Positions 1-40,079 of a stretch of 40,079 nt of DNA are shown one piece after another (position 1 is the stretch's first letter; each line of letters opens with the position of its first letter). The DNA lies in IMG/VR virus record IMGVR_UViG_3300022555_003212; one strand, 5' to 3'. The DNA comes from an uncultured virus (IMG/VR IMGVR_UViG_3300022555_003212) (taxonomy: Duplodnaviria; Heunggongvirae; Uroviricota; Caudoviricetes). Below the pieces are notes generated by a model. The model did not search any database. It saw only the letters and a program-made list of their open reading frames with translations, and was not told where the DNA came from. Both the position numbers and the translations under genes were made by a program.

Positions 1-65
1 TTTTTGCGCCAGCATTTAACTGTACAATCTTTATAATTTTCACAAATGAATAAATATTTATCCAT
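1..65 (-). CDS. Hypothetical protein, N-terminal part only (runs off window)
   Basis: ATG at 65 overlapping the stop of the 58-417 gene; open to the window edge (MDNIYSFVKIIKIVQLNAGAK...). Confidence 0.45.
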   Translation of the reverse strand, partial: MDKYLFICENYKDCTVKCWRK

Positions 66-417
66 TATCCCTGAATAATTTTTTAAGCTTCATTGATCGT
101 TCCATCCGTATATTTCTGAATCTGCGTTTGTCAAACCACCCGCCAGTGTATCCGATCATTATATGCTGGTCTGATATTGCGGTAACAGTATATTCATGTT
201 TTTCTTTCAATGACGGAGAAAATGAACTTGATGTACCTTCATAACAAATTTTGGAGAATATTTCTCTGTCTTTCACGGAAAATGATCGATATTCACCGTC
301 ATCACACATGACCCAACAAGTATATCCCTCAATCTTAACTATACTGTATGCCTTTCCAACGGTAAAGTATGGTTTTGGGGCTTTAATGCATTTAATTCTA
401 TCTTTTGTGTTGTACAT
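58..417 (-). CDS. Small SH3/KOW-like beta protein with C-terminal RxxKLxxL tag
   Basis: KCIK...FTVGKAYSIV...DDG pattern; ends RSMKLKKL-FRDNG. Confidence 0.75.
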   Translation of the reverse strand: MYNTKDRIKCIKAPKPYFTVGKAYSIVKIEGYTCWVMCDDGEYRSFSVKDREIFSKICYEGTSSSFSPSLKEKHEYTVTAISDQHIMIGYTGGWFDKRRFRNIRMERSMKLKKLFRDNG

Positions 418-640
418 TATTTTTTATTCGTTTAAGTTTTTCTATTCGTGTAATATCTTTAAAATGAAACAATGCCTTATTAAGATTAACTTCTGAAAAG
501 TGTATAATAACCCCAGAATCGTCAAGAAAGTAATAAATTCCTTTATCAATTTTTGTGATAATATACATCCTACCAACAGTTATTCTGTGTTGATCTTTTA
601 TAGGCTTGATATATTTTATTACTGACCCAACCGTGAACAT
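398..640 (-). CDS. Small SH3/KOW-like protein with RxxKLxxI tag
   Basis: FTVGSVIKY...ITVGRMYII...DDSG; RIEKLKRI near C-terminus. Confidence 0.75.
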   Translation of the reverse strand: MFTVGSVIKYIKPIKDQHRITVGRMYIITKIDKGIYYFLDDSGVIIHFSEVNLNKALFHFKDITRIEKLKRIKNNVQHKR

Positions 641-876
641 ATTTTTTTAAGTTTTTCTCTTCTTGTTGTTTTAACACATTCAAAATATTTATCAACATTA
701 TCGAATTGAACTGCCCTTTTTTGTCCATCATCAGCAATCGCCCAATATGCGCCAGAATGAATATCTACAATCGGATATAGTCTATTTAATGATGTTAGAT
801 AATTAGGTCCATCGTCCATATCTAAGTATACACATCTTAAAACATCTCCAACTTTATATTTTGGTACAGGAGTCAT
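619..876 (-). CDS. Small SH3/KOW-like protein with RxxKLxxI tag
   Basis: YKVGDVLRCV...LYPIV...ADDG; RREKLKKI. Confidence 0.75.
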   Translation of the reverse strand: MTPVPKYKVGDVLRCVYLDMDDGPNYLTSLNRLYPIVDIHSGAYWAIADDGQKRAVQFDNVDKYFECVKTTRREKLKKICSRLGQ

Positions 877-1144
877 TTAGCATTTTTAATTTTAATTTTC
901 TGATTCCATTTTTTGAACAATCAAAATAATTATAGATATTCGGCAAATTCTTTTTTCCGCCCACCGTGGTAAATCTTTGAGATGAACGATGATCACCTAA
1001 TATTGTATAATAAGTTTCTTTCCACCCTTTATACCACGTAAACACTTCATAAACTTCACCTTTTGTAAAATGTGGATATGACCATGATCGTTTGAGTGAT
1101 TTTTTACAAAGCAGCACTTTTGTATTTAATGGGTTCATTTCCAT
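854..1144 (-). CDS. Small SH3/KOW-like protein with RxxKLxxL tag
   Basis: LLCKKS...FTKGEVYEV; RKLKLKML. Confidence 0.75.
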   Translation of the reverse strand: MEMNPLNTKVLLCKKSLKRSWSYPHFTKGEVYEVFTWYKGWKETYYTILGDHRSSQRFTTVGGKKNLPNIYNYFDCSKNGIRKLKLKMLNDSCTKI

Positions 1145-1311
1145 ATTTGCCTGAGTTTTTTCTTACGATCATTACGAACTTCTTGAGCATTAGATATCTT
1201 TCTTGCTGAATCTTTGAGTTTTTCATACTGCTGTTCACTTAGAACCATATATCCATTCTTATTTGTTTTTAAATCAAATACCTGAATATTATAAACTTTT
1301 TTAGGACCCAT
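1135..1311 (-). CDS. 58-aa hypothetical protein with RxxKLxxI tag (not in ORF track)
   Basis: Hand translation MGPKKVYNIQVFDL...RKKKLRQIWK*; fills the gap and overlaps both neighbours. Confidence 0.7.
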   Translation of the reverse strand: MGPKKVYNIQVFDLKTNKNGYMVLSEQQYEKLKDSARKISNAQEVRNDRKKKLRQIWK

Positions 1312-1645
1312 TATGTGTTATTTTTTTAAGTTTCATTTTCCGTATAGCGACATCAGTTTCAAACCACAGGCAAATACCACAACCATCGATTAGATCATGC
1401 TCTTGATTGAAGTTGTCCGTAATAAAAGCAGTCCATCCGACAACATTCCTTGCTTTATAAAGTTGCTTTGGAAAAACACGATATTTTTTACCTACCGTAT
1501 GACGTGGTCCGACATCTTTATCAAATGTTCCACCAATCCGATCATTCATAAAGTTAGCCCTAATACAAACCAATTGTTTAATTTTACCTTCTATAATAAG
1601 ATTAATCAACTCATGATCTCTCACTTGAATTTCACTTTCTTTCAT
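1301..1645 (-). CDS. SH3/KOW-like protein with RxxKLxxI tag
   Basis: LVCIRA...HTVGKKYRV; RKMKLKKI. Confidence 0.75.
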   Translation of the reverse strand: MKESEIQVRDHELINLIIEGKIKQLVCIRANFMNDRIGGTFDKDVGPRHTVGKKYRVFPKQLYKARNVVGWTAFITDNFNQEHDLIDGCGICLWFETDVAIRKMKLKKITHNGS

Positions 1646-2069
1646 CTAATTTTTTAAGCTTATCCTTTCTTAAACGTATTATGACACCTTTCATAAACGT
1701 GTAAATTTCGCCAACATATTTTTGCTCAGCCATATCATAGTTATCTGGTAAGTTGTCTACAAAATGGATAAAATGTTTATAAACAACTTCATGATCTTTT
1801 ATCCCATATCGGCAATAAATATCCAGCATAACTGGTAAATACCCGCTGTTTTTCAAATCTAATTTAATATGCCTTATTCTTTCTGCTGTGGTTATAATAG
1901 GGGTTGTGTTCAAATGATCATCGCAAGGAAAGCTATATGTAACAATCAATCTTTCAGCATATACTGCGATTTCTTCATCTGTTGGTAAAACCTTTCGATT
2001 CGAATCTTTTAAAATATCGATAATTGGCTGCCATTTTTTTAATACAAGTTCTTTTAACTCATCTACCAT
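1632..2069 (-). CDS. Hypothetical protein with RxxKLxxL tag
   Basis: Overlapping operon gene; ends RKDKLKKL-DERK. Confidence 0.7.
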   Translation of the reverse strand: MVDELKELVLKKWQPIIDILKDSNRKVLPTDEEIAVYAERLIVTYSFPCDDHLNTTPIITTAERIRHIKLDLKNSGYLPVMLDIYCRYGIKDHEVVYKHFIHFVDNLPDNYDMAEQKYVGEIYTFMKGVIIRLRKDKLKKLDERK

Positions 2070-2280
2070 TTGGCTTAATGTTAGTATTATTTAATTGTGA
2101 AAAGATTGTATTGAATTGATTTCTGTTAAAATTTGTTTCACCATATTGACCTTGAACTATATAAGATTTAATCTTTGTGCTATAATTGTAAATTTTATTA
2201 ACTTCAAATTGACCATAGTCAACTTTGCATATTACTCTATCCATTAATTTCGTATTATTTTTTGAGCTTAAGCTCTTCAT
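2059..2280 (-). CDS. Small SH3/KOW-like protein (no tag)
   Basis: VICKVDYGQFEVNKIY; paralog-like to neighbours. Confidence 0.6.
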   Translation of the reverse strand: MKSLSSKNNTKLMDRVICKVDYGQFEVNKIYNYSTKIKSYIVQGQYGETNFNRNQFNTIFSQLNNTNIKPNGR

Positions 2281-2530
2281 TATTCTTTTCGATTTCTCGT
2301 AATTTCTTCTTTCTGTTTTTATTAACTGGCATAAAATGATTTTTGAAAAGTGGGCAGTGATGTGATATATCTGACTTTTCTATTTTAAAAAAGAAGCCTT
2401 CGATATAGTAAAGTCCTTCAGACTCAATAAATTCACATTTATATTTTTTACCAACAGTATGAGGAAAATCGTCACCTTTAAAGTCCTTGGGGGCTTTAAT
2501 GCACACCGCTTCTTTAACATTAGTCGTCAT
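2255..2530 (-). CDS. Small SH3/KOW-like protein with RxxKLxxI tag
   Basis: AVCIKAPK...HTVGKKYKC; RKKKLREI. Confidence 0.75.
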   Translation of the reverse strand: MTTNVKEAVCIKAPKDFKGDDFPHTVGKKYKCEFIESEGLYYIEGFFFKIEKSDISHHCPLFKNHFMPVNKNRKKKLREIEKNNEELKLKK

Positions 2531-2555
2531 ACGAGAAAATTTGGAGTTGGTTCAT

Positions 2556-2583
2556 ATTATATTTTAGTTTTAGTTAAAAGTTT
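2556..2583 (-). promoter_or_regulatory. Putative phage promoter AAACTTTT-N14-TATAAT
   Basis: Same boxes and exact 14-nt spacer as at 12520 and 24082; heads the RxxKL operon. Confidence 0.6.
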
Positions 2584-2591
2584 ATCAAAAG

Positions 2592-2599
2592 CAAATGTA
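2592..2599 (-). promoter_or_regulatory. Bacteroidota-type -7 element (TACATTTG)
   Basis: Matches TAnnTTTG, intergenic, oriented toward the 2530 operon. Confidence 0.5.
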
Positions 2600-2614
2600 A
2601 TCAAAAGTTTTCAA

Positions 2615-3022
2615 TTACATATCAAAACAATTAGCTTTCTTTTTGACAAGTATGTTATGCTTTATTTTTTCAATCTCTTCATCTATATTACCAGTAAATC
2701 CATATATTGTTATGGGGGTTGTTATATCCAAGCTTTGCATTTTTTTAAAATTATACTTATCATCAAAGTTAATCATAAATGCAATGTGCGCCCCGATTAT
2801 CTGGAAATCCAGATTTTTAACGTTACCATATTTTATTCTGATTCCATTTAAAAGTTGGCACCTAATATCTTTTCCAACTAACAATTCTAATAAAATGTCA
2901 TTATAGAGTTTAAGTTCTATTTGTTGGACATCATCAGTTTTTGGATTTGGTGAAACTACATCATTCCAAATATCCAGTAAATTTACCTTCTGTTTTGTGC
3001 TATACTTTTTAAAATCAATCAT
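2615..3022 (-). CDS. FDL-array protein, family B (unknown beta-rich domain)
   Basis: MIDFKKYS start; LLVGKDIRC...GNVKNL; ends CFDM. Confidence 0.8.
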   Translation of the reverse strand: MIDFKKYSTKQKVNLLDIWNDVVSPNPKTDDVQQIELKLYNDILLELLVGKDIRCQLLNGIRIKYGNVKNLDFQIIGAHIAFMINFDDKYNFKKMQSLDITTPITIYGFTGNIDEEIEKIKHNILVKKKANCFDM

Positions 3023-3437
3023 AGATCAAAAACTTCACCATGTTTTCTGGCTTTAGTGTCTTTAATAACTTTATTCACACTTGGTAAATCAAGTAAGCGT
3101 ATGCTAATAGGAGTATCTACATATATTTCAAATATTGTCTTACCACTTATAATTTTTCGTTTGTCGGAAAATTCAAAAACAACATATTGAATATTCTCTG
3201 ACCCGCCAAATTTTAAATTAACATGACTAACAGTACCTCGTCTATCACCTTGCCAAACGGTTGATATTTTTATATATTTTCCAATCAGCATCTCCTTTAG
3301 CATTTTTCTAAAAACATTTTATTGAGCTGTGATAACCGATGGAAATTTATATTATCAATGACACTAAGCATTATATCTTTCAGATTAAGCTTAACTGACG
3401 TTGATTTTGTTTCATATAGTTTAAAAGTAGTTATCAT
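3019..3437 (-). pseudogene. FDL-array family B gene split by a 1-nt frameshift
   Basis: ATG at 3437 gives MITTFKLYE...NKMFLEK then stops; the 3019-3303 frame (MLKEMLIGKY...VFDL) continues in the -1 frame across an A-run at ~3303-3307. Confidence 0.65.
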
Positions 3438-3772
3438 AAATCAAATCTTAGTTTTGCCAGTTCAGCATCACTTGCTTCCGTAGCTTTTTTAATGTCTTTA
3501 CCATGGTATAGTATCCGACCAAGTACAGAACTATCAAATCTTGATCTCATAGTATGTGGAATCTCCCAAATTTTTCCCATTTGCCCAACCCAGTTCCAGT
3601 CGAATGAAACCCTAAAAACTTTTTTAATATACATTATTCCAACTTTCTGTTCCCCCATACCAGTTTGAAATGCAACTGTTAAATAATCTCCAGCTTCAGG
3701 AAATATACCACTATCTTGGTAGCTTTTCTCATCATCTTCAATTGTTTCAAATAATTGGAATTTTGTTATCAT
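3434..3772 (-). CDS. FDL-array hypothetical protein
   Basis: MITKFQLFE...KLRFDL. Confidence 0.85.
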   Translation of the reverse strand: MITKFQLFETIEDDEKSYQDSGIFPEAGDYLTVAFQTGMGEQKVGIMYIKKVFRVSFDWNWVGQMGKIWEIPHTMRSRFDSSVLGRILYHGKDIKKATEASDAELAKLRFDL

Positions 3773-4224
3773 AGATCAAAACGATTTTGGACCTTTACTT
3801 GCATACCTTTTTTGGTATAATCAAACAGAATATCTTTTAATGATCTCATGTTTTTCTCCTGTGATGATGATGCAGCATCAACCCAGTTCTTTTTAAATGT
3901 TCCACCAGCCCTTGATTTTTCGTGCCCAAATGGTTTTATGACAGATGAAATATTTCCAGGATTAAAAATTGTTCCGACAAAATCTGAATATAATATGGCG
4001 TGTCTTTCACCCTTACCTAATCCTGATTTAACATGACGTTTATCTACCCTTAAATATAACCTTTCAGTTCCAACCAAGTATAAATATGCATCTACATAAT
4101 CAGCATCATCATCCCATGACCAATATGAATAATTAACAGCAATTAATTTTCCATCTGGCACCTCTGGGGCATCCGAAGTGCTTCCCCACACCTCAAAAAT
4201 TCTATATGGTATAATTTTTTTCAT
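3769..4224 (-). CDS. FDL-array hypothetical protein
   Basis: MKKIIPYRIFE...QNRFDL. Confidence 0.85.
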   Translation of the reverse strand: MKKIIPYRIFEVWGSTSDAPEVPDGKLIAVNYSYWSWDDDADYVDAYLYLVGTERLYLRVDKRHVKSGLGKGERHAILYSDFVGTIFNPGNISSVIKPFGHEKSRAGGTFKKNWVDAASSSQEKNMRSLKDILFDYTKKGMQVKVQNRFDL

Positions 4225-4228
4225 GTTG

Positions 4229-4237
4229 TATATATTA
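4229..4237 (-). promoter_or_regulatory. Putative late-type promoter TAATATATA
   Basis: Recurrent WWATATATA motif just upstream of an operon-starting ATG. Confidence 0.45.
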
Positions 4238-4239
4238 AT

Positions 4240-4695
4240 TTATAGATCAAATCTTTTTGTCTTGGCATCAATCCTTAATCTACTTAAAAAATCCAGCTTA
4301 CTATTATCATAAACTTTGATGTCATTTGACATATCAACAACGTTATCCTTGCTTACTGAATTTTCAAAATAAATCTTAATCCCACACTCCATAAAATCGG
4401 TTGATGATGAGTAAAATTTAATATCTTTTACAATACCATTTATTGGTGTGCTATTTGTAGGTCTTCCATCAATTGTTAAAGTATTAAAATAAACCATGTG
4501 ATCAATTAAAATAAATCTAAAAATACAATTAATAACATATAGTTTATTTTTTTCTAACCCATTCCCGACAATTTGTCGATGTAGTTCTTGGATTTCAGTA
4601 AGATTATTCAAAATAGTTGTTATAATATTTTTAACATCAAGTAAATAATATTCGCCAAAAGAATCTGAATTTTCAAAATGTTTCAAGTATCTCAT
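4240..4695 (-). CDS. FDL-array protein, family B
   Basis: MRYLKHFEN...INGIVKDIKF...IKVYD...TKRFDL. Confidence 0.85.
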   Translation of the reverse strand: MRYLKHFENSDSFGEYYLLDVKNIITTILNNLTEIQELHRQIVGNGLEKNKLYVINCIFRFILIDHMVYFNTLTIDGRPTNSTPINGIVKDIKFYSSSTDFMECGIKIYFENSVSKDNVVDMSNDIKVYDNSKLDFLSRLRIDAKTKRFDL

Positions 4696-5162
4696 AGATC
4701 AAATCTTTTTGCAATGTTATCCTTCTTTAATTTCTTTATCAAATCATCTATTGAATTATTATGGATTCTTATATCATGATCAGTGTTAACAGTATAAATA
4801 TGTCTGTTAACCATAAATTCTATTTTGGTTTTAAAACTATCCCCCAGCATAAATGATGATGGTGCTCCAACGAAAACCTTTGTTACAATACCTGATACTA
4901 ATGGGCAATTAATAGTAAAGTGCCCATCTTTATGCCATGAGTTAAAATCAACGTTATATCCAACTAATAGTTTATTTAGGAATGTAACAAATATATCATG
5001 TTCTGTATGCGTACTTCCACCATATGATGTTTTATATCCAACAGATTTTAATACATTATGCAAGTCATCATAATTTGTATTACAATACTTCCACAATAGT
5101 TTTATATTAAGGCTATAACTGCCGACACCATTCATATATTCATATGTTTTTAAATACCTCAT
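4692..5162 (-). CDS. FDL-array protein, family B
   Basis: MRYLKTYE...LLVGYNVDF...VSGIVTKV...AKRFDL. Confidence 0.85.
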   Translation of the reverse strand: MRYLKTYEYMNGVGSYSLNIKLLWKYCNTNYDDLHNVLKSVGYKTSYGGSTHTEHDIFVTFLNKLLVGYNVDFNSWHKDGHFTINCPLVSGIVTKVFVGAPSSFMLGDSFKTKIEFMVNRHIYTVNTDHDIRIHNNSIDDLIKKLKKDNIAKRFDL

Positions 5163-5665
5163 AAATCGAATCTTGAAAATTTAATATCTTTTTTTATTTG
5201 CTCAAGCACAATTTTTAATTTATCTATATATCCCCCAAGGGTAACAGAATCTTTTAAACTATCCCGAATTATTTCTTCAAATTTATCAACCCAGACTGCA
5301 TAACTATCTGAATTATTCATATCGTCATCACCCCAATCTTGACTTCCTAATGCTAATTTATATAATTTACTAATAATGAATGATAATGACATTATTTTTA
5401 ATATTCTGTCATTATCTGATAGTTTTAATGCTCTAACCTTTTCATTATTTTCATTTGGAGTATCCAATAAAAACGCAGCACCTGATGCTACACTACAATT
5501 TATAACTCTATCACTATGCAGTTTATGAATATGAAATACTAAACTTTCGTCAAATTTTCTAAGTATTTTAACTTTACCAAAATCGAATAGATATGATGTA
5601 TACGCAGATTTAGGTGACGAAATCCAAGATGAATCAGCTTCATTATATTTTACAATTTTTGTCAT
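5159..5665 (-). CDS. FDL-array protein, family C (paralog of 16872-17501)
   Basis: MTKIVKYNE...DSVTLGGYIDKLK...SRFDL. Confidence 0.85.
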   Translation of the reverse strand: MTKIVKYNEADSSWISSPKSAYTSYLFDFGKVKILRKFDESLVFHIHKLHSDRVINCSVASGAAFLLDTPNENNEKVRALKLSDNDRILKIMSLSFIISKLYKLALGSQDWGDDDMNNSDSYAVWVDKFEEIIRDSLKDSVTLGGYIDKLKIVLEQIKKDIKFSRFDL

Positions 5666-6081
5666 AGATCAAATCTTTTTTCCCTACCAATATTTATTTC
5701 TTCAATTTGATATTTAGGATACTTTTCTTTTATTTCATCAATAAGATTATCTATATTGTTATAATCACAATAAAAAACGATCATTTCCCGATCATTTGGT
5801 TCATCGTATTGCGTATGCGTAAATTTACTTGTTTTTAGAATCATTTCCAGCGCATGAAAATTTGACGGCTCATCATATAGTCGTATTTCTACATTTCCGC
5901 CAAATCTATAAAACATTATATCTGAATTGCCTCTGGTGATATTTAAATACCGCAATCCAGTTTTTTCTCCTTTTCTAACTGTAATAGACCCATCGCAAAA
6001 ATCCCGTATAGTATTTGTTAATTTAAGAAATACTATATTTCGTTGCTGTACATCTTTCCATGATTCGAAAATAGTTATCAT
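5662..6081 (-). CDS. FDL-array hypothetical protein
   Basis: MITIFES...EKRFDL. Confidence 0.85.
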   Translation of the reverse strand: MITIFESWKDVQQRNIVFLKLTNTIRDFCDGSITVRKGEKTGLRYLNITRGNSDIMFYRFGGNVEIRLYDEPSNFHALEMILKTSKFTHTQYDEPNDREMIVFYCDYNNIDNLIDEIKEKYPKYQIEEINIGREKRFDL

Positions 6082-7163
6082 TTGGTTGGAATTACGTTGT
6101 CTGAATCTTGTTTAGGAGGGAGACCAACTAAACCTCTCAAATTGTTTTCAAAGCCTTTTTTATCAAAATTTTCTTCTTTTTCAATTATTTTAAATCTTTT
6201 AGAATTCCACCAAACTTTCTCTGGGTCTTCTTCTAATTCATAAAAAGTTAACGTACCATTTTCCTCTAAATTTGTAACTGTATACTGATCACCTTCTTTA
6301 ATTTTCCAATCAGTCTCAGTCTTTATTCCCAAGTCATTAATACATTCAACTGTTTCACCAACTTCAGCAATTAGTTTATTTTTGGCAGCAAATCTATGCT
6401 TAAAGAAAAGTCCATGCTTGGCTATATCCTGTTCCATTTTAGTACGTGGACCTGAATCGTGTGTTTGAAAATAAATCCCTTCAATTTTCTGGAATGATCC
6501 ATTAAGTATATCAAGTCTTGGATCGTACATTTCATCACTCTTATCATCTTCTTCAAATGCTTTCATGAGTGCGTCATACCATTTATTCATAAAAGATTCA
6601 CATTTTCCAACCCACATAGCTTTTTGTTTCATTTTACCAGGTTTTTCTGGGTCTGGTATAGGTACATTTATTACTTCAACATCAAGTTCTTCTTTATGAT
6701 ATGTAAGAAGTAATTTAATAATAATAGTTGAATTGAATATATCGGATTTTATTTTACTTGATGTAGCCTTAATTATTTTATCTAATTCAATATCTGTTAA
6801 AGGTACCTCAGATAATAACCTTTCTTGAAAAGGTGATTTAAAATCAATAGATGCTAAATAATCACGCATCGGTTGAGCCTTATCTTCTTCTTGTGGCTTA
6901 TTTGTATCTGTTACCCAATCTACGATATCATCCATTGGAGCTTCTTCTTTGCTCATTTCTGAGAATTTTAGCATAGCTTCATCCCAAAGGTTACGCCATG
7001 GTGGGTGCTGAATATATGAGTGGCTATCTTTGATCTTTTGAAACGCAGCCGTTATTTTATCAAAATCTTTAAGTGCAAATATTTCATCGATCTTTGCTGA
7101 AAGCTCACGTGGGGTCATTCTTTTCCAAGGTTCTTCATCTTCAAAAAATTTAAGGTATTTCAT
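6078..7163 (-). CDS. N-tagged 361-aa protein with C-terminal SH3-like domain, no FDL tail
   Basis: MKYLKFFED start; C-terminal VECIND...ELEEDPEKVWWNSKRF is homologous to 7694-7963. Confidence 0.85.
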   Translation of the reverse strand: MKYLKFFEDEEPWKRMTPRELSAKIDEIFALKDFDKITAAFQKIKDSHSYIQHPPWRNLWDEAMLKFSEMSKEEAPMDDIVDWVTDTNKPQEEDKAQPMRDYLASIDFKSPFQERLLSEVPLTDIELDKIIKATSSKIKSDIFNSTIIIKLLLTYHKEELDVEVINVPIPDPEKPGKMKQKAMWVGKCESFMNKWYDALMKAFEEDDKSDEMYDPRLDILNGSFQKIEGIYFQTHDSGPRTKMEQDIAKHGLFFKHRFAAKNKLIAEVGETVECINDLGIKTETDWKIKEGDQYTVTNLEENGTLTFYELEEDPEKVWWNSKRFKIIEKEENFDKKGFENNLRGLVGLPPKQDSDNVIPTK

Positions 7164-7182
7164 TTTACTGAATTGTTTTTTG

Positions 7183-7192
7183 TATATATTTA
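7183..7192 (-). promoter_or_regulatory. Putative late-type promoter TAAATATATA
   Basis: WWATATATA motif upstream of ATG 7163. Confidence 0.45.
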
Positions 7193-7194
7193 TT

Positions 7195-7230
7195 TTATAG
7201 ATCGAATCTTGATCCTTTAAGATACTTCAT
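7195..7230 (-). other. Tag-only mini-ORF MKYLKGSRFDL (11 aa)
   Basis: ATG AAG TAT CTT AAA GGA TCA AGA TTC GAT CTA TAA; ATG overlaps the preceding FDL stop. Confidence 0.75.
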
Positions 7231-7697
7231 AAATCAAATCGTGATCATTTTTTATTAACCAGAAAACCTTTCTGATTCATCTTATAAAATTTTGCAACAT
7301 CAAGCATGGATAAATACAATGTAACACTATTGTTTAATAGATAATTAATTCCAAGGCTTGATGCATAACGATATAAATCTTGTGCAAAAGTACGAGCATC
7401 ATCAGAAACGGGGTATATATTAAGTATAATCAAATCTTGATAATACATTTTATCTTTTTCTTTATATGTTAGTGTAATACTAAGTGCGGTTTTAGAATCA
7501 TCCACAAATTCAAGAAATGATGCACTCCAATCCATATGATTATCATTATCGAATCCGATATATGAAGATAACGTTGTATATCCATTCACAGATTCTACAA
7601 AGTTTGATATGAACTCACCAAGCTTTAGAAGAATATCTTCTTTTGAACTATTGAAAAATCCAATTGATTTATCTTCATATGTTTTCAAATATTTCAT
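7227..7697 (-). CDS. FDL-array protein with premature TGA five codons before the FDL end
   Basis: MKYLKTYED...VNKK*SRFDL*; in-frame TGA at 7245-7247 (track ORF 7245-7697). Confidence 0.75.
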
Positions 7698-7963
7698 AAG
7701 TCAAATTTTTTCATTGCTTCAATTTTATTCACTGTAAATCTTGAAGCTCTCCACCATGTTTTATCTGGGTCTTCTTCAAGTTTATAGTATATTGTCATAT
7801 CATCAAGAACATCAATAACACTATACTCATCACCAATAATAAGTTTCCAATGTGTACCAATTTTATCACCATCGTTAACACAAATGACTTTATCCCCAGC
7901 ATTAGCAAGTTTAGTATAATCAATATATTTTGATTTACCTTCGTATGTTTTTAGATATTTCAT
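7694..7963 (-). CDS. FDL-array SH3/KOW-like protein
   Basis: MKYLKTYEG...GDKVICVND...IGDEYSV...KKFDL. Confidence 0.85.
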   Translation of the reverse strand: MKYLKTYEGKSKYIDYTKLANAGDKVICVNDGDKIGTHWKLIIGDEYSVIDVLDDMTIYYKLEEDPDKTWWRASRFTVNKIEAMKKFDL

Positions 7964-8061
7964 AAGTCGAATCTATCTTCCAATTTTTGTTTTTTTATTT
8001 CTTCAAGTGTTTTTTTAGATTTTGTAAATCTCCACGCTCCATATTTAAAGGCTTTAAGCAC
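7960..8061 (-). pseudogene. C-terminal remnant of an FDL gene (33 codons)
   Basis: VLKAFKYGAWRFTKSKKTLEEIKKQKLEDRFDL*; no N-tag and no in-frame ATG. Confidence 0.55.
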
Positions 8062-8065
8062 ATAT

Positions 8066-8075
8066 TATATATAAA
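8066..8075 (-). promoter_or_regulatory. Putative late-type promoter TTTATATATA
   Basis: WWATATATA motif at the head of a sub-array. Confidence 0.4.
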
Positions 8076-8210
8076 TTTTCAAATGGTCAGAAATTTTATT
8101 TATATTGCACCAACGCTCGCCCCAGAGGGACGAGGAATTCTTTACCATTAAAAACGGATACAGTATACATAAAAGTAATGTTCGCAGCGTGATAGGTCTA
8201 AAAATGGCAC

Positions 8211-8876
8211 CTACAGGTCAAATCGCTTATATACTTTATCCTTGGAGATACCATATTCAGATTCCGTGAAAGAATGTATTATAAAAACATTTTTTTGAGA
8301 ATACAGTTCTTTAATTATATTAGAAATGATATTTTTGTTTCTGTCTAATATTTGATCATATAGAGTAAATATGTCATTTAAGTTACTTGGGGTAACCATT
8401 TGATTATTCACAAAATCGTGAATTTTAGTTCCGCCAAAATATTCTTCATAAATTAGCATAGTACTCATATTTGATTTTAGATATAATAACACCGCCTTTA
8501 TCTTCCAATCACTTGCCGTATTATTTGATAATAATGAAGTTGCCCCAGTTGTCTGAATATAAACACTATCAATATATTTTGTTATTTCAAAAATCTTGTC
8601 ATATGATGTCTTATCGATATCATCTGGAATATTTAAAATATATGAACGTTTATTTTTCATACGTAGGTAACCAAAATAAAATTTTGATATTTCAGATCGG
8701 CATATTGCAGCATCAAACCCATCAAGCCCTTTAGTATCTTCTACTCTCCAATCACAATGATATGATGGTAGTTTATATTTTACTGGATAGGACCTGATTT
8801 TTAAAAACATATAATCCCAATCTTTGTAGGTAATATCAACAGATTCAAACAATCTAAAATTTTTCATATATATCAT
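8211..8876 (-). CDS. FDL-array hypothetical protein
   Basis: M(IYM)KNFRLFES...YKRFDL, TAG stop. Confidence 0.85.
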   Translation of the reverse strand: MIYMKNFRLFESVDITYKDWDYMFLKIRSYPVKYKLPSYHCDWRVEDTKGLDGFDAAICRSEISKFYFGYLRMKNKRSYILNIPDDIDKTSYDKIFEITKYIDSVYIQTTGATSLLSNNTASDWKIKAVLLYLKSNMSTMLIYEEYFGGTKIHDFVNNQMVTPSNLNDIFTLYDQILDRNKNIISNIIKELYSQKNVFIIHSFTESEYGISKDKVYKRFDL

Positions 8877-9340
8877 AAGTCAAACTGGGTACCTTTTCTT
8901 TTTGCTTTCATGTTTCTTAATATATCCTTCAATTCTTGTGGAACATCATATATAAATAATTGATCTGTTTTTCTTATAACATAAAGAATTTTATTCCCCA
9001 TTATTAAATCACTTTCTGGTCTGGCACCAACATCATGCAATGCATAAAAAACAATTTCATGTATTACATCATCTACTGTATTTTGGCATTCGGCAAATCT
9101 TTTGGTATCAGATTTTGGTTGATTCGGATCATATCTTTCTTGAACTTTTGTACAACGCCATTTAACACGATTACCAATTAATAATTCCTCTATAAATTCT
9201 ATACATTCCATCGGAGCATCTAACTGTGGCTTTGGAAATTCTGTTGAACGCAATCGTTCAAAAAACCGCCACGCATCATATATCTCATTAAGAGTTACTG
9301 TTAGGCAATTACTATTATGATCTTCAAAAGTCTTTATCAT
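8873..9340 (-). CDS. FDL-array protein, family B
   Basis: MIKTFED...VTLNEIY...LLIGNRVKW...GTQFDL. Confidence 0.85.
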   Translation of the reverse strand: MIKTFEDHNSNCLTVTLNEIYDAWRFFERLRSTEFPKPQLDAPMECIEFIEELLIGNRVKWRCTKVQERYDPNQPKSDTKRFAECQNTVDDVIHEIVFYALHDVGARPESDLIMGNKILYVIRKTDQLFIYDVPQELKDILRNMKAKRKGTQFDL

Positions 9341-9951
9341 AAGTCAAATCTTTTTCCTTTTTTATTTATTCGTAATTGCTTTAGTATTTCTGGGTATTCT
9401 TCCGCTATTTTTCGTTTCAAAAAATGTGATGATACTGACCAAAAATCACCATCATTATCTTTGATCGGATCAATGTAATACGGATTTGCACCAGCTTTTA
9501 ATAACATCCTAATAATTTCCATGCACTCTTCAACAACTCCCTCACGGTTTTCGGATACAGCAAACGAATTCTCAGCGACTGATCCCAATATACTCGAACC
9601 AGATTTAGTTATGTTATTTGGGTTTGCTCCTTTAGATAATAAAAGTTTTACGATTTTTATATTTCTATTACGGGCAGCCCAAAATAACGGTGAGAGGTTT
9701 CTATTGGTACATTTATTAACATCCGCTCCATTCTCAACCAAAAATTCAATCATAGAATCTGGATGATTGCGGCAAGCCTCTACTAAGGTTGGTGATTGTG
9801 TTCCAAGATCAATTGCAATATAATCGATATAATTTGGATTTTTATCTATCAATTTTTGCAATTCATCAGTATCATTTAAAGCAAATGCCTGTCTCCAAAT
9901 ATTTTCATCTTCACCAAGCCCCTCATTAATAAATTGCAAATATTTTTTCAT
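9337..9951 (-). CDS. Ankyrin-repeat protein, dual-tagged
   Basis: MKKYLQFINE; FLVENGADVN, SPLFWAA, LLLSKGANPN; GKRFDL. Confidence 0.9.
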   Translation of the reverse strand: MKKYLQFINEGLGEDENIWRQAFALNDTDELQKLIDKNPNYIDYIAIDLGTQSPTLVEACRNHPDSMIEFLVENGADVNKCTNRNLSPLFWAARNRNIKIVKLLLSKGANPNNITKSGSSILGSVAENSFAVSENREGVVEECMEIIRMLLKAGANPYYIDPIKDNDGDFWSVSSHFLKRKIAEEYPEILKQLRINKKGKRFDL

Positions 9952-10655
9952 AAATCAAATTGACTTTCTATAAAATATTTTCTTATATCGTTAGATATTT
10001 TTTTGGATTCTTCTTCGCTAATATTTTTAGTGTTTTTAGACTCTACAAAAATTTTGTATGAAGGTTTTTTAACAAACTGTAATGTGTGAGTATTATTAAG
10101 ACCACTTTTACCAAATTCTTCTGAGAATACCCCATCGGTAAATTGGTAATGACCTTCTAATATTTTTGGAAACGCTATAAAATACATTGAATGTGCACCT
10201 TTCCATCCAGTAAAATCTAACGATTTTTTTAATTCTGTTACATAGTATTCAATACTATCTTGTTTTGCAAGCTCAACCATTTTGTTATATTTCTTATCAC
10301 GGATCAAATTCCAATATTTATAAAAATATCCGCCAGCTTTTTCATTTACTGGTTGTATATGAATTTCATCGAAAGATATGAACCCAAAATCTAAAAAATT
10401 TTTTAGTATGTTATCCGCTTCAGTAGGCTTAAATGCTGGGGAATATGTTGGCGCAGATGGTCTGTCTATAACGCCAGAATTAATTAACGTTTGAACTGCC
10501 GATTCATAAAAATCGTGAACCTTTGGGAAATCTTCAAAATATGAATATAATTTAACGAATAATTCACACACCTGAATATGCGGGTCAATTAATGGGACTG
10601 GCTCATAATTTTCCAAATCATTAAAACTTTTAAAAACTTCATATTTTTTTATCAT
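9948..10655 (-). CDS. FDL-array hypothetical protein
   Basis: MIKKYEVF...ESQFDL. Confidence 0.85.
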   Translation of the reverse strand: MIKKYEVFKSFNDLENYEPVPLIDPHIQVCELFVKLYSYFEDFPKVHDFYESAVQTLINSGVIDRPSAPTYSPAFKPTEADNILKNFLDFGFISFDEIHIQPVNEKAGGYFYKYWNLIRDKKYNKMVELAKQDSIEYYVTELKKSLDFTGWKGAHSMYFIAFPKILEGHYQFTDGVFSEEFGKSGLNNTHTLQFVKKPSYKIFVESKNTKNISEEESKKISNDIRKYFIESQFDL

Positions 10656-11146
10656 AAATCGAATCTGGAACTGTGTTTTTTTGTGTCGATAATATTCTGT
10701 AAGTTCTTTGGGATTTTACCTTTTATGTAGATTTGATTTCTATCAACTTGATAGTAACCATTGAGATTCTTCGCAATATGATATGGTGTTATTGTTTCGG
10801 ATAGCTTGATCCCCGCTTGACCGAAAGTGTAAAATTCAACTTTCCACACCGTACCTGAAACTGTTCGTTGTGTGATTACTTTTGGAGCTCTACCTCTTGT
10901 ACCTGTAACCCAATTATCAATTTCGTTGCTTATACAATTACTTTCAAATTTAACCTGTATGCCTTCTAAAAGAGTGGTCATAAATTTTTCATATTCTTTG
11001 GTGTTAGCCACTACGTCTGTTTTTTTTATCCAACTTTGATACCATGATGCATGAGGCAATTCGCCCACGAAAAGACCAAATATTTCACCAGTATTGATCA
11101 TTTCATATCCTTTAAATTCATTAAACAATTCGAATAATTTTATCAT
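10652..11146 (-). CDS. FDL-array protein, family B
   Basis: MIKLFELFNE...LLEGIQVKF...SGTVWKVEF...SSRFDL. Confidence 0.85.
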   Translation of the reverse strand: MIKLFELFNEFKGYEMINTGEIFGLFVGELPHASWYQSWIKKTDVVANTKEYEKFMTTLLEGIQVKFESNCISNEIDNWVTGTRGRAPKVITQRTVSGTVWKVEFYTFGQAGIKLSETITPYHIAKNLNGYYQVDRNQIYIKGKIPKNLQNIIDTKKHSSRFDL

Positions 11147-11607
11147 AAATCAAAACTTTTTGAAGTTAGAAAGACAGGCTTGTTCTTTTTTAACCAATCT
11201 CTTACACCTTTCACTACACCACCATTATCTGGAAGTACATCATAAAAATCTTTACCTGTAATATCTTTGGGGAATGGATCAGCACCAGCATTTAATAGTA
11301 AAAAAATTGAATCAACGTGCCCATTGTATGATGCGTACCATAATGCTGTTCTACCCCAATTATCTTTAATATTCACATCTGGCTTAAAATATAGCATTAA
11401 GCTAAGGGTATCAACATCCTGACTTTGCGTGTCTGCGCAATTTTGCATAATCGGGGTGAATGTATTGCCATTTGAAATATCATTTTGAATGTTGATATTA
11501 CCGCCACCCTCCACCCATTCTTTGATATTTTTCATCTTACCCATTCTAACATAATGGAAAATTATATTCTCGCCAACGCCTTCATTAAACTGCCGATAAT
11601 TTTTCAT
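11143..11607 (-). CDS. Ankyrin-repeat protein, dual-tagged
   Basis: MKNYRQFNE; DNWGRTALWYASYNGH...LLNAGADP; KSFDL. Confidence 0.9.
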   Translation of the reverse strand: MKNYRQFNEGVGENIIFHYVRMGKMKNIKEWVEGGGNINIQNDISNGNTFTPIMQNCADTQSQDVDTLSLMLYFKPDVNIKDNWGRTALWYASYNGHVDSIFLLLNAGADPFPKDITGKDFYDVLPDNGGVVKGVRDWLKKNKPVFLTSKSFDL

Positions 11608-12089
11608 AAATCAAATTGTTTCATTCTGCCGTATTGAGGTTTAAATGTTGCTACCCATTGCTTAAAATTTACACCGAAACTATCGTTGGGTAAATAATCA
11701 AAGAATGTTTTACCATTATTATCTTTTATATCCATAATTGCATTTTTTTCAATGAGGGTTCTCATTTTAGGACCATCCAGTTTTTTTGCCGCACGAATCA
11801 AAGCTGTATCACCGCAAGCCCCCTGAATATTTAGCTTGGCACCGTGACTGATTAAATATTTAACTAAGTCCAATTTATATGACTGAATGAGTGCGGTATC
11901 TTTTGTTTGATTATTTACAATATTTACAATTTCTGGGTCATCATTTATCATTTTTTGTATTCTATCAAAATCCTGTTGGCTACCTTTATTATATCCAACG
12001 ATGCAAGACCACCAAAGTGCGGTGTGAGCATATTTAGCCGAGTCAAAAGGCTCATCATTTTCAGTAATAAATTCAATATATTTCTTCAT
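11604..12089 (-). CDS. Ankyrin-repeat protein, dual-tagged
   Basis: MKKYIEFITE; YLISHGAKLN, GDTALIRAA; MKQFDL. Confidence 0.9.
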   Translation of the reverse strand: MKKYIEFITENDEPFDSAKYAHTALWWSCIVGYNKGSQQDFDRIQKMINDDPEIVNIVNNQTKDTALIQSYKLDLVKYLISHGAKLNIQGACGDTALIRAAKKLDGPKMRTLIEKNAIMDIKDNNGKTFFDYLPNDSFGVNFKQWVATFKPQYGRMKQFDL

Positions 12090-12496
12090 AGGTCAAATCT
12101 TTTAGTTGTTAAAAATACGCTTGCGTCCAAATTAAAAATAGTATTTATATTAGTTTTTGATAAAACAAAATGATAAGTATTAGCCCAAATAGGATTTTCT
12201 ATTTCTTTAGTTTTAAAGGTAGTCGATAAATAATTGATTAAATCTAAATCTGGGGCTGGTAGTTTAGATGTTAATATAAAGCGAATTGTCAATTGAAATA
12301 CTTTTTCAGGACTTCTTACACCAAAACTAAAAATCTGAAGTGAATTTTTATAATAAACACATTCTTTATAATTAGTCTCATTTTTTTCTTTTATAGTGTG
12401 ATTTGTTAGTATATTATCAAAAAAATTTTTAAGGCATAAATATACTTCACCCCAAGTTATAATATCAGATTCTTTATATTCTAAATATGTCAGCAT
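12086..12496 (-). CDS. FDL-array hypothetical protein
   Basis: MLTYLEYKES...TKRFDL. Confidence 0.85.
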   Translation of the reverse strand: MLTYLEYKESDIITWGEVYLCLKNFFDNILTNHTIKEKNETNYKECVYYKNSLQIFSFGVRSPEKVFQLTIRFILTSKLPAPDLDLINYLSTTFKTKEIENPIWANTYHFVLSKTNINTIFNLDASVFLTTKRFDL

Positions 12497-12501
12497 TAAG
12501 C

Positions 12502-12510
12502 TATATATTA
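12502..12510 (-). promoter_or_regulatory. Putative late-type promoter TAATATATA
   Basis: 5 nt upstream of ATG 12496. Confidence 0.45.
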
Positions 12511-12519
12511 ATTTTGATT

Positions 12520-12547
12520 AAACTTTTTTATATTGAATTTCTATAAT
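12520..12547 (+). promoter_or_regulatory. Putative phage promoter AAACTTTT-N14-TATAAT
   Basis: Exact boxes and spacing; upstream of ATG 12566. Confidence 0.6.
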
Positions 12548-12565
12548 AAGAAAAAATAGTTCAAT

Positions 12566-12790
12566 ATGAGTGATAGAACTAAATTGAAGAATCGAAGTGT
12601 TAGGCGTAAAGCTAATAGATTTCGCTGGGCTACTACAATGATCTGTGAACCAAATGATAAAATGACATTATCTGGGGCGGAGATAACTAATATGTTAGTA
12701 GAATTTTCCAAGCTTATCAGAAAAGATAAGAAAGTAAAAGTTAAAAATTACATGGAAGATTATCAGCCTTATCCAAAGAATAAGTCATAA
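12566..12790 (+). CDS. Small basic hypothetical protein
   Basis: ORF behind a promoter, opposite to the array. Confidence 0.65.
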   Translation: MSDRTKLKNRSVRRKANRFRWATTMICEPNDKMTLSGAEITNMLVEFSKLIRKDKKVKVKNYMEDYQPYPKNKS

Positions 12791-12844
12791 CAAAGATTCG
12801 AAGGTGGCTATGTGTTTGAAATAAAAAAATAAATATATGGGAAT

Positions 12845-13099
12845 GTGGGGTTTGACGGGGAACCAACAGTACTTGCTTACGGTTTAAAACATACTGGTGG
12901 CAGTACTTACCTTAGAGGTAATATGACGTATAGAGCCTATAACCAAAATAATTCTTTCGATAGATATCTGAGTAAAGCCGAATTTGATAATATTGAAAAT
13001 GTATACATGGAATTTGTCCAAGAAAATTTATCAATTGTACCAGCAGAACACGTGGCTGCACTCAGGAAACATAAATTGAATAAGCTAAAAAAGAAATAA
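12845..13099 (+). CDS. Hypothetical protein with RxxKLxxL tag
   Basis: Ends RKHKLNKL-KKK; start codon uncertain (GTG). Confidence 0.6.
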   Translation: MGFDGEPTVLAYGLKHTGGSTYLRGNMTYRAYNQNNSFDRYLSKAEFDNIENVYMEFVQENLSIVPAEHVAALRKHKLNKLKKK

Positions 13100-13100
13100 A

Positions 13101-13874
13101 TTATTTCAAGAATGCAATTTTTTGTATGTTTCCAATATGCTCGTGAACGAAATTCATAAATTGTTGACCTTGTTCTACCATTTTTATGATAAAATCAGCT
13201 TTACCTTTATCACCTTGTAATGCCTGTTGACTTAATTCGTTGAAACTTTTGGTTGCCATATCCACAATTTCTTTTATTTTAGGTAGATTTTCTTTACCCC
13301 AGTCAACACCTTGATTTCCTAAAATTCCATCTTTCATGTCTGCACAATATGCCTGTGCATGTAATAACAAATTTTTATCGGTTCCAACTGTAGGGTCGTT
13401 TACAAGATTATTAATCAGCCCATTTGCATAATCCCACATCATAGCAGAATTTTTTGCTGGCTCACCAGCAGATGCTTGTTTGGATGTTAATATTAATAGT
13501 ATCATTACTAATATGACAATAATAAGAAAAATAATTACTTTAAATAAAATTGGGTGATTTTTTTTGAATTTGCCGATATAGCCAAGTATTGTATCTAAAA
13601 AACTTTTTAATTTTAAATATGCTCCAGCGGTATTGTTCATTATTTTTTCATAAAAAGATTTTAGAGATGGTATGATTTTTTCTGTTACCCAAGTTTTCAT
13701 TTGACCGTACCAATCGGAAATAAGATTTTCATTTAAATTTTCATTTAAACTTTCAAAAATATATTTTTCCCATTGTGGCTCTGATATTAGTCCTTCTAAA
13801 TATAAATTTGTTGTTTTATCAGAGTTGATATTGTCAAATGAATTCATTTTTAAAAAATCGTTAAAGTTTTTCAT
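13101..13874 (-). CDS. N-tagged membrane protein, no FDL tail
   Basis: MKNFNDFL start, ESLNENLNE repeats, hydrophobic ILFKVIIFLIIVILVMILLIL segment. Confidence 0.8.
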   Translation of the reverse strand: MKNFNDFLKMNSFDNINSDKTTNLYLEGLISEPQWEKYIFESLNENLNENLISDWYGQMKTWVTEKIIPSLKSFYEKIMNNTAGAYLKLKSFLDTILGYIGKFKKNHPILFKVIIFLIIVILVMILLILTSKQASAGEPAKNSAMMWDYANGLINNLVNDPTVGTDKNLLLHAQAYCADMKDGILGNQGVDWGKENLPKIKEIVDMATKSFNELSQQALQGDKGKADFIIKMVEQGQQFMNFVHEHIGNIQKIAFLK

Positions 13875-13892
13875 AACAATTTTTTTTTTAAT

Positions 13893-13901
13893 TATATATT
13901 A
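13893..13901 (-). promoter_or_regulatory. Putative late-type promoter TAATATATA
   Basis: Upstream of ATG 13874. Confidence 0.45.
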
Positions 13902-13928
13902 TTTAAAAAAAATGAAATGTAGAATAAA

Positions 13929-14546
13929 TTATAAATCAAATCTTTTTGAATTTGCCCTCGCAAGCCTATGCTTGGCGAAATCATTGAAATAATTAGTTTG
14001 AAGCCACTTTAACATTCGATGTGACCTTAATTTTTTATCATTAACTCTTTTATCCGCATAGTAAAAAACATCACGTCCAAGATCGTCAAACACAAAAAGA
14101 TTTGCACCACTTTTAATTAATTCTTTCATTACAGCAATTGAATCACAACATTCAGCAGCAAATATTATAGCAGTCCTACCTGTCTGTTTGGAACGAGCAT
14201 TTACATTTGCCCCATGGCTAATTAACATTTTAATGCATGCAATTGTAAGTTCTGGGTTACCGTTGTATGTCGCCAGCAATGACATTAAAGGTGTTCTGTC
14301 ACCTATTGGGAAATTAGGATTGGCACCATGTTCTAAAAACAGTTTCATAATTTCTAAATTTCGTTCAGTCGTAGCCATTTTTAATGGAGAATTACCAAAT
14401 TTATTTAAAGTGTTTAAGTCAAAGAACATTATATCGATCCAATCTCTTTTTATTGCTTCAATATCTTTCATCATAATCAAATTACCCAATATAGTATCCC
14501 AATCAGCATTTATTGTAACATCTTCATATTTTTTCAAGTATTTCAT
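13929..14546 (-). CDS. Ankyrin-repeat protein, dual-tagged
   Basis: MKYLKKYED; GNSPLKMA, FLEHGANPN, LISHGANVN, GRTAIIFAA; SKRFDL. Confidence 0.9.
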   Translation of the reverse strand: MKYLKKYEDVTINADWDTILGNLIMMKDIEAIKRDWIDIMFFDLNTLNKFGNSPLKMATTERNLEIMKLFLEHGANPNFPIGDRTPLMSLLATYNGNPELTIACIKMLISHGANVNARSKQTGRTAIIFAAECCDSIAVMKELIKSGANLFVFDDLGRDVFYYADKRVNDKKLRSHRMLKWLQTNYFNDFAKHRLARANSKRFDL

Positions 14547-15175
14547 AAATCGAATCTTCTTTCGTGTTTTAGTTTATCCTTTGGTATATCGAAACTTCTA
14601 ATATCATAAGTTTTCTGGAGCCATTTTTTTACATCTTTATTTGCACGATCATAAATACTACATTCAAATTTATCAAGTTTGTATAGATCAGCACCCAATT
14701 TTATAATTTCTTTAACCACGGACGGCATGCAATACTGTGCGGCAAAAGATAATACGCCCTTTCCTTCTTCATTAACTGCGTTAATATTTGCCCCATTATT
14801 AACCAAAGTTCGAATAGTTTCTATTTTATTTTTCCACAAATCTATAATTGCGTTATGGGTATCTTTAGCTGTAGACTGGGTAAAAACTGTTGATTTATTA
14901 AAGCATGCCCTCATCAGTGGGGAGATTCCTGATTCAGACGGTATGTTTGGATCAGCTCCAGCGTTAATAAATAATTCAATTAAATCCACCCTATTCATAA
15001 ATGCTGCTTCAGATATTGCGGTATAACCATGGCGACTTTGCTCATTTATATCAAAAAACATATTATTGATCCAATCTTTTATCTTATAAATTTCAACATT
15101 TCTTGTAATCATAAGCATCAAGTCTGCTACATCATATATATTTTTCTCATTTATAAACTGTAAGTACTTTTTCAT
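14543..15175 (-). CDS. Ankyrin-repeat protein, dual-tagged
   Basis: MKKYLQFINE; FINAGADPN, GISPLMRAC, LVNNGANIN; ERRFDL. Confidence 0.9.
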   Translation of the reverse strand: MKKYLQFINEKNIYDVADLMLMITRNVEIYKIKDWINNMFFDINEQSRHGYTAISEAAFMNRVDLIELFINAGADPNIPSESGISPLMRACFNKSTVFTQSTAKDTHNAIIDLWKNKIETIRTLVNNGANINAVNEEGKGVLSFAAQYCMPSVVKEIIKLGADLYKLDKFECSIYDRANKDVKKWLQKTYDIRSFDIPKDKLKHERRFDL

Positions 15176-15208
15176 AAATCAAATTGTTTCTGTATTCAGA
15201 TATTTCAT
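15172..15208 (-). pseudogene. 37-nt tag-only remnant: MKYLNT joined out of frame to KQFDL*
   Basis: ATGAAATATCTGAATACAGAAACAATTTGATTTATGA between two normal ATGA junctions. Confidence 0.7.
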
Positions 15209-15723
15209 AAATCAAATTGTCTTCCTTTTTTATTAATCAAAATCTGTTTTATTTCATCCAGATTAAGAAACTCTTCTGTGGTGTAACCATTATTTTCATA
15301 ATAAAAAAATATAATTTCTAAATCATGGCAATCTTCTAACATAGAATGCCCTGAAGTAAAATCGGCAACTGACCCTGTAGGTTTTATACCTATCACAACT
15401 TCATCCCATCCTTCAGCGTTTTCAAAGTCACGACTTATATTAAGACTCTTATCAACCCATTCAGGATGCTTAGGATCATACCATGAGCAAATGCCATTAA
15501 TCCAATCATCCTTTTCCTCATCTGTTAAATCATTGTAATCATCACCATATGCGGTTTTTAATACATCATAATCACTTGTAAAAGGTTCACCGCTTGGTTC
15601 TCTTTTACCCTGAGCCCAGTCCACTGCATCTTCCAGTCCAACTGCAAAGAAGTACTCAGCAATTGAGGTATCAAAATTATTCGATAGCATAAATCCTTCA
15701 TCGTATTTTCTTAGATATCTCAT
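15205..15723 (-). CDS. FDL-array acidic hypothetical protein
   Basis: MRYLRKYDE...GRQFDL. Confidence 0.85.
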   Translation of the reverse strand: MRYLRKYDEGFMLSNNFDTSIAEYFFAVGLEDAVDWAQGKREPSGEPFTSDYDVLKTAYGDDYNDLTDEEKDDWINGICSWYDPKHPEWVDKSLNISRDFENAEGWDEVVIGIKPTGSVADFTSGHSMLEDCHDLEIIFFYYENNGYTTEEFLNLDEIKQILINKKGRQFDL

Positions 15724-16067
15724 AGATCAAATTGTTTTGTTGATAAATATCTATTCAGATATTTTTTATCTTCTTCTGTTGGTTCAATGAATTTTTTTCT
15801 GGACATATGACCACCAAGATTTATATAGAAATTCTTAGGTTGACCCTTCGCAAATTCTGGTTCTACAATAATACCAGTAAAGTTGCCATATGTTTCTCCG
15901 ATATCACGACCTATACTTGTTAATTTAGCAACAACAATAACTGGCAACGCCACACCTTTTTCCTCTTGCCGCATATGCGTTGCCATGTTTTTTTTTACAA
16001 TATCACCAACCTTCCAAACTTGATTAACAGCTTTCAATCGATGTTGTCCAAAGTTTTCAATTATCAT
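15720..16067 (-). CDS. FDL-array hypothetical protein
   Basis: MIIENF...WKVGDIV...TKQFDL. Confidence 0.85.
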   Translation of the reverse strand: MIIENFGQHRLKAVNQVWKVGDIVKKNMATHMRQEEKGVALPVIVVAKLTSIGRDIGETYGNFTGIIVEPEFAKGQPKNFYINLGGHMSRKKFIEPTEEDKKYLNRYLSTKQFDL

Positions 16068-16495
16068 AAGTCGAATCTATTTATACTTTTTAAAAACCTA
16101 ATTTTCTTCTCAATCGGCAATTCTTCACTGTTATATATTTTAATAACTTGTGGGCATTTTTCTTTATGCTCCCAATTATAAATACGTGCAAGCTGATGAA
16201 TACCGTTATCATATAATGATACATTAATAAAAATTGGATTTTTAGATGTATCAATTATACTTATGTTATTAATTCTTCCCATAATTGGGGACTCTCCGTA
16301 GTATATAGATGCAAATTCAACCTCTTTATCTTGAAGTAATTTAGGAATAAGGCTATTGCTATAATGATAATCCAATAATACTGGCACATCAAATAATTTT
16401 CCACCGTATTTCATTAAGTCATCCCATAATTGTTGTAAATCAACTTCTCTGGATTGTTTTTTAAATTCATTTTCATATGTTTTCAAATATATCAT
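16064..16495 (-). CDS. FDL-array protein, family B
   Basis: MIYLKTYEN...VDLQQLW...LLQDKEVEF...IKIYN...INRFDL. Confidence 0.85.
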   Translation of the reverse strand: MIYLKTYENEFKKQSREVDLQQLWDDLMKYGGKLFDVPVLLDYHYSNSLIPKLLQDKEVEFASIYYGESPIMGRINNISIIDTSKNPIFINVSLYDNGIHQLARIYNWEHKEKCPQVIKIYNSEELPIEKKIRFLKSINRFDL

Positions 16496-16875
16496 AGATC
16501 AAATCTGTCCTGTGCTTTTCGTCTTTTATAATCCTTAATTGTATCATCATAAACCAGCATTTCATCACTCAAAAAAATATCCCATTCTTTGTTAACATCA
16601 TCTTTAACAGTTACAGTTAAATTTCCAGTTAATGTTTTGTAATCTTCAGCCATATATTTTTTACCTATAGTAAAATGCATCTCACCAGCACGACCATATT
16701 CCATTTCTTCTGGTAAGGCTACGCACAATAAATAGTCTGGTTCTGGTCCCAATCTAATTCCACCAACGGTATTGTTCCAATATTGTGGCTCATTTTTCAT
16801 TGGATCAAAAATAGGAACCCGCTTTACAACTTCATGATCCCACTGTCTACTATCATAATCTTCAAGATATTTCAT
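16492..16875 (-). CDS. FDL-array SH3/KOW-like protein
   Basis: MKYLEDYD...LLCVA...FTIGKKY...KDD...QDRFDL. Confidence 0.85.
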   Translation of the reverse strand: MKYLEDYDSRQWDHEVVKRVPIFDPMKNEPQYWNNTVGGIRLGPEPDYLLCVALPEEMEYGRAGEMHFTIGKKYMAEDYKTLTGNLTVTVKDDVNKEWDIFLSDEMLVYDDTIKDYKRRKAQDRFDL

Positions 16876-17501
16876 AAATCAAATCTTTTTGTTCTATCGG
16901 TTCTTTTTACTCTTTCAACAAATTCATCCAATCTACCAGTCATCTCATTACGGAGTTCTTTTAATTTATCATACAATTCGCCAAGTGTATTTGATTCTTC
17001 AAAAATTTTAATTATTCTATTTCCATATGCTTTATAATATTCCCGAAAAGTTCCAGATTTTTGAAAATCTGGAGCAACATCATAACCAGCCAGTTTCCTG
17101 AATCCAGAAAGTATTGAAATAATGACACACGCTGGAGCATATATAAAGCTACTCATTGATTCTTCGTCATCCAAGTAAACCGTAGAGTTCGAAAATTTTG
17201 GTCGTAAATAAGATTCCTTATCGCCATGTTCAAGACTTATATTTCTAAATTCTTTATCTTCACCAACAAGAACATCGTCATCATTTTTAATTTCATATTC
17301 AATTAGTACTGAAACTACTTTTCCTATAGAATCCGTGCCATCGTGCGAAAAAATCGTTGGTTTTAGCTCTTTAATAGTTGATACTGTATATAGGTTACCA
17401 TTATGATTTCTGACGATCTTTATATTCGATGCTTTATACAAATATTCATAAACGAGCTGACCCTGATTATTTAAGACTTCATATTTTTTTAGATATTTCA
17501 T
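16872..17501 (-). CDS. FDL-array protein, family C
   Basis: MKYLKKYE...ESNTLGELYDKLK...TKRFDL. Confidence 0.85.
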   Translation of the reverse strand: MKYLKKYEVLNNQGQLVYEYLYKASNIKIVRNHNGNLYTVSTIKELKPTIFSHDGTDSIGKVVSVLIEYEIKNDDDVLVGEDKEFRNISLEHGDKESYLRPKFSNSTVYLDDEESMSSFIYAPACVIISILSGFRKLAGYDVAPDFQKSGTFREYYKAYGNRIIKIFEESNTLGELYDKLKELRNEMTGRLDEFVERVKRTDRTKRFDL

Positions 17502-18007
17502 AAATCAAATCTACTTGTTTTTGCATATGTTGTCGGATTTGCTAATTCAGCATGTGGGAATTGTAATTTCCACATCCAAATGGAGTTTGAATATATATCA
17601 ACACTAACCAGCGGTGTTCTTTCTGGTGTATGAAATTTCCAGTAAATTTCAAAATCTGGATCACTTATATTCTTATATTTTTCTATTATATGATCATTCT
17701 CTAATAAATGAGTGGCTACGAGATAACGCAACGTTTTATCAAATCTATCTACGACTAATTGTTCCTCATGACTTAACTTAGCAAATTCATCTGTCGTTGG
17801 TATACTCTTATCCATAGCATCATACTCTTCCATTGACAAATGCTTTGATGTTACACCCAAATTAACCGCCAAATGAATAAGAAAAACAATACCGTGAGGG
17901 TCAGTCATCTTAAATCCAGCCTTTGCAGCATCTTCATTTTCCTTAGCCATTTTCTTAAGAGCTATTTCAAATGGGCAATATGATTCATATAATTTTAAAT
18001 ATTTCAT
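17498..18007 (-). CDS. FDL-array protein, family D
   Basis: MKYLKLYES...LRYLVATHLL...IYWKF...VSVDI...TSRFDL. Confidence 0.85.
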   Translation of the reverse strand: MKYLKLYESYCPFEIALKKMAKENEDAAKAGFKMTDPHGIVFLIHLAVNLGVTSKHLSMEEYDAMDKSIPTTDEFAKLSHEEQLVVDRFDKTLRYLVATHLLENDHIIEKYKNISDPDFEIYWKFHTPERTPLVSVDIYSNSIWMWKLQFPHAELANPTTYAKTSRFDL

Positions 18008-18534
18008 AAGTCGAATTGTTTCATCTTTTGGTGCCCAATTTGGTTTATTACTTCTGGATATGAAAATTCACAATGGTCAGCATCAATAGGATATACTATT
18101 TCCATTGGATTACCATCAACCAATATAAATTGTGCTTTCTTGTTCCCATTCTTTAAAAATTGAACGTCAACGGTGTGCTTAGATTCATTTATTTTCCAAT
18201 ATAATTTAACAAAGTCTCTACCTGATCTACCTGACATTATTTCTTGCATTGTATCTATCGACATAGTCCATTTTACTTTATTAAAATCTTTTAGCATTTT
18301 CATAATAATCAAATATTTCAAAATATTATGAATACGAGTTATAAGTTCTGGGGTCCATGCATCTGGATCAATACTTTGAATCTTTTCCTTTGACTTACTT
18401 AATAGAATAAGTTCATCATGTGCTATACCTTCTTCTGCGAATGGCTCTAATTTTTCCGATTCGACTTCTAACGCCATTTCAATTAACCCCCAACTATCTT
18501 CAAGATTATCTTCAAACATTTTTAAATTTTTCAT
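18004..18534 (-). CDS. FDL-array protein, family D
   Basis: MKNLKMFED...LKYLIIMKML...LYWKINESKHTVDV...MKQFDL. Confidence 0.85.
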   Translation of the reverse strand: MKNLKMFEDNLEDSWGLIEMALEVESEKLEPFAEEGIAHDELILLSKSKEKIQSIDPDAWTPELITRIHNILKYLIIMKMLKDFNKVKWTMSIDTMQEIMSGRSGRDFVKLYWKINESKHTVDVQFLKNGNKKAQFILVDGNPMEIVYPIDADHCEFSYPEVINQIGHQKMKQFDL

Positions 18535-18953
18535 AAATCGAATTGTTTTCCTTTTATCATTGCACGATATTTATGCTTTAATTCTGTTGACATATATGGT
18601 AATATATCATTAATCTTATTTGGATTTTTTGGTAAATAAAAATCAATTATATCATTCATTACTGGGATAATTATGGCTGGCGGTAAATCCATATCAGGTA
18701 CAAGACCATTTAATAAGAATCCGACATTAAATGCACGTAATCTAACTCTTGGCATACTATTAAAAACAACCCAGTAGTAAATAACATGCCCAGTTCTTTC
18801 ATCAACTTCTATTTTAACGTCAAATCCATGTTTTTTTAGAATATCAACAAGAATATCATCTTCCCAATTCATATAATACTTTGATGTAAAATCCACATAG
18901 TTATTCTTCTTAAGGTTTGGCTCTACAGCTTCATATGTATTTAAATATTTCAT
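18531..18953 (-). CDS. FDL-array hypothetical protein
   Basis: MKYLNTYEA...GKQFDL. Confidence 0.85.
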   Translation of the reverse strand: MKYLNTYEAVEPNLKKNNYVDFTSKYYMNWEDDILVDILKKHGFDVKIEVDERTGHVIYYWVVFNSMPRVRLRAFNVGFLLNGLVPDMDLPPAIIIPVMNDIIDFYLPKNPNKINDILPYMSTELKHKYRAMIKGKQFDL

Positions 18954-19696
18954 AAATCAAATCTTGTTGCTTTTTTATTTATCGATATTTTTTTAATGTT
19001 CATTGGCACATTTACATCATTTTGGCTTAGCCAATCAACAAATTCTTCAAGAGCCTCTTTATATCTTTTTACATGATCCTCTACACCACTTCTATACATT
19101 CGATTAGTGTCATCATAATACACATCTATTGATTTTTTGAATCTCATAAAAAATTCATTAGTAACTTTAATCTTATTCAATATTAAAATTTTTATAAGAT
19201 CAATTGTTTCTATCGCATGATATATTATTGTTCCATTAAATAAATCTTTCGGGTTAGTTATTATTAGTGCTTGGCTCGTTAAAAAATCTAACGAATTATT
19301 TCCAACATTAACATCCCCACCTTTTGTTATTAGCAATTTTAATACATCAGGTAAATGTTTTGTTGCTGCTCTCCACACTGGGGTTACTACTCTTTCACCA
19401 GCCCATAAATCTACACAAAACGCATTTGGATCAGCACCGTTATCTATAAGTTCATTTATAATTTTCCACATCGCAGCTTGTACTTGCCCACTATTTGTAA
19501 GCATCCCACCAGTTGGCATTTTTTCAATGGCGTAATACAACCCAGTCTTTTTTTCCTTACCCCTTGTTCGCATGTCTACATCCTTTATCTGTGGAAGTAT
19601 TTCACGAAAAGGTACAATAGCACCCATACCAATGTAGCTAAACCATTTGGTATACAACGATGCCTGATCATTAACATATTGATCATACTTTTTCAT
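18950..19696 (-). CDS. Ankyrin-repeat protein, dual-tagged (start revised to 19696)
   Basis: MKKYDQYVND; LIDNGADPN, TPVWRAA, LITKGGDVN; ATRFDL. Confidence 0.85.
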   Translation of the reverse strand: MKKYDQYVNDQASLYTKWFSYIGMGAIVPFREILPQIKDVDMRTRGKEKKTGLYYAIEKMPTGGMLTNSGQVQAAMWKIINELIDNGADPNAFCVDLWAGERVVTPVWRAATKHLPDVLKLLITKGGDVNVGNNSLDFLTSQALIITNPKDLFNGTIIYHAIETIDLIKILILNKIKVTNEFFMRFKKSIDVYYDDTNRMYRSGVEDHVKRYKEALEEFVDWLSQNDVNVPMNIKKISINKKATRFDL

Positions 19697-19700
19697 ATAG

Positions 19701-19709
19701 TATATATTA
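19701..19709 (-). promoter_or_regulatory. Putative late-type promoter TAATATATA
   Basis: 4 nt upstream of ATG 19696. Confidence 0.45.
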
Positions 19710-19739
19710 AAACAAAAAACCAAGTTGGATTACTTGGTT
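19709..19739 (-). terminator. Intrinsic terminator
   Basis: AACCAAGT-AATCCA-ACTTGGTT hairpin followed by TTTTGTTTT on the minus strand. Confidence 0.6.
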
Positions 19740-20408
19740 ACATGTCAAATTGGTCGGTTTTTGCTTCCACACGAGTTTTTTGAGCCAGATAATCAATATC
19801 AATTCTTTCGTGAATTTTTATAATCTTTTGGAGTACTACAGTTACAGTCTTTGGCTGAAATCCATTTCGATAATCCACCTGTAGCATCACATAATAAGTA
19901 TCCCTTAAATCTACTGGAGATGAACTTCTTTTCTGATGGCTTGAGTTTTAGATGCATTGATATATTGAAATGAGAGTTGAAGCGGTTTTACTCCATCATC
20001 ACCTAAATTTGGATCAGCCCCATGTTCTATTAATAGTTTAACAACTTCCAAATCAGCATTTAATGCCGCCCGACTAAGGGCAGTTTCATTTTGTGGGCCG
20101 ATGCCGTTTTGAGAATTTACATCCACATTAGCATTCAATAATTCATTAACAATTTTTAATGATGTGTTTCTTTCATCAGCCCACAGCACGGCTTTATGCT
20201 TATTTGGTGGATTTTTTAAAAATTCTGGATTTGTCATATACTTTATCACCATATAAATTGCTGTTTCTCTAACCCTTGGCGACTTAATATTTACATCCCA
20301 TCCCTTAGAAATATAATCTTTAATTGTATTATATTTCATTCCTCGGATGGCATCAAACCATTTTCCGCTTTCAGTAGCCTCAAAAACAAATTCAGTATAT
20401 TTTATCAT
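19738..20408 (-). pseudogene. Truncated ankyrin gene (19911-20408) followed out of frame by a family-B-like tail ending QFDM
   Basis: MIKYTEFVFE, LLNANVDVN, TALSRAA, LIEHGADPN, then TAG; a second frame reads PVDLRDTYY...IIKIHE...TDQFDM* to 19738. Confidence 0.7.
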
Positions 20409-20749
20409 AGATCAAATCTTTCTTCAGTGTTTAATTTACGCTTAGCTTCCAAATATCTTTTCACATCTTCGTCAGTAACATTATGATTAGTTTCAAATTC
20501 ATTTATTGATATCTCATTAATTGTTAATGTCCATTCCCTTTCTTTAATTTCTTCTATATCATCAAAAATAAATTCGGTAGTTTCACTATCATAATCACCA
20601 TTATTATCGATTAAATATTTATATTTAGCCAGTTCAGCATCTTCTTTTTTATCAAAATATGCCATGGCAAATCTTTCCTCCTCATCATCAAAATATAATT
20701 GATAGATGCTTCGTTTACCAACACTTTCATTAAACTTATTTATTTTCAT
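20405..20749 (-). CDS. FDL-array hypothetical protein
   Basis: MKINKFNES...YFDKKEDAE...EERFDL. Confidence 0.85.
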   Translation of the reverse strand: MKINKFNESVGKRSIYQLYFDDEEERFAMAYFDKKEDAELAKYKYLIDNNGDYDSETTEFIFDDIEEIKEREWTLTINEISINEFETNHNVTDEDVKRYLEAKRKLNTEERFDL

Positions 20750-21210
20750 AGGTCGAATCTTTTTATTGTTTTGTAACTCAAAGGATGTTCGAGTTGTTCA
20801 AATGTGAATGACATAATTTTTATTGAATCGTTATACGTTGGTGAAGCTTTTTGTTTGAGTAAGTCTACATTGACGGTTTTTAGTCTTTCATCGATAAACC
20901 ATACAACATCTTTCCATAAATTTATATCTTCAAGTTCATCTGGGTTTCTTAATAATTCATCGCAAATTAAATACATAATAATACCATGCATTCTACTTGC
21001 CAATTCTGTTGGGGGATCATCTAAAAAATTAATATTTGGAATTGCCCACATTGCATCTTTTGATTTTTCGTGTATCAGATTTAATTCAGATTCGTGAATC
21101 CCATCAGTAGGTTTAAATTCATGGTGCATACCATAAATCTTATGTATTATGTTACCACTTGAATCATCTTCATTTATCTGATATTGTTCATAATTTTTAA
21201 TTTTTCTCAT
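20746..21210 (-). CDS. FDL-array protein, family D
   Basis: MRKIKNYEQYQINE...IMYLICDELL...VVWFIDERLKTVNVDL...IKRFDL. Confidence 0.85.
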   Translation of the reverse strand: MRKIKNYEQYQINEDDSSGNIIHKIYGMHHEFKPTDGIHESELNLIHEKSKDAMWAIPNINFLDDPPTELASRMHGIIMYLICDELLRNPDELEDINLWKDVVWFIDERLKTVNVDLLKQKASPTYNDSIKIMSFTFEQLEHPLSYKTIKRFDL

Positions 21211-21226
21211 ACATAATCAATCATTT

Positions 21227-21313
21227 TTATAGGTCAAATCTTTTGGTGCTTATTTTTCTTTGGTAATACTTCTTACTTAATTCATCTTGCTCAAATAATT
21301 TAATATATTTCAT
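21227..21313 (-). CDS. 28-aa near-empty dual-tag peptide (not in ORF track)
   Basis: MKYIKLFEQDELSKKYYQRKISTKRFDL*; in frame, ATGA overlap upstream. Confidence 0.75.
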   Translation of the reverse strand: MKYIKLFEQDELSKKYYQRKISTKRFDL

Positions 21314-21789
21314 AAGTCAAATTGATCCTTGTTTAGAAAATTCTTAAAATTTTCAATTGTTAATTGTGATTGGAATTTTGAGAAATTTTCTGTTTTAATA
21401 CTGATATATATTTTTTGTTTACCACCTAAATTAAACTTGTTACGTGCATTACAATATTTTAATGTCATAAAGAATTTATTTATTGTGTCGGGGAAGCCCA
21501 ACATATGCAAATCTATATCCCAATCTGTATCATAAAAATTGTTTAAAAACATATTTCCTCTTGCGTGATTAACAAAAAATTCATCCATTGATTTAAATTG
21601 TCCTTCAACGAAATATAATAATTTATCAGTCTGTCCGTCTATTCCTTGTTTAACAGCTATGTTATAATAAACACTACTATCTATGGCATTCCACAATTCT
21701 TTCACAAAATCAAATATAGATGTACAACAAGCAACAAAGTAAGCTTTATCCCTTAGTCCACTTTCAATACCTTCCCTGTAGCTGCTCAT
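21310..21789 (-). CDS. FDL-tailed protein lacking the N-tag
   Basis: MSSYREGIES...KDQFDL. Confidence 0.8.
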   Translation of the reverse strand: MSSYREGIESGLRDKAYFVACCTSIFDFVKELWNAIDSSVYYNIAVKQGIDGQTDKLLYFVEGQFKSMDEFFVNHARGNMFLNNFYDTDWDIDLHMLGFPDTINKFFMTLKYCNARNKFNLGGKQKIYISIKTENFSKFQSQLTIENFKNFLNKDQFDL

Positions 21790-22244
21790 AAATCAAATTG
21801 TTTTGTGGTGTTTAATCTTTCAGTTTCTTTATTAAATATAATTACATCCGCATCTCTTTTTGACGCATGTGTTTTTAATGAATTATATTGATAAGATAAC
21901 ATATCAATACTATGATCCTTATCTGTCATACCATCAATTTCAAGTTCTACCCTGTCAAAACCATCGACAACATTACCATCCTTACTATAAAGGTAATTGA
22001 CGTTAATACAATATCCTTTGTGCGTTTTACTGCAATCAAAGCATTTAAATTGTATTATTTTATTATCAAGAATTTCTTTAACAGTATTTTCAAACGTTGG
22101 ATATACTCCCCATCGATTCAGAGTTGAATGATCATTATCTTTTTTAGTTTCATCGTAGAGATCATATAAATTAACGGTAGTTATTTCACCATTTGTTTTA
22201 ATTGATGTTGTTCCATAAGCTTCATATGTTTTCAAATATATCAT
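21786..22244 (-). CDS. FDL-array protein, family B with CxxC-x3-H
   Basis: MIYLKTYEA...FKCFDCSKTHKG...TKQFDL. Confidence 0.85.
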   Translation of the reverse strand: MIYLKTYEAYGTTSIKTNGEITTVNLYDLYDETKKDNDHSTLNRWGVYPTFENTVKEILDNKIIQFKCFDCSKTHKGYCINVNYLYSKDGNVVDGFDRVELEIDGMTDKDHSIDMLSYQYNSLKTHASKRDADVIIFNKETERLNTTKQFDL

Positions 22245-22672
22245 AAGTCAAACCTGTCTGTTGTTACTCCTATTTTGTTAATTATTATTGGTTCATACAC
22301 ATTAACCATATGATCATTATCATTGTGCATATCCCAGTCCTGACCCCGTAATTTAAATTTAACCCTAATTAAATTTGGTCTACCGTCATCGGTTTCGAAT
22401 TCATCATCTTCAAATTCAGTTTCTTCCAATATTCCGCTATGTGTCGTTTGACATTCTATGCAGTCATAAGTCACATATTTACCTACTATTAAATTGTCTA
22501 AATAATCTACAAACCGATTATCTTTATATTTATCTTTCCATTGCTTAGTTTTTTTGTTAAAAACTGTCATCTCATCATATAAATACTGAAGAGTTATTTT
22601 TGTTATATTCTTATCAACAACCTGAATAGCATTGGGTGTAACGAAATTTTCATATAATTTTAGGTATCTCAT
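22241..22672 (-). CDS. FDL-array protein, family B with CxxC-x3-H (start revised to 22672)
   Basis: MRYLKLYEN...YDCIECQTTHSG...TDRFDL. Confidence 0.85.
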   Translation of the reverse strand: MRYLKLYENFVTPNAIQVVDKNITKITLQYLYDEMTVFNKKTKQWKDKYKDNRFVDYLDNLIVGKYVTYDCIECQTTHSGILEETEFEDDEFETDDGRPNLIRVKFKLRGQDWDMHNDNDHMVNVYEPIIINKIGVTTDRFDL

Positions 22673-22678
22673 CGGTTG

Positions 22679-22688
22679 TATATATAAA
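22679..22688 (-). promoter_or_regulatory. Putative late-type promoter TTTATATATA
   Basis: 6 nt upstream of ATG 22672. Confidence 0.45.
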
Positions 22689-22722
22689 AACCCAAAGATT
22701 TTTTTATTACCAATAAGTATCA

Positions 22723-22730
22723 TATATTTG
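22723..22730 (+). promoter_or_regulatory. Bacteroidota-type -7 element (TATATTTG)
   Basis: TAnnTTTG, upstream of a small plus-strand ORF. Confidence 0.45.
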
Positions 22731-22744
22731 CAAAAAATGGAACG

Positions 22745-22906
22745 ATGTTAATGAAAGATTTAAAAATAATTTCATACCTCATTAAATGGGATGAACAAAG
22801 ATTAATGGAAACAACCATTACTTGTACGAAGTATGATAAAGATGGAGAACCAGAATTATGGGCTGTTAAGCGTGGTGACCAATCAATGAGTAAGAACACA
22901 GGGTAG
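22745..22906 (+). CDS. 53-aa hypothetical protein, possibly truncated
   Basis: MLMKDLKIISY...ELWAVKRGDQSMSKNTG*. Confidence 0.45.
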   Translation: MLMKDLKIISYLIKWDEQRLMETTITCTKYDKDGEPELWAVKRGDQSMSKNTG

Positions 22907-22936
22907 AACGAGGGCTTTAAGATATTACAATAAATT

Positions 22937-23206
22937 TCACAAAGATTGATTTATAACTGAAAGCTTTGAATATCTTGAGCTTTTAAAGTTAGAGAAATCA
23001 AAGTAATGAGTTGATCCAAAATCGTCTATTACCCCAATTGAAGGTTTGTTTGTATCTGGATCGGTGCGTCCTAAATCCACAACCTTGTAAAATCTACCTT
23101 TCTTTATAGCAAATTTGTTAATTCTTCGCTTATTTGAATATCCTTTTTTGAATTTGCAACCTTTACAGCAAAGAACTGTATCACCTTCTTTAAATTTGGG
23201 CACCAT
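22937..23206 (-). CDS. SH3/KOW-like protein with RxxKLxxI tag
   Basis: FKEGDTVLCCK...IKKGRFYKV...DDFG; RYSKLSVI. Confidence 0.75.
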   Translation of the reverse strand: MVPKFKEGDTVLCCKGCKFKKGYSNKRRINKFAIKKGRFYKVVDLGRTDPDTNKPSIGVIDDFGSTHYFDFSNFKSSRYSKLSVINQSL

Positions 23207-23498
23207 AAATTTCTGTTAATTTGGCTTTTCGATATTTCTTAATATCATAATCAAACTCATCCAATGGGAAATCTTGTTTTCCACAGTCGTTTAACACTCT
23301 GAGCATAGGTGGTCCATATCCAGTCCAATATGCTGGTATACCAAGCACCTGATATGATTTACCATATGTCAATTTTTCTAAATACATATTATGGAAATTT
23401 TCGGGACTGACGGGCTCCAAGGTCAATTGTTGAGGGATTAGCTTTTTATAAACAACAAAATCACCTACTTTTATTTTTTTACGTGCCATAAATTTCAA
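23190..23498 (-). CDS. SH3/KOW-like protein with RxxKLxxI tag
   Basis: IKVGDFVVY...LTYGKSYQV...NDCG; RKAKLTEI. Confidence 0.75.
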   Translation of the reverse strand: MKFMARKKIKVGDFVVYKKLIPQQLTLEPVSPENFHNMYLEKLTYGKSYQVLGIPAYWTGYGPPMLRVLNDCGKQDFPLDEFDYDIKKYRKAKLTEIYGAQI

Positions 23499-23820
23499 AT
23501 AGGTTTTTCATGAAGTCTGTTGCAACTTCATTTTTATCATAATCGATATATTCGATCTTCATTTTTTCAGATAAAATATCAAAACATTCATTGGAAATTT
23601 TATTAAACCAATCAAATACTTCTATCATTTTTGGAAAAACAATTGTACCATCACTTTTTTTGGAACAATGCGATTTAATCAATTCAGCGGCTGCGTCATC
23701 TGTAAATTTAGTAAAGCATATTTGTATAAATTTATCTTTATGGGTGCCATCTTTCACTTTTCGACAGATGGGGAAATAAGTTAAATCTAACTTATTCGTG
23801 ATCAAAAATTTTATTTCCAT
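23479..23820 (-). CDS. Hypothetical protein
   Basis: Overlapping operon gene. Confidence 0.65.
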   Translation of the reverse strand: MEIKFLITNKLDLTYFPICRKVKDGTHKDKFIQICFTKFTDDAAAELIKSHCSKKSDGTIVFPKMIEVFDWFNKISNECFDILSEKMKIEYIDYDKNEVATDFMKNLFEIYGT

Positions 23821-24073
23821 TGATTTCTTGAAGTTTAAGTTTTCTAAATTGTGTTTCTGTTATAAAATATTTAATAGACTCCGCCTCAGTTATTCTTCTA
23901 ACCATTCCCAAATCATCATCAGTTATAAAGTATGCGGAGTTTAAACTTGCATACTTTATAAGTATTGCATGATAACTTTTATATTTACAATATATATTAG
24001 AAGTTTCGCCAACATAAATTATATTTTGTTCAGTTACATCAATTAATAAGTCTTGTTCTGGTAATTTATCCAT
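23792..24073 (-). CDS. Small protein with RxxKLxxI tag
   Basis: YFITDDDLG...RKLKLQEI. Confidence 0.75.
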   Translation of the reverse strand: MDKLPEQDLLIDVTEQNIIYVGETSNIYCKYKSYHAILIKYASLNSAYFITDDDLGMVRRITEAESIKYFITETQFRKLKLQEINGNKIFDHE

Positions 24074-24081
24074 AGATAATA

Positions 24082-24109
24082 ATTATATACTATATATGAC
24101 GAAAAGTTT
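24082..24109 (-). promoter_or_regulatory. Putative phage promoter AAACTTTT-N14-TATAAT
   Basis: Exact boxes and spacing; 8 nt before ATG 24073. Confidence 0.6.
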
Positions 24110-24590
24110 AAAGATCAAATTTTTTTTGATTCTTCTTTGATTCAACAGCTTTAAATAAAATACTTTTTACTTTGGCTTGGTTATTAAATATTTGAATTTG
24201 ACTTGATTTATCTATTGGATGCTTTGGGCAATCAAGGGTTTTAACCCACACCTCAAGGTCAGATACACCTTTGAACGATCTTACCTTTCTAAATTCAAGT
24301 TTTGTAACTTTGCCACTATGATCATGATAACATTCACACGCACCATCAAATGCTATTATATTTCCATTTAAAATTTTTCTGACTACATCTTCAAACTTAA
24401 AGTCATTATATTTATCACATATAGCATCAAATGCAGTATTGGCTTTTGGATTTTCATAACATAATGTCGAAAATATATCGTATATGTCTACTAATAACGG
24501 ATTTTTAATCTCATCTGAAGTTAGTTCTGGATATTTTCTTTTCAACTGTTCAAGATCATAATAATCAAGGTATTCTTTTAAGTATTTCAT
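24108..24590 (-). CDS. FDL-array protein, family B (Cys/His variant)
   Basis: MKYLKEY...ILNGNIIAF..ACECYHDHSGKV...QKKFDL. Confidence 0.85.
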   Translation of the reverse strand: MKYLKEYLDYYDLEQLKRKYPELTSDEIKNPLLVDIYDIFSTLCYENPKANTAFDAICDKYNDFKFEDVVRKILNGNIIAFDGACECYHDHSGKVTKLEFRKVRSFKGVSDLEVWVKTLDCPKHPIDKSSQIQIFNNQAKVKSILFKAVESKKNQKKFDL

Positions 24591-25006
24591 AGGTCAAATC
24601 GTTGGAATTTTTTTATTTTTTCAATTTGTTTCATTAAATCACTATCTGGATTTTGTGTTTTGTATTGCTTATATACCTCACTGTTTCGTATCCAGAAATC
24701 TTCAATCTGCCCAAGCTCCTCATCGTACACAAGACTAACATCTCTGTAAGTATATATGTATGCTGCCATTAATCTTACAAGTTTGTTTTCTTTAAACAAT
24801 TCGCTTAACCCAAACTTATCAACTATAAACTGATAAATAATATCATAATCACGATATTCATCATAACTTTGTGGAAGATTATCTATATATTCAGTCAATG
24901 CAGCCCAGTCAAGATGATCATTTTCTGTAAAAAAGTAGTTCCCAAATTTTATAGTGTAAATATTAACGTTTGGAGTTACCGATTCAAATGCCTTAATATA
25001 TTTCAT
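24587..25006 (-). CDS. FDL-array hypothetical protein
   Basis: MKYIKAFES...FQRFDL. Confidence 0.85.
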   Translation of the reverse strand: MKYIKAFESVTPNVNIYTIKFGNYFFTENDHLDWAALTEYIDNLPQSYDEYRDYDIIYQFIVDKFGLSELFKENKLVRLMAAYIYTYRDVSLVYDEELGQIEDFWIRNSEVYKQYKTQNPDSDLMKQIEKIKKFQRFDL

Positions 25007-25010
25007 ACCA

Positions 25011-25020
25011 TATATATAAA
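25011..25020 (-). promoter_or_regulatory. Putative late-type promoter TTTATATATA
   Basis: 4 nt upstream of ATG 25006. Confidence 0.45.
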
Positions 25021-25024
25021 ATTT

Positions 25025-25052
25025 AAACTCAAACCTTTTTTTTGAATATAAG
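25025..25052 (+). promoter_or_regulatory. Degenerate AAAC-N18-TATAA promoter
   Basis: AAACT...TATAAG with the same register as the three perfect copies. Confidence 0.35.
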
Positions 25053-25056
25053 AAGT

Positions 25057-25138
25057 CTTATCGAAAGATAAGTGGTGGATGGCGATCAACAGATCAGCCC
25101 CAAGTTGGTGGGGGTTTTTTAACTTTCCCCCACCAACT
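25057..25138 (+). other. GC-rich structured leader or small RNA
   Basis: CTTATC-GAAA-GATAAG hairpin, GGCGATC-AACA-GATCAGCC hairpin, and perfect 12-bp inverted repeat AGTTGGTGGGGG/CCCCCACCAACT. Confidence 0.5.
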
Positions 25139-25172
25139 ATTTCAAATAAATAATAATGATAAAACTAAATAA

Positions 25173-26198
25173 ATGAAAGACTGCTTTGCCATATTAACAT
25201 ATTGTGATACACCCAAGAAAATAGATGATTTATTGAAGTGCATAGAACAATTAAAAAGATTTGATATTGATATATTAATACACGCCCATTATCCACTGGA
25301 TTTAGATATTCAGAAAATGGTAAAATATTATATTTACGATTCATCAAATCCTGTAATTAATGATGGATCAAAGGGTATTATTAGATGGCGGTACTATGGT
25401 ATAGCCAGTAAGCTTTTAACTATAATAACCCCAGATTATTGTTATGCTGTTATGAATCAGTGGATATACTCTCTTAATTTCTTAAAGGATAAGGGTTATG
25501 AGAAAATTCACATAATAAATTATGATATACAGATAACAGATTACTTACTTAATAAACATGAAAATGGCTTAGATCAGCACAATATGGTTTTTGAATCTTC
25601 TGGAATTGCAAGGGATTTTAATGCTGGAATAACAGAAAAGAAAATAGTTTCTGTCGCATTTTTTTCTATTCGAAGTTCATTCATATCCACATTCATTAAA
25701 GATTTGACTTTAGAAAAATACTTATCTTCAGTTGATACAATGTTAGAAGGCTATACCCAAGAAATTATTGATAAGTACGATAATATACAAATCCTACCAC
25801 ACTCAGAAGACATAACAAATGTTAGTACCGAAATTACAAAGGGATTTGAGCCACTTAAAATAACGTATCACAATTTGGCTGGTGAAGAAGGCACTTGTAC
25901 AGTCTTTTGTGGTATGAATAAGGATGTTAATAAATTTGAAATATTCATCTTTGATATATCAATGAAAATTGATAACTTTACAGTAAATATAAACAGAGAA
26001 CTTACTAACATTTCAAATATCACGGATACATTTTATTCCATCATGACAAAGTACTCTGGGAATGAAATTAATAAATTCGTAGATGACAATAGAATTCTGA
26101 TGTATATAAACGATGAAAATATTGATAAAGACATAATAAAAGCAATTAAAATACAAACAATTCAGTCTAAGACAGATACTGAATTTTATGGCAAATAA
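25173..26198 (+). CDS. Hypothetical protein, possibly glycosyltransferase-like
   Basis: 341-aa ORF; Rossmann-like start (ILTYCD...ILIHAHYP) and INYD motif; function is a weak guess. Confidence 0.5.
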   Translation: MKDCFAILTYCDTPKKIDDLLKCIEQLKRFDIDILIHAHYPLDLDIQKMVKYYIYDSSNPVINDGSKGIIRWRYYGIASKLLTIITPDYCYAVMNQWIYSLNFLKDKGYEKIHIINYDIQITDYLLNKHENGLDQHNMVFESSGIARDFNAGITEKKIVSVAFFSIRSSFISTFIKDLTLEKYLSSVDTMLEGYTQEIIDKYDNIQILPHSEDITNVSTEITKGFEPLKITYHNLAGEEGTCTVFCGMNKDVNKFEIFIFDISMKIDNFTVNINRELTNISNITDTFYSIMTKYSGNEINKFVDDNRILMYINDENIDKDIIKAIKIQTIQSKTDTEFYGK

Positions 26199-26207
26199 AT
26201 AAAAAAT

Positions 26208-26993
26208 ATGATAGGTACAATTATTGGTGATACCGTTGGTTCACGGTTTGAAAGAAGAAACCATAGAACGAAAGAAAAAGATTTTGATCTGATTACAGAT
26301 GAATGCTCATTTACGGATGATTCGGTTCTTACAATCGCTACGGCAGATTGCATATTACACGACCCAACTTTAAATTATACGTTATACTACCAGAAGTGGG
26401 GTCAGAAATATCCTCGTTGTGGATTTGGTGGCATGTTTATTAAGTGGATGTATTATGACGGTGCAGAGCCATATAACAGTTTTGGGAACGGTTCGGCTAT
26501 GAGGGTATCGCCAGTAGCTTATGCATACGATACACTACCTGAGGTCTTAAAAAACGCTAAATTGAGTGCTGAGGTAACTCATAATCATCCAGAAGGAATT
26601 AAAGGTGCTCAGGCAATAGCCGCTGCAATTTTTATGGCACGAAAAGGTCACACCAAACAAGAAATAAAAGACTACATAGAAAGTACATTTGGGTATGACC
26701 TTTCACGTCACAGTGACGATATAAGACCAACATATGATTTCGATGTGACTTGCCAAGGATCAGTTCCAGAATCAATCATTAGTTTTCTTGATAGTACCGA
26801 CTTTGAAGATTGCATTCGAATCGCTGTATCATTGGGTGGTGATAGTGATACCATTGCTGCTATTGCTGGAAGTATTGCAGAACCTTTTTATGGTGAAGTC
26901 CCAGAATGGTTAGCCAGTGTAGTTCTTTCGAAATTAACTAAGGAAATGTTTGATATTTATAATGAATTCAATTCGAAATATACAGCAAAATAG
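26208..26993 (+). CDS. ADP-ribosylglycohydrolase (DraG/ARH family)
   Basis: IIGDTVGSRFE, FTDDSVLT, SFGNGSAMRVSP, THNHPEG, GGDSDTIAAIAGSIA motifs. Confidence 0.95.
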   Translation: MIGTIIGDTVGSRFERRNHRTKEKDFDLITDECSFTDDSVLTIATADCILHDPTLNYTLYYQKWGQKYPRCGFGGMFIKWMYYDGAEPYNSFGNGSAMRVSPVAYAYDTLPEVLKNAKLSAEVTHNHPEGIKGAQAIAAAIFMARKGHTKQEIKDYIESTFGYDLSRHSDDIRPTYDFDVTCQGSVPESIISFLDSTDFEDCIRIAVSLGGDSDTIAAIAGSIAEPFYGEVPEWLASVVLSKLTKEMFDIYNEFNSKYTAK

Positions 26994-27079
26994 GTATAAA
27001 AAATATACAATTAAAAATTGGGAACGCAAAGAGAAATTGCGAAGACTAAATGAAATTTGTAATGAAAAAAAAGATATAG

Positions 27080-27472
27080 TTACTCAGGAGTTACTACCAA
27101 CCAATTTTTATCATCCGCACTTATTTTTAAATGTGGAGTATTTATAGTTGTATCTTTATCCACTAACATTAGTTTAAAAAATGTTTTGCCGTTTTTTACA
27201 TTTTTATCTATAAATTTGTTACTGTAATATTCCAAATAGCCACCATTAAAATGTCCTTCATAATCATCAATTTTAAATTCATGAAACTTTTGGCTTATTT
27301 TACTTATAGAATCTTTGACAGATTCAGCGGGAATATTTCCTTTTTCTTTATTTACTTTATTTCCACCAAAAGTCGAGTATGAACCTAATATTGCCAAAAT
27401 TGTAATTACCCAATTTTTCCAACCTTCGTTTATATTTTCTTTATATTCTGAAAAATAATTTATTCTTCCCAT
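27080..27472 (-). CDS. N-tagged protein with hydrophobic/TM segment, no FDL
   Basis: MGRINYFSEYKENINEGWKNWVITILAILG. Confidence 0.7.
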   Translation of the reverse strand: MGRINYFSEYKENINEGWKNWVITILAILGSYSTFGGNKVNKEKGNIPAESVKDSISKISQKFHEFKIDDYEGHFNGGYLEYYSNKFIDKNVKNGKTFFKLMLVDKDTTINTPHLKISADDKNWLVVTPE

Positions 27473-27492
27473 AACATTACTTATTTTTCTAC

Positions 27493-27504
27493 TATATATA
27501 TATT
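27493..27504 (-). promoter_or_regulatory. Putative late-type promoter (AATATATATATA)
   Basis: Upstream of ATG 27472. Confidence 0.4.
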
Positions 27505-27525
27505 TTTAAACTTAAAATCTTGTCA

Positions 27526-28017
27526 CTAAAAAGCTGAATTCCCCCGATAATATTCAAATATAGACGATAAAAATTCTTTATAATTTTTTTCATTTTGTCT
27601 TGCTTCTCTTACCGCAACTGAATAGTCATCATTCGTGGCTGATTCTATCACAGTAATTGAAACTCTAACCTCATCCGCTATATGTGGTTCTATATCACGC
27701 AATGTAAGATATTCATCCTCACCTTCACTTGAATACTCGATACTTTCAAGATCGTCAACATCTTCACTTTTATCCATATCCCAGTTATCAATATTTTCAA
27801 CCTGATTGCCAAGCCATTGCAACCATAGATCACCAAATCTGTTTTCATTATTCTTATCTACTAAGTATATTCCATAAACTTTACCAGCCCGTTCAACTAT
27901 ATCATCTCTCCAATCTTGGGTTTCATCCAATTTAACAACATAAAGTAACGGAATTTGAATATTTACAAACTCTCTCTTGGGGGCACCTTCTAAAATAAAA
28001 TCAGAATAATTTTTCAT
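27526..28017 (-). CDS. N-tagged acidic protein, no FDL
   Basis: MKNYSDFILE start; ATGA overlap with upstream FDL gene. Confidence 0.8.
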   Translation of the reverse strand: MKNYSDFILEGAPKREFVNIQIPLLYVVKLDETQDWRDDIVERAGKVYGIYLVDKNNENRFGDLWLQWLGNQVENIDNWDMDKSEDVDDLESIEYSSEGEDEYLTLRDIEPHIADEVRVSITVIESATNDDYSVAVREARQNEKNYKEFLSSIFEYYRGNSAF

Positions 28018-28592
28018 AAATCAAATTGCTTTATTTTTCCCATAGATGGGAATATACTATCGATAAATTTTCTTGTTTCAGCATCTGCCATATCATAAAA
28101 ATCTTCGCCCTGATCATTTTTAATGTTTGGGTTAGCACCTTTTGCTAATAGCATTCTAATAATTTCATTTTTGGAGCCAGCACCCGTATTAATTTTTGGA
28201 AGATCAACAGTAATCATTAATGCTGTAAACCCTTCATATTTTTTATCAAATGTAACTTTCACATTTAAATCAATTTCTTTCTGATTTAATAAAAACTTCG
28301 CAGCGGTAAATTTACAATTCCTTATAGCAAGAATTAGTGGGGTCTCATTTGCATAATTTACGGCATTTATATTTGCACCTCTTAATATTAAGCCTTTCAC
28401 AGTAGATAAATATCCAGCAATTGCAGCCGTCTGTAATGGTGTATACCCACCATCTATAGTTTCAATATCAATTCCCTCATCAAGTATCTTAGCCACAAGT
28501 TCCCATTTTCCCATTTGAATACAATCAAACATCAAATGTGCTCTATCTTGCTTGTATTCTTCTAAAATAACAAATTCAAAATAATTATTCAT
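28014..28592 (-). CDS. Ankyrin-repeat protein, dual-tagged
   Basis: MNNYFEFVILEE; GYTPLQTAA, LILRGANIN, ETPLILAI, LLAKGANPN; IKQFDL. Confidence 0.9.
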   Translation of the reverse strand: MNNYFEFVILEEYKQDRAHLMFDCIQMGKWELVAKILDEGIDIETIDGGYTPLQTAAIAGYLSTVKGLILRGANINAVNYANETPLILAIRNCKFTAAKFLLNQKEIDLNVKVTFDKKYEGFTALMITVDLPKINTGAGSKNEIIRMLLAKGANPNIKNDQGEDFYDMADAETRKFIDSIFPSMGKIKQFDL

Positions 28593-28596
28593 ACCA

Positions 28597-28893
28597 CTAT
28601 ATATTATTTTCTAATACAAGTAAATTATTTTCTATTTTTTTGCACAATGAAATGAAATTATTAACATCGTCAATATTTAGATTGAACCATTCCCTATTTA
28701 AATTATTATGGGAATATAATCTATGTAAGCATTTTTCAATTTTCCTTTCATAATGACCTTCGAATACGTACAATATTTTTAGATTACCATCATTTCCAGT
28801 CTTTAGTTCATCTAATCTTTTATTTGGGTGCTTTGAATATCCAATCTTATATACAGTATCGTAGGACCGATTACATTCAATCAAATAAATCAT
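28597..28893 (-). CDS. T5orf172-like (GIY-YIG superfamily) protein
   Basis: MIYLI...YKIGYSKHPNKRLDELKTGN...E..LH....REWF. Confidence 0.85.
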   Translation of the reverse strand: MIYLIECNRSYDTVYKIGYSKHPNKRLDELKTGNDGNLKILYVFEGHYERKIEKCLHRLYSHNNLNREWFNLNIDDVNNFISLCKKIENNLLVLENNI

Positions 28894-28992
28894 TTATTTA
28901 TATTTTTTATAATATATATAAAAAATATAAAGTCATCTCATTCTGATAACGGATAAAAAGTAGAATTTAAATTTTTATATATAACTATAAAA

Positions 28993-29901
28993 ATGATAAT
29001 CTATAAAATAACAAATTTGATAAATAACAAATGCTATGTTGGTCAAGACAGTAAAAATGATCCTAATTATTATGGGTCTGGTAAATTAATACATCAAGCC
29101 ATAAAAAAATATGGTAAAAATAATTTTAAAAAAGAAATATTAGAATTTTGCGATAAAAAAGATTTAAATATAAGAGAGAAGTATTGGATACGAGAAATAA
29201 ATTCATTAGTACCAAACGGATATAATATGCATGAAGGTGGCACTGGTGGCGATACTTATACATTTCAAACTAATAAAAGGAAGAAAGAAATCACTAAAAA
29301 AAGACAAGAAATGATGATCTTTAAATATGGTGGAAATCAAAATAAAGGAATTAAATTGTCTGATGAAAGAAAAAAGGAAATTGGAGATAGTAATAGAGGT
29401 AAGAAACATCCAAATAGGAAGAAGATTAAACTTACGCAAGAACATAAAAATAAAATAAGTAATTCATTAATTGGAAAAATCGTAAGCGAAGAAACAAGGA
29501 AAAAAATGAGTGATAATATGATTGGCACAAAGTTAACAGAAACCGCCAAAAATAAAATATCTAAAGCGTTAAGGGGTAATAAAAATGCCAGTGGATATAA
29601 ACATACAGACGCTGCAAAAAGTAAGATGATCAAATTTAAAGACGGTCATATTCCATGGAATAAAGGATTAACATCAAAAAATAGTGATGGAGTTAAAAGA
29701 ATTTCTATCAGTCGAAAAAATAATCTAACGATCTATAAATTGCAAACCCCATTAAACAAAATATTTGAATTCAAAGGTAAAAATATGCTACAGGAATATA
29801 TACGTATTATCAATGATAATTTTGAAAATAAACGTAATAGCAAAATAAATATTAGGGTGCTAATAAAAAATAAAGAATCTAAAGGTTATAAACTATTATA
29901 A
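28993..29901 (+). mobile_element. Free-standing GIY-YIG homing endonuclease with NUMOD3-like repeats (Seg-like)
   Basis: IIYKITNLINNKCYVGQ, YYGSG, E..WI, GYN; repeated S/T-xE-x-K-x-KIS motifs and PWNKG. Confidence 0.9.
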
Positions 29902-29925
29902 TTTTTTTCTTCTATAACTTTTTAT

Positions 29926-29933
29926 TACTTTTG
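29926..29933 (+). promoter_or_regulatory. Bacteroidota-type -7 element (TACTTTTG)
   Basis: TAnnTTTG 19 nt upstream of ATG 29953. Confidence 0.5.
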
Positions 29934-29952
29934 CTTTGAAAAAATCAAAACT

Positions 29953-30102
29953 ATGAAAAAACTCAGAACATATATTAAGCAATTGCTTTGTGACCACACA
30001 TTTGAAGCGGATACCCAAATAAAGGTTATTAAGTGCTCGAAATGTGAAAAAAAGTATTGGTACATAATTAAGGATATTTTTCCAAATTCACTTCAAAAAT
30101 AA
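29953..30102 (+). CDS. 49-aa Zn-ribbon-like protein (not in ORF track)
   Basis: MKKLRTYIKQLLCDHTF...KCSKCEKK; CxH + CxxC. Confidence 0.65.
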   Translation: MKKLRTYIKQLLCDHTFEADTQIKVIKCSKCEKKYWYIIKDIFPNSLQK

Positions 30103-30109
30103 TTACTGC

Positions 30110-30718
30110 ATGATAAAGGTTGGAGTTACGGGTGGTATAGGATCGGGTAAATCTTATGTCTGCGAACTATTTCATACACTGCATGATATAGAAATTTACA
30201 ATACAGATCGAAAGGTGCAAGATGATATTATGCACCGCCCACACATACATCAGCAAATCATAGATAATTATGGTGAAGATTCTTATGTGGATGGTAGCCT
30301 TAATAAAGAAAAGTTTAGAAAACTTTTATTTTACGATGAATCTGCCAGAAAAACAATGGATCAAATTATTTCAGTTGAACTGAGAAATGATATTTATTTG
30401 TGGTGTAAAACTCAGGCAACACCATATGTTATAATCGAATGTGCCATTTTATTTGAACATAACATGGAAGCCTTATTTGATAAAATAATCACCGTATTTT
30501 GTCCAATGGAGATAAGGCTCAAAAGATTGAGTGGTAGGCGGAAAGGACTTAATCCAGAAAAAGAAGCAGCATTTAGCGATACTCATAAAAAAATAATAGA
30601 CATTCAAATGCCAGACGAAGAAAAAATAAAAAGATCGGATTATGTAATAAAGAGCGAAGATGATTCAGTTATTGATGAAATAAATAAACTTCATCAAAAA
30701 TTAATTAAACTTGCTTAA
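30110..30718 (+). CDS. coaE: Dephospho-CoA kinase
   Basis: VGVTGGIGSGKS P-loop, ECAILFE, R..RL..R, QM..EEK...SDYVI. Confidence 0.9.
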   Translation: MIKVGVTGGIGSGKSYVCELFHTLHDIEIYNTDRKVQDDIMHRPHIHQQIIDNYGEDSYVDGSLNKEKFRKLLFYDESARKTMDQIISVELRNDIYLWCKTQATPYVIIECAILFEHNMEALFDKIITVFCPMEIRLKRLSGRRKGLNPEKEAAFSDTHKKIIDIQMPDEEKIKRSDYVIKSEDDSVIDEINKLHQKLIKLA

Positions 30719-30738
30719 TTATTTTAACTACAAATTTT

Positions 30739-31332
30739 ATGACACTAACTGAGTTGGAAAACATATTGACAAGTGTAAAGTTTGCTTCAGAATTTAAGGG
30801 CACAGCAAAAGATTTATATGATAGGTGGAATGAACCACATCGCCATTTTCACACACTCAACAACCATTTCGAAAGAATAATTTCATTGATTGAAAAACAC
30901 AAGTCGGAAATGACTATGTATAAATATGATTTATTGCGTATAATTGCAATTTATCATGACATTGTTTACCTACCAAGGATAGATAAGTTGAATGTTATTG
31001 ACAGTGTTGAAAAATTCAAGAAAGATTTTCCCGACCTTCAAGAAGATTTAAGTGATGTCATAATCAAAGGAATAATGAGTACGATTGATCATGATGTCAA
31101 TCATCCAGATAGTATATGCCGTTATTTTAATAATTTTGATATGTACGGCTTATTTCATGATAATGCTGCTGATTTGATTCGTGATAATGTTCTTCTTAGA
31201 AAAGAATATGAGAATGCTATGGACATGAATGTATTCACCGCAAACAATATAAAATTTCTATCTGGCTATATCAAACACAACCCAGAAATTAAGAAATTAA
31301 TTGAGCATATAAAAAAAATCCCAAATAAATGA
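30739..31332 (+). CDS. HD-superfamily metal-dependent phosphohydrolase
   Basis: WNEPHRHFHTLNNH, AIYHDIVY, D..G, LRKEY. Confidence 0.85.
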   Translation: MTLTELENILTSVKFASEFKGTAKDLYDRWNEPHRHFHTLNNHFERIISLIEKHKSEMTMYKYDLLRIIAIYHDIVYLPRIDKLNVIDSVEKFKKDFPDLQEDLSDVIIKGIMSTIDHDVNHPDSICRYFNNFDMYGLFHDNAADLIRDNVLLRKEYENAMDMNVFTANNIKFLSGYIKHNPEIKKLIEHIKKIPNK

Positions 31333-31958
31333 TTACCGAGAAGATTAATTCAATATTTGATATCAATGAATGTTTATTTTTTAAAGAGCGTGGTATGGCT
31401 GGGCATGAATATATTACCAGCAATAATTATTATGAATGGTACTATTCTCTGACAAAAGAAATTAAACCAGAAAGTATATTGGAAATCGGTGTACGTTACG
31501 GGTATAGCCTTTGCTGTATGGCTCTTGCTTGCGATAAAAATGTTTATTTGGAAGGTTGGGATAGCGTTGACACTTTACCTTTAAGTGAACGTGATATATT
31601 AGATGTTGCCAAAGAAAATTTAAAAAATCTTGGATACAACAATTTCAATATAATAACCCAAGATTCACACAGTATCCAAAAAATGCCACGAAAATTTGAT
31701 CTTGTTCATATTGACGGGGATCATAGTTATCAGGGTAAAATAATGGATTTGGACCTTGTTAAGAATTCATGTAAATATTTGATAATTGATGATTATCACC
31801 ATCTACCTCAAGTAAGAATGGCAGTTGATTTTTTCATGGGGCAAAATCAAAGCATTATTAAAACAGCTTATGTCATCAACAGTTTTAGAGGAACTATGTT
31901 TGTCGAGTTTCTAACAGATGAATTGCCTGATCTACAACTTGTAGAGTCAGTCCAGTAA
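31329..31958 (+). CDS. Class I SAM-dependent methyltransferase (Methyltransf_24-like)
   Basis: ILEIGVRYGYS, FDLVHIDGDHSY, LIIDDY. Confidence 0.9.
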   Translation: MITEKINSIFDINECLFFKERGMAGHEYITSNNYYEWYYSLTKEIKPESILEIGVRYGYSLCCMALACDKNVYLEGWDSVDTLPLSERDILDVAKENLKNLGYNNFNIITQDSHSIQKMPRKFDLVHIDGDHSYQGKIMDLDLVKNSCKYLIIDDYHHLPQVRMAVDFFMGQNQSIIKTAYVINSFRGTMFVEFLTDELPDLQLVESVQ

Positions 31959-32481
31959 TATCATTTAAGTTAAAATCTGTTTCTCTGGCTTCATTCCAAA
32001 TTTGATTTATTTTGATACAAACTTTGCTGTCGGGTTTATTTTTGATAACCTTATCGGCATCATCAATCATAATATCAACATGATCCCATTTTTGTCTTGC
32101 GCTTCTGGAAAATACAATATCATCTCTTAGCACACCAAATCTATCAAGCCAATTCTTAGTTTCTTCAATAGATTTTTCAGTAGGCTGAAATGTAACTACA
32201 ATCATGTCACCGCCAAGGCTTTTAATATAGTTATATGCTTTGTTAACTGTTTCAATAGCATCTTGATATGGTTGTGATATCTGACATATCTCATGCTTGT
32301 GATCATCAAACCACTCATCTGGATCACAACCATTATAATCCATTCTTCTATACCAATACCAATCATCGACAGGTTCTGGAGTTTTATCAGGAAAATATTT
32401 TTTGTAAAGGTTGTTAAATCCTTCACCAAAATTATTCATTGTACCATCTACATCTACGCCAAATTTTATTTTTTTTATCAT
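31894..32481 (-). CDS. HAD-family 5'(3')-deoxyribonucleotidase (NT5C-like); start revised to 32481
   Basis: GVDVDGT, VVT, T..WL, K, IMIDD, WN motifs. Confidence 0.85.
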   Translation of the reverse strand: MIKKIKFGVDVDGTMNNFGEGFNNLYKKYFPDKTPEPVDDWYWYRRMDYNGCDPDEWFDDHKHEICQISQPYQDAIETVNKAYNYIKSLGGDMIVVTFQPTEKSIEETKNWLDRFGVLRDDIVFSRSARQKWDHVDIMIDDADKVIKNKPDSKVCIKINQIWNEARETDFNLNDITGLTLQVVDQAIHLLETRQT

Positions 32482-32532
32482 AAACTTTATTATATTTGTT
32501 AATATATAGCAGAAAAACGAAAGGAGGTTGTC

Positions 32533-32751
32533 ATGGAAAATAAAAATTTGAAAGTCTGTTATTACTGCATTCATGGAAGACCAAGGAAGAATAATCTTTG
32601 TTCAATCAATAAGTATTTAGTTAAAGATGTCCATACTCATACCTGTGATCAATATTTGCCAGATAAATGGCTAATTGATTTCGAATCTACCCGTATTGAG
32701 TCTAAACAAGACGATGAGGGTAGTAATCTCGTGCTGCGTATGGCAGCTTAA
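32533..32751 (+). CDS. Small Cys-rich hypothetical protein
   Basis: CYYC...C...HTC; preceded by AAAGGAGG. Confidence 0.65.
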   Translation: MENKNLKVCYYCIHGRPRKNNLCSINKYLVKDVHTHTCDQYLPDKWLIDFESTRIESKQDDEGSNLVLRMAA

Positions 32752-32797
32752 AAACAATTTTTTTTATTCAACAATTTTTTTATTCAACATTTATTTC

Positions 32798-32816
32798 TAC
32801 CTTTGCTACAAAGATA
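32798..32816. promoter_or_regulatory. Facing pair of Bacteroidota -7 elements (TACCTTTG on +, TATCTTTG on -)
   Basis: Two TAnnTTTG matches in inverted orientation just upstream of ATG 32831. Confidence 0.45.
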
Positions 32817-32830
32817 TAAAAAATTATCTT

Positions 32831-33901
32831 ATGAAAAAAATACTTGTAGGAATTTCAGGTGGAATAGCAGCATACAAAACATTGGACATCGTTTCCATCC
32901 TAACCAAAATGGGTTATGAAGTCCATGTAATAATGACAGATACTGCTAAAAACTTTTGCTCAAGTGCCGTTGCAAACGTCCTTAGTGGCGGAAATCTTAA
33001 AACCGAAACCCCAGATCAAACAAGCCACATAGTTGAAGCAAAATGGTGTGATGCTTTTATTCTCGTTCCAGCAACTGCCAATACGATTGCAAAAATAGCG
33101 AGTGGAATTGCAGACAATTTTCTATTATCCACAATTTTGGTACTTGCTGACAAAGCAAGAATGATTTGCCCAGCCATGAATACCAACATGTGGGAAAACC
33201 CAATCACACAAGAGAATATAGATAAGCTTAAAAAACATCACTGGCATATAATATCGCCAGTATCTGGATTATTGGCTTGTAATGATACTGGAATGGGTAA
33301 ACTTCCAAAACCAAAAGAAATAGTCGAAAAAATAGTGGATATTATTGATCCATTACCAAAATGGAATTTTCCATTAAAAATGCAATATGTTGGCACCACT
33401 ATCGATTCAAATTCGTTTATGGATATTGATACTTCATATCAAGTGGAAATATTACTATCACCGCACGTTGGCGGATTTGGTGTTAGGCGTAGGCATGATG
33501 TTCATAGTGGGGTTGACTTATACGCTCCAGTTGGAACTCCAGTGTATCCTGTTGAGGCTGGTAAAATTGTAAGCATTGAGCCTTTCACAGGTAAACTGGC
33601 AGATTGTGACTGGTGGGAAGATACATGGGGTGTGTATGTAGAAGGCGCATCTGGTATCGTAGTCTATGGTGAAATGTTACCAAATCCAATATTTAACGTT
33701 GGGGATTTATTGCAGCCAACCGATGTTATTGGGCACGTATTAAATGTTTTGAAAAAAGATAAAGGTCGCCCACGTAGTATGCTTCATATAGAACTGCATA
33801 AGCATGGGGTTATTAACAATCCGCATTGGGTTAAAGGCGGGCCAAAGCCTGATGGGTTATTAGACCCAACAAAATATTTGATTAAATCTAATAAGGAATG
33901 A
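32831..33901 (+). CDS. coaC: Phosphopantothenoylcysteine decarboxylase (CoaC flavoprotein) fused to M23 peptidase; start revised to 32831
   Basis: ILVGISGGIAAYK, PATANTIAKIASGIADN, PAMNTNMW, LACNDTGMGKL; then HSGVDLYAPVGTPVY and MLHIEL (M23 HxxxD / xLH). Confidence 0.9.
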   Translation: MKKILVGISGGIAAYKTLDIVSILTKMGYEVHVIMTDTAKNFCSSAVANVLSGGNLKTETPDQTSHIVEAKWCDAFILVPATANTIAKIASGIADNFLLSTILVLADKARMICPAMNTNMWENPITQENIDKLKKHHWHIISPVSGLLACNDTGMGKLPKPKEIVEKIVDIIDPLPKWNFPLKMQYVGTTIDSNSFMDIDTSYQVEILLSPHVGGFGVRRRHDVHSGVDLYAPVGTPVYPVEAGKIVSIEPFTGKLADCDWWEDTWGVYVEGASGIVVYGEMLPNPIFNVGDLLQPTDVIGHVLNVLKKDKGRPRSMLHIELHKHGVINNPHWVKGGPKPDGLLDPTKYLIKSNKE

Positions 33902-34221
33902 AAAATTCTTCCGAACATAAAGCTTGGAAATTGTGGGCATATTTGCCTATCACTTCATTAGAAGAAAATCCTACAGAAGATGAAATGATGTATCTTGGTA
34001 TTTTTGATTCGAAAGAAAAAAAAGTTGAGGCTATGGAGAAGTTTTTAGCTTTTCTTGAAACCGAAGACTTTTCTGAAGATAGTGTTAATATTTTCAGATC
34101 AAAAGAAATTGTAATGAATAAATATGAGCATTATGTTCCAACCAAAGAGCAGATTGAAAAATATAATAGGAATAAAAAAGCTTGGCAAATAAAAGATAAA
34201 ACACAAAGATTTGACCTATGA
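33898..34221 (+). CDS. FDL-tailed protein without N-tag, inside the CoA operon
   Basis: YLGIFDSKEK...TQRFDL, ATGA overlaps on both sides. Confidence 0.8.
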   Translation: MKNSSEHKAWKLWAYLPITSLEENPTEDEMMYLGIFDSKEKKVEAMEKFLAFLETEDFSEDSVNIFRSKEIVMNKYEHYVPTKEQIEKYNRNKKAWQIKDKTQRFDL

Positions 34222-34745
34222 ACCTACCAGAAAATTTTGAGCTTTTAAACTCAGCAAAATATTTTGAGTCCTACATTAAAGAAGATTGGGGGGTGATAAA
34301 CCTAACACCACACTTGAATTATCATAATTTTTTCCGAAATGGTGAACTTACTAAGCGGGTTGCGGATTTTTTAGGATACCATTATCAAAAGGACGATGGC
34401 GTAGTAATAAATAAATTTGCATCTCAAAAATCCCTTGTGAATGCTCAATTTGTATCCACAATGATCATGACTGATGGTGAAGTTAAAATGCTTGACGAAT
34501 TATTTGGAAGAGGAAAAAGAACAAATCGTCTGGGTGAAGGTAGAGCAACGGTTTACTTCTTTAAAATAAATGGTAAGCTCGTAATGCTATTTCATGATAG
34601 TCGTGGCGTTGCAACTGAAATTGAGTCAAATTTAACTAAAGAAGAATTTCTGGATATTGAAACTGATTTAATAAAATACCTATACAGTGGATTTTCTCAG
34701 GAATGGAAAGATGAAATAAACTTAATAATGGGAAGGACAAAATAA
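34218..34745 (+). CDS. Hypothetical protein
   Basis: 175-aa operon ORF. Confidence 0.7.
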   Translation: MNLPENFELLNSAKYFESYIKEDWGVINLTPHLNYHNFFRNGELTKRVADFLGYHYQKDDGVVINKFASQKSLVNAQFVSTMIMTDGEVKMLDELFGRGKRTNRLGEGRATVYFFKINGKLVMLFHDSRGVATEIESNLTKEEFLDIETDLIKYLYSGFSQEWKDEINLIMGRTK

Positions 34746-34921
34746 TGGCACCATTGGCATTCTGTCCATTCTGTGGCTGGAATTCTATAAGCATACATCC
34801 GTCAATGGGAATATATGACGAGGAATGGTTTACTTGCTCAACATGCTTAATGCAAGATTTAACAAAAAAGCATAAATTAAAAAATGAAAGAAAATTGAAA
34901 CTTAAAAAATTAAAGATATGA
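34745..34921 (+). CDS. 58-aa Zn-ribbon protein with RxxKLxxL tag (not in ORF track)
   Basis: MAPLAFCPFCG...CSTC...ERKLKLKKLKI*; overlaps both neighbours. Confidence 0.75.
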   Translation: MAPLAFCPFCGWNSISIHPSMGIYDEEWFTCSTCLMQDLTKKHKLKNERKLKLKKLKI

Positions 34922-35250
34922 CACAATTAATTTTTTTGGGTGAAGAATTAGACCCTACCAAAGAGCATGAATTATTGATTGATCCAAATGATCATCCATT
35001 CGGAGTCAACGCTATACTTCAACTTAAGGAACCACTATTTCCAACCAGCGTTCCTAAGGGTGGTGAAGAGGATATTATGAATATTAACAATCTTACAGAA
35101 GTTCATAGTTTATATCCAACCCATTGTGGTAAAACACCATGCCGAATTGCATTTGAAAGCGATATACATGGCACTGGATTCACTTACGATATGAATGATA
35201 TCAAAGTAGTACACATTGTTCACGCATCATTTAAAGCCGAAGAGATATGA
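34918..35250 (+). CDS. Hypothetical protein
   Basis: 110-aa operon ORF. Confidence 0.7.
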   Translation: MTQLIFLGEELDPTKEHELLIDPNDHPFGVNAILQLKEPLFPTSVPKGGEEDIMNINNLTEVHSLYPTHCGKTPCRIAFESDIHGTGFTYDMNDIKVVHIVHASFKAEEI

Positions 35251-35969
35251 AAATTCTGATAACATCTGGTGGAACACGAGAAATGATTGATGGTGTTCGT
35301 TGCATTACAAATATATCAACTGGAAAACTTGCCGTTAAAATTCTGGAAGAATTAGTTGGTCAAGAAAAAATAAATAATATTCGTTCAGACAAAAGACTGG
35401 AACGAATGGAATTTATTTTTATTCACACCAAAGGATCGGCAATGCCGCCAAGCACAATTATCGAATCATATGATATCGATATTAAATACATCGAGGTTAC
35501 AGACACTCAAAGTGCAATGGATGCTATGGAAGAATTGGTACCAACTGTTGACGTTGTTATTCATCCGATGGCAGTTTCGGACTTCGCATTTGCACCAATA
35601 AAAACTAAGCTGAAAAGCAATGATCCTGAAGCTTTTATTGAAAGTGTGAAGGAACGTATTTATCGTACACCAAAAATTTTATCCCACATCAAAGAATGGA
35701 ATCCGAATTGTTTTTTAATTTCATTTAAATTTGAAGATGGAGTAGATCACGATGAGCTGATCAGGATAGCATTTGATTCTCTATTGAAGAATAAAAGTGA
35801 CATTGTCATAGCAAATGAAAAACAAGAAATGAATAATCTTGGTATACACCGAGCATATTTTGTCACCCAAGGCTCTGTCACAGCCCCAGACGTTCTTATG
35901 GTTGACGGTAAGCCAAATATTGCTAATAAAATTGTTGAGATTGTTCTAAGTAGACTTCCGCAGTTTTAA
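35247..35969 (+). CDS. coaB: Phosphopantothenate-cysteine ligase (stand-alone CoaB)
   Basis: ILITSGGTREMIDGVRCITNISTGKL, MAVSDF, TPKIL, ISFKFE, VIAN. Confidence 0.9.
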   Translation: MKILITSGGTREMIDGVRCITNISTGKLAVKILEELVGQEKINNIRSDKRLERMEFIFIHTKGSAMPPSTIIESYDIDIKYIEVTDTQSAMDAMEELVPTVDVVIHPMAVSDFAFAPIKTKLKSNDPEAFIESVKERIYRTPKILSHIKEWNPNCFLISFKFEDGVDHDELIRIAFDSLLKNKSDIVIANEKQEMNNLGIHRAYFVTQGSVTAPDVLMVDGKPNIANKIVEIVLSRLPQF

Positions 35970-36334
35970 ACGCTGGGGTACGGATGTGTTGGGTTAATCA
36001 ATTCTGAAATTTCTTCTACAGTACCAATAAAACCTTTACCCATATCAGGGTTTTCCATATTATCAAATGGAAAATCTTTTATCCATAGTCTATTACCAGC
36101 AGCCCAAATTTCATAAGGCTTTCCTTCAATTAGAACATCAGCGTGAGGCCCTTCAAGTTCATCATAATACGTATCTCTGATGAGTCGAATCTTCCCACCG
36201 CACAACGCAACCAATTCTTTTAAAATTTCCTGAAACTCAGCAACTGAAGTTGTTTCTTTTTCTGTTCTAAACTCTGATCCACTCCACCCATTGAGGTTGC
36301 CTTCATTAAATGAATTCCAATTTTTTATTTTCAT
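35966..36334 (-). CDS. N-tagged hypothetical protein, no FDL; start revised to 36334
   Basis: MKIKNWNSFNE start. Confidence 0.75.
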   Translation of the reverse strand: MKIKNWNSFNEGNLNGWSGSEFRTEKETTSVAEFQEILKELVALCGGKIRLIRDTYYDELEGPHADVLIEGKPYEIWAAGNRLWIKDFPFDNMENPDMGKGFIGTVEEISELINPTHPYPSV

Positions 36335-36353
36335 TGATGCACTTATTTTTCTG

Positions 36354-36363
36354 TATATATAAA
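36354..36363 (-). promoter_or_regulatory. Putative late-type promoter TTTATATATA
   Basis: Upstream of ATG 36334 and downstream of a terminator. Confidence 0.5.
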
Positions 36364-36387
36364 AAAATGTGATCATTTTTTTAAAAT

Positions 36388-36417
36388 AAAAAAAGCCCAT
36401 TGGTGGGCTTTTCTTTT
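36388..36417 (-). terminator. Intrinsic terminator (possibly bidirectional)
   Basis: AAAAGCCCA-TTGG-TGGGCTTTT hairpin with A/T tracts on both sides. Confidence 0.75.
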
Positions 36418-36433
36418 ATGTATATTTGGTGAA

Positions 36434-37360
36434 TTAATCAAGTAAGTAGTCCAAATGCAATTCAAAAACTCTCCCCTGAAGAAATATTGCCATTTCTGAA
36501 GCGGTGAATTTGTGATAAACAGCTTTGTGCCAACCCAAGAAATCTGTACCATCTTGGGCATTTACAGCCTTATCTGACCCAGAAGCCTGAATCCAATGCT
36601 TGATATTATGATCAGTTGCATTTAGCAATTCATCATAAAGAGCACATTGATAAAAATTGTCACCGTCATGAAATAGGATTCTGATAAATTCATCACCCTT
36701 TCTTTTTGTTGGTTTATATGCACATTTAGCTTTCCATATTTTAAACCCCCATGGGTCAGTTAAATCTAAACGTTGTGGTGAATATTCAATCAATTTTGTA
36801 CCATCAGCCATCAGTAAATATTGTTGGTAAACCAATGGCTCAGCCTTTATAAAATCTTCCAGTGTGGGGAACACTGGCTGAACAGCAAACATTTCTTTTC
36901 TGATACTATTAAAAAACTCAAGCCCATTCATGACGGCTGGTCTTATTGGTCTGGTATCAACGCAACTTCCTTTTTTACCAACCTTTTTAAGAATTCCATC
37001 AAGATTATTCTGGCGAATTTTTAGCATTGATTCTTTTGCTATAAGTTCAGCATACCGATCTTTAAAAATCTTGGTGAATGTCGGTGGAATATTTTTGATT
37101 ACTTGGCTTGATGATCTTTTTGTTTTATTACCAGTTCCATTTGTTGCCTGAAGACATACTCCATATTTTGCCCAAAGACTATTAATGTATGCATCTTCGG
37201 AAGTCATATCTGGAGAATCGTTATCAATTCTCACACAAAAGGAATATGAAAATGATAATGAATTTAACTGGAGTTTTTTCTTTGCCATTTGTGCCACAAC
37301 ATCATTAAATTCGTTTGGGCATTCTTTTTTGGCATCAGCGGGAGTCAATGCAATTTCCAT
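36434..37360 (-). CDS. Hypothetical protein
   Basis: 308-aa ORF; no family recognised. Confidence 0.75.
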   Translation of the reverse strand: MEIALTPADAKKECPNEFNDVVAQMAKKKLQLNSLSFSYSFCVRIDNDSPDMTSEDAYINSLWAKYGVCLQATNGTGNKTKRSSSQVIKNIPPTFTKIFKDRYAELIAKESMLKIRQNNLDGILKKVGKKGSCVDTRPIRPAVMNGLEFFNSIRKEMFAVQPVFPTLEDFIKAEPLVYQQYLLMADGTKLIEYSPQRLDLTDPWGFKIWKAKCAYKPTKRKGDEFIRILFHDGDNFYQCALYDELLNATDHNIKHWIQASGSDKAVNAQDGTDFLGWHKAVYHKFTASEMAIFLQGRVFELHLDYLLD

Positions 37361-37363
37361 GGC

Positions 37364-37681
37364 TTATACTTTTTGGGGATTAAGGGGGCGACCTCTTTTT
37401 TTCTTTTCCGTTTGTACGGGGGCGGGAGCCGTTTCGATCACCTTTTCTTTTTCTTTTTCTTTTTTGGCAGTTTTTTCGATCTTCTTCATGGATTCTTCCA
37501 TATCTTTTCCTGTCAGTTTGAGAAGGAGTGCTTCACCGAGATCGATGGTATCCTTTACGTGCCCAACCATTCCTTCCTGATGCGCATATTCAAAATCAGA
37601 AAATTCGGTCAGCCACTTTCTACCATTTTTTATTTTTTGCTGAAGTAAGGATATCAACTTCAATGATTTTTTCTTTTTCAT
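37364..37681 (-). CDS. Basic protein with C-terminal AT-hook-like motif
   Basis: Lys/Glu-rich tail and KKRGRP. Confidence 0.7.
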   Translation of the reverse strand: MKKKKSLKLISLLQQKIKNGRKWLTEFSDFEYAHQEGMVGHVKDTIDLGEALLLKLTGKDMEESMKKIEKTAKKEKEKEKVIETAPAPVQTEKKKRGRPLNPQKV

Positions 37682-37712
37682 ATGATTAATTTTTAGTTAT
37701 ATTTTTGAAGTA

Positions 37713-37720
37713 CAAATGTA
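37713..37720 (-). promoter_or_regulatory. Bacteroidota-type -7 element (TACATTTG)
   Basis: TAnnTTTG between a terminator and ATG 37681. Confidence 0.55.
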
Positions 37721-37760
37721 CAGCTTTTTTTCGTAAGAAAAAAATCGAAACCAATTTTCT

Positions 37761-37788
37761 AAAAAAGAAAGCCCCCTTTCGGGGGCTC
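37761..37788 (-). terminator. Intrinsic terminator
   Basis: GCCCCC-GAAA-GGGGGC followed by TTTCTTTTTT on the minus strand. Confidence 0.8.
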
Positions 37789-37913
37789 TTCATCAACTAT
37801 TCTATTACACCCTCACTCTTGAGACAACTCTTTTTTCGAAACTTTTTTGGTGACGGGACCAGCCGAGTCCTTTCCGAGGTATTGGGCTTTTTTAAATAGA
37901 ACCACATTGTTGA

Positions 37914-38291
37914 CTAATATGGCGGATTGATATCCTGACCATAAAACGCTCCAAGATCGACAAGCTTTTGCCAATCATTTTTGCTAATACTATTCCTGTA
38001 CCATCTGGCATAGAATGGTGCCAAAGAATTTACCACCATTTCATTTTGCAGTTGGTAATCGTGATTGTCGCTTGACTCTCCACAATCAGTTTTATGTGAT
38101 CCACGGAAACCAGCACCCACATGAAATAATGCGTCTTCGTTAAGATTACTATAATTTGAAGTGCCCTTTTTAGCTTTCCTTATTGCCATCGATAACAATT
38201 TTGTTAATTGGTCATCAATAGGCTGGGCGGATTTTTCTTCTTTCTTAGGCTCCATGTAGAGCAAGAATTTTGATCTGTCGTTGCGATTCAT
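37914..38291 (-). CDS. Hypothetical protein
   Basis: 125-aa ORF with GxH..CG...S.N.DY pattern. Confidence 0.7.
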   Translation of the reverse strand: MNRNDRSKFLLYMEPKKEEKSAQPIDDQLTKLLSMAIRKAKKGTSNYSNLNEDALFHVGAGFRGSHKTDCGESSDNHDYQLQNEMVVNSLAPFYARWYRNSISKNDWQKLVDLGAFYGQDINPPY

Positions 38292-38292
38292 T

Positions 38293-38553
38293 TTAAAATA
38301 TTTTTTTACTTAAAAAATTATTTATTTTATTATTTATTTTTCCTTTAGAATTGGACGCATCTTCAATCCAAAGTATCGCATTTATCATCAAGTATATAAT
38401 AAGAGCAAGCCCAGTTAAATACCCACAAAAAAGTCCAATTATTCCATGAAGAAAAAAATGTCCAACAGTGACATCACCATTGTCCAATTTGGATAATATG
38501 ATTGCACTAACAAATCCAACCCCAATCCATGTTAAAAAAAATATTGAGTTCAT
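38293..38553 (-). CDS. Small two-helix membrane protein
   Basis: Two hydrophobic segments; paralog of 38550-38894 (NKINNFLSKKIF / NKLISFFNKRI ends). Confidence 0.7.
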   Translation of the reverse strand: MNSIFFLTWIGVGFVSAIILSKLDNGDVTVGHFFLHGIIGLFCGYLTGLALIIYLMINAILWIEDASNSKGKINNKINNFLSKKIF

Positions 38554-38894
38554 ATTCTTTTATTAAAAAATGATATTAGCTTATTTTTTAATTTTGAATT
38601 ATTATTTTCATACCACATGGAAATTGTCCCTAACAATAGACACAAAGATATGAAAAATAATTGAATAAATGCAACGATAATAGTAATATATCCGCCAATT
38701 GCACCTACAATAACCCCCCAAAAAAGATGTTTGATACGTAATATTTTTTCCCGCCCAGTACCATCAGTTCCAGTTATAAATGAATCAAGTAATTGATACA
38801 CTACACCAGAAATCGCTCCGCCACAAACCCACACTAAGATAAGTGTAGTAGCCGATGCATTTGAAATAAAATGTGGTAATTCGCCAGCTATCAT
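38550..38894 (-). CDS. Small membrane protein
   Basis: Two to three hydrophobic segments; paralog of 38293-38553. Confidence 0.7.
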   Translation of the reverse strand: MIAGELPHFISNASATTLILVWVCGGAISGVVYQLLDSFITGTDGTGREKILRIKHLFWGVIVGAIGGYITIIVAFIQLFFISLCLLLGTISMWYENNNSKLKNKLISFFNKRI

Positions 38895-39175
38895 TTATTA
38901 TTAGTTTTTATTTCAACTTCGGATATTAAATTTTTCATTTGATTAATAATGTTAATATCCGCCATGAAATCATGCGCCCAATCTTGCCTATATCCACAAT
39001 CTGGGCAAACCCAGCCATTTTTTGTAGCAACCAGAAATCCTTCGTGAATATCTGATAGCTTACATTTTTTAGATTTATTTTTACCACAAGTGAAAGGGTG
39101 CATAACCCCAGACTTCTGAAATTCGTTTAATGCTTCAACTTGAGCATCTGAAAATGGTGCAGTTATTTTAGCCAT
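38891..39175 (-). CDS. Small Zn-binding hypothetical protein; start revised to 39175
   Basis: MAKITAPF...HPFTCG...WVCPDCGYRQDWAH. Confidence 0.7.
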   Translation of the reverse strand: MAKITAPFSDAQVEALNEFQKSGVMHPFTCGKNKSKKCKLSDIHEGFLVATKNGWVCPDCGYRQDWAHDFMADINIINQMKNLISEVEIKTNNK

Positions 39176-40079
39176 GATAAAGATTATTTGCGATGCAGTA
39201 CTTATAGACATTTTCATCAATGAGTTGCAATATGAGTTGCTTTTCAATATTTTTTCCAAGCACTTCGTTGTGTGGGTCATTTGCCCAGCAAGTTGGAAAT
39301 AAAGTCCTAACTTCTGTTGATGAAACTTCTATAATATGATTTTCATTATTTAGAAAAATGTGAGGCGGTTTTAGATACCAATCAACATTTGGATTTATTT
39401 CGAATCCTTTTCTTGGCACCACGACAAACCGTGTCATTCTTTCCAGTTCTTGATAGTTGACCCACTTGTCGAAAGTGTTGGCATTATCCTGACCAATTAT
39501 CATACTGAAATTATATTGCTCTGTTAATTCAATTTCGTTTTTAAGACTTTTGAAAAAATAGTATGTCTCACCACGTAATTTATTTCTTATTTCGTAATCG
39601 AACACTTTAATACGACCATCTTTTTGTGCTGCCAGTTTACACATATTTAAACGATGTTCTGGGCTCTCCATTGGCTTATTATACATGTGGTGGTATGCTG
39701 GCATCAACCAGACCTCATCGAACTCCCCAGATGTATTTAAGACGAATTTGGCTAATTGTATATGTCCATTGGTGATCATATTAAACGCCCCCCCAAGAAT
39801 TGCGACTTTAACTTTTCTCCCCAAGGTTTTATATTGGGCGGCACGTCTCAATATTTTTTCAAGTGTTCTTTCAATATTTTCTTCAATGTCCCAACCATTC
39901 TCTGTATGAAGTTCGATAAGTGAACATAAAAGATCACCAGCTTCTTCTTTTAAGTTCAGAGTATCTTGCCACCTTTGAAGTTCGAAATTCTCACGATTAA
40001 TATCAGATAAGCGTTCACTCAACGGAGTATAACCGAAACAACGCTTAAATATTTCATCAATTTTATTTTGTGCATTCAT
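39168..40079 (-). CDS. nadD: MazG-like domain fused to nicotinate/nicotinamide-nucleotide adenylyltransferase
   Basis: N-terminal KEEAGDLL helix; LGGAFNMITNGH, DEVWLMP, IIGQDN..FDKW, VSSTEVR; start lies at the window edge. Confidence 0.8.
   Translation of the reverse strand: MNAQNKIDEIFKRCFGYTPLSERLSDINRENFELQRWQDTLNLKEEAGDLLCSLIELHTENGWDIEENIERTLEKILRRAAQYKTLGRKVKVAILGGAFNMITNGHIQLAKFVLNTSGEFDEVWLMPAYHHMYNKPMESPEHRLNMCKLAAQKDGRIKVFDYEIRNKLRGETYYFFKSLKNEIELTEQYNFSMIIGQDNANTFDKWVNYQELERMTRFVVVPRKGFEINPNVDWYLKPPHIFLNNENHIIEVSSTEVRTLFPTCWANDPHNEVLGKNIEKQLILQLIDENVYKYCIANNLYHG

Follow-up and report, generated by a model that had tools for sequence, protein, structure and literature searches.

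The phage represented by this window (the whole 40,079-nt stretch of DNA analysed) marks more than a hundred small, otherwise unrelated proteins at both ends, with a carboxyl-terminal tail ending in FDL (C-tag) and a short amino-terminal peptide (N-tag). Both tags are short linear motifs, and purifying selection on them acts at the amino-acid level. In the common architecture of tagged proteins, the first 8-10 aa form the N-tag, which closes on Glu; a variable body and then a basic amphipathic helix follow, and (R/Q/K)-F-D-L stands at the free carboxyl end. The window is part of a 176-kb megaphage contig, of which 115 kb with 251 ORFs were examined, and the phage is a giant, uncultured, T4-related megaphage, a relative of phage LR756501 (735 kb). 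Among readings of the tags, a role in addressing or delivery has the best support, and about even odds (roughly 0.5) are given to tagged proteins being cargo loaded into the prohead via the N-tag, with the C-tag as a second docking motif.

Extent and organization of the tail tag

FD[LM] closes 39 window ORFs of 30 aa or longer; 38 are minus-strand ORFs within 2615-28592, and the other is on the plus strand at 33898-34221, beyond the span first reported. The pattern TTY-GAY-(Leu/Met codon)-stop occurs at 43 sites, comprising these 39 and four remnants whose open frames do not exceed 26 codons (7206, 7238, 15183 and 21238), a total that agrees with the 37 ORFs and six hidden copies counted in the sequence-only reading. 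Against the shuffled background proposed there, the junction motif TTYGAYYTATGA is present in 35 copies where 0.16 were expected, a number attained in none of 100 shuffles. The tag is nevertheless more than the "array of about 40" then described, as it is found on 114 of the 251 ORFs (45%) in the examined 115 kb and throughout the clade. The stop was rightly said to vary (TGA 33, TAA 5, TAG 1 among the 39), and in 33 of the 39 it shares an ATGA with the following start codon. The basic helix and K/R/Q noted before the tail are likewise borne out: R, Q or K directly precedes FDL in 34/39 window ORFs, the residue is R in 78, Q in 24 and K in 7 of the 114 contig tags, positions -13 to -4 are K-rich, and a helix before the C-tag is predicted in both AlphaFold2 models. 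The features of the window are as follows ("tagged" refers to the C-tag).

2615..3022 (-) tagged ORF, 135 aa, ends CFDM-TAA; array's last gene
3019..3303 (-) tagged ORF, 94 aa, ends VFDL
3297..3437 (-) ORF, 46 aa, N-tag MITTFKLYE, no C-tag
3434..3772 (-) tagged ORF, 112 aa, MITKFQLFE...RFDL
3769..4224 (-) tagged ORF, 151 aa, ...RFDL
4229..4237 (-) promoter-like TAATATATA, 4 nt before ATG at 4224
4240..4695 (-) tagged ORF, 151 aa, MRYLKHFE...RFDL-TAA, no start/stop overlap
4692..5162 (-) tagged ORF, 156 aa, MRYLKTYE...RFDL; paralogue of 4240-4695
5159..5665 (-) tagged ORF, 168 aa, ...RFDL
5662..6081 (-) tagged ORF, 139 aa, ...RFDL
6078..7163 (-) ORF, 361 aa, N-tag MKYLKFFE, no C-tag
7183..7191 (-) promoter-like AAATATATA, upstream of 7163
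7195..7230 (-) mini-ORF MKYLKGSRFDL, N-tag fused directly to C-tag; apparent emptied cassette
7227..7244 (-) SRFDL-stop remnant, behind the in-frame TGA truncating ORF 7245-7697
7245..7697 (-) ORF, 150 aa, N-tag MKYLKTYE; tail lost to premature stop
7694..7963 (-) tagged ORF, 89 aa, MKYLKTYE...KFDL
7960..8061 (-) short tagged ORF, 33 aa, ...RFDL
8066..8074 (-) promoter-like TTATATATA
8211..8876 (-) tagged ORF, 221 aa, ...RFDL-TAG, no overlap, Leu codon CTG
8873..9340 (-) tagged ORF, 155 aa, ...QFDL
9337..9951 (-) tagged ankyrin protein, 204 aa, MKKYLQFINE...RFDL; AlphaFold2 model
9948..10655 (-) tagged ORF, 235 aa, ...QFDL
10652..11146 (-) tagged ORF, 164 aa, MIKLFELFNE...RFDL
11143..11607 (-) tagged ankyrin protein, 154 aa, MKNYRQFNE...SFDL
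11604..12089 (-) tagged ankyrin protein, 161 aa, MKKYIEFITE...QFDL
12086..12496 (-) tagged ORF, 136 aa, ...RFDL; unit's first gene
12502..12510 (-) promoter-like TAATATATA, 5 nt before ATG at 12496
13101..13874 (-) ORF, 257 aa, N-tag-like start MKNFNDFLKMN, no C-tag; 56% identity to an LR756501 protein
13893..13901 (-) promoter-like TAATATATA
13929..14546 (-) tagged ankyrin protein, 205 aa, MKYLKKYE...RFDL-TAA, no overlap
14543..15175 (-) tagged ankyrin protein, 210 aa, MKKYLQFINE...RFDL
15172..15208 (-) apparent frameshifted emptied cassette: N-tag start MKYLN..., KQFDL-stop in other frame
15205..15723 (-) tagged ORF, 172 aa, MRYLRKYD...QFDL
15720..16067 (-) tagged ORF, 115 aa, ...QFDL
16064..16495 (-) tagged ORF, 143 aa, MIYLKTYE...RFDL
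16492..16875 (-) tagged ORF, 127 aa, MKYLEDYD...RFDL
16872..17501 (-) tagged ORF, 209 aa, MKYLKKYE...RFDL; sole database relative 98% identical
17498..18007 (-) tagged ORF, 169 aa, MKYLKLYE...RFDL
18004..18534 (-) tagged ORF, 176 aa, MKNLKMFE...QFDL
18531..18953 (-) tagged ORF, 140 aa, MKYLNTYE...QFDL
18950..19723 (-) tagged ORF, weakly ankyrin-like, ...RFDL; true start probably internal MKKYD after motif 19701-19709
19738..19890 (-) short tagged ORF, 50 aa, ...QFDM-TAA
19911..20408 (-) ankyrin paralogue, N-tag MIKYTEFVFE, decayed tail ..KEVHLQ
20405..20749 (-) tagged ORF, 114 aa, ...RFDL
20746..21210 (-) tagged ORF, 154 aa, MRKIKNYE...RFDL
21227..21313 (-) mini-ORF, 28 aa, MKYIKLFE...KRFDL-TAA; N-tag and C-tag with almost no body
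21310..21789 (-) tagged ORF, 159 aa, ...QFDL
21786..22244 (-) tagged ORF, 152 aa, MIYLKTYE...QFDL
22241..22723 (-) tagged ORF, ...RFDL; motif 22679-22687 then ATG-AGA-TAC suggests a shorter true ORF
24108..24590 (-) tagged ORF, 160 aa, MKYLKEY...KFDL-TAA, Leu codon CTT, no overlap
24587..25006 (-) tagged ORF, 139 aa, MKYIKAFE...RFDL; unit's first gene
25011..25019 (-) promoter-like TTATATATA, 4 nt before ATG at 25006
27526..28017 (-) ORF, 163 aa, N-tag MKNYSDFILE like the T4 capsid-targeting sequence, no C-tag
28014..28592 (-) tagged ankyrin protein, 192 aa, MNNYFEFVILE...QFDL; array's first gene
28598..28606 (-) promoter-like TAATATATA, 5 nt before ATG at 28592
33898..34221 (+) tagged ORF outside array, 107 aa, ...QRFDL, no N-tag, in CoA-biosynthesis gene cluster
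35966..36400 (-) untagged homologue (36% identity across 98 aa) of a protein in relative G002 that has both tags

Selection on the tail peptide

The 114 tags hold 130 base differences, all at four sites where change can be synonymous (0, 0, 33, 0, 0, 35, 51, 0 and 11 per position of TTTGATTTA), and the only amino-acid changes are two Leu-to-Met codons, as the earlier claim of almost entirely synonymous variation had it. Both partners are tagged in 19/19 homologue pairs below 60% identity, and in an 18-member family with a mean column identity of 29% the invariant columns are F, D and L only. None of the 251 ORFs adds residues after FDL, and among 147 distant homologues, the best representatives of one cargo family, [FY][DN][LIM] forms the exact C-terminus of 138; together these results indicate that the free C-terminus matters, as had been proposed. 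In distant homologues both tags hold their positions at the very ends of the protein.

It is scarcely credible that the conserved unit is instead the DNA or RNA of the stop/start overlap, serving in re-initiation or as a promoter or recombination site, with the peptides as by-products. ATGA overlaps the next ATG in 86/114 tags, one gene's C-tag is contiguous in DNA with the next gene's N-tag, and C-ending Asx codons are enriched (GAC 31% in tags vs 15% in bodies; AAC 50% vs 13% in G002), with the Phe codon TTC at close values (29% vs 23%); the mini-ORFs, as apparent emptied cassettes, further suggest emptying or swapping by recombination at the tags. However, FDL is retained without the overlap in 28/114 tags, the overlap is absent from 48/101 tags in G002, and tags also occur on the first and last genes of units. 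Leu in non-overlapping tags is encoded by TTA, CTA, CTT, CTG and TTG, Leu and Arg generally by several unrelated codons, and the tail persists in lineages with different nucleotide sequence. Site-wise variation, non-overlapping tags and codon diversity thus largely refute a nucleotide-level element.

Cargo bodies

The middles were reported as unrelated, and BLASTP among 84 window ORFs agrees: 70 are singletons, and the rest fall into three pairs and an ankyrin cluster of 8. Most tagged proteins are ORFans, small and fast-evolving, and some are ankyrin proteins, a fold present in 8 window proteins; in G002, 11/96 tagged proteins are ankyrin and two more leucine-rich-repeat (LRR). A further 76 tagged proteins gave no Pfam family (0/76). 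With a median pI of 5.5, against 7.9 for untagged ORFs, tagged bodies are mildly acidic, in contrast to the T4 internal proteins, which are described as highly basic (PMC8442874). AlphaFold2 models of two unrelated folds, one mixed strand/helix and one ankyrin (9337..9951), have well-modelled bodies with both tags as low-confidence free ends (pLDDT 51-65); as modelled, the tags sit as exposed ends on unrelated folds, between which they are portable.

That the ends are packed N- and C-terminal helices of one hyper-divergent superfamily, inherited from an ancestral fold and not signals at all, is highly improbable. Such descent would accommodate the co-inheritance of tags and bodies within families, the predicted helicity of both ends and the mini-ORFs that fuse N-tag directly to C-tag, but not tags on ankyrin and mixed strand/helix bodies of 43 to 285 aa, their residues being lowest in confidence in both models, or single families holding both N-tag classes. 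The untagged window homologue of a tagged G002 protein (35966..36400) also speaks against it, indicating that tags can be lost or gained.

The N-terminal tag

"Nearly all" tagged ORFs had been said to begin with a related peptide, which overstates a real feature: the N-tag is present in 21/39 window tagged ORFs by a strict pattern and 24/39 by a loose one, and at least two further ORFs (18950-19723 and 22241-22723) look over-long, each containing an internal promoter-like motif and, after it, a start that resembles the N-tag. Across the contig the N-tag accompanies the C-tag (70/114 ORFs with C-tag vs 11/137 without; Fisher p = 2e-20). The capsid-targeting sequence of T4 is given as MKTYQEFIAE (PMC8442874), with residues 4 and 7 assigned to targeting and 8 and 10 to processing (PMC9026906). 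The pattern M..[YF]..F[IVL].E fits five window ORFs (for example MKKYIEFITE), an 807-aa protease protein of LR756501 contains tandem ..IKY[SA]EYIAE.. repeats, and this scaffold-repeat pattern has 11-15 matches in each of the 14/14 relatives examined. The N-tag, although present as reported, is therefore no new kind of signal, as it resembles both the T4 sequence and the clade's protease-scaffold repeat. Only the MKKY..F[IV].E class, mostly confined to one paralogous ankyrin family, aligns in register with the repeat; the commonest N-tags (MKYLKxYE and MITxFKLFE) are out of register. The C-tag has no described counterpart and is a second label beside the N-tag.

Tail variants among relatives

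The (K/R/Q)FDL tag is real, yet it is one lineage variant, and a minority one, of [KRQ][FY][DN][LI]-COOH. Among the 147 best representatives of one cargo family, tail type differs between lineages, KYNL (82) being most frequent, then KYNI (16), RFDL (11), KFNL (11) and KFNI (10); each contig is dominated by one variant, and the tail changes in concert within lineages. One cargo family alone has 2589 database representatives. The 330-kb relative G002 has 101 of 599 ORFs tagged, and encodes its own Hsp70 and M3 oligopeptidase. LR756501, the closest complete relative, shares proteins with the contig (22 ORFs matched, 12 at 50-73% identity, maximum 73%) and has about 23 N-tagged proteins; it lacks the C-tag, and none of the tagged families has a homologue there.

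Possible prohead cargo and its alternatives

Since the N-tag resembles the capsid-scaffold repeat, the virus head is the probable destination of tagged proteins. The N-tag would mimic a single unit of the protease-scaffold repeat encoded by the phage itself, allowing the tagged protein to co-assemble with the prohead core, where a T4-type head protease would clip it after the conserved Glu; the cargo would be retained in the head and enter the next host along with the DNA. The C-tag may be a lineage-specific docking motif, its free C-terminus read by a partner that evolves along with it (the capsid shell, scaffold or portal, for example); scaffold protein C-termini resemble it vaguely at best. 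As a side effect, adjoining C-tag and N-tag coding stretches could serve as short homologies for emptying or swapping cassettes. Head genes were read in relatives, those of the window phage lying outside the examined 115 kb. In LR756501 the genes run portal, head protease, major capsid protein. The KYNL-type phage L145 has a tagged gene immediately after its portal gene and another two some 1.3 kb upstream of the latter, all three in the head gene block; one relative has tagged genes sited between those for portal and protease-scaffold protein. Counted against prohead cargo are the acidic bodies, the out-of-register N-tags, the promoter spacing given below, LR756501 without C-tag, the lack of a Glu site before the C-tag, and the scale of 45% of ORFs, for which we know of no precedent in packaged cargo. 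The addressing or delivery system first proposed thus gains from peptide-level selection, portability and the free C-terminus, but it is not one array, its N-tag is not a new kind of signal, and no reader of the tags was found.

Host-takeover effectors acting outside the virion, with the tail (and maybe the N-tag) as a cytoplasmic docking motif or degron, are an unlikely alternative. A hydrophobic-x-hydrophobic carboxy-terminal ligand would dock on one host or phage hub (protease/unfoldase, PDZ- or TPR-type reader, chaperone or sliding clamp) for timed turnover or local concentration. Many different cargoes suit a hub better than a capsid, and these are effector-like, given the ankyrin and LRR proteins of window and G002, the 0/76 Pfam result and the acidic bodies; the tail is modelled as exposed after a basic helix, and Hsp70 and the M3 oligopeptidase are at hand in G002. 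A hub leaves unexplained, however, the likeness of the N-tag to scaffold repeat and T4 sequence and the tagged genes in the L145 head block, and no PDZ, clamp or Clp family was found in the scanned proteins, which come from partial phage genomes.

More doubtful still is a division in which the N-tag loads the head as in T4 and the C-tag acts solely after injection, for example in docking to a host target or membrane or in timed destruction. The tags are separable, as seen in the 11/137 N-tagged ORFs without C-tag, the C-tag alone at 33898-34221, and LR756501; a conserved Glu cleavage site was not found before the C-tag in contig tags, so that the C-tag is probably retained on the mature protein. 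Concerted lineage-wise tail change is equally explained by a phage-encoded reader, though.

As to expression of the putative prohead cargo, a promoter-like motif lies upstream of 18/33 tagged unit leaders vs 16/80 other genes (p = 6e-4), and in LR756501 before 10 virion genes and 0/9 core replication genes (p = 0.004). It stands 4-6 nt from the ATG in tagged units vs 15-25 nt in structural genes, so the two may be different expression classes.

Distribution of the C-terminal tag

A mechanical scan of the window recovered 39 open reading frames (ORFs) of 30 aa or more with FD[L/M] at the C-terminus, and 38 of these are co-oriented on the minus strand between positions 2615 and 28592. The remaining one falls outside that span:

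33898-34221, plus strand, tagged ORF within a CoA-biosynthesis gene cluster

The pattern TTY-GAY-(Leu or Met codon)-stop occurs at 43 sites in the window, 4 of them in open frames of at most 26 codons, a total that agrees with the 37 tagged ORFs and six hidden copies counted in the sequence-only reading. The 12-mer TTYGAYYTATGA is present in 35 copies against 0.16 expected from 100 dinucleotide-preserving shuffles of the window, and no shuffle approached 35. Stop codons of the tagged ORFs are TGA (33), TAA (5) and TAG (1), and in 33 of the 39 the stop overlaps the next start as ATGA. The same reading had nearly all of these proteins also beginning with a related peptide, which overstates the case. 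Such a start, referred to here as the N-tag (the first 8-10 aa, ending in Glu, for example MKYLKxYE, MITxFKLFE or MKKY..F[IV].E), is found on 21/39 by a strict pattern and on 24/39 by a loose one; in at least two more tagged ORFs the start was apparently called too far upstream, so that an N-tag-like start is hidden inside.

On a contig of 175,979 bp, of which 115,172 bases were analysed, the window corresponds to positions 17785-57863 in reverse complement. Among the 251 ORFs of that portion (at least 40 aa, chosen greedily without overlap), 114 end in FD[LM], 112 as FDL and 2 as FDM, and every other C-terminal tripeptide occurs at most twice. The tagged genes had been described as a single array; the tags are real, but they are by no means restricted to one array. 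The terminal FDL is never followed by further residues, and FDL occurs internally 11 times in the 36,008 aa of contig ORFs. By strict patterns the N-tag starts 70/114 ORFs with the C-terminal tag (C-tag, here FD[LM], mostly preceded by R, Q or K) versus 11/137 others (p = 2e-20).

Selection on the tag peptide

Across the 114 tags, differences from TTTGATTTA number 0, 0, 33, 0, 0, 35, 51, 0 and 11 by position; they fall at positions 3, 6, 7 and 9 only and are therefore limited to four potentially synonymous sites. The sole amino-acid changes among them are two Leu-to-Met codons, so the claim that variation within the tag is almost entirely synonymous holds on the larger sample. In the junction profile, variation within the Phe and Asp codons of the tag is restricted to the third base, the other two being invariant, and the Arg at position -4 is encoded by AGA, CGA, CGT and AGG. 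Both members carry the tag in 19/19 homologue pairs of less than 60% identity, and F, D and L are the only invariant columns in an 18-member family with a mean column identity of 29%.

The frequent overlap of the tag with the next start brings to mind a nucleotide-level element at the gene junction, such as one for translational coupling. This explanation is largely excluded by the data and must be considered extremely improbable: 28/114 tags have no ATGA overlap and keep FDL all the same, with the Leu codons TTA, CTA, CTT, CTG and TTG, and changes are confined to the potentially synonymous sites. Tags are also borne by the first and last genes of transcription units. As for codon choice, the Phe codon of the tag is near body usage (TTC 29% versus 23%), and C-ending codons are over-used at the Asx position, with GAC at 31% versus 15% in bodies on the contig and AAC at 50% versus 13% in G002, a 330-kb IMG/VR relative that carries the C-tag. 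This excess is a nucleotide-level preference added to the selection on the peptide.

Tagged proteins and their bodies

The tagged proteins are 43-285 aa long (median 135.5), and their bodies, that is, the sequence between the tags, are mildly acidic, with a median pI of 5.5 versus 7.9 for untagged ORFs; a basic amphipathic helix occupies the approximately 13 residues that precede the tail. BLASTP among the 84 window ORFs yields an ankyrin cluster of 8, three pairs and 70 singletons, which mostly bears out the description of the middles as unrelated. Ankyrin repeats are the only Pfam family in the array, searches of the window against PHROGs left the tagged proteins without a match except for the ankyrin ones, and 0/76 tagged contig proteins outside the window could be assigned to any Pfam family. 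The tagged proteins of G002 (n = 96) include 11 with ankyrin repeats, 2 with leucine-rich repeats and 1 with an ExoX-like C-terminal motif. Homologue searches with two window proteins found only near-identical sequences, an ESM Atlas look-up of the 17498-18007 protein gave nothing useful, and megablast of window positions 13000-25000 against phage collections returned no match.

AlphaFold2 models were obtained for two families, one a mixed strand/helix body (mean pLDDT 89.6) and one an ankyrin protein (86.9). In both, the N-terminal ten residues form a short low-confidence helix (pLDDT 63 and 57) and the last 3-4 residues a low-confidence end (65 and 51); the tags are therefore best viewed as exposed linear motifs on unrelated bodies and not as a shared structural core. 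A PDB fold search with the family-0 model found nothing at E <= 0.001, the weak matches being small beta-barrel domains. Both classes of N-tag are found inside single families, one tagged protein of G002 is matched in the window by a homologue without tags, and three emptied cassettes, MKYLKGSRFDL among them, consist of an N-tag joined directly to a C-tag. Common ends could also descend from a single superfamily whose bodies have diverged; given the data on the bodies this is largely excluded, and we hold it to be very unlikely.

Tail variants among related phages

Distant homologues of one cargo family terminate in KYNL, KFNI or KFGI. An exhaustive profile search with that family returned 2589 representatives at E <= 0.001. 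Routine loss or extension of the tail in homologues, which would have told against the sequence-only reading, is not seen: among the best 147 new representatives, 138 keep [FY][DN][LIM] at the exact C-terminus (KYNL 82, KYNI 16, RFDL 11, KFNL 11, KFNI 10), and 4 of the 9 that lack an exact tail are extended by 1-3 residues. An N-tag starts 146 of these 147. One tail variant is dominant per contig, as illustrated by YNL on 23/38 ORFs of contig L056 and by FNL plus FNI on 19/50 of contig L065. In G002, 101 of 599 ORFs are tagged and only 53/101 overlap the next start. The IMG/VR relatives have a GC content of 22-26%; their contigs reach 330 kb and are rated 24-46% complete, so that the full genomes should measure about 700 kb. 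What is observed is thus a two-ended peptide tagging of unrelated proteins on the scale of a proteome. Selection acts on the peptide, the changes are concerted within each lineage, and a single reader or a few shared ones are implied.

Untagged proteins of the contig have homologues of up to 73% identity in LR756501, a complete 735-kb megaphage (22 ORFs with matches, 12 of them at 50-73%). According to the passages cited, this genome comes from a survey of huge phages whose largest genomes make up the "Mahaphage" clade, with Bacteroidetes as predicted hosts (PMC7162821). Among all 1048 ORFs of LR756501 no C-terminal tripeptide is enriched, and BLASTP found no homologues of the tagged families there; N-tag-like starts are present on about 23 of its proteins. 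At least five LR756501 proteins, three with an N-tag, end in DPYGEE[END]W plus two residues (loci L098, L100, L102, L121 and L069), and judging from these sequences an alternative C-terminal label may be in use.

The N-terminal tag and the capsid scaffold

In the passages cited, the capsid targeting sequence (CTS) of phage T4 is given as MKTYQEFIAE (PMC8442874), with residues 4 and 7 mainly governing targeting and residues 8 and 10 processing (PMC9026906). The prohead protease gp21 removes it from IPI-III and Alt (PMC8442874, PMC9026906, PMC5694885, PMC3012670), and Alt is described as having propeptides on both ends, cleaved at ITE and LTE (PMC5694885). The pattern M..[YF]..F[IVL].E, which keeps positions 4, 7, 8 and 10 of the CTS, fits five window ORFs (MKKYLQFINE twice, MKKYIEFITE, MIKYTEFVFE and MKNYSDFILE).

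Portal, protease and capsid genes of T4 type occur in relatives; the 115,172 contig bases analysed do not include the head genes. In LR756501 the order is portal (phrog_213, 2e-66), head maturation protease (phrog_207, 5e-27; Pfam S77 at 24.1 bits, under the 27-bit cut-off) and major capsid protein (PF07068, 6e-24), and all three genes are also present in L145, a relative of the KYNL type. The Pfam prohead protease family PF03420 gave no match in six partial IMG/VR records; as the control genomes gave none either, this result carries no weight. The 807-aa LR756501 protease protein (73913-76336, locus L099) contains tandem ..IKY[SA]EYIAE.. repeats. Such a fusion of the head maturation protease to a scaffold-like region is found in 14/14 relatives, each with 11-15 matches to a Y-x-E-Y-[IVL]-A-E unit (loci L133-L153). 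A scan of other loci of C-tag-bearing phages, which do not cover the head genes, found no copy of the repeat. The unit can be aligned with the T4 CTS and with the MKKY..F[IV].E tags of the window, as a similarity only, and this class of N-tag therefore resembles one self-association and cleavage unit of the scaffold. The MKYLKxYE and MITxFKLFE forms share two aromatics and have the terminal Glu in 26/34 and 34/36 cases; the argument is weaker for them because their register differs. A 1233-aa protein of LR756501 (154863-158564, locus L103) combines the N-tag MITKFKLFE with a tRNA nucleotidyltransferase domain; it would be a candidate for an enzyme among the cargo if N-tagged proteins are packaged.

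Gene neighbourhood and promoter-like motif

In L145, the gene that immediately follows the portal gene, ahead of the protease-scaffold gene, is doubly tagged, and two further tagged genes are located about 1.3 kb upstream of the portal gene. T4 genes 67 and 68, at the corresponding position, encode prohead core proteins. In L001, a locus of the FDL type, tagged genes are interspersed with baseplate-wedge and large-terminase genes.

The motif [AT]TATATATA or [AT]AATATATA precedes 18/33 leaders of tagged units versus 16/80 other contig genes (p = 6e-4).

Promoter-like motif sites in the window
4229-4237, minus strand, promoter-like motif
12502-12510, minus strand, promoter-like motif
25011-25019, minus strand, promoter-like motif
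28598-28606, minus strand, promoter-like motif

In tagged units it lies 4-6 nt ahead of the first ATG, which suggests mRNAs with no leader or almost none. In LR756501 the distance from motif to ATG is bimodal, at about 5 nt and at 15-25 nt. For proteins of at least 150 aa, 113 motif-bearing genes of that genome were compared with 136 motif-less genes that have an upstream gap of at least 40 nt. Members of the motif-bearing set include the portal, protease, large terminase, head-tail adaptor, baseplate wedge and five tail-fibre-like proteins, with no core replication gene among the 113. The motif-less set holds nine core replication genes (polymerase, two helicases, SSB, clamp loader, recombinase, ribonucleotide reductase, exonuclease and an SbcC-like protein) besides seven structural matches. 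The resulting contrast of virion to replication genes, 10:0 versus 7:9 (p = 0.004), suggests that the motif is a late-type promoter. Since the spacing is 4-6 nt in tagged units versus 15-25 nt in structural genes, the two may be separate expression classes.

Comparison with known targeting systems

Like the T4 CTS, the N-tag is an N-terminal peptide of about 10 aa that ends in Glu and is attached to otherwise unrelated, fast-evolving proteins; T4-type CTS are propeptides of about 10-19 aa, and here the peptide occupies residues 1-8/10 on two bodies that differ in predicted secondary structure. Tags at both ends recall the two propeptides of T4 Alt. The differences are considerable, as tagged genes number more than 100 per genome versus four named T4 proteins (IPI-III and Alt), the bodies are acidic where T4 IPI-III are highly basic, the commonest N-tag forms are in another register, and a second invariant tag at a free C-terminus has not been reported for T4 internal proteins.

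Phage scaffolding proteins bind coat through their C-terminal ends. A C-terminal targeting region is described for a prohead protease, SPN3US gp245, in the passages cited (PMC5694885). The C-tag is similar to such shell-binding ends of scaffolds and proteases in that both have a basic helix and then, at the very C-terminus, a few hydrophobic residues, and the MKKY..F[IV].E class would mimic the scaffold repeat; the C-termini of the clade's scaffolds, however, resemble the C-tag only vaguely. Encapsulin cargo-loading peptides are likewise short and C-terminal, and through them cargo proteins unrelated to one another reach the inside surface of a shell with the HK97 fold. Their sequence is different, and Pfam scans of 81 + 76 + 76 proteins detected no encapsulin shell family; the shell in question would be that of a true phage.

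Carboxy-terminal tripeptide address signals and class II PDZ ligands have a free carboxyl end and a hydrophobic-x-hydrophobic pattern, with Leu, Ile or Met tolerated last. The C-tag shares all of these features in a different, phage context, and among the proteins scanned there was no reader of this kind. The hyperplastic regions of T4-type phages are composed of co-oriented small genes that are rapidly exchanged and have short shared border sequences. In contrast, the shared border here is coding and selected as peptide, and the 4-nt overlap between genes leaves no place for an intergenic stem-loop.

Function of the tags

The chances are about even that the N-tag gives access to the prohead: it would recruit tagged proteins to the prohead core, a T4-type protease would cut it after the Glu, and the cargo would travel together with the DNA. 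If the C-terminal ends of scaffolds and proteases and the cargo peptides of encapsulins are taken as analogues, the C-tag could be a second docking motif. The most far-reaching reading, with a probability of roughly one in three, is capsid-borne delivery of effectors, in which the scaffold-mimicking N-tag and the clade-wide [KRQ][FY][DN][LI]-COOH tail would load well over 100 ankyrin, leucine-rich-repeat and ORFan proteins per head for injection with the DNA, the C-tag being read by a co-evolving structural partner. Such a partner would explain the concerted change of tails between lineages. Against the capsid reading stand the acidic bodies, a cargo number without precedent, N-tags mostly out of register with the scaffold repeat, a promoter spacing unlike that of structural genes, and the lack of the C-tag in LR756501.

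The chief rival is a cytoplasmic role, with the tags as hub-binding motif or degron; the scaffold-like N-tags stand against it, and it appears unlikely. Somewhat less likely still is a division of roles in which packaging concerns the N-tag only; each tag does occur alone as well. A literature search over papers without their supplements found no counterpart of the C-tag and no paper on shared C-terminal tags of phage proteins; it returned only papers on the CTS of T4 and giant phages and the huge-phage survey, and none of the papers listed connected megaphages with capsid targeting.

If capsid-borne delivery is correct, the heads of these phages, whose genomes measure about 700 kb, contain proteins of far greater diversity than is described for the cargo of any virion, which would change the view of the first minutes of infection and of the purpose of the many ORFan genes of huge phages. 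The tags provide a simple sequence rule for finding candidate injected effectors in metagenomes, the one cargo family searched having 2589 database representatives already, and, as short portable peptides, are potential packaging handles. Should the capsid reading prove wrong, the presence of one invariant tripeptide at the free C-terminus of nearly half of the ORFs still points to a reader worth finding.

Candidate readers and neighbouring genes

No sliding clamp of the gp45-type or beta-clamp family was found in five relatives (G002-G004, G006 and LR756501). Genes for C39-like cysteine peptidases adjoin tagged arrays on the contig (locus L043) and occur in LR756501.

C39-like cysteine peptidases
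147465-148070, contig, adjoining tagged arrays
153428-153943, contig, adjoining tagged arrays
545523-545945, LR756501
721350-721721, LR756501

As they are present in LR756501, which is without the C-tag, and the search of G002-G004 and G006, partial relatives that do bear it, gave none, a connection with the C-tag is not apparent. Near tagged genes, both the contig (7886-8236; L005:7889-8236:-) and G002 (262347-262703) encode an untagged protein of 116-118 aa, with 36% identity between the two and no BLASTP match in LR756501; it is a weak lead for the reader of the tag.

Other genes in and around the array are listed below; tRNA and Rfam scans of the window were both empty.

Neighbouring genes in the window
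26208-26990, plus strand, ADP-ribosylglycohydrolase, 73% identical to its LR756501 counterpart (auxiliary metabolism)
28597-28893, minus strand, T5orf172/GIY-YIG-like protein, at the upstream end of the array
28993-29898, plus strand, Seg-like homing endonuclease with NUMOD3 motifs, at the upstream end of the array
30110-30715, plus strand, dephospho-CoA kinase (auxiliary metabolism)
32675-33898, plus strand, flavoprotein (CoaC-like) fused to an M23 peptidase domain (auxiliary metabolism)
35247-35966, plus strand, DFP/CoaB-like protein (auxiliary metabolism)
39171-40079, minus strand, cytidylyltransferase with a MazG domain (auxiliary metabolism)

Both tags are missing from two blocks in which small genes overlap by 10-29 nt.

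Blocks of overlapping small genes
58-2530, minus strand, nine-gene block
22937-24073, minus strand, four-gene block

The genes of the first block have K-rich 'KLKK'-like ends in common, two genes of these blocks have homologues in G002, and the blocks are another multigene family.

Follow-up and report, generated by a model that had tools for sequence, protein, structure and literature searches.

Why should some 45 small genes in a single stretch of phage DNA begin with variants of the same short peptide? The stretch analysed here, hereafter the window, comprises 40,079 nucleotides of an uncultured virus and is part of a 176-kb metagenome contig, for which the counts given below cover ~110 kb. 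An earlier note had likened the peptide to the capsid-targeting sequence (CTS) of bacteriophage T4. Judged from sequence, the ~45 mostly unrelated genes suggest a very large protein cargo provided with a two-ended address code, in which the N-terminal tag plausibly serves as a capsid-targeting sequence; for the whole of this best explanation, taken jointly, we put the chances at about even.

The N-terminal tags are real and specific. All the starts quoted in the earlier note are present in ORFs of the window: MKKYLQFINE occurs twice, both times on the minus strand (9337-9951 and 14543-15175), alongside MKKYIEFITE (11604-12089), MKNYSDFILE (27526-28017), MIKYTEFVFE (19911-20408), MKNYRQFNE (11143-11607), MKINKFNE (20405-20749) and MKYLKTYE (7245-7697 and 7694-7963), the last with the variants MRYLKTYE and MIYLKTYE at other genes. 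A strict pattern, M[KRI]x(0-3)[YFLI]xx[FY]([LIV]x)?E, which covers the forms MKYLKxYE, MITxFxLFE and the T4-like MKKYLQFINE/MKKYIEFITE, matches the start of 22 of the 76 window ORFs of at least 60 amino acids (two of the 22 at an internal Met within 25 residues), against none of 238 internal Met and 14 of 9,086 internal positions of all kinds. A looser pattern reaches 29 of the 76 starts but also 19 of the 238 internal Met, and gives two obvious false matches. Because the strict pattern occurs in none of the 293 ORFs of Tenacibaculum phage PTm1 (32% G+C, Bacteroidetes host), the tag is not a general AT-rich gene start.

A second tag, overlooked in the earlier reading, lies at the opposite end of the proteins. 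The sequence [KR][RQ]FDL, directly followed by the stop, ends 36 window ORFs of at least 60 amino acids and three mini-ORFs, that is, 39 ORFs with FDL-stop; together with five to six genes bearing only the N-tag, these make up the ~45 tagged genes, as the earlier note had correctly counted. Among the 41 FDL-stop junctions of the window, including two out-of-frame remnants, 35 have a TGA that overlaps the next ATG, and 113 of the 240 ORFs in ~110 kb of the contig are C-tagged. The two tags co-occur, the loose N-tag being found in 24 of 36 C-tagged versus 5 of 40 untagged ORFs (Fisher p = 1.3e-6). The C-tag is strictly C-terminal and lineage-specific, with FDL terminal in 142 cases and internal in 19, against 18.7 expected. 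It is also constrained at the protein level: the third positions of its F codons (TTT/TTC, 102/40) and D codons (GAT/GAC, 102/40) are near background, and FDL is kept in the 41 of 142 C-tagged genes that end in TAA or TAG without an overlap, as in the 101 that end in TGA. The chain before the tag is basic and helical (the last 12 residues have a mean net charge of +1.4), and our search of the literature found no description of a [KR][RQ]FDL C-terminal tag.

Apart from one gene, the tagged features described here lie on the minus strand. Three genes ending in VFDL or RFDL (3019-3303; 3434-3772, starting MITKFQLFE; 3769-4224) are followed by a five-gene run with ATGA overlaps (4240-7163; MRYLKHFE, MRYLKTYE, MTKIVKYNE, MITIFE and MKYLKFFE), in which four genes end in RFDL and the one at 6078-7163 has the N-tag only. 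Beyond an 11-residue, tag-only mini-ORF (MKYLKGSRFDL, 7195-7230), the region 7245-8061 holds the two MKYLKTYE genes, the first with an in-frame TGA five codons ahead of a residual SRFDL-stop and the second ending in KFDL, and a 33-residue ORF ending in RFDL (7960-8061). All eight overlapping genes at 8211-12496 have an FDL end, and three of them encode ankyrin-repeat proteins with the T4-like tags MKKYLQFINE (9337-9951), MKNYRQFNE and MKKYIEFITE. A gene starting MKNFNDFLKM, without a C-tag, occupies 13101-13874; it is followed, within 13929-15216, by two both-tagged ankyrin genes (MKYLKKYE and MKKYLQFINE) and a frameshifted N-tag/C-tag remnant at ~15176-15216. The overlapping genes that fill 15205-19723 number nine, each with an RFDL or QFDL end, and the true start of the last is probably MKKYDQYVND at 19696. 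The segment 19911-21210 comprises the MIKYTEFVFE gene (ankyrin, without a C-tag), the MKINKFNE gene and a gene starting MRKIKNYE (20746-21210), the latter two ending in RFDL. Next come a 28-residue mini-ORF that consists of an N-tag, a short linker and a C-tag alone (MKYIKLFE...KRFDL, 21227-21313), three genes with QFDL or RFDL ends (21310-22723, the last probably starting with MRYLKLYE at 22672), and two both-tagged genes at 24108-25006 (MKYLKEY...KFDL with a TAA stop, and MKYIKAFE...RFDL). At 27526-28592, the MKNYSDFILE gene, without a C-tag, adjoins an ankyrin gene starting MNNYFEFVILE and ending in QFDL (28014-28592). The sole plus-strand gene with an RFDL end (33898-34221) has no N-tag, and the minus-strand gene at 35966-36334, without a C-tag, starts MKIKNWNSFNE if read from an internal ATG.

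Between these ends, the proteins are mostly unrelated. The 142 C-tagged proteins (median 139 residues) form 91 BLAST clusters, 77 of them singletons, with clear paralogue groups of 23, 10, 9, 6 and 5 members. When 140 of them were scanned with Pfam (36 in the window and 104 outside), 130 had no Pfam family; ankyrin repeats were found in eight (seven in the window, one outside), ScpA matched one protein outside the window, and gp45-slide_C gave a weak, sub-threshold match to one in the window. AlphaFold models of 9337-9951 and 3434-3772 have different folds, one helical ankyrin and the other beta-rich; residues 1-10 and 1-16 are the only unstructured N-terminal stretch in the two models (pLDDT 47-49), and FDL is coil after a confident terminal helix. 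In the models, then, both tags are exposed outside the folds. With a median pI of 6.3, versus 6.7 for untagged ORFs, the tagged proteins are not basic, a point against the capsid-targeting explanation. Their genes are the variable fraction of the gene content: at 1e-5, a homologue in the relative LR756501.1 exists for none of the 142 but for 41 of 207 untagged ORFs (p = 1e-10).

In T4, the CTS of IPI, IPII, IPIII and Alt, which the gp21 prohead protease removes (PMC3012670, PMC5694885), is likewise a short N-terminal peptide on unrelated, fast-evolving proteins, and the internal proteins are described as highly diverse except for the conserved CTS (PMC3012670). In the T4 record, IPII and IPIII start MKTYQEFIAE and IPI starts MKTFKEFTSTTTPVSTITE. 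Six to seven of the ten positions of MKTYQEFIAE are matched by MKKYLQFINE, MKKYIEFITE and MKNYSDFILE, a subset that agrees at M, K, Y, F, I and E. Most tags here, however, have 8-9 residues (MKYLKxYE, MITxFKLFE) with the aromatic directly before the Glu. The gp21 cleavage rule calls for L, I, V or M three residues before the Glu, a residue present in only 66 of 101 tags. Moreover, T4 has a handful of tagged genes, versus ~45 in 40 kb here and 113 C-tagged ones in ~110 kb; and the genes here are arranged in ATGA-overlapping operons. The parallel drawn in the earlier note is partly supported by the unrelated bodies, the T4-like subset, the unstructured N-termini and the head module of relatives (see below), whereas the shortness of most tags and the frequent lack of the hydrophobic residue weigh against it. 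The C-tag, which the internal proteins in the T4 record lack, may mean that sorting involves another step, in place of the T4 one or on top of it. Encapsulins use a short C-terminal peptide to send unrelated cargo into a shell of the HK97 fold, the fold class of gp23; the C-tag has no sequence likeness to their consensus, and here it is accompanied by an N-terminal tag. In the giant phages phiKZ, 201phi2-1 and SPN3US, whose head and ejection proteins have long N-terminal propeptides, many inner-head proteins are reported to be cut at x-x-E motifs by a T4-related prohead protease, and the propeptides are thought to target the proteins to the prohead (PMC5694885); yet these propeptides often exceed 100 residues and carry the cleavage motif (S/A/G)-x-E, ~8 of ~50 head proteins are processed as against a hundred small tagged proteins here, and they are not known to carry a C-terminal tag.

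The gp21-like protease and gp23-like genes that the earlier note proposed to look for exist in the relatives but not in the window or in ~110 kb of its contig. The nearest relatives are uncultured phages of 634-735 kb with a T4-type head module: a portal (Portal_T4, 208.8 bits), a gp21-like protease (Peptidase_S77, 29.1 bits with a cut-off of 27; phrog_207, 1.8e-33) joined in one protein with a scaffold made up of YSEYIAE repeats, and a capsid protein matching Gp23 (88 bits), all of the same type as in T4. Fusion of the protease to 8-16 [YF][LIV][AGST]E repeats is found in all orthologues listed (45 of 50 distinct), and most orthologues among the matches listed start with ..GLKxLNE or a close variant; the N-terminal region of the relatives' Gp23 contains ..EYAEMHSLNE, and the clade's capsid protein contains ..WMSEYAEMHSLNE. 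Because the contig portion covered holds no head gene, we infer the head module of this phage from its relatives; the putative link between this phage and L118, where genes for portal, protease and capsid protein are found, is based on similarity and on a dataset number that the names of L118 and L001 have in common. In LR756501.1, one of these relatives, ..KYxxF[IL]NE stands at the start of 56 of 971 ORFs versus 23 of 4,052 internal Met, and the N-tagged set includes PPK2 and DeoC aldolase, which are not obvious injected effectors.

Under the capsid-targeting explanation, the window would belong to a huge uncultured phage of the clade with 634-735 kb genomes, nearly half of the contig ORFs encoding small, soluble, fast-evolving accessory proteins with short exposed peptides at both ends. 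To our knowledge, a cargo of this extent lies far beyond any known phage, which counts against this explanation. The N-terminal peptide, as a presumed relative of the T4 CTS, is similar to a single unit of the clade's scaffold repeat (YSEYIAE) and to the sites (..[LI]NE) at which maturation of the clade's capsid protein and protease is predicted, and by virtue of this likeness the protein would be brought into the core of the assembling prohead. A gp21-like protease would cleave off the tag behind its Glu, at any rate in those two-thirds of the tags that have a hydrophobic residue three positions earlier, and the cargo would exit the head together with the DNA. The C-terminal [KR][RQ]FDL, requiring a free chain end, would be a second, lineage-specific signal and, as a guess, a second contact within the same loading pathway. 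With the genes strung into operons in which each TGA stop overlaps the next start, translation would probably be coupled from gene to gene, in runs as long as nine genes, and a deleted gene would leave behind an in-frame, tag-only mini-ORF. The anti-defence role once suggested for the tagged proteins is a guess.

Alternatively, the tags could mediate docking to some hub that is not part of the capsid, with the T4 likeness a partial convergence, a reading that we consider unlikely but worth weighing. In one version, that of timed destruction, a tail-specific protease or a ClpX-like unfoldase would read the basic stretch and the hydrophobic free C-terminus as a degradation signal; in others, the tags would bind the sliding clamp or some other hub, or direct import into a compartment made by the phage. 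The C-tag bears a rough likeness to C-terminal degradation signals and to clamp-binding peptides, and its need for a free chain end, the basic helix before it and its absence from T4 internal proteins would suit such docking; but none of the 109 untagged proteins scanned showed a receptor domain (PDZ, clamp, ClpX). Two Peptidase_C39-like genes situated amid the tagged runs would also be in keeping with a hub, and so would a papain-like gene on a sister contig and the different motif DPYGEE[DN]W, abundant in LR756501.1 and often 10 residues from the end, which shows that these phages habitually carry short motifs peculiar to their lineage. Throughout LR756501.1, however, the N-tag occurs without the C-tag, and docking does not explain why the N-tag should match the clade's scaffold repeat as well as sites in its capsid protein and protease.

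It is distinctly improbable that the conserved ends are translation devices rather than address tags, the first codons tuning initiation in a host without Shine-Dalgarno pairing, and FDL-TGA with the overlapping ATG acting as a termination-reinitiation module that retains ribosomes on very long operons. The likely host phylum, given as Bacteroidetes (PMC7162821), would fit, but PTm1, with a host from that phylum, lacks the N-tag, and in LR756501.1 the N-tag sits on dispersed, non-overlapping genes. The prevalence of TGA, the overlap of all 35 TGA junctions of the window with the next ATG as ATGA, and the choice of TTA or CTA for Leu in 126 of 142 genes, as the overlap requires, agree with such a module, as does the persistence of tag-only mini-ORFs in frame; Arg at -4 is encoded by AGA in 83 of 100 cases against a background of 49%, so that the region upstream of the junction is A-rich. 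Nevertheless, FDL persists where TAA or TAG leaves no overlapping start, its F and D third positions drift like background, the Leu codons in use need different tRNAs, and an initiation optimum does not explain fixed aromatics and Glu at set distances.

Descent of all tagged genes from one ancestral gene, tandemly duplicated, with the ends remaining while the bodies diverged beyond recognition, seems highly unlikely. Tandem arrays, similar sizes and the paralogue groups speak for it, but ankyrin-repeat and beta-rich bodies are different folds, the same N-tag in LR756501.1 is borne by enzymes of known, unrelated families, and 8 + 5 terminal residues kept across 91 clusters would still demand a function at the ends. 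Finally, that the junction is a DNA-level cassette boundary for recombination, at which genes are shuffled, gained and lost with the peptide motifs as a by-product, can hardly be credited given that 64-nt junction windows are only 49% identical, that the longest exact match they share measures 8 nt in the median (95th percentile 16, maximum 32), that synonymous sites are free to vary and that the overlapping of genes leaves no intergenic repeats. In its favour, the tag-only mini-ORFs and the frameshifted remnant resemble emptied cassettes, the array gene content is lineage-specific, and on the small contig L031 a ScpA reading frame of bacterial type runs in frame into the C-tag end of the mini-ORF in the window. 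Past this join L031 is 100% identical to the window and before it the sequence changes abruptly, so that an assembly chimera is as likely.

The capsid-targeting explanation also draws on an element, WATATATA, that the tagged runs share with the head genes of L118: it sits 12-13 nt upstream of the first ATG in tagged runs (for example, at 25011-25018 on the minus strand; others at 4229-4236, 12502-12509 and 19701-19708), and L118 has it at -27 to -56 before its genes for portal, protease and capsid protein. Because the element precedes homing-endonuclease genes too, and its distance from the start differs between tagged runs and head genes, it does not establish the same timing for the two.

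In the window, which has a G+C content of 30% and is densely filled with short minus-strand genes from approximately 3.0 to 28.6 kb, many proteins begin with a short common peptide, the N-tag. Every start peptide quoted in the earlier note is present, and its observation of a shared tag is confirmed and extended here by a second tag, [KR][RQ]FDL, at the C-terminus (C-tag). The strict N-tag pattern, M[KRI]x(0-3)[YFLI]xx[FY]([LIV]x)?E, occurs at the start of 22 of the 76 window ORFs of at least 60 aa, compared with none of 238 internal Met residues and 14 of 9,086 internal positions. Loosening the pattern lowers specificity, recovering 29 of the 76 ORFs but also 19 of the 238 internal Met residues and two obvious false matches. 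The tags belong to three types: MKYLKx[YF]E; MITxFx[LI][FY]E, which is frequent on other parts of the window's contig; and the T4-like M-K-x-Y-x-x-F-[IV]-x-E, found chiefly on ankyrin-repeat proteins. At 6078-7163, 7245-7697, 19911-20408, 27526-28017 and 35966-36334, the N-tag occurs without the C-tag. The capsid-targeting sequence (CTS) on T4's internal proteins reads, in the T4 record, MKTYQEFIAE (IPII and IPIII) and MKTFKEFTSTTTPVSTITE (IPI). The corresponding pattern of about 10 residues, M-K-x-[YF]-x-x-F-[IL]-x-E, is fully matched by the products of 9337-9951, 11604-12089, 14543-15175, 27526-28017 and 19911-20408, whereas the majority tags (MKYLKxYE, MITxFKLFE) retain the Met, the basic or Ile residue, the hydrophobic-x-x-aromatic arrangement and the Glu, without the two residues preceding Glu. 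The site of the T4 prohead protease is (L/I)-x-E; P3 is Leu, Ile, Val or Met in 66 of 101 tags, the residue following Glu is mostly Asn, Ser, Asp, Lys or Gly, and the T4 rule fails for one third of the tags.

No match emerged when 11 kb of the window was compared by megablast with 50,697 phage records, and an exact 50-nt probe from the window's start was absent from viral_contigs. In protein searches, uncultured phages with genomes of 735, 642, 635 and 636 kb come closest. The ADP-ribosylglycohydrolase of the window (26208-26993) is 73% identical to that of the 735-kb LR756501.1, and the large terminase of L001, a contig that carries C-tagged genes, shows 51% identity. In passages of PMC7162821, genomes of 634, 636, 642 and 735 kb form one clade with predicted Bacteroidetes hosts. 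Five of five relatives tested encode a capsid protein that exceeds the Gp23 cut-off of Pfam, and a gp21-type protease, a scaffold core and a gp23-type capsid protein are encoded by LR756501.1, LR756502.1, LR745206.1, LR756504.1, Tenacibaculum phage PTm1 and L118, an IMG/VR contig with the same dataset number as L001. In LR756501.1, the gene order is portal, protease-scaffold fusion and capsid protein, and in the fusion some twelve repeats of 14 residues each (..Y[SA]EYIAE[NH][LV]D..) come after the gp21-like protease domain. The same head module is present in L118 (Portal_T4, 208.8 bits; Peptidase_S77, 29.1 bits with a cut-off of 27, and phrog_207, 1.8e-33; Gp23, 88 bits). The fusion has fifty distinct orthologues, of which all 45 listed contain 8-16 [YF][LIV][AGST]E units and most of these 45 start with ..GLKxLNE or a close variant; among PDB sequences, its profile matched only a designed coiled coil, via the repeats. 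Capsid proteins carry ..WMSEYAE[MF]H[SQ][LI]NE near residue 40, and the predicted sites in the clade's capsid protein and protease read [LI]NE. Thus, KYLQFINE and KYIEFITE, the window's T4-like tags, resemble a single scaffold repeat whose end is the [LI]-x-E of the likely maturation sites. Tblastn with the portal, protease, capsid and large terminase proteins against the metagenome loci retrieved only the terminase and baseplate genes of loci L018 and L001. The gp21-like protease and gp23-like genes for which the earlier note had proposed a search are present in the relatives, but no head gene was found in the window or in the approximately 110 kb examined of its contig, so that the link to the head module is one of kinship only.

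Among all 971 ORFs of LR756501.1, 56 begin with ..[YF]xx[FY][LIV]xE, mostly as ..KYxxFINE, compared with 23 of 4,052 internal Met residues; the strict N-tag pattern marks 36 ORFs versus 8 internal Met residues. A Pfam family is absent in 62 of the 72 tagged LR756501.1 proteins scanned; those with families include a methyltransferase, PPK2, GNAT and DeoC aldolase, and a tagged protein of 1,233 aa joins a deaminase to poly(A)-polymerase-like and HD domains. In PTm1, which is cultured and has a gp23-type capsid protein, the strict N-tag occurs in none of 293 ORFs; thus, expansion of the N-tag belongs to the huge-phage clade. LR756501.1 also contains 105 copies of another motif, DPYGEE[DN]W, in 90 of its 971 ORFs (loci L135-L171; for example, L004:1429-1965). 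Many copies are placed some 10 aa before the C-terminus; others follow the N-tag immediately or lie between the domains of long proteins, and one ends a second gp21-like protease paralogue. DNA matches to this motif number 109 in LR756501.1, with none in four other huge phages or in the window's lineage.

Two AlphaFold models suggest that both tags are exposed appendages, as expected of linear signals. In the model of the 112-aa protein encoded at 3434-3772 (with 19 paralogues; mean pLDDT 64), residues 1-16 score below 50 and are unstructured, a helix at residues 94-109 reaches 84-89, and the chain ends in three coil residues. In the model of the ankyrin protein encoded at 9337-9951 (with nine paralogues; pLDDT 86.9), the N-terminal stretch below 50 comprises residues 1-10 only, and a helix at residues 187-201 is followed by the FDL coil. 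Between the N-tag and the domain, alignment A1 contains a gap-rich linker of variable length. A complex predicted between the protease domain of L118 (residues 1-200) and residues 1-60 of the ankyrin protein scored 0.00, which speaks neither for nor against binding. Given the likeness to T4, the scaffold and maturation motifs of the clade, the unrelated and variable bodies of the tagged proteins, and the exposure in the models, capsid targeting appears to be the best available reading of the N-tag, and we give the whole account, with capsid targeting as the best explanation, an even chance. The view of the earlier note that these peptides resemble the T4 CTS holds insofar as a subset fully matches the T4-like pattern, the bodies are unrelated and the tag is exposed; it does not cover the C-tag, which is outside the T4 internal-protein system. 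If the tags are loading signals, the cargo of a huge phage could be listed from sequence alone and would be some fifty times larger than that of T4. Such loading could account for some of the coding capacity of the 600-700 kb phages that is still unexplained, as an arsenal delivered ahead of any phage gene expression, and the short tags would be of practical use for loading capsids with foreign proteins. Among the best-ranked literature matches outside subscription journals, we found no text linking CTS with huge, jumbo or mega-phages, and passages of PMC7824862 hold nothing on the subject.

FDL followed by a stop codon ends 39 window ORFs, usually as [KR][RQ]FDL; two out-of-frame remnants bring these junctions to 41, of which 35 have a stop TGA that overlaps the following ATG (..TTATGA..). 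The two tags are associated, with the loose N-tag present in 24 of 36 C-tagged ORFs versus 5 of 40 others (p = 1.3e-6); the C-tag occurs without the N-tag at 3019-3303, 15720-16067, 21310-21789 and 33898-34221. The window is part, in reverse orientation, of a 175,979-base metagenome contig. A scan of metagenome contigs for the junction pattern yielded 51 loci, several of which cover this contig; in the approximately 110 kb of it that was examined, 113 of 240 distinct ORFs of at least 60 aa end in FDL, and eight smaller or sister contigs carry further C-tagged ORFs, some of them common to the window's contig. Enrichment of the FDL-ATGA junction is absent in LR756501.1 (5 versus 2 for the control), in LR756502.1, LR745206.1, LR756504.1, LR756500.1 and PTm1 (1, 0, 0, 0 and 0) and in five large IMG/VR relatives (0-2 each), so that the C-tag is confined to the window's lineage; no description of it was found in literature searches. 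A bolder reading, which we consider less likely than not, is a two-ended code by which a tailed phage would sort more than 100 unrelated small proteins through a T4-derived N-terminal CTS propeptide and a strictly C-terminal [KR][RQ]FDL-COOH, with a sister lineage using DPYGEE[DN]W. If true, this would be a new class of phage cargo-loading signal, and no other virus of bacteria would package and inject so large a proteome, which could be read from sequence. Encapsulin-type cargo-loading peptides are C-terminal and bind the inner face of an HK97-fold shell; the C-tag, characterized here by position and exposure alone, is strictly C-terminal and exposed in the AlphaFold models.

It is unlikely, in our assessment, that the tags direct the proteins to a hub other than the capsid or serve as a degradation signal. 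The C-tag matters even if the capsid reading fails: with a five-residue motif at the free end of 142 unrelated proteins, a receptor must exist, and its identification would uncover a pathway for sorting, timing or degradation that is new to phages.

Quite improbable is the possibility that the conserved ends are a translational device. Up to nine tagged genes follow one another in a run with ATGA overlaps, and tag-only mini-ORFs persist in frame at 7195-7230 (MKYLKGSRFDL), at 21227-21313 (28 aa) and in sister loci (two, of 22 and 12 aa), a pattern that fits a predicted translational coupling that must persist upon gene loss. A frameshifted tag remnant lies at about 15176-15216, and 7245-7697 ends at an in-frame TGA five codons ahead of SRFDL. 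In the 142 distinct C-tagged ORFs pooled from the window and sister loci for codon analysis, Leu of the C-tag is TTA or CTA in 126, and AGA encodes 83 of 100 Arg residues at -4 (background 49%), so that the overlap and the A-rich upstream region leave some mark. However, Phe is encoded by TTT and TTC in 102 and 40 cases (background 76 and 24%) and Asp by GAT and GAC likewise in 102 and 40 (background 85 and 15%); 41 of the 142 ORFs stop at TAA or TAG and keep FDL without an overlapping start; and FDL occurs 19 times inside proteins, where 18.7 are predicted from composition, versus 142 times at the very end. Thus, the FDL motif is selected as a peptide and requires a free C-terminus.

Divergence of the tagged genes from a single ancestral gene seems highly improbable. 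The 142 C-tagged proteins fall into 91 BLAST clusters, of which 77 are singletons and the largest have 23, 10 (ankyrin), 9, 6 and 5 members; the same tag is found on unrelated, variable proteins, as in the T4 CTS system. Among the 140 C-tagged proteins scanned with Pfam, 8 contain ankyrin repeats (7 in the window, 1 outside), 1, outside the window on a probably chimeric contig, matches ScpA, and 1, in the window, matches gp45-slide_C weakly and below threshold; no family was found in any of the other 130. A homologue in LR756501.1 (at 1e-5) was detected for 0 of the 142 tagged and 41 of 207 untagged ORFs, and for this reason the tagged genes appear to be the fast-changing fraction. The tagged proteins are small (median 139 aa) and, with a median pI of 6.3, not basic. 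We rejected membrane anchors and signal peptides because only 6 of the 142 have a hydrophobic segment, and a double-glycine leader for C39-like peptidases because the tags lack GG. Two Peptidase_C39-like cysteine proteases are encoded among the tagged runs of the window's contig (L060:8384-8989 and L060:14347-14862, both minus strand; E = 5.6e-15 and 1.1e-6), and a papain-family gene on a sister contig (L051:5567-6355). An origin from a eukaryotic virus, to which the ankyrin repeats might point, was also rejected, given that gene overlaps, T4-type relatives and phage endonucleases favour a phage.

That the junction is a DNA cassette boundary is barely credible, as the 64-nt junctions are 49% identical with a median longest common exact stretch of 8 nt, which argues against a recombination repeat, and synonymous sites are free. 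Recombination cassettes with conserved boundary DNA, integron-like or of the T4 promoter-stem-loop kind, carry a boundary repeat long enough for recombination, unlike the junctions of the window. One 5.5-kb contig (L031) is, from base 823 on, 100% identical to window 21299-16642; before base 823, a ScpA-type frame, G+C-richer by eye, runs in frame with the C-tag end of the 28-aa mini-ORF at 21227-21313. This join could reflect either capture of a gene into an emptied cassette or an assembly chimera.

Of 163 genes that follow a gap, 65 have the octamer WATATATA no more than 60 nt upstream, versus 4 of 160 genes without a gap, and 18 of its 35 window matches fall in the non-coding 9.5% of the window (4229-4236, 7183-7190, 12502-12509, 19701-19708 and 25011-25018, among others). 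Many tagged runs have it at -12 or -13, so close to the first ATG that hardly any leader would remain; before the L118 portal, protease and capsid genes, it lies at -27 to -56. It also occurs upstream of endonuclease genes. WATATATA may be a promoter element, which does not by itself prove common timing with the head genes.

The block at 25173-40079 contains auxiliary genes, including, besides the ADP-ribosylglycohydrolase, those for a dephospho-CoA kinase (30110-30718), a flavoprotein (CoaC-like) domain fused to a Peptidase_M23-like stretch (32675-33901), a DFP/CoaB-like protein (35247-35969), a cytidylyltransferase-like protein with a MazG-like N-terminus (39168-40079), an HD phosphohydrolase and an NT5C-like nucleotidase. 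Together, these genes suggest a phage-encoded coenzyme A pathway. Between a tagged run and this metabolic block sits a divergent pair of the homing-endonuclease type, T5orf172/MUG113 at 28597-28893 (minus strand) and GIY-YIG with three NUMOD3 motifs at 28993-29901 (plus strand). No tRNA or Rfam family was found in the window, including 12497-13100, a 600-nt interruption of the minus-strand arrays with reversed G+C skew and two plus-strand ORFs without a family match (12566-12790, 12845-13099). Runs of small untagged genes occupy 58-3022 and 22937-24073 (minus strand); many of their products have K-x-G-D-x-V or similar near the start (KYKVGDVLRC, KEGDTVLCC, IKVGDFVVY), those of 58-417, 398-640 and 619-876 are mutually related by BLAST, and the only family match is a weak PHROG hit of 58-417 to a virion structural protein (phrog_14592, E = 8e-4). 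One sister contig with C-tagged genes (L051:15345-18756; L041:4776-6158 and 16689-17954) encodes Cas6, Cas3 (HD domain) and a GmrSD_N-like protein, as well as aminoacyl-tRNA synthetases of class I (Met-type) and of class II (Asp/Asn/Lys-type).
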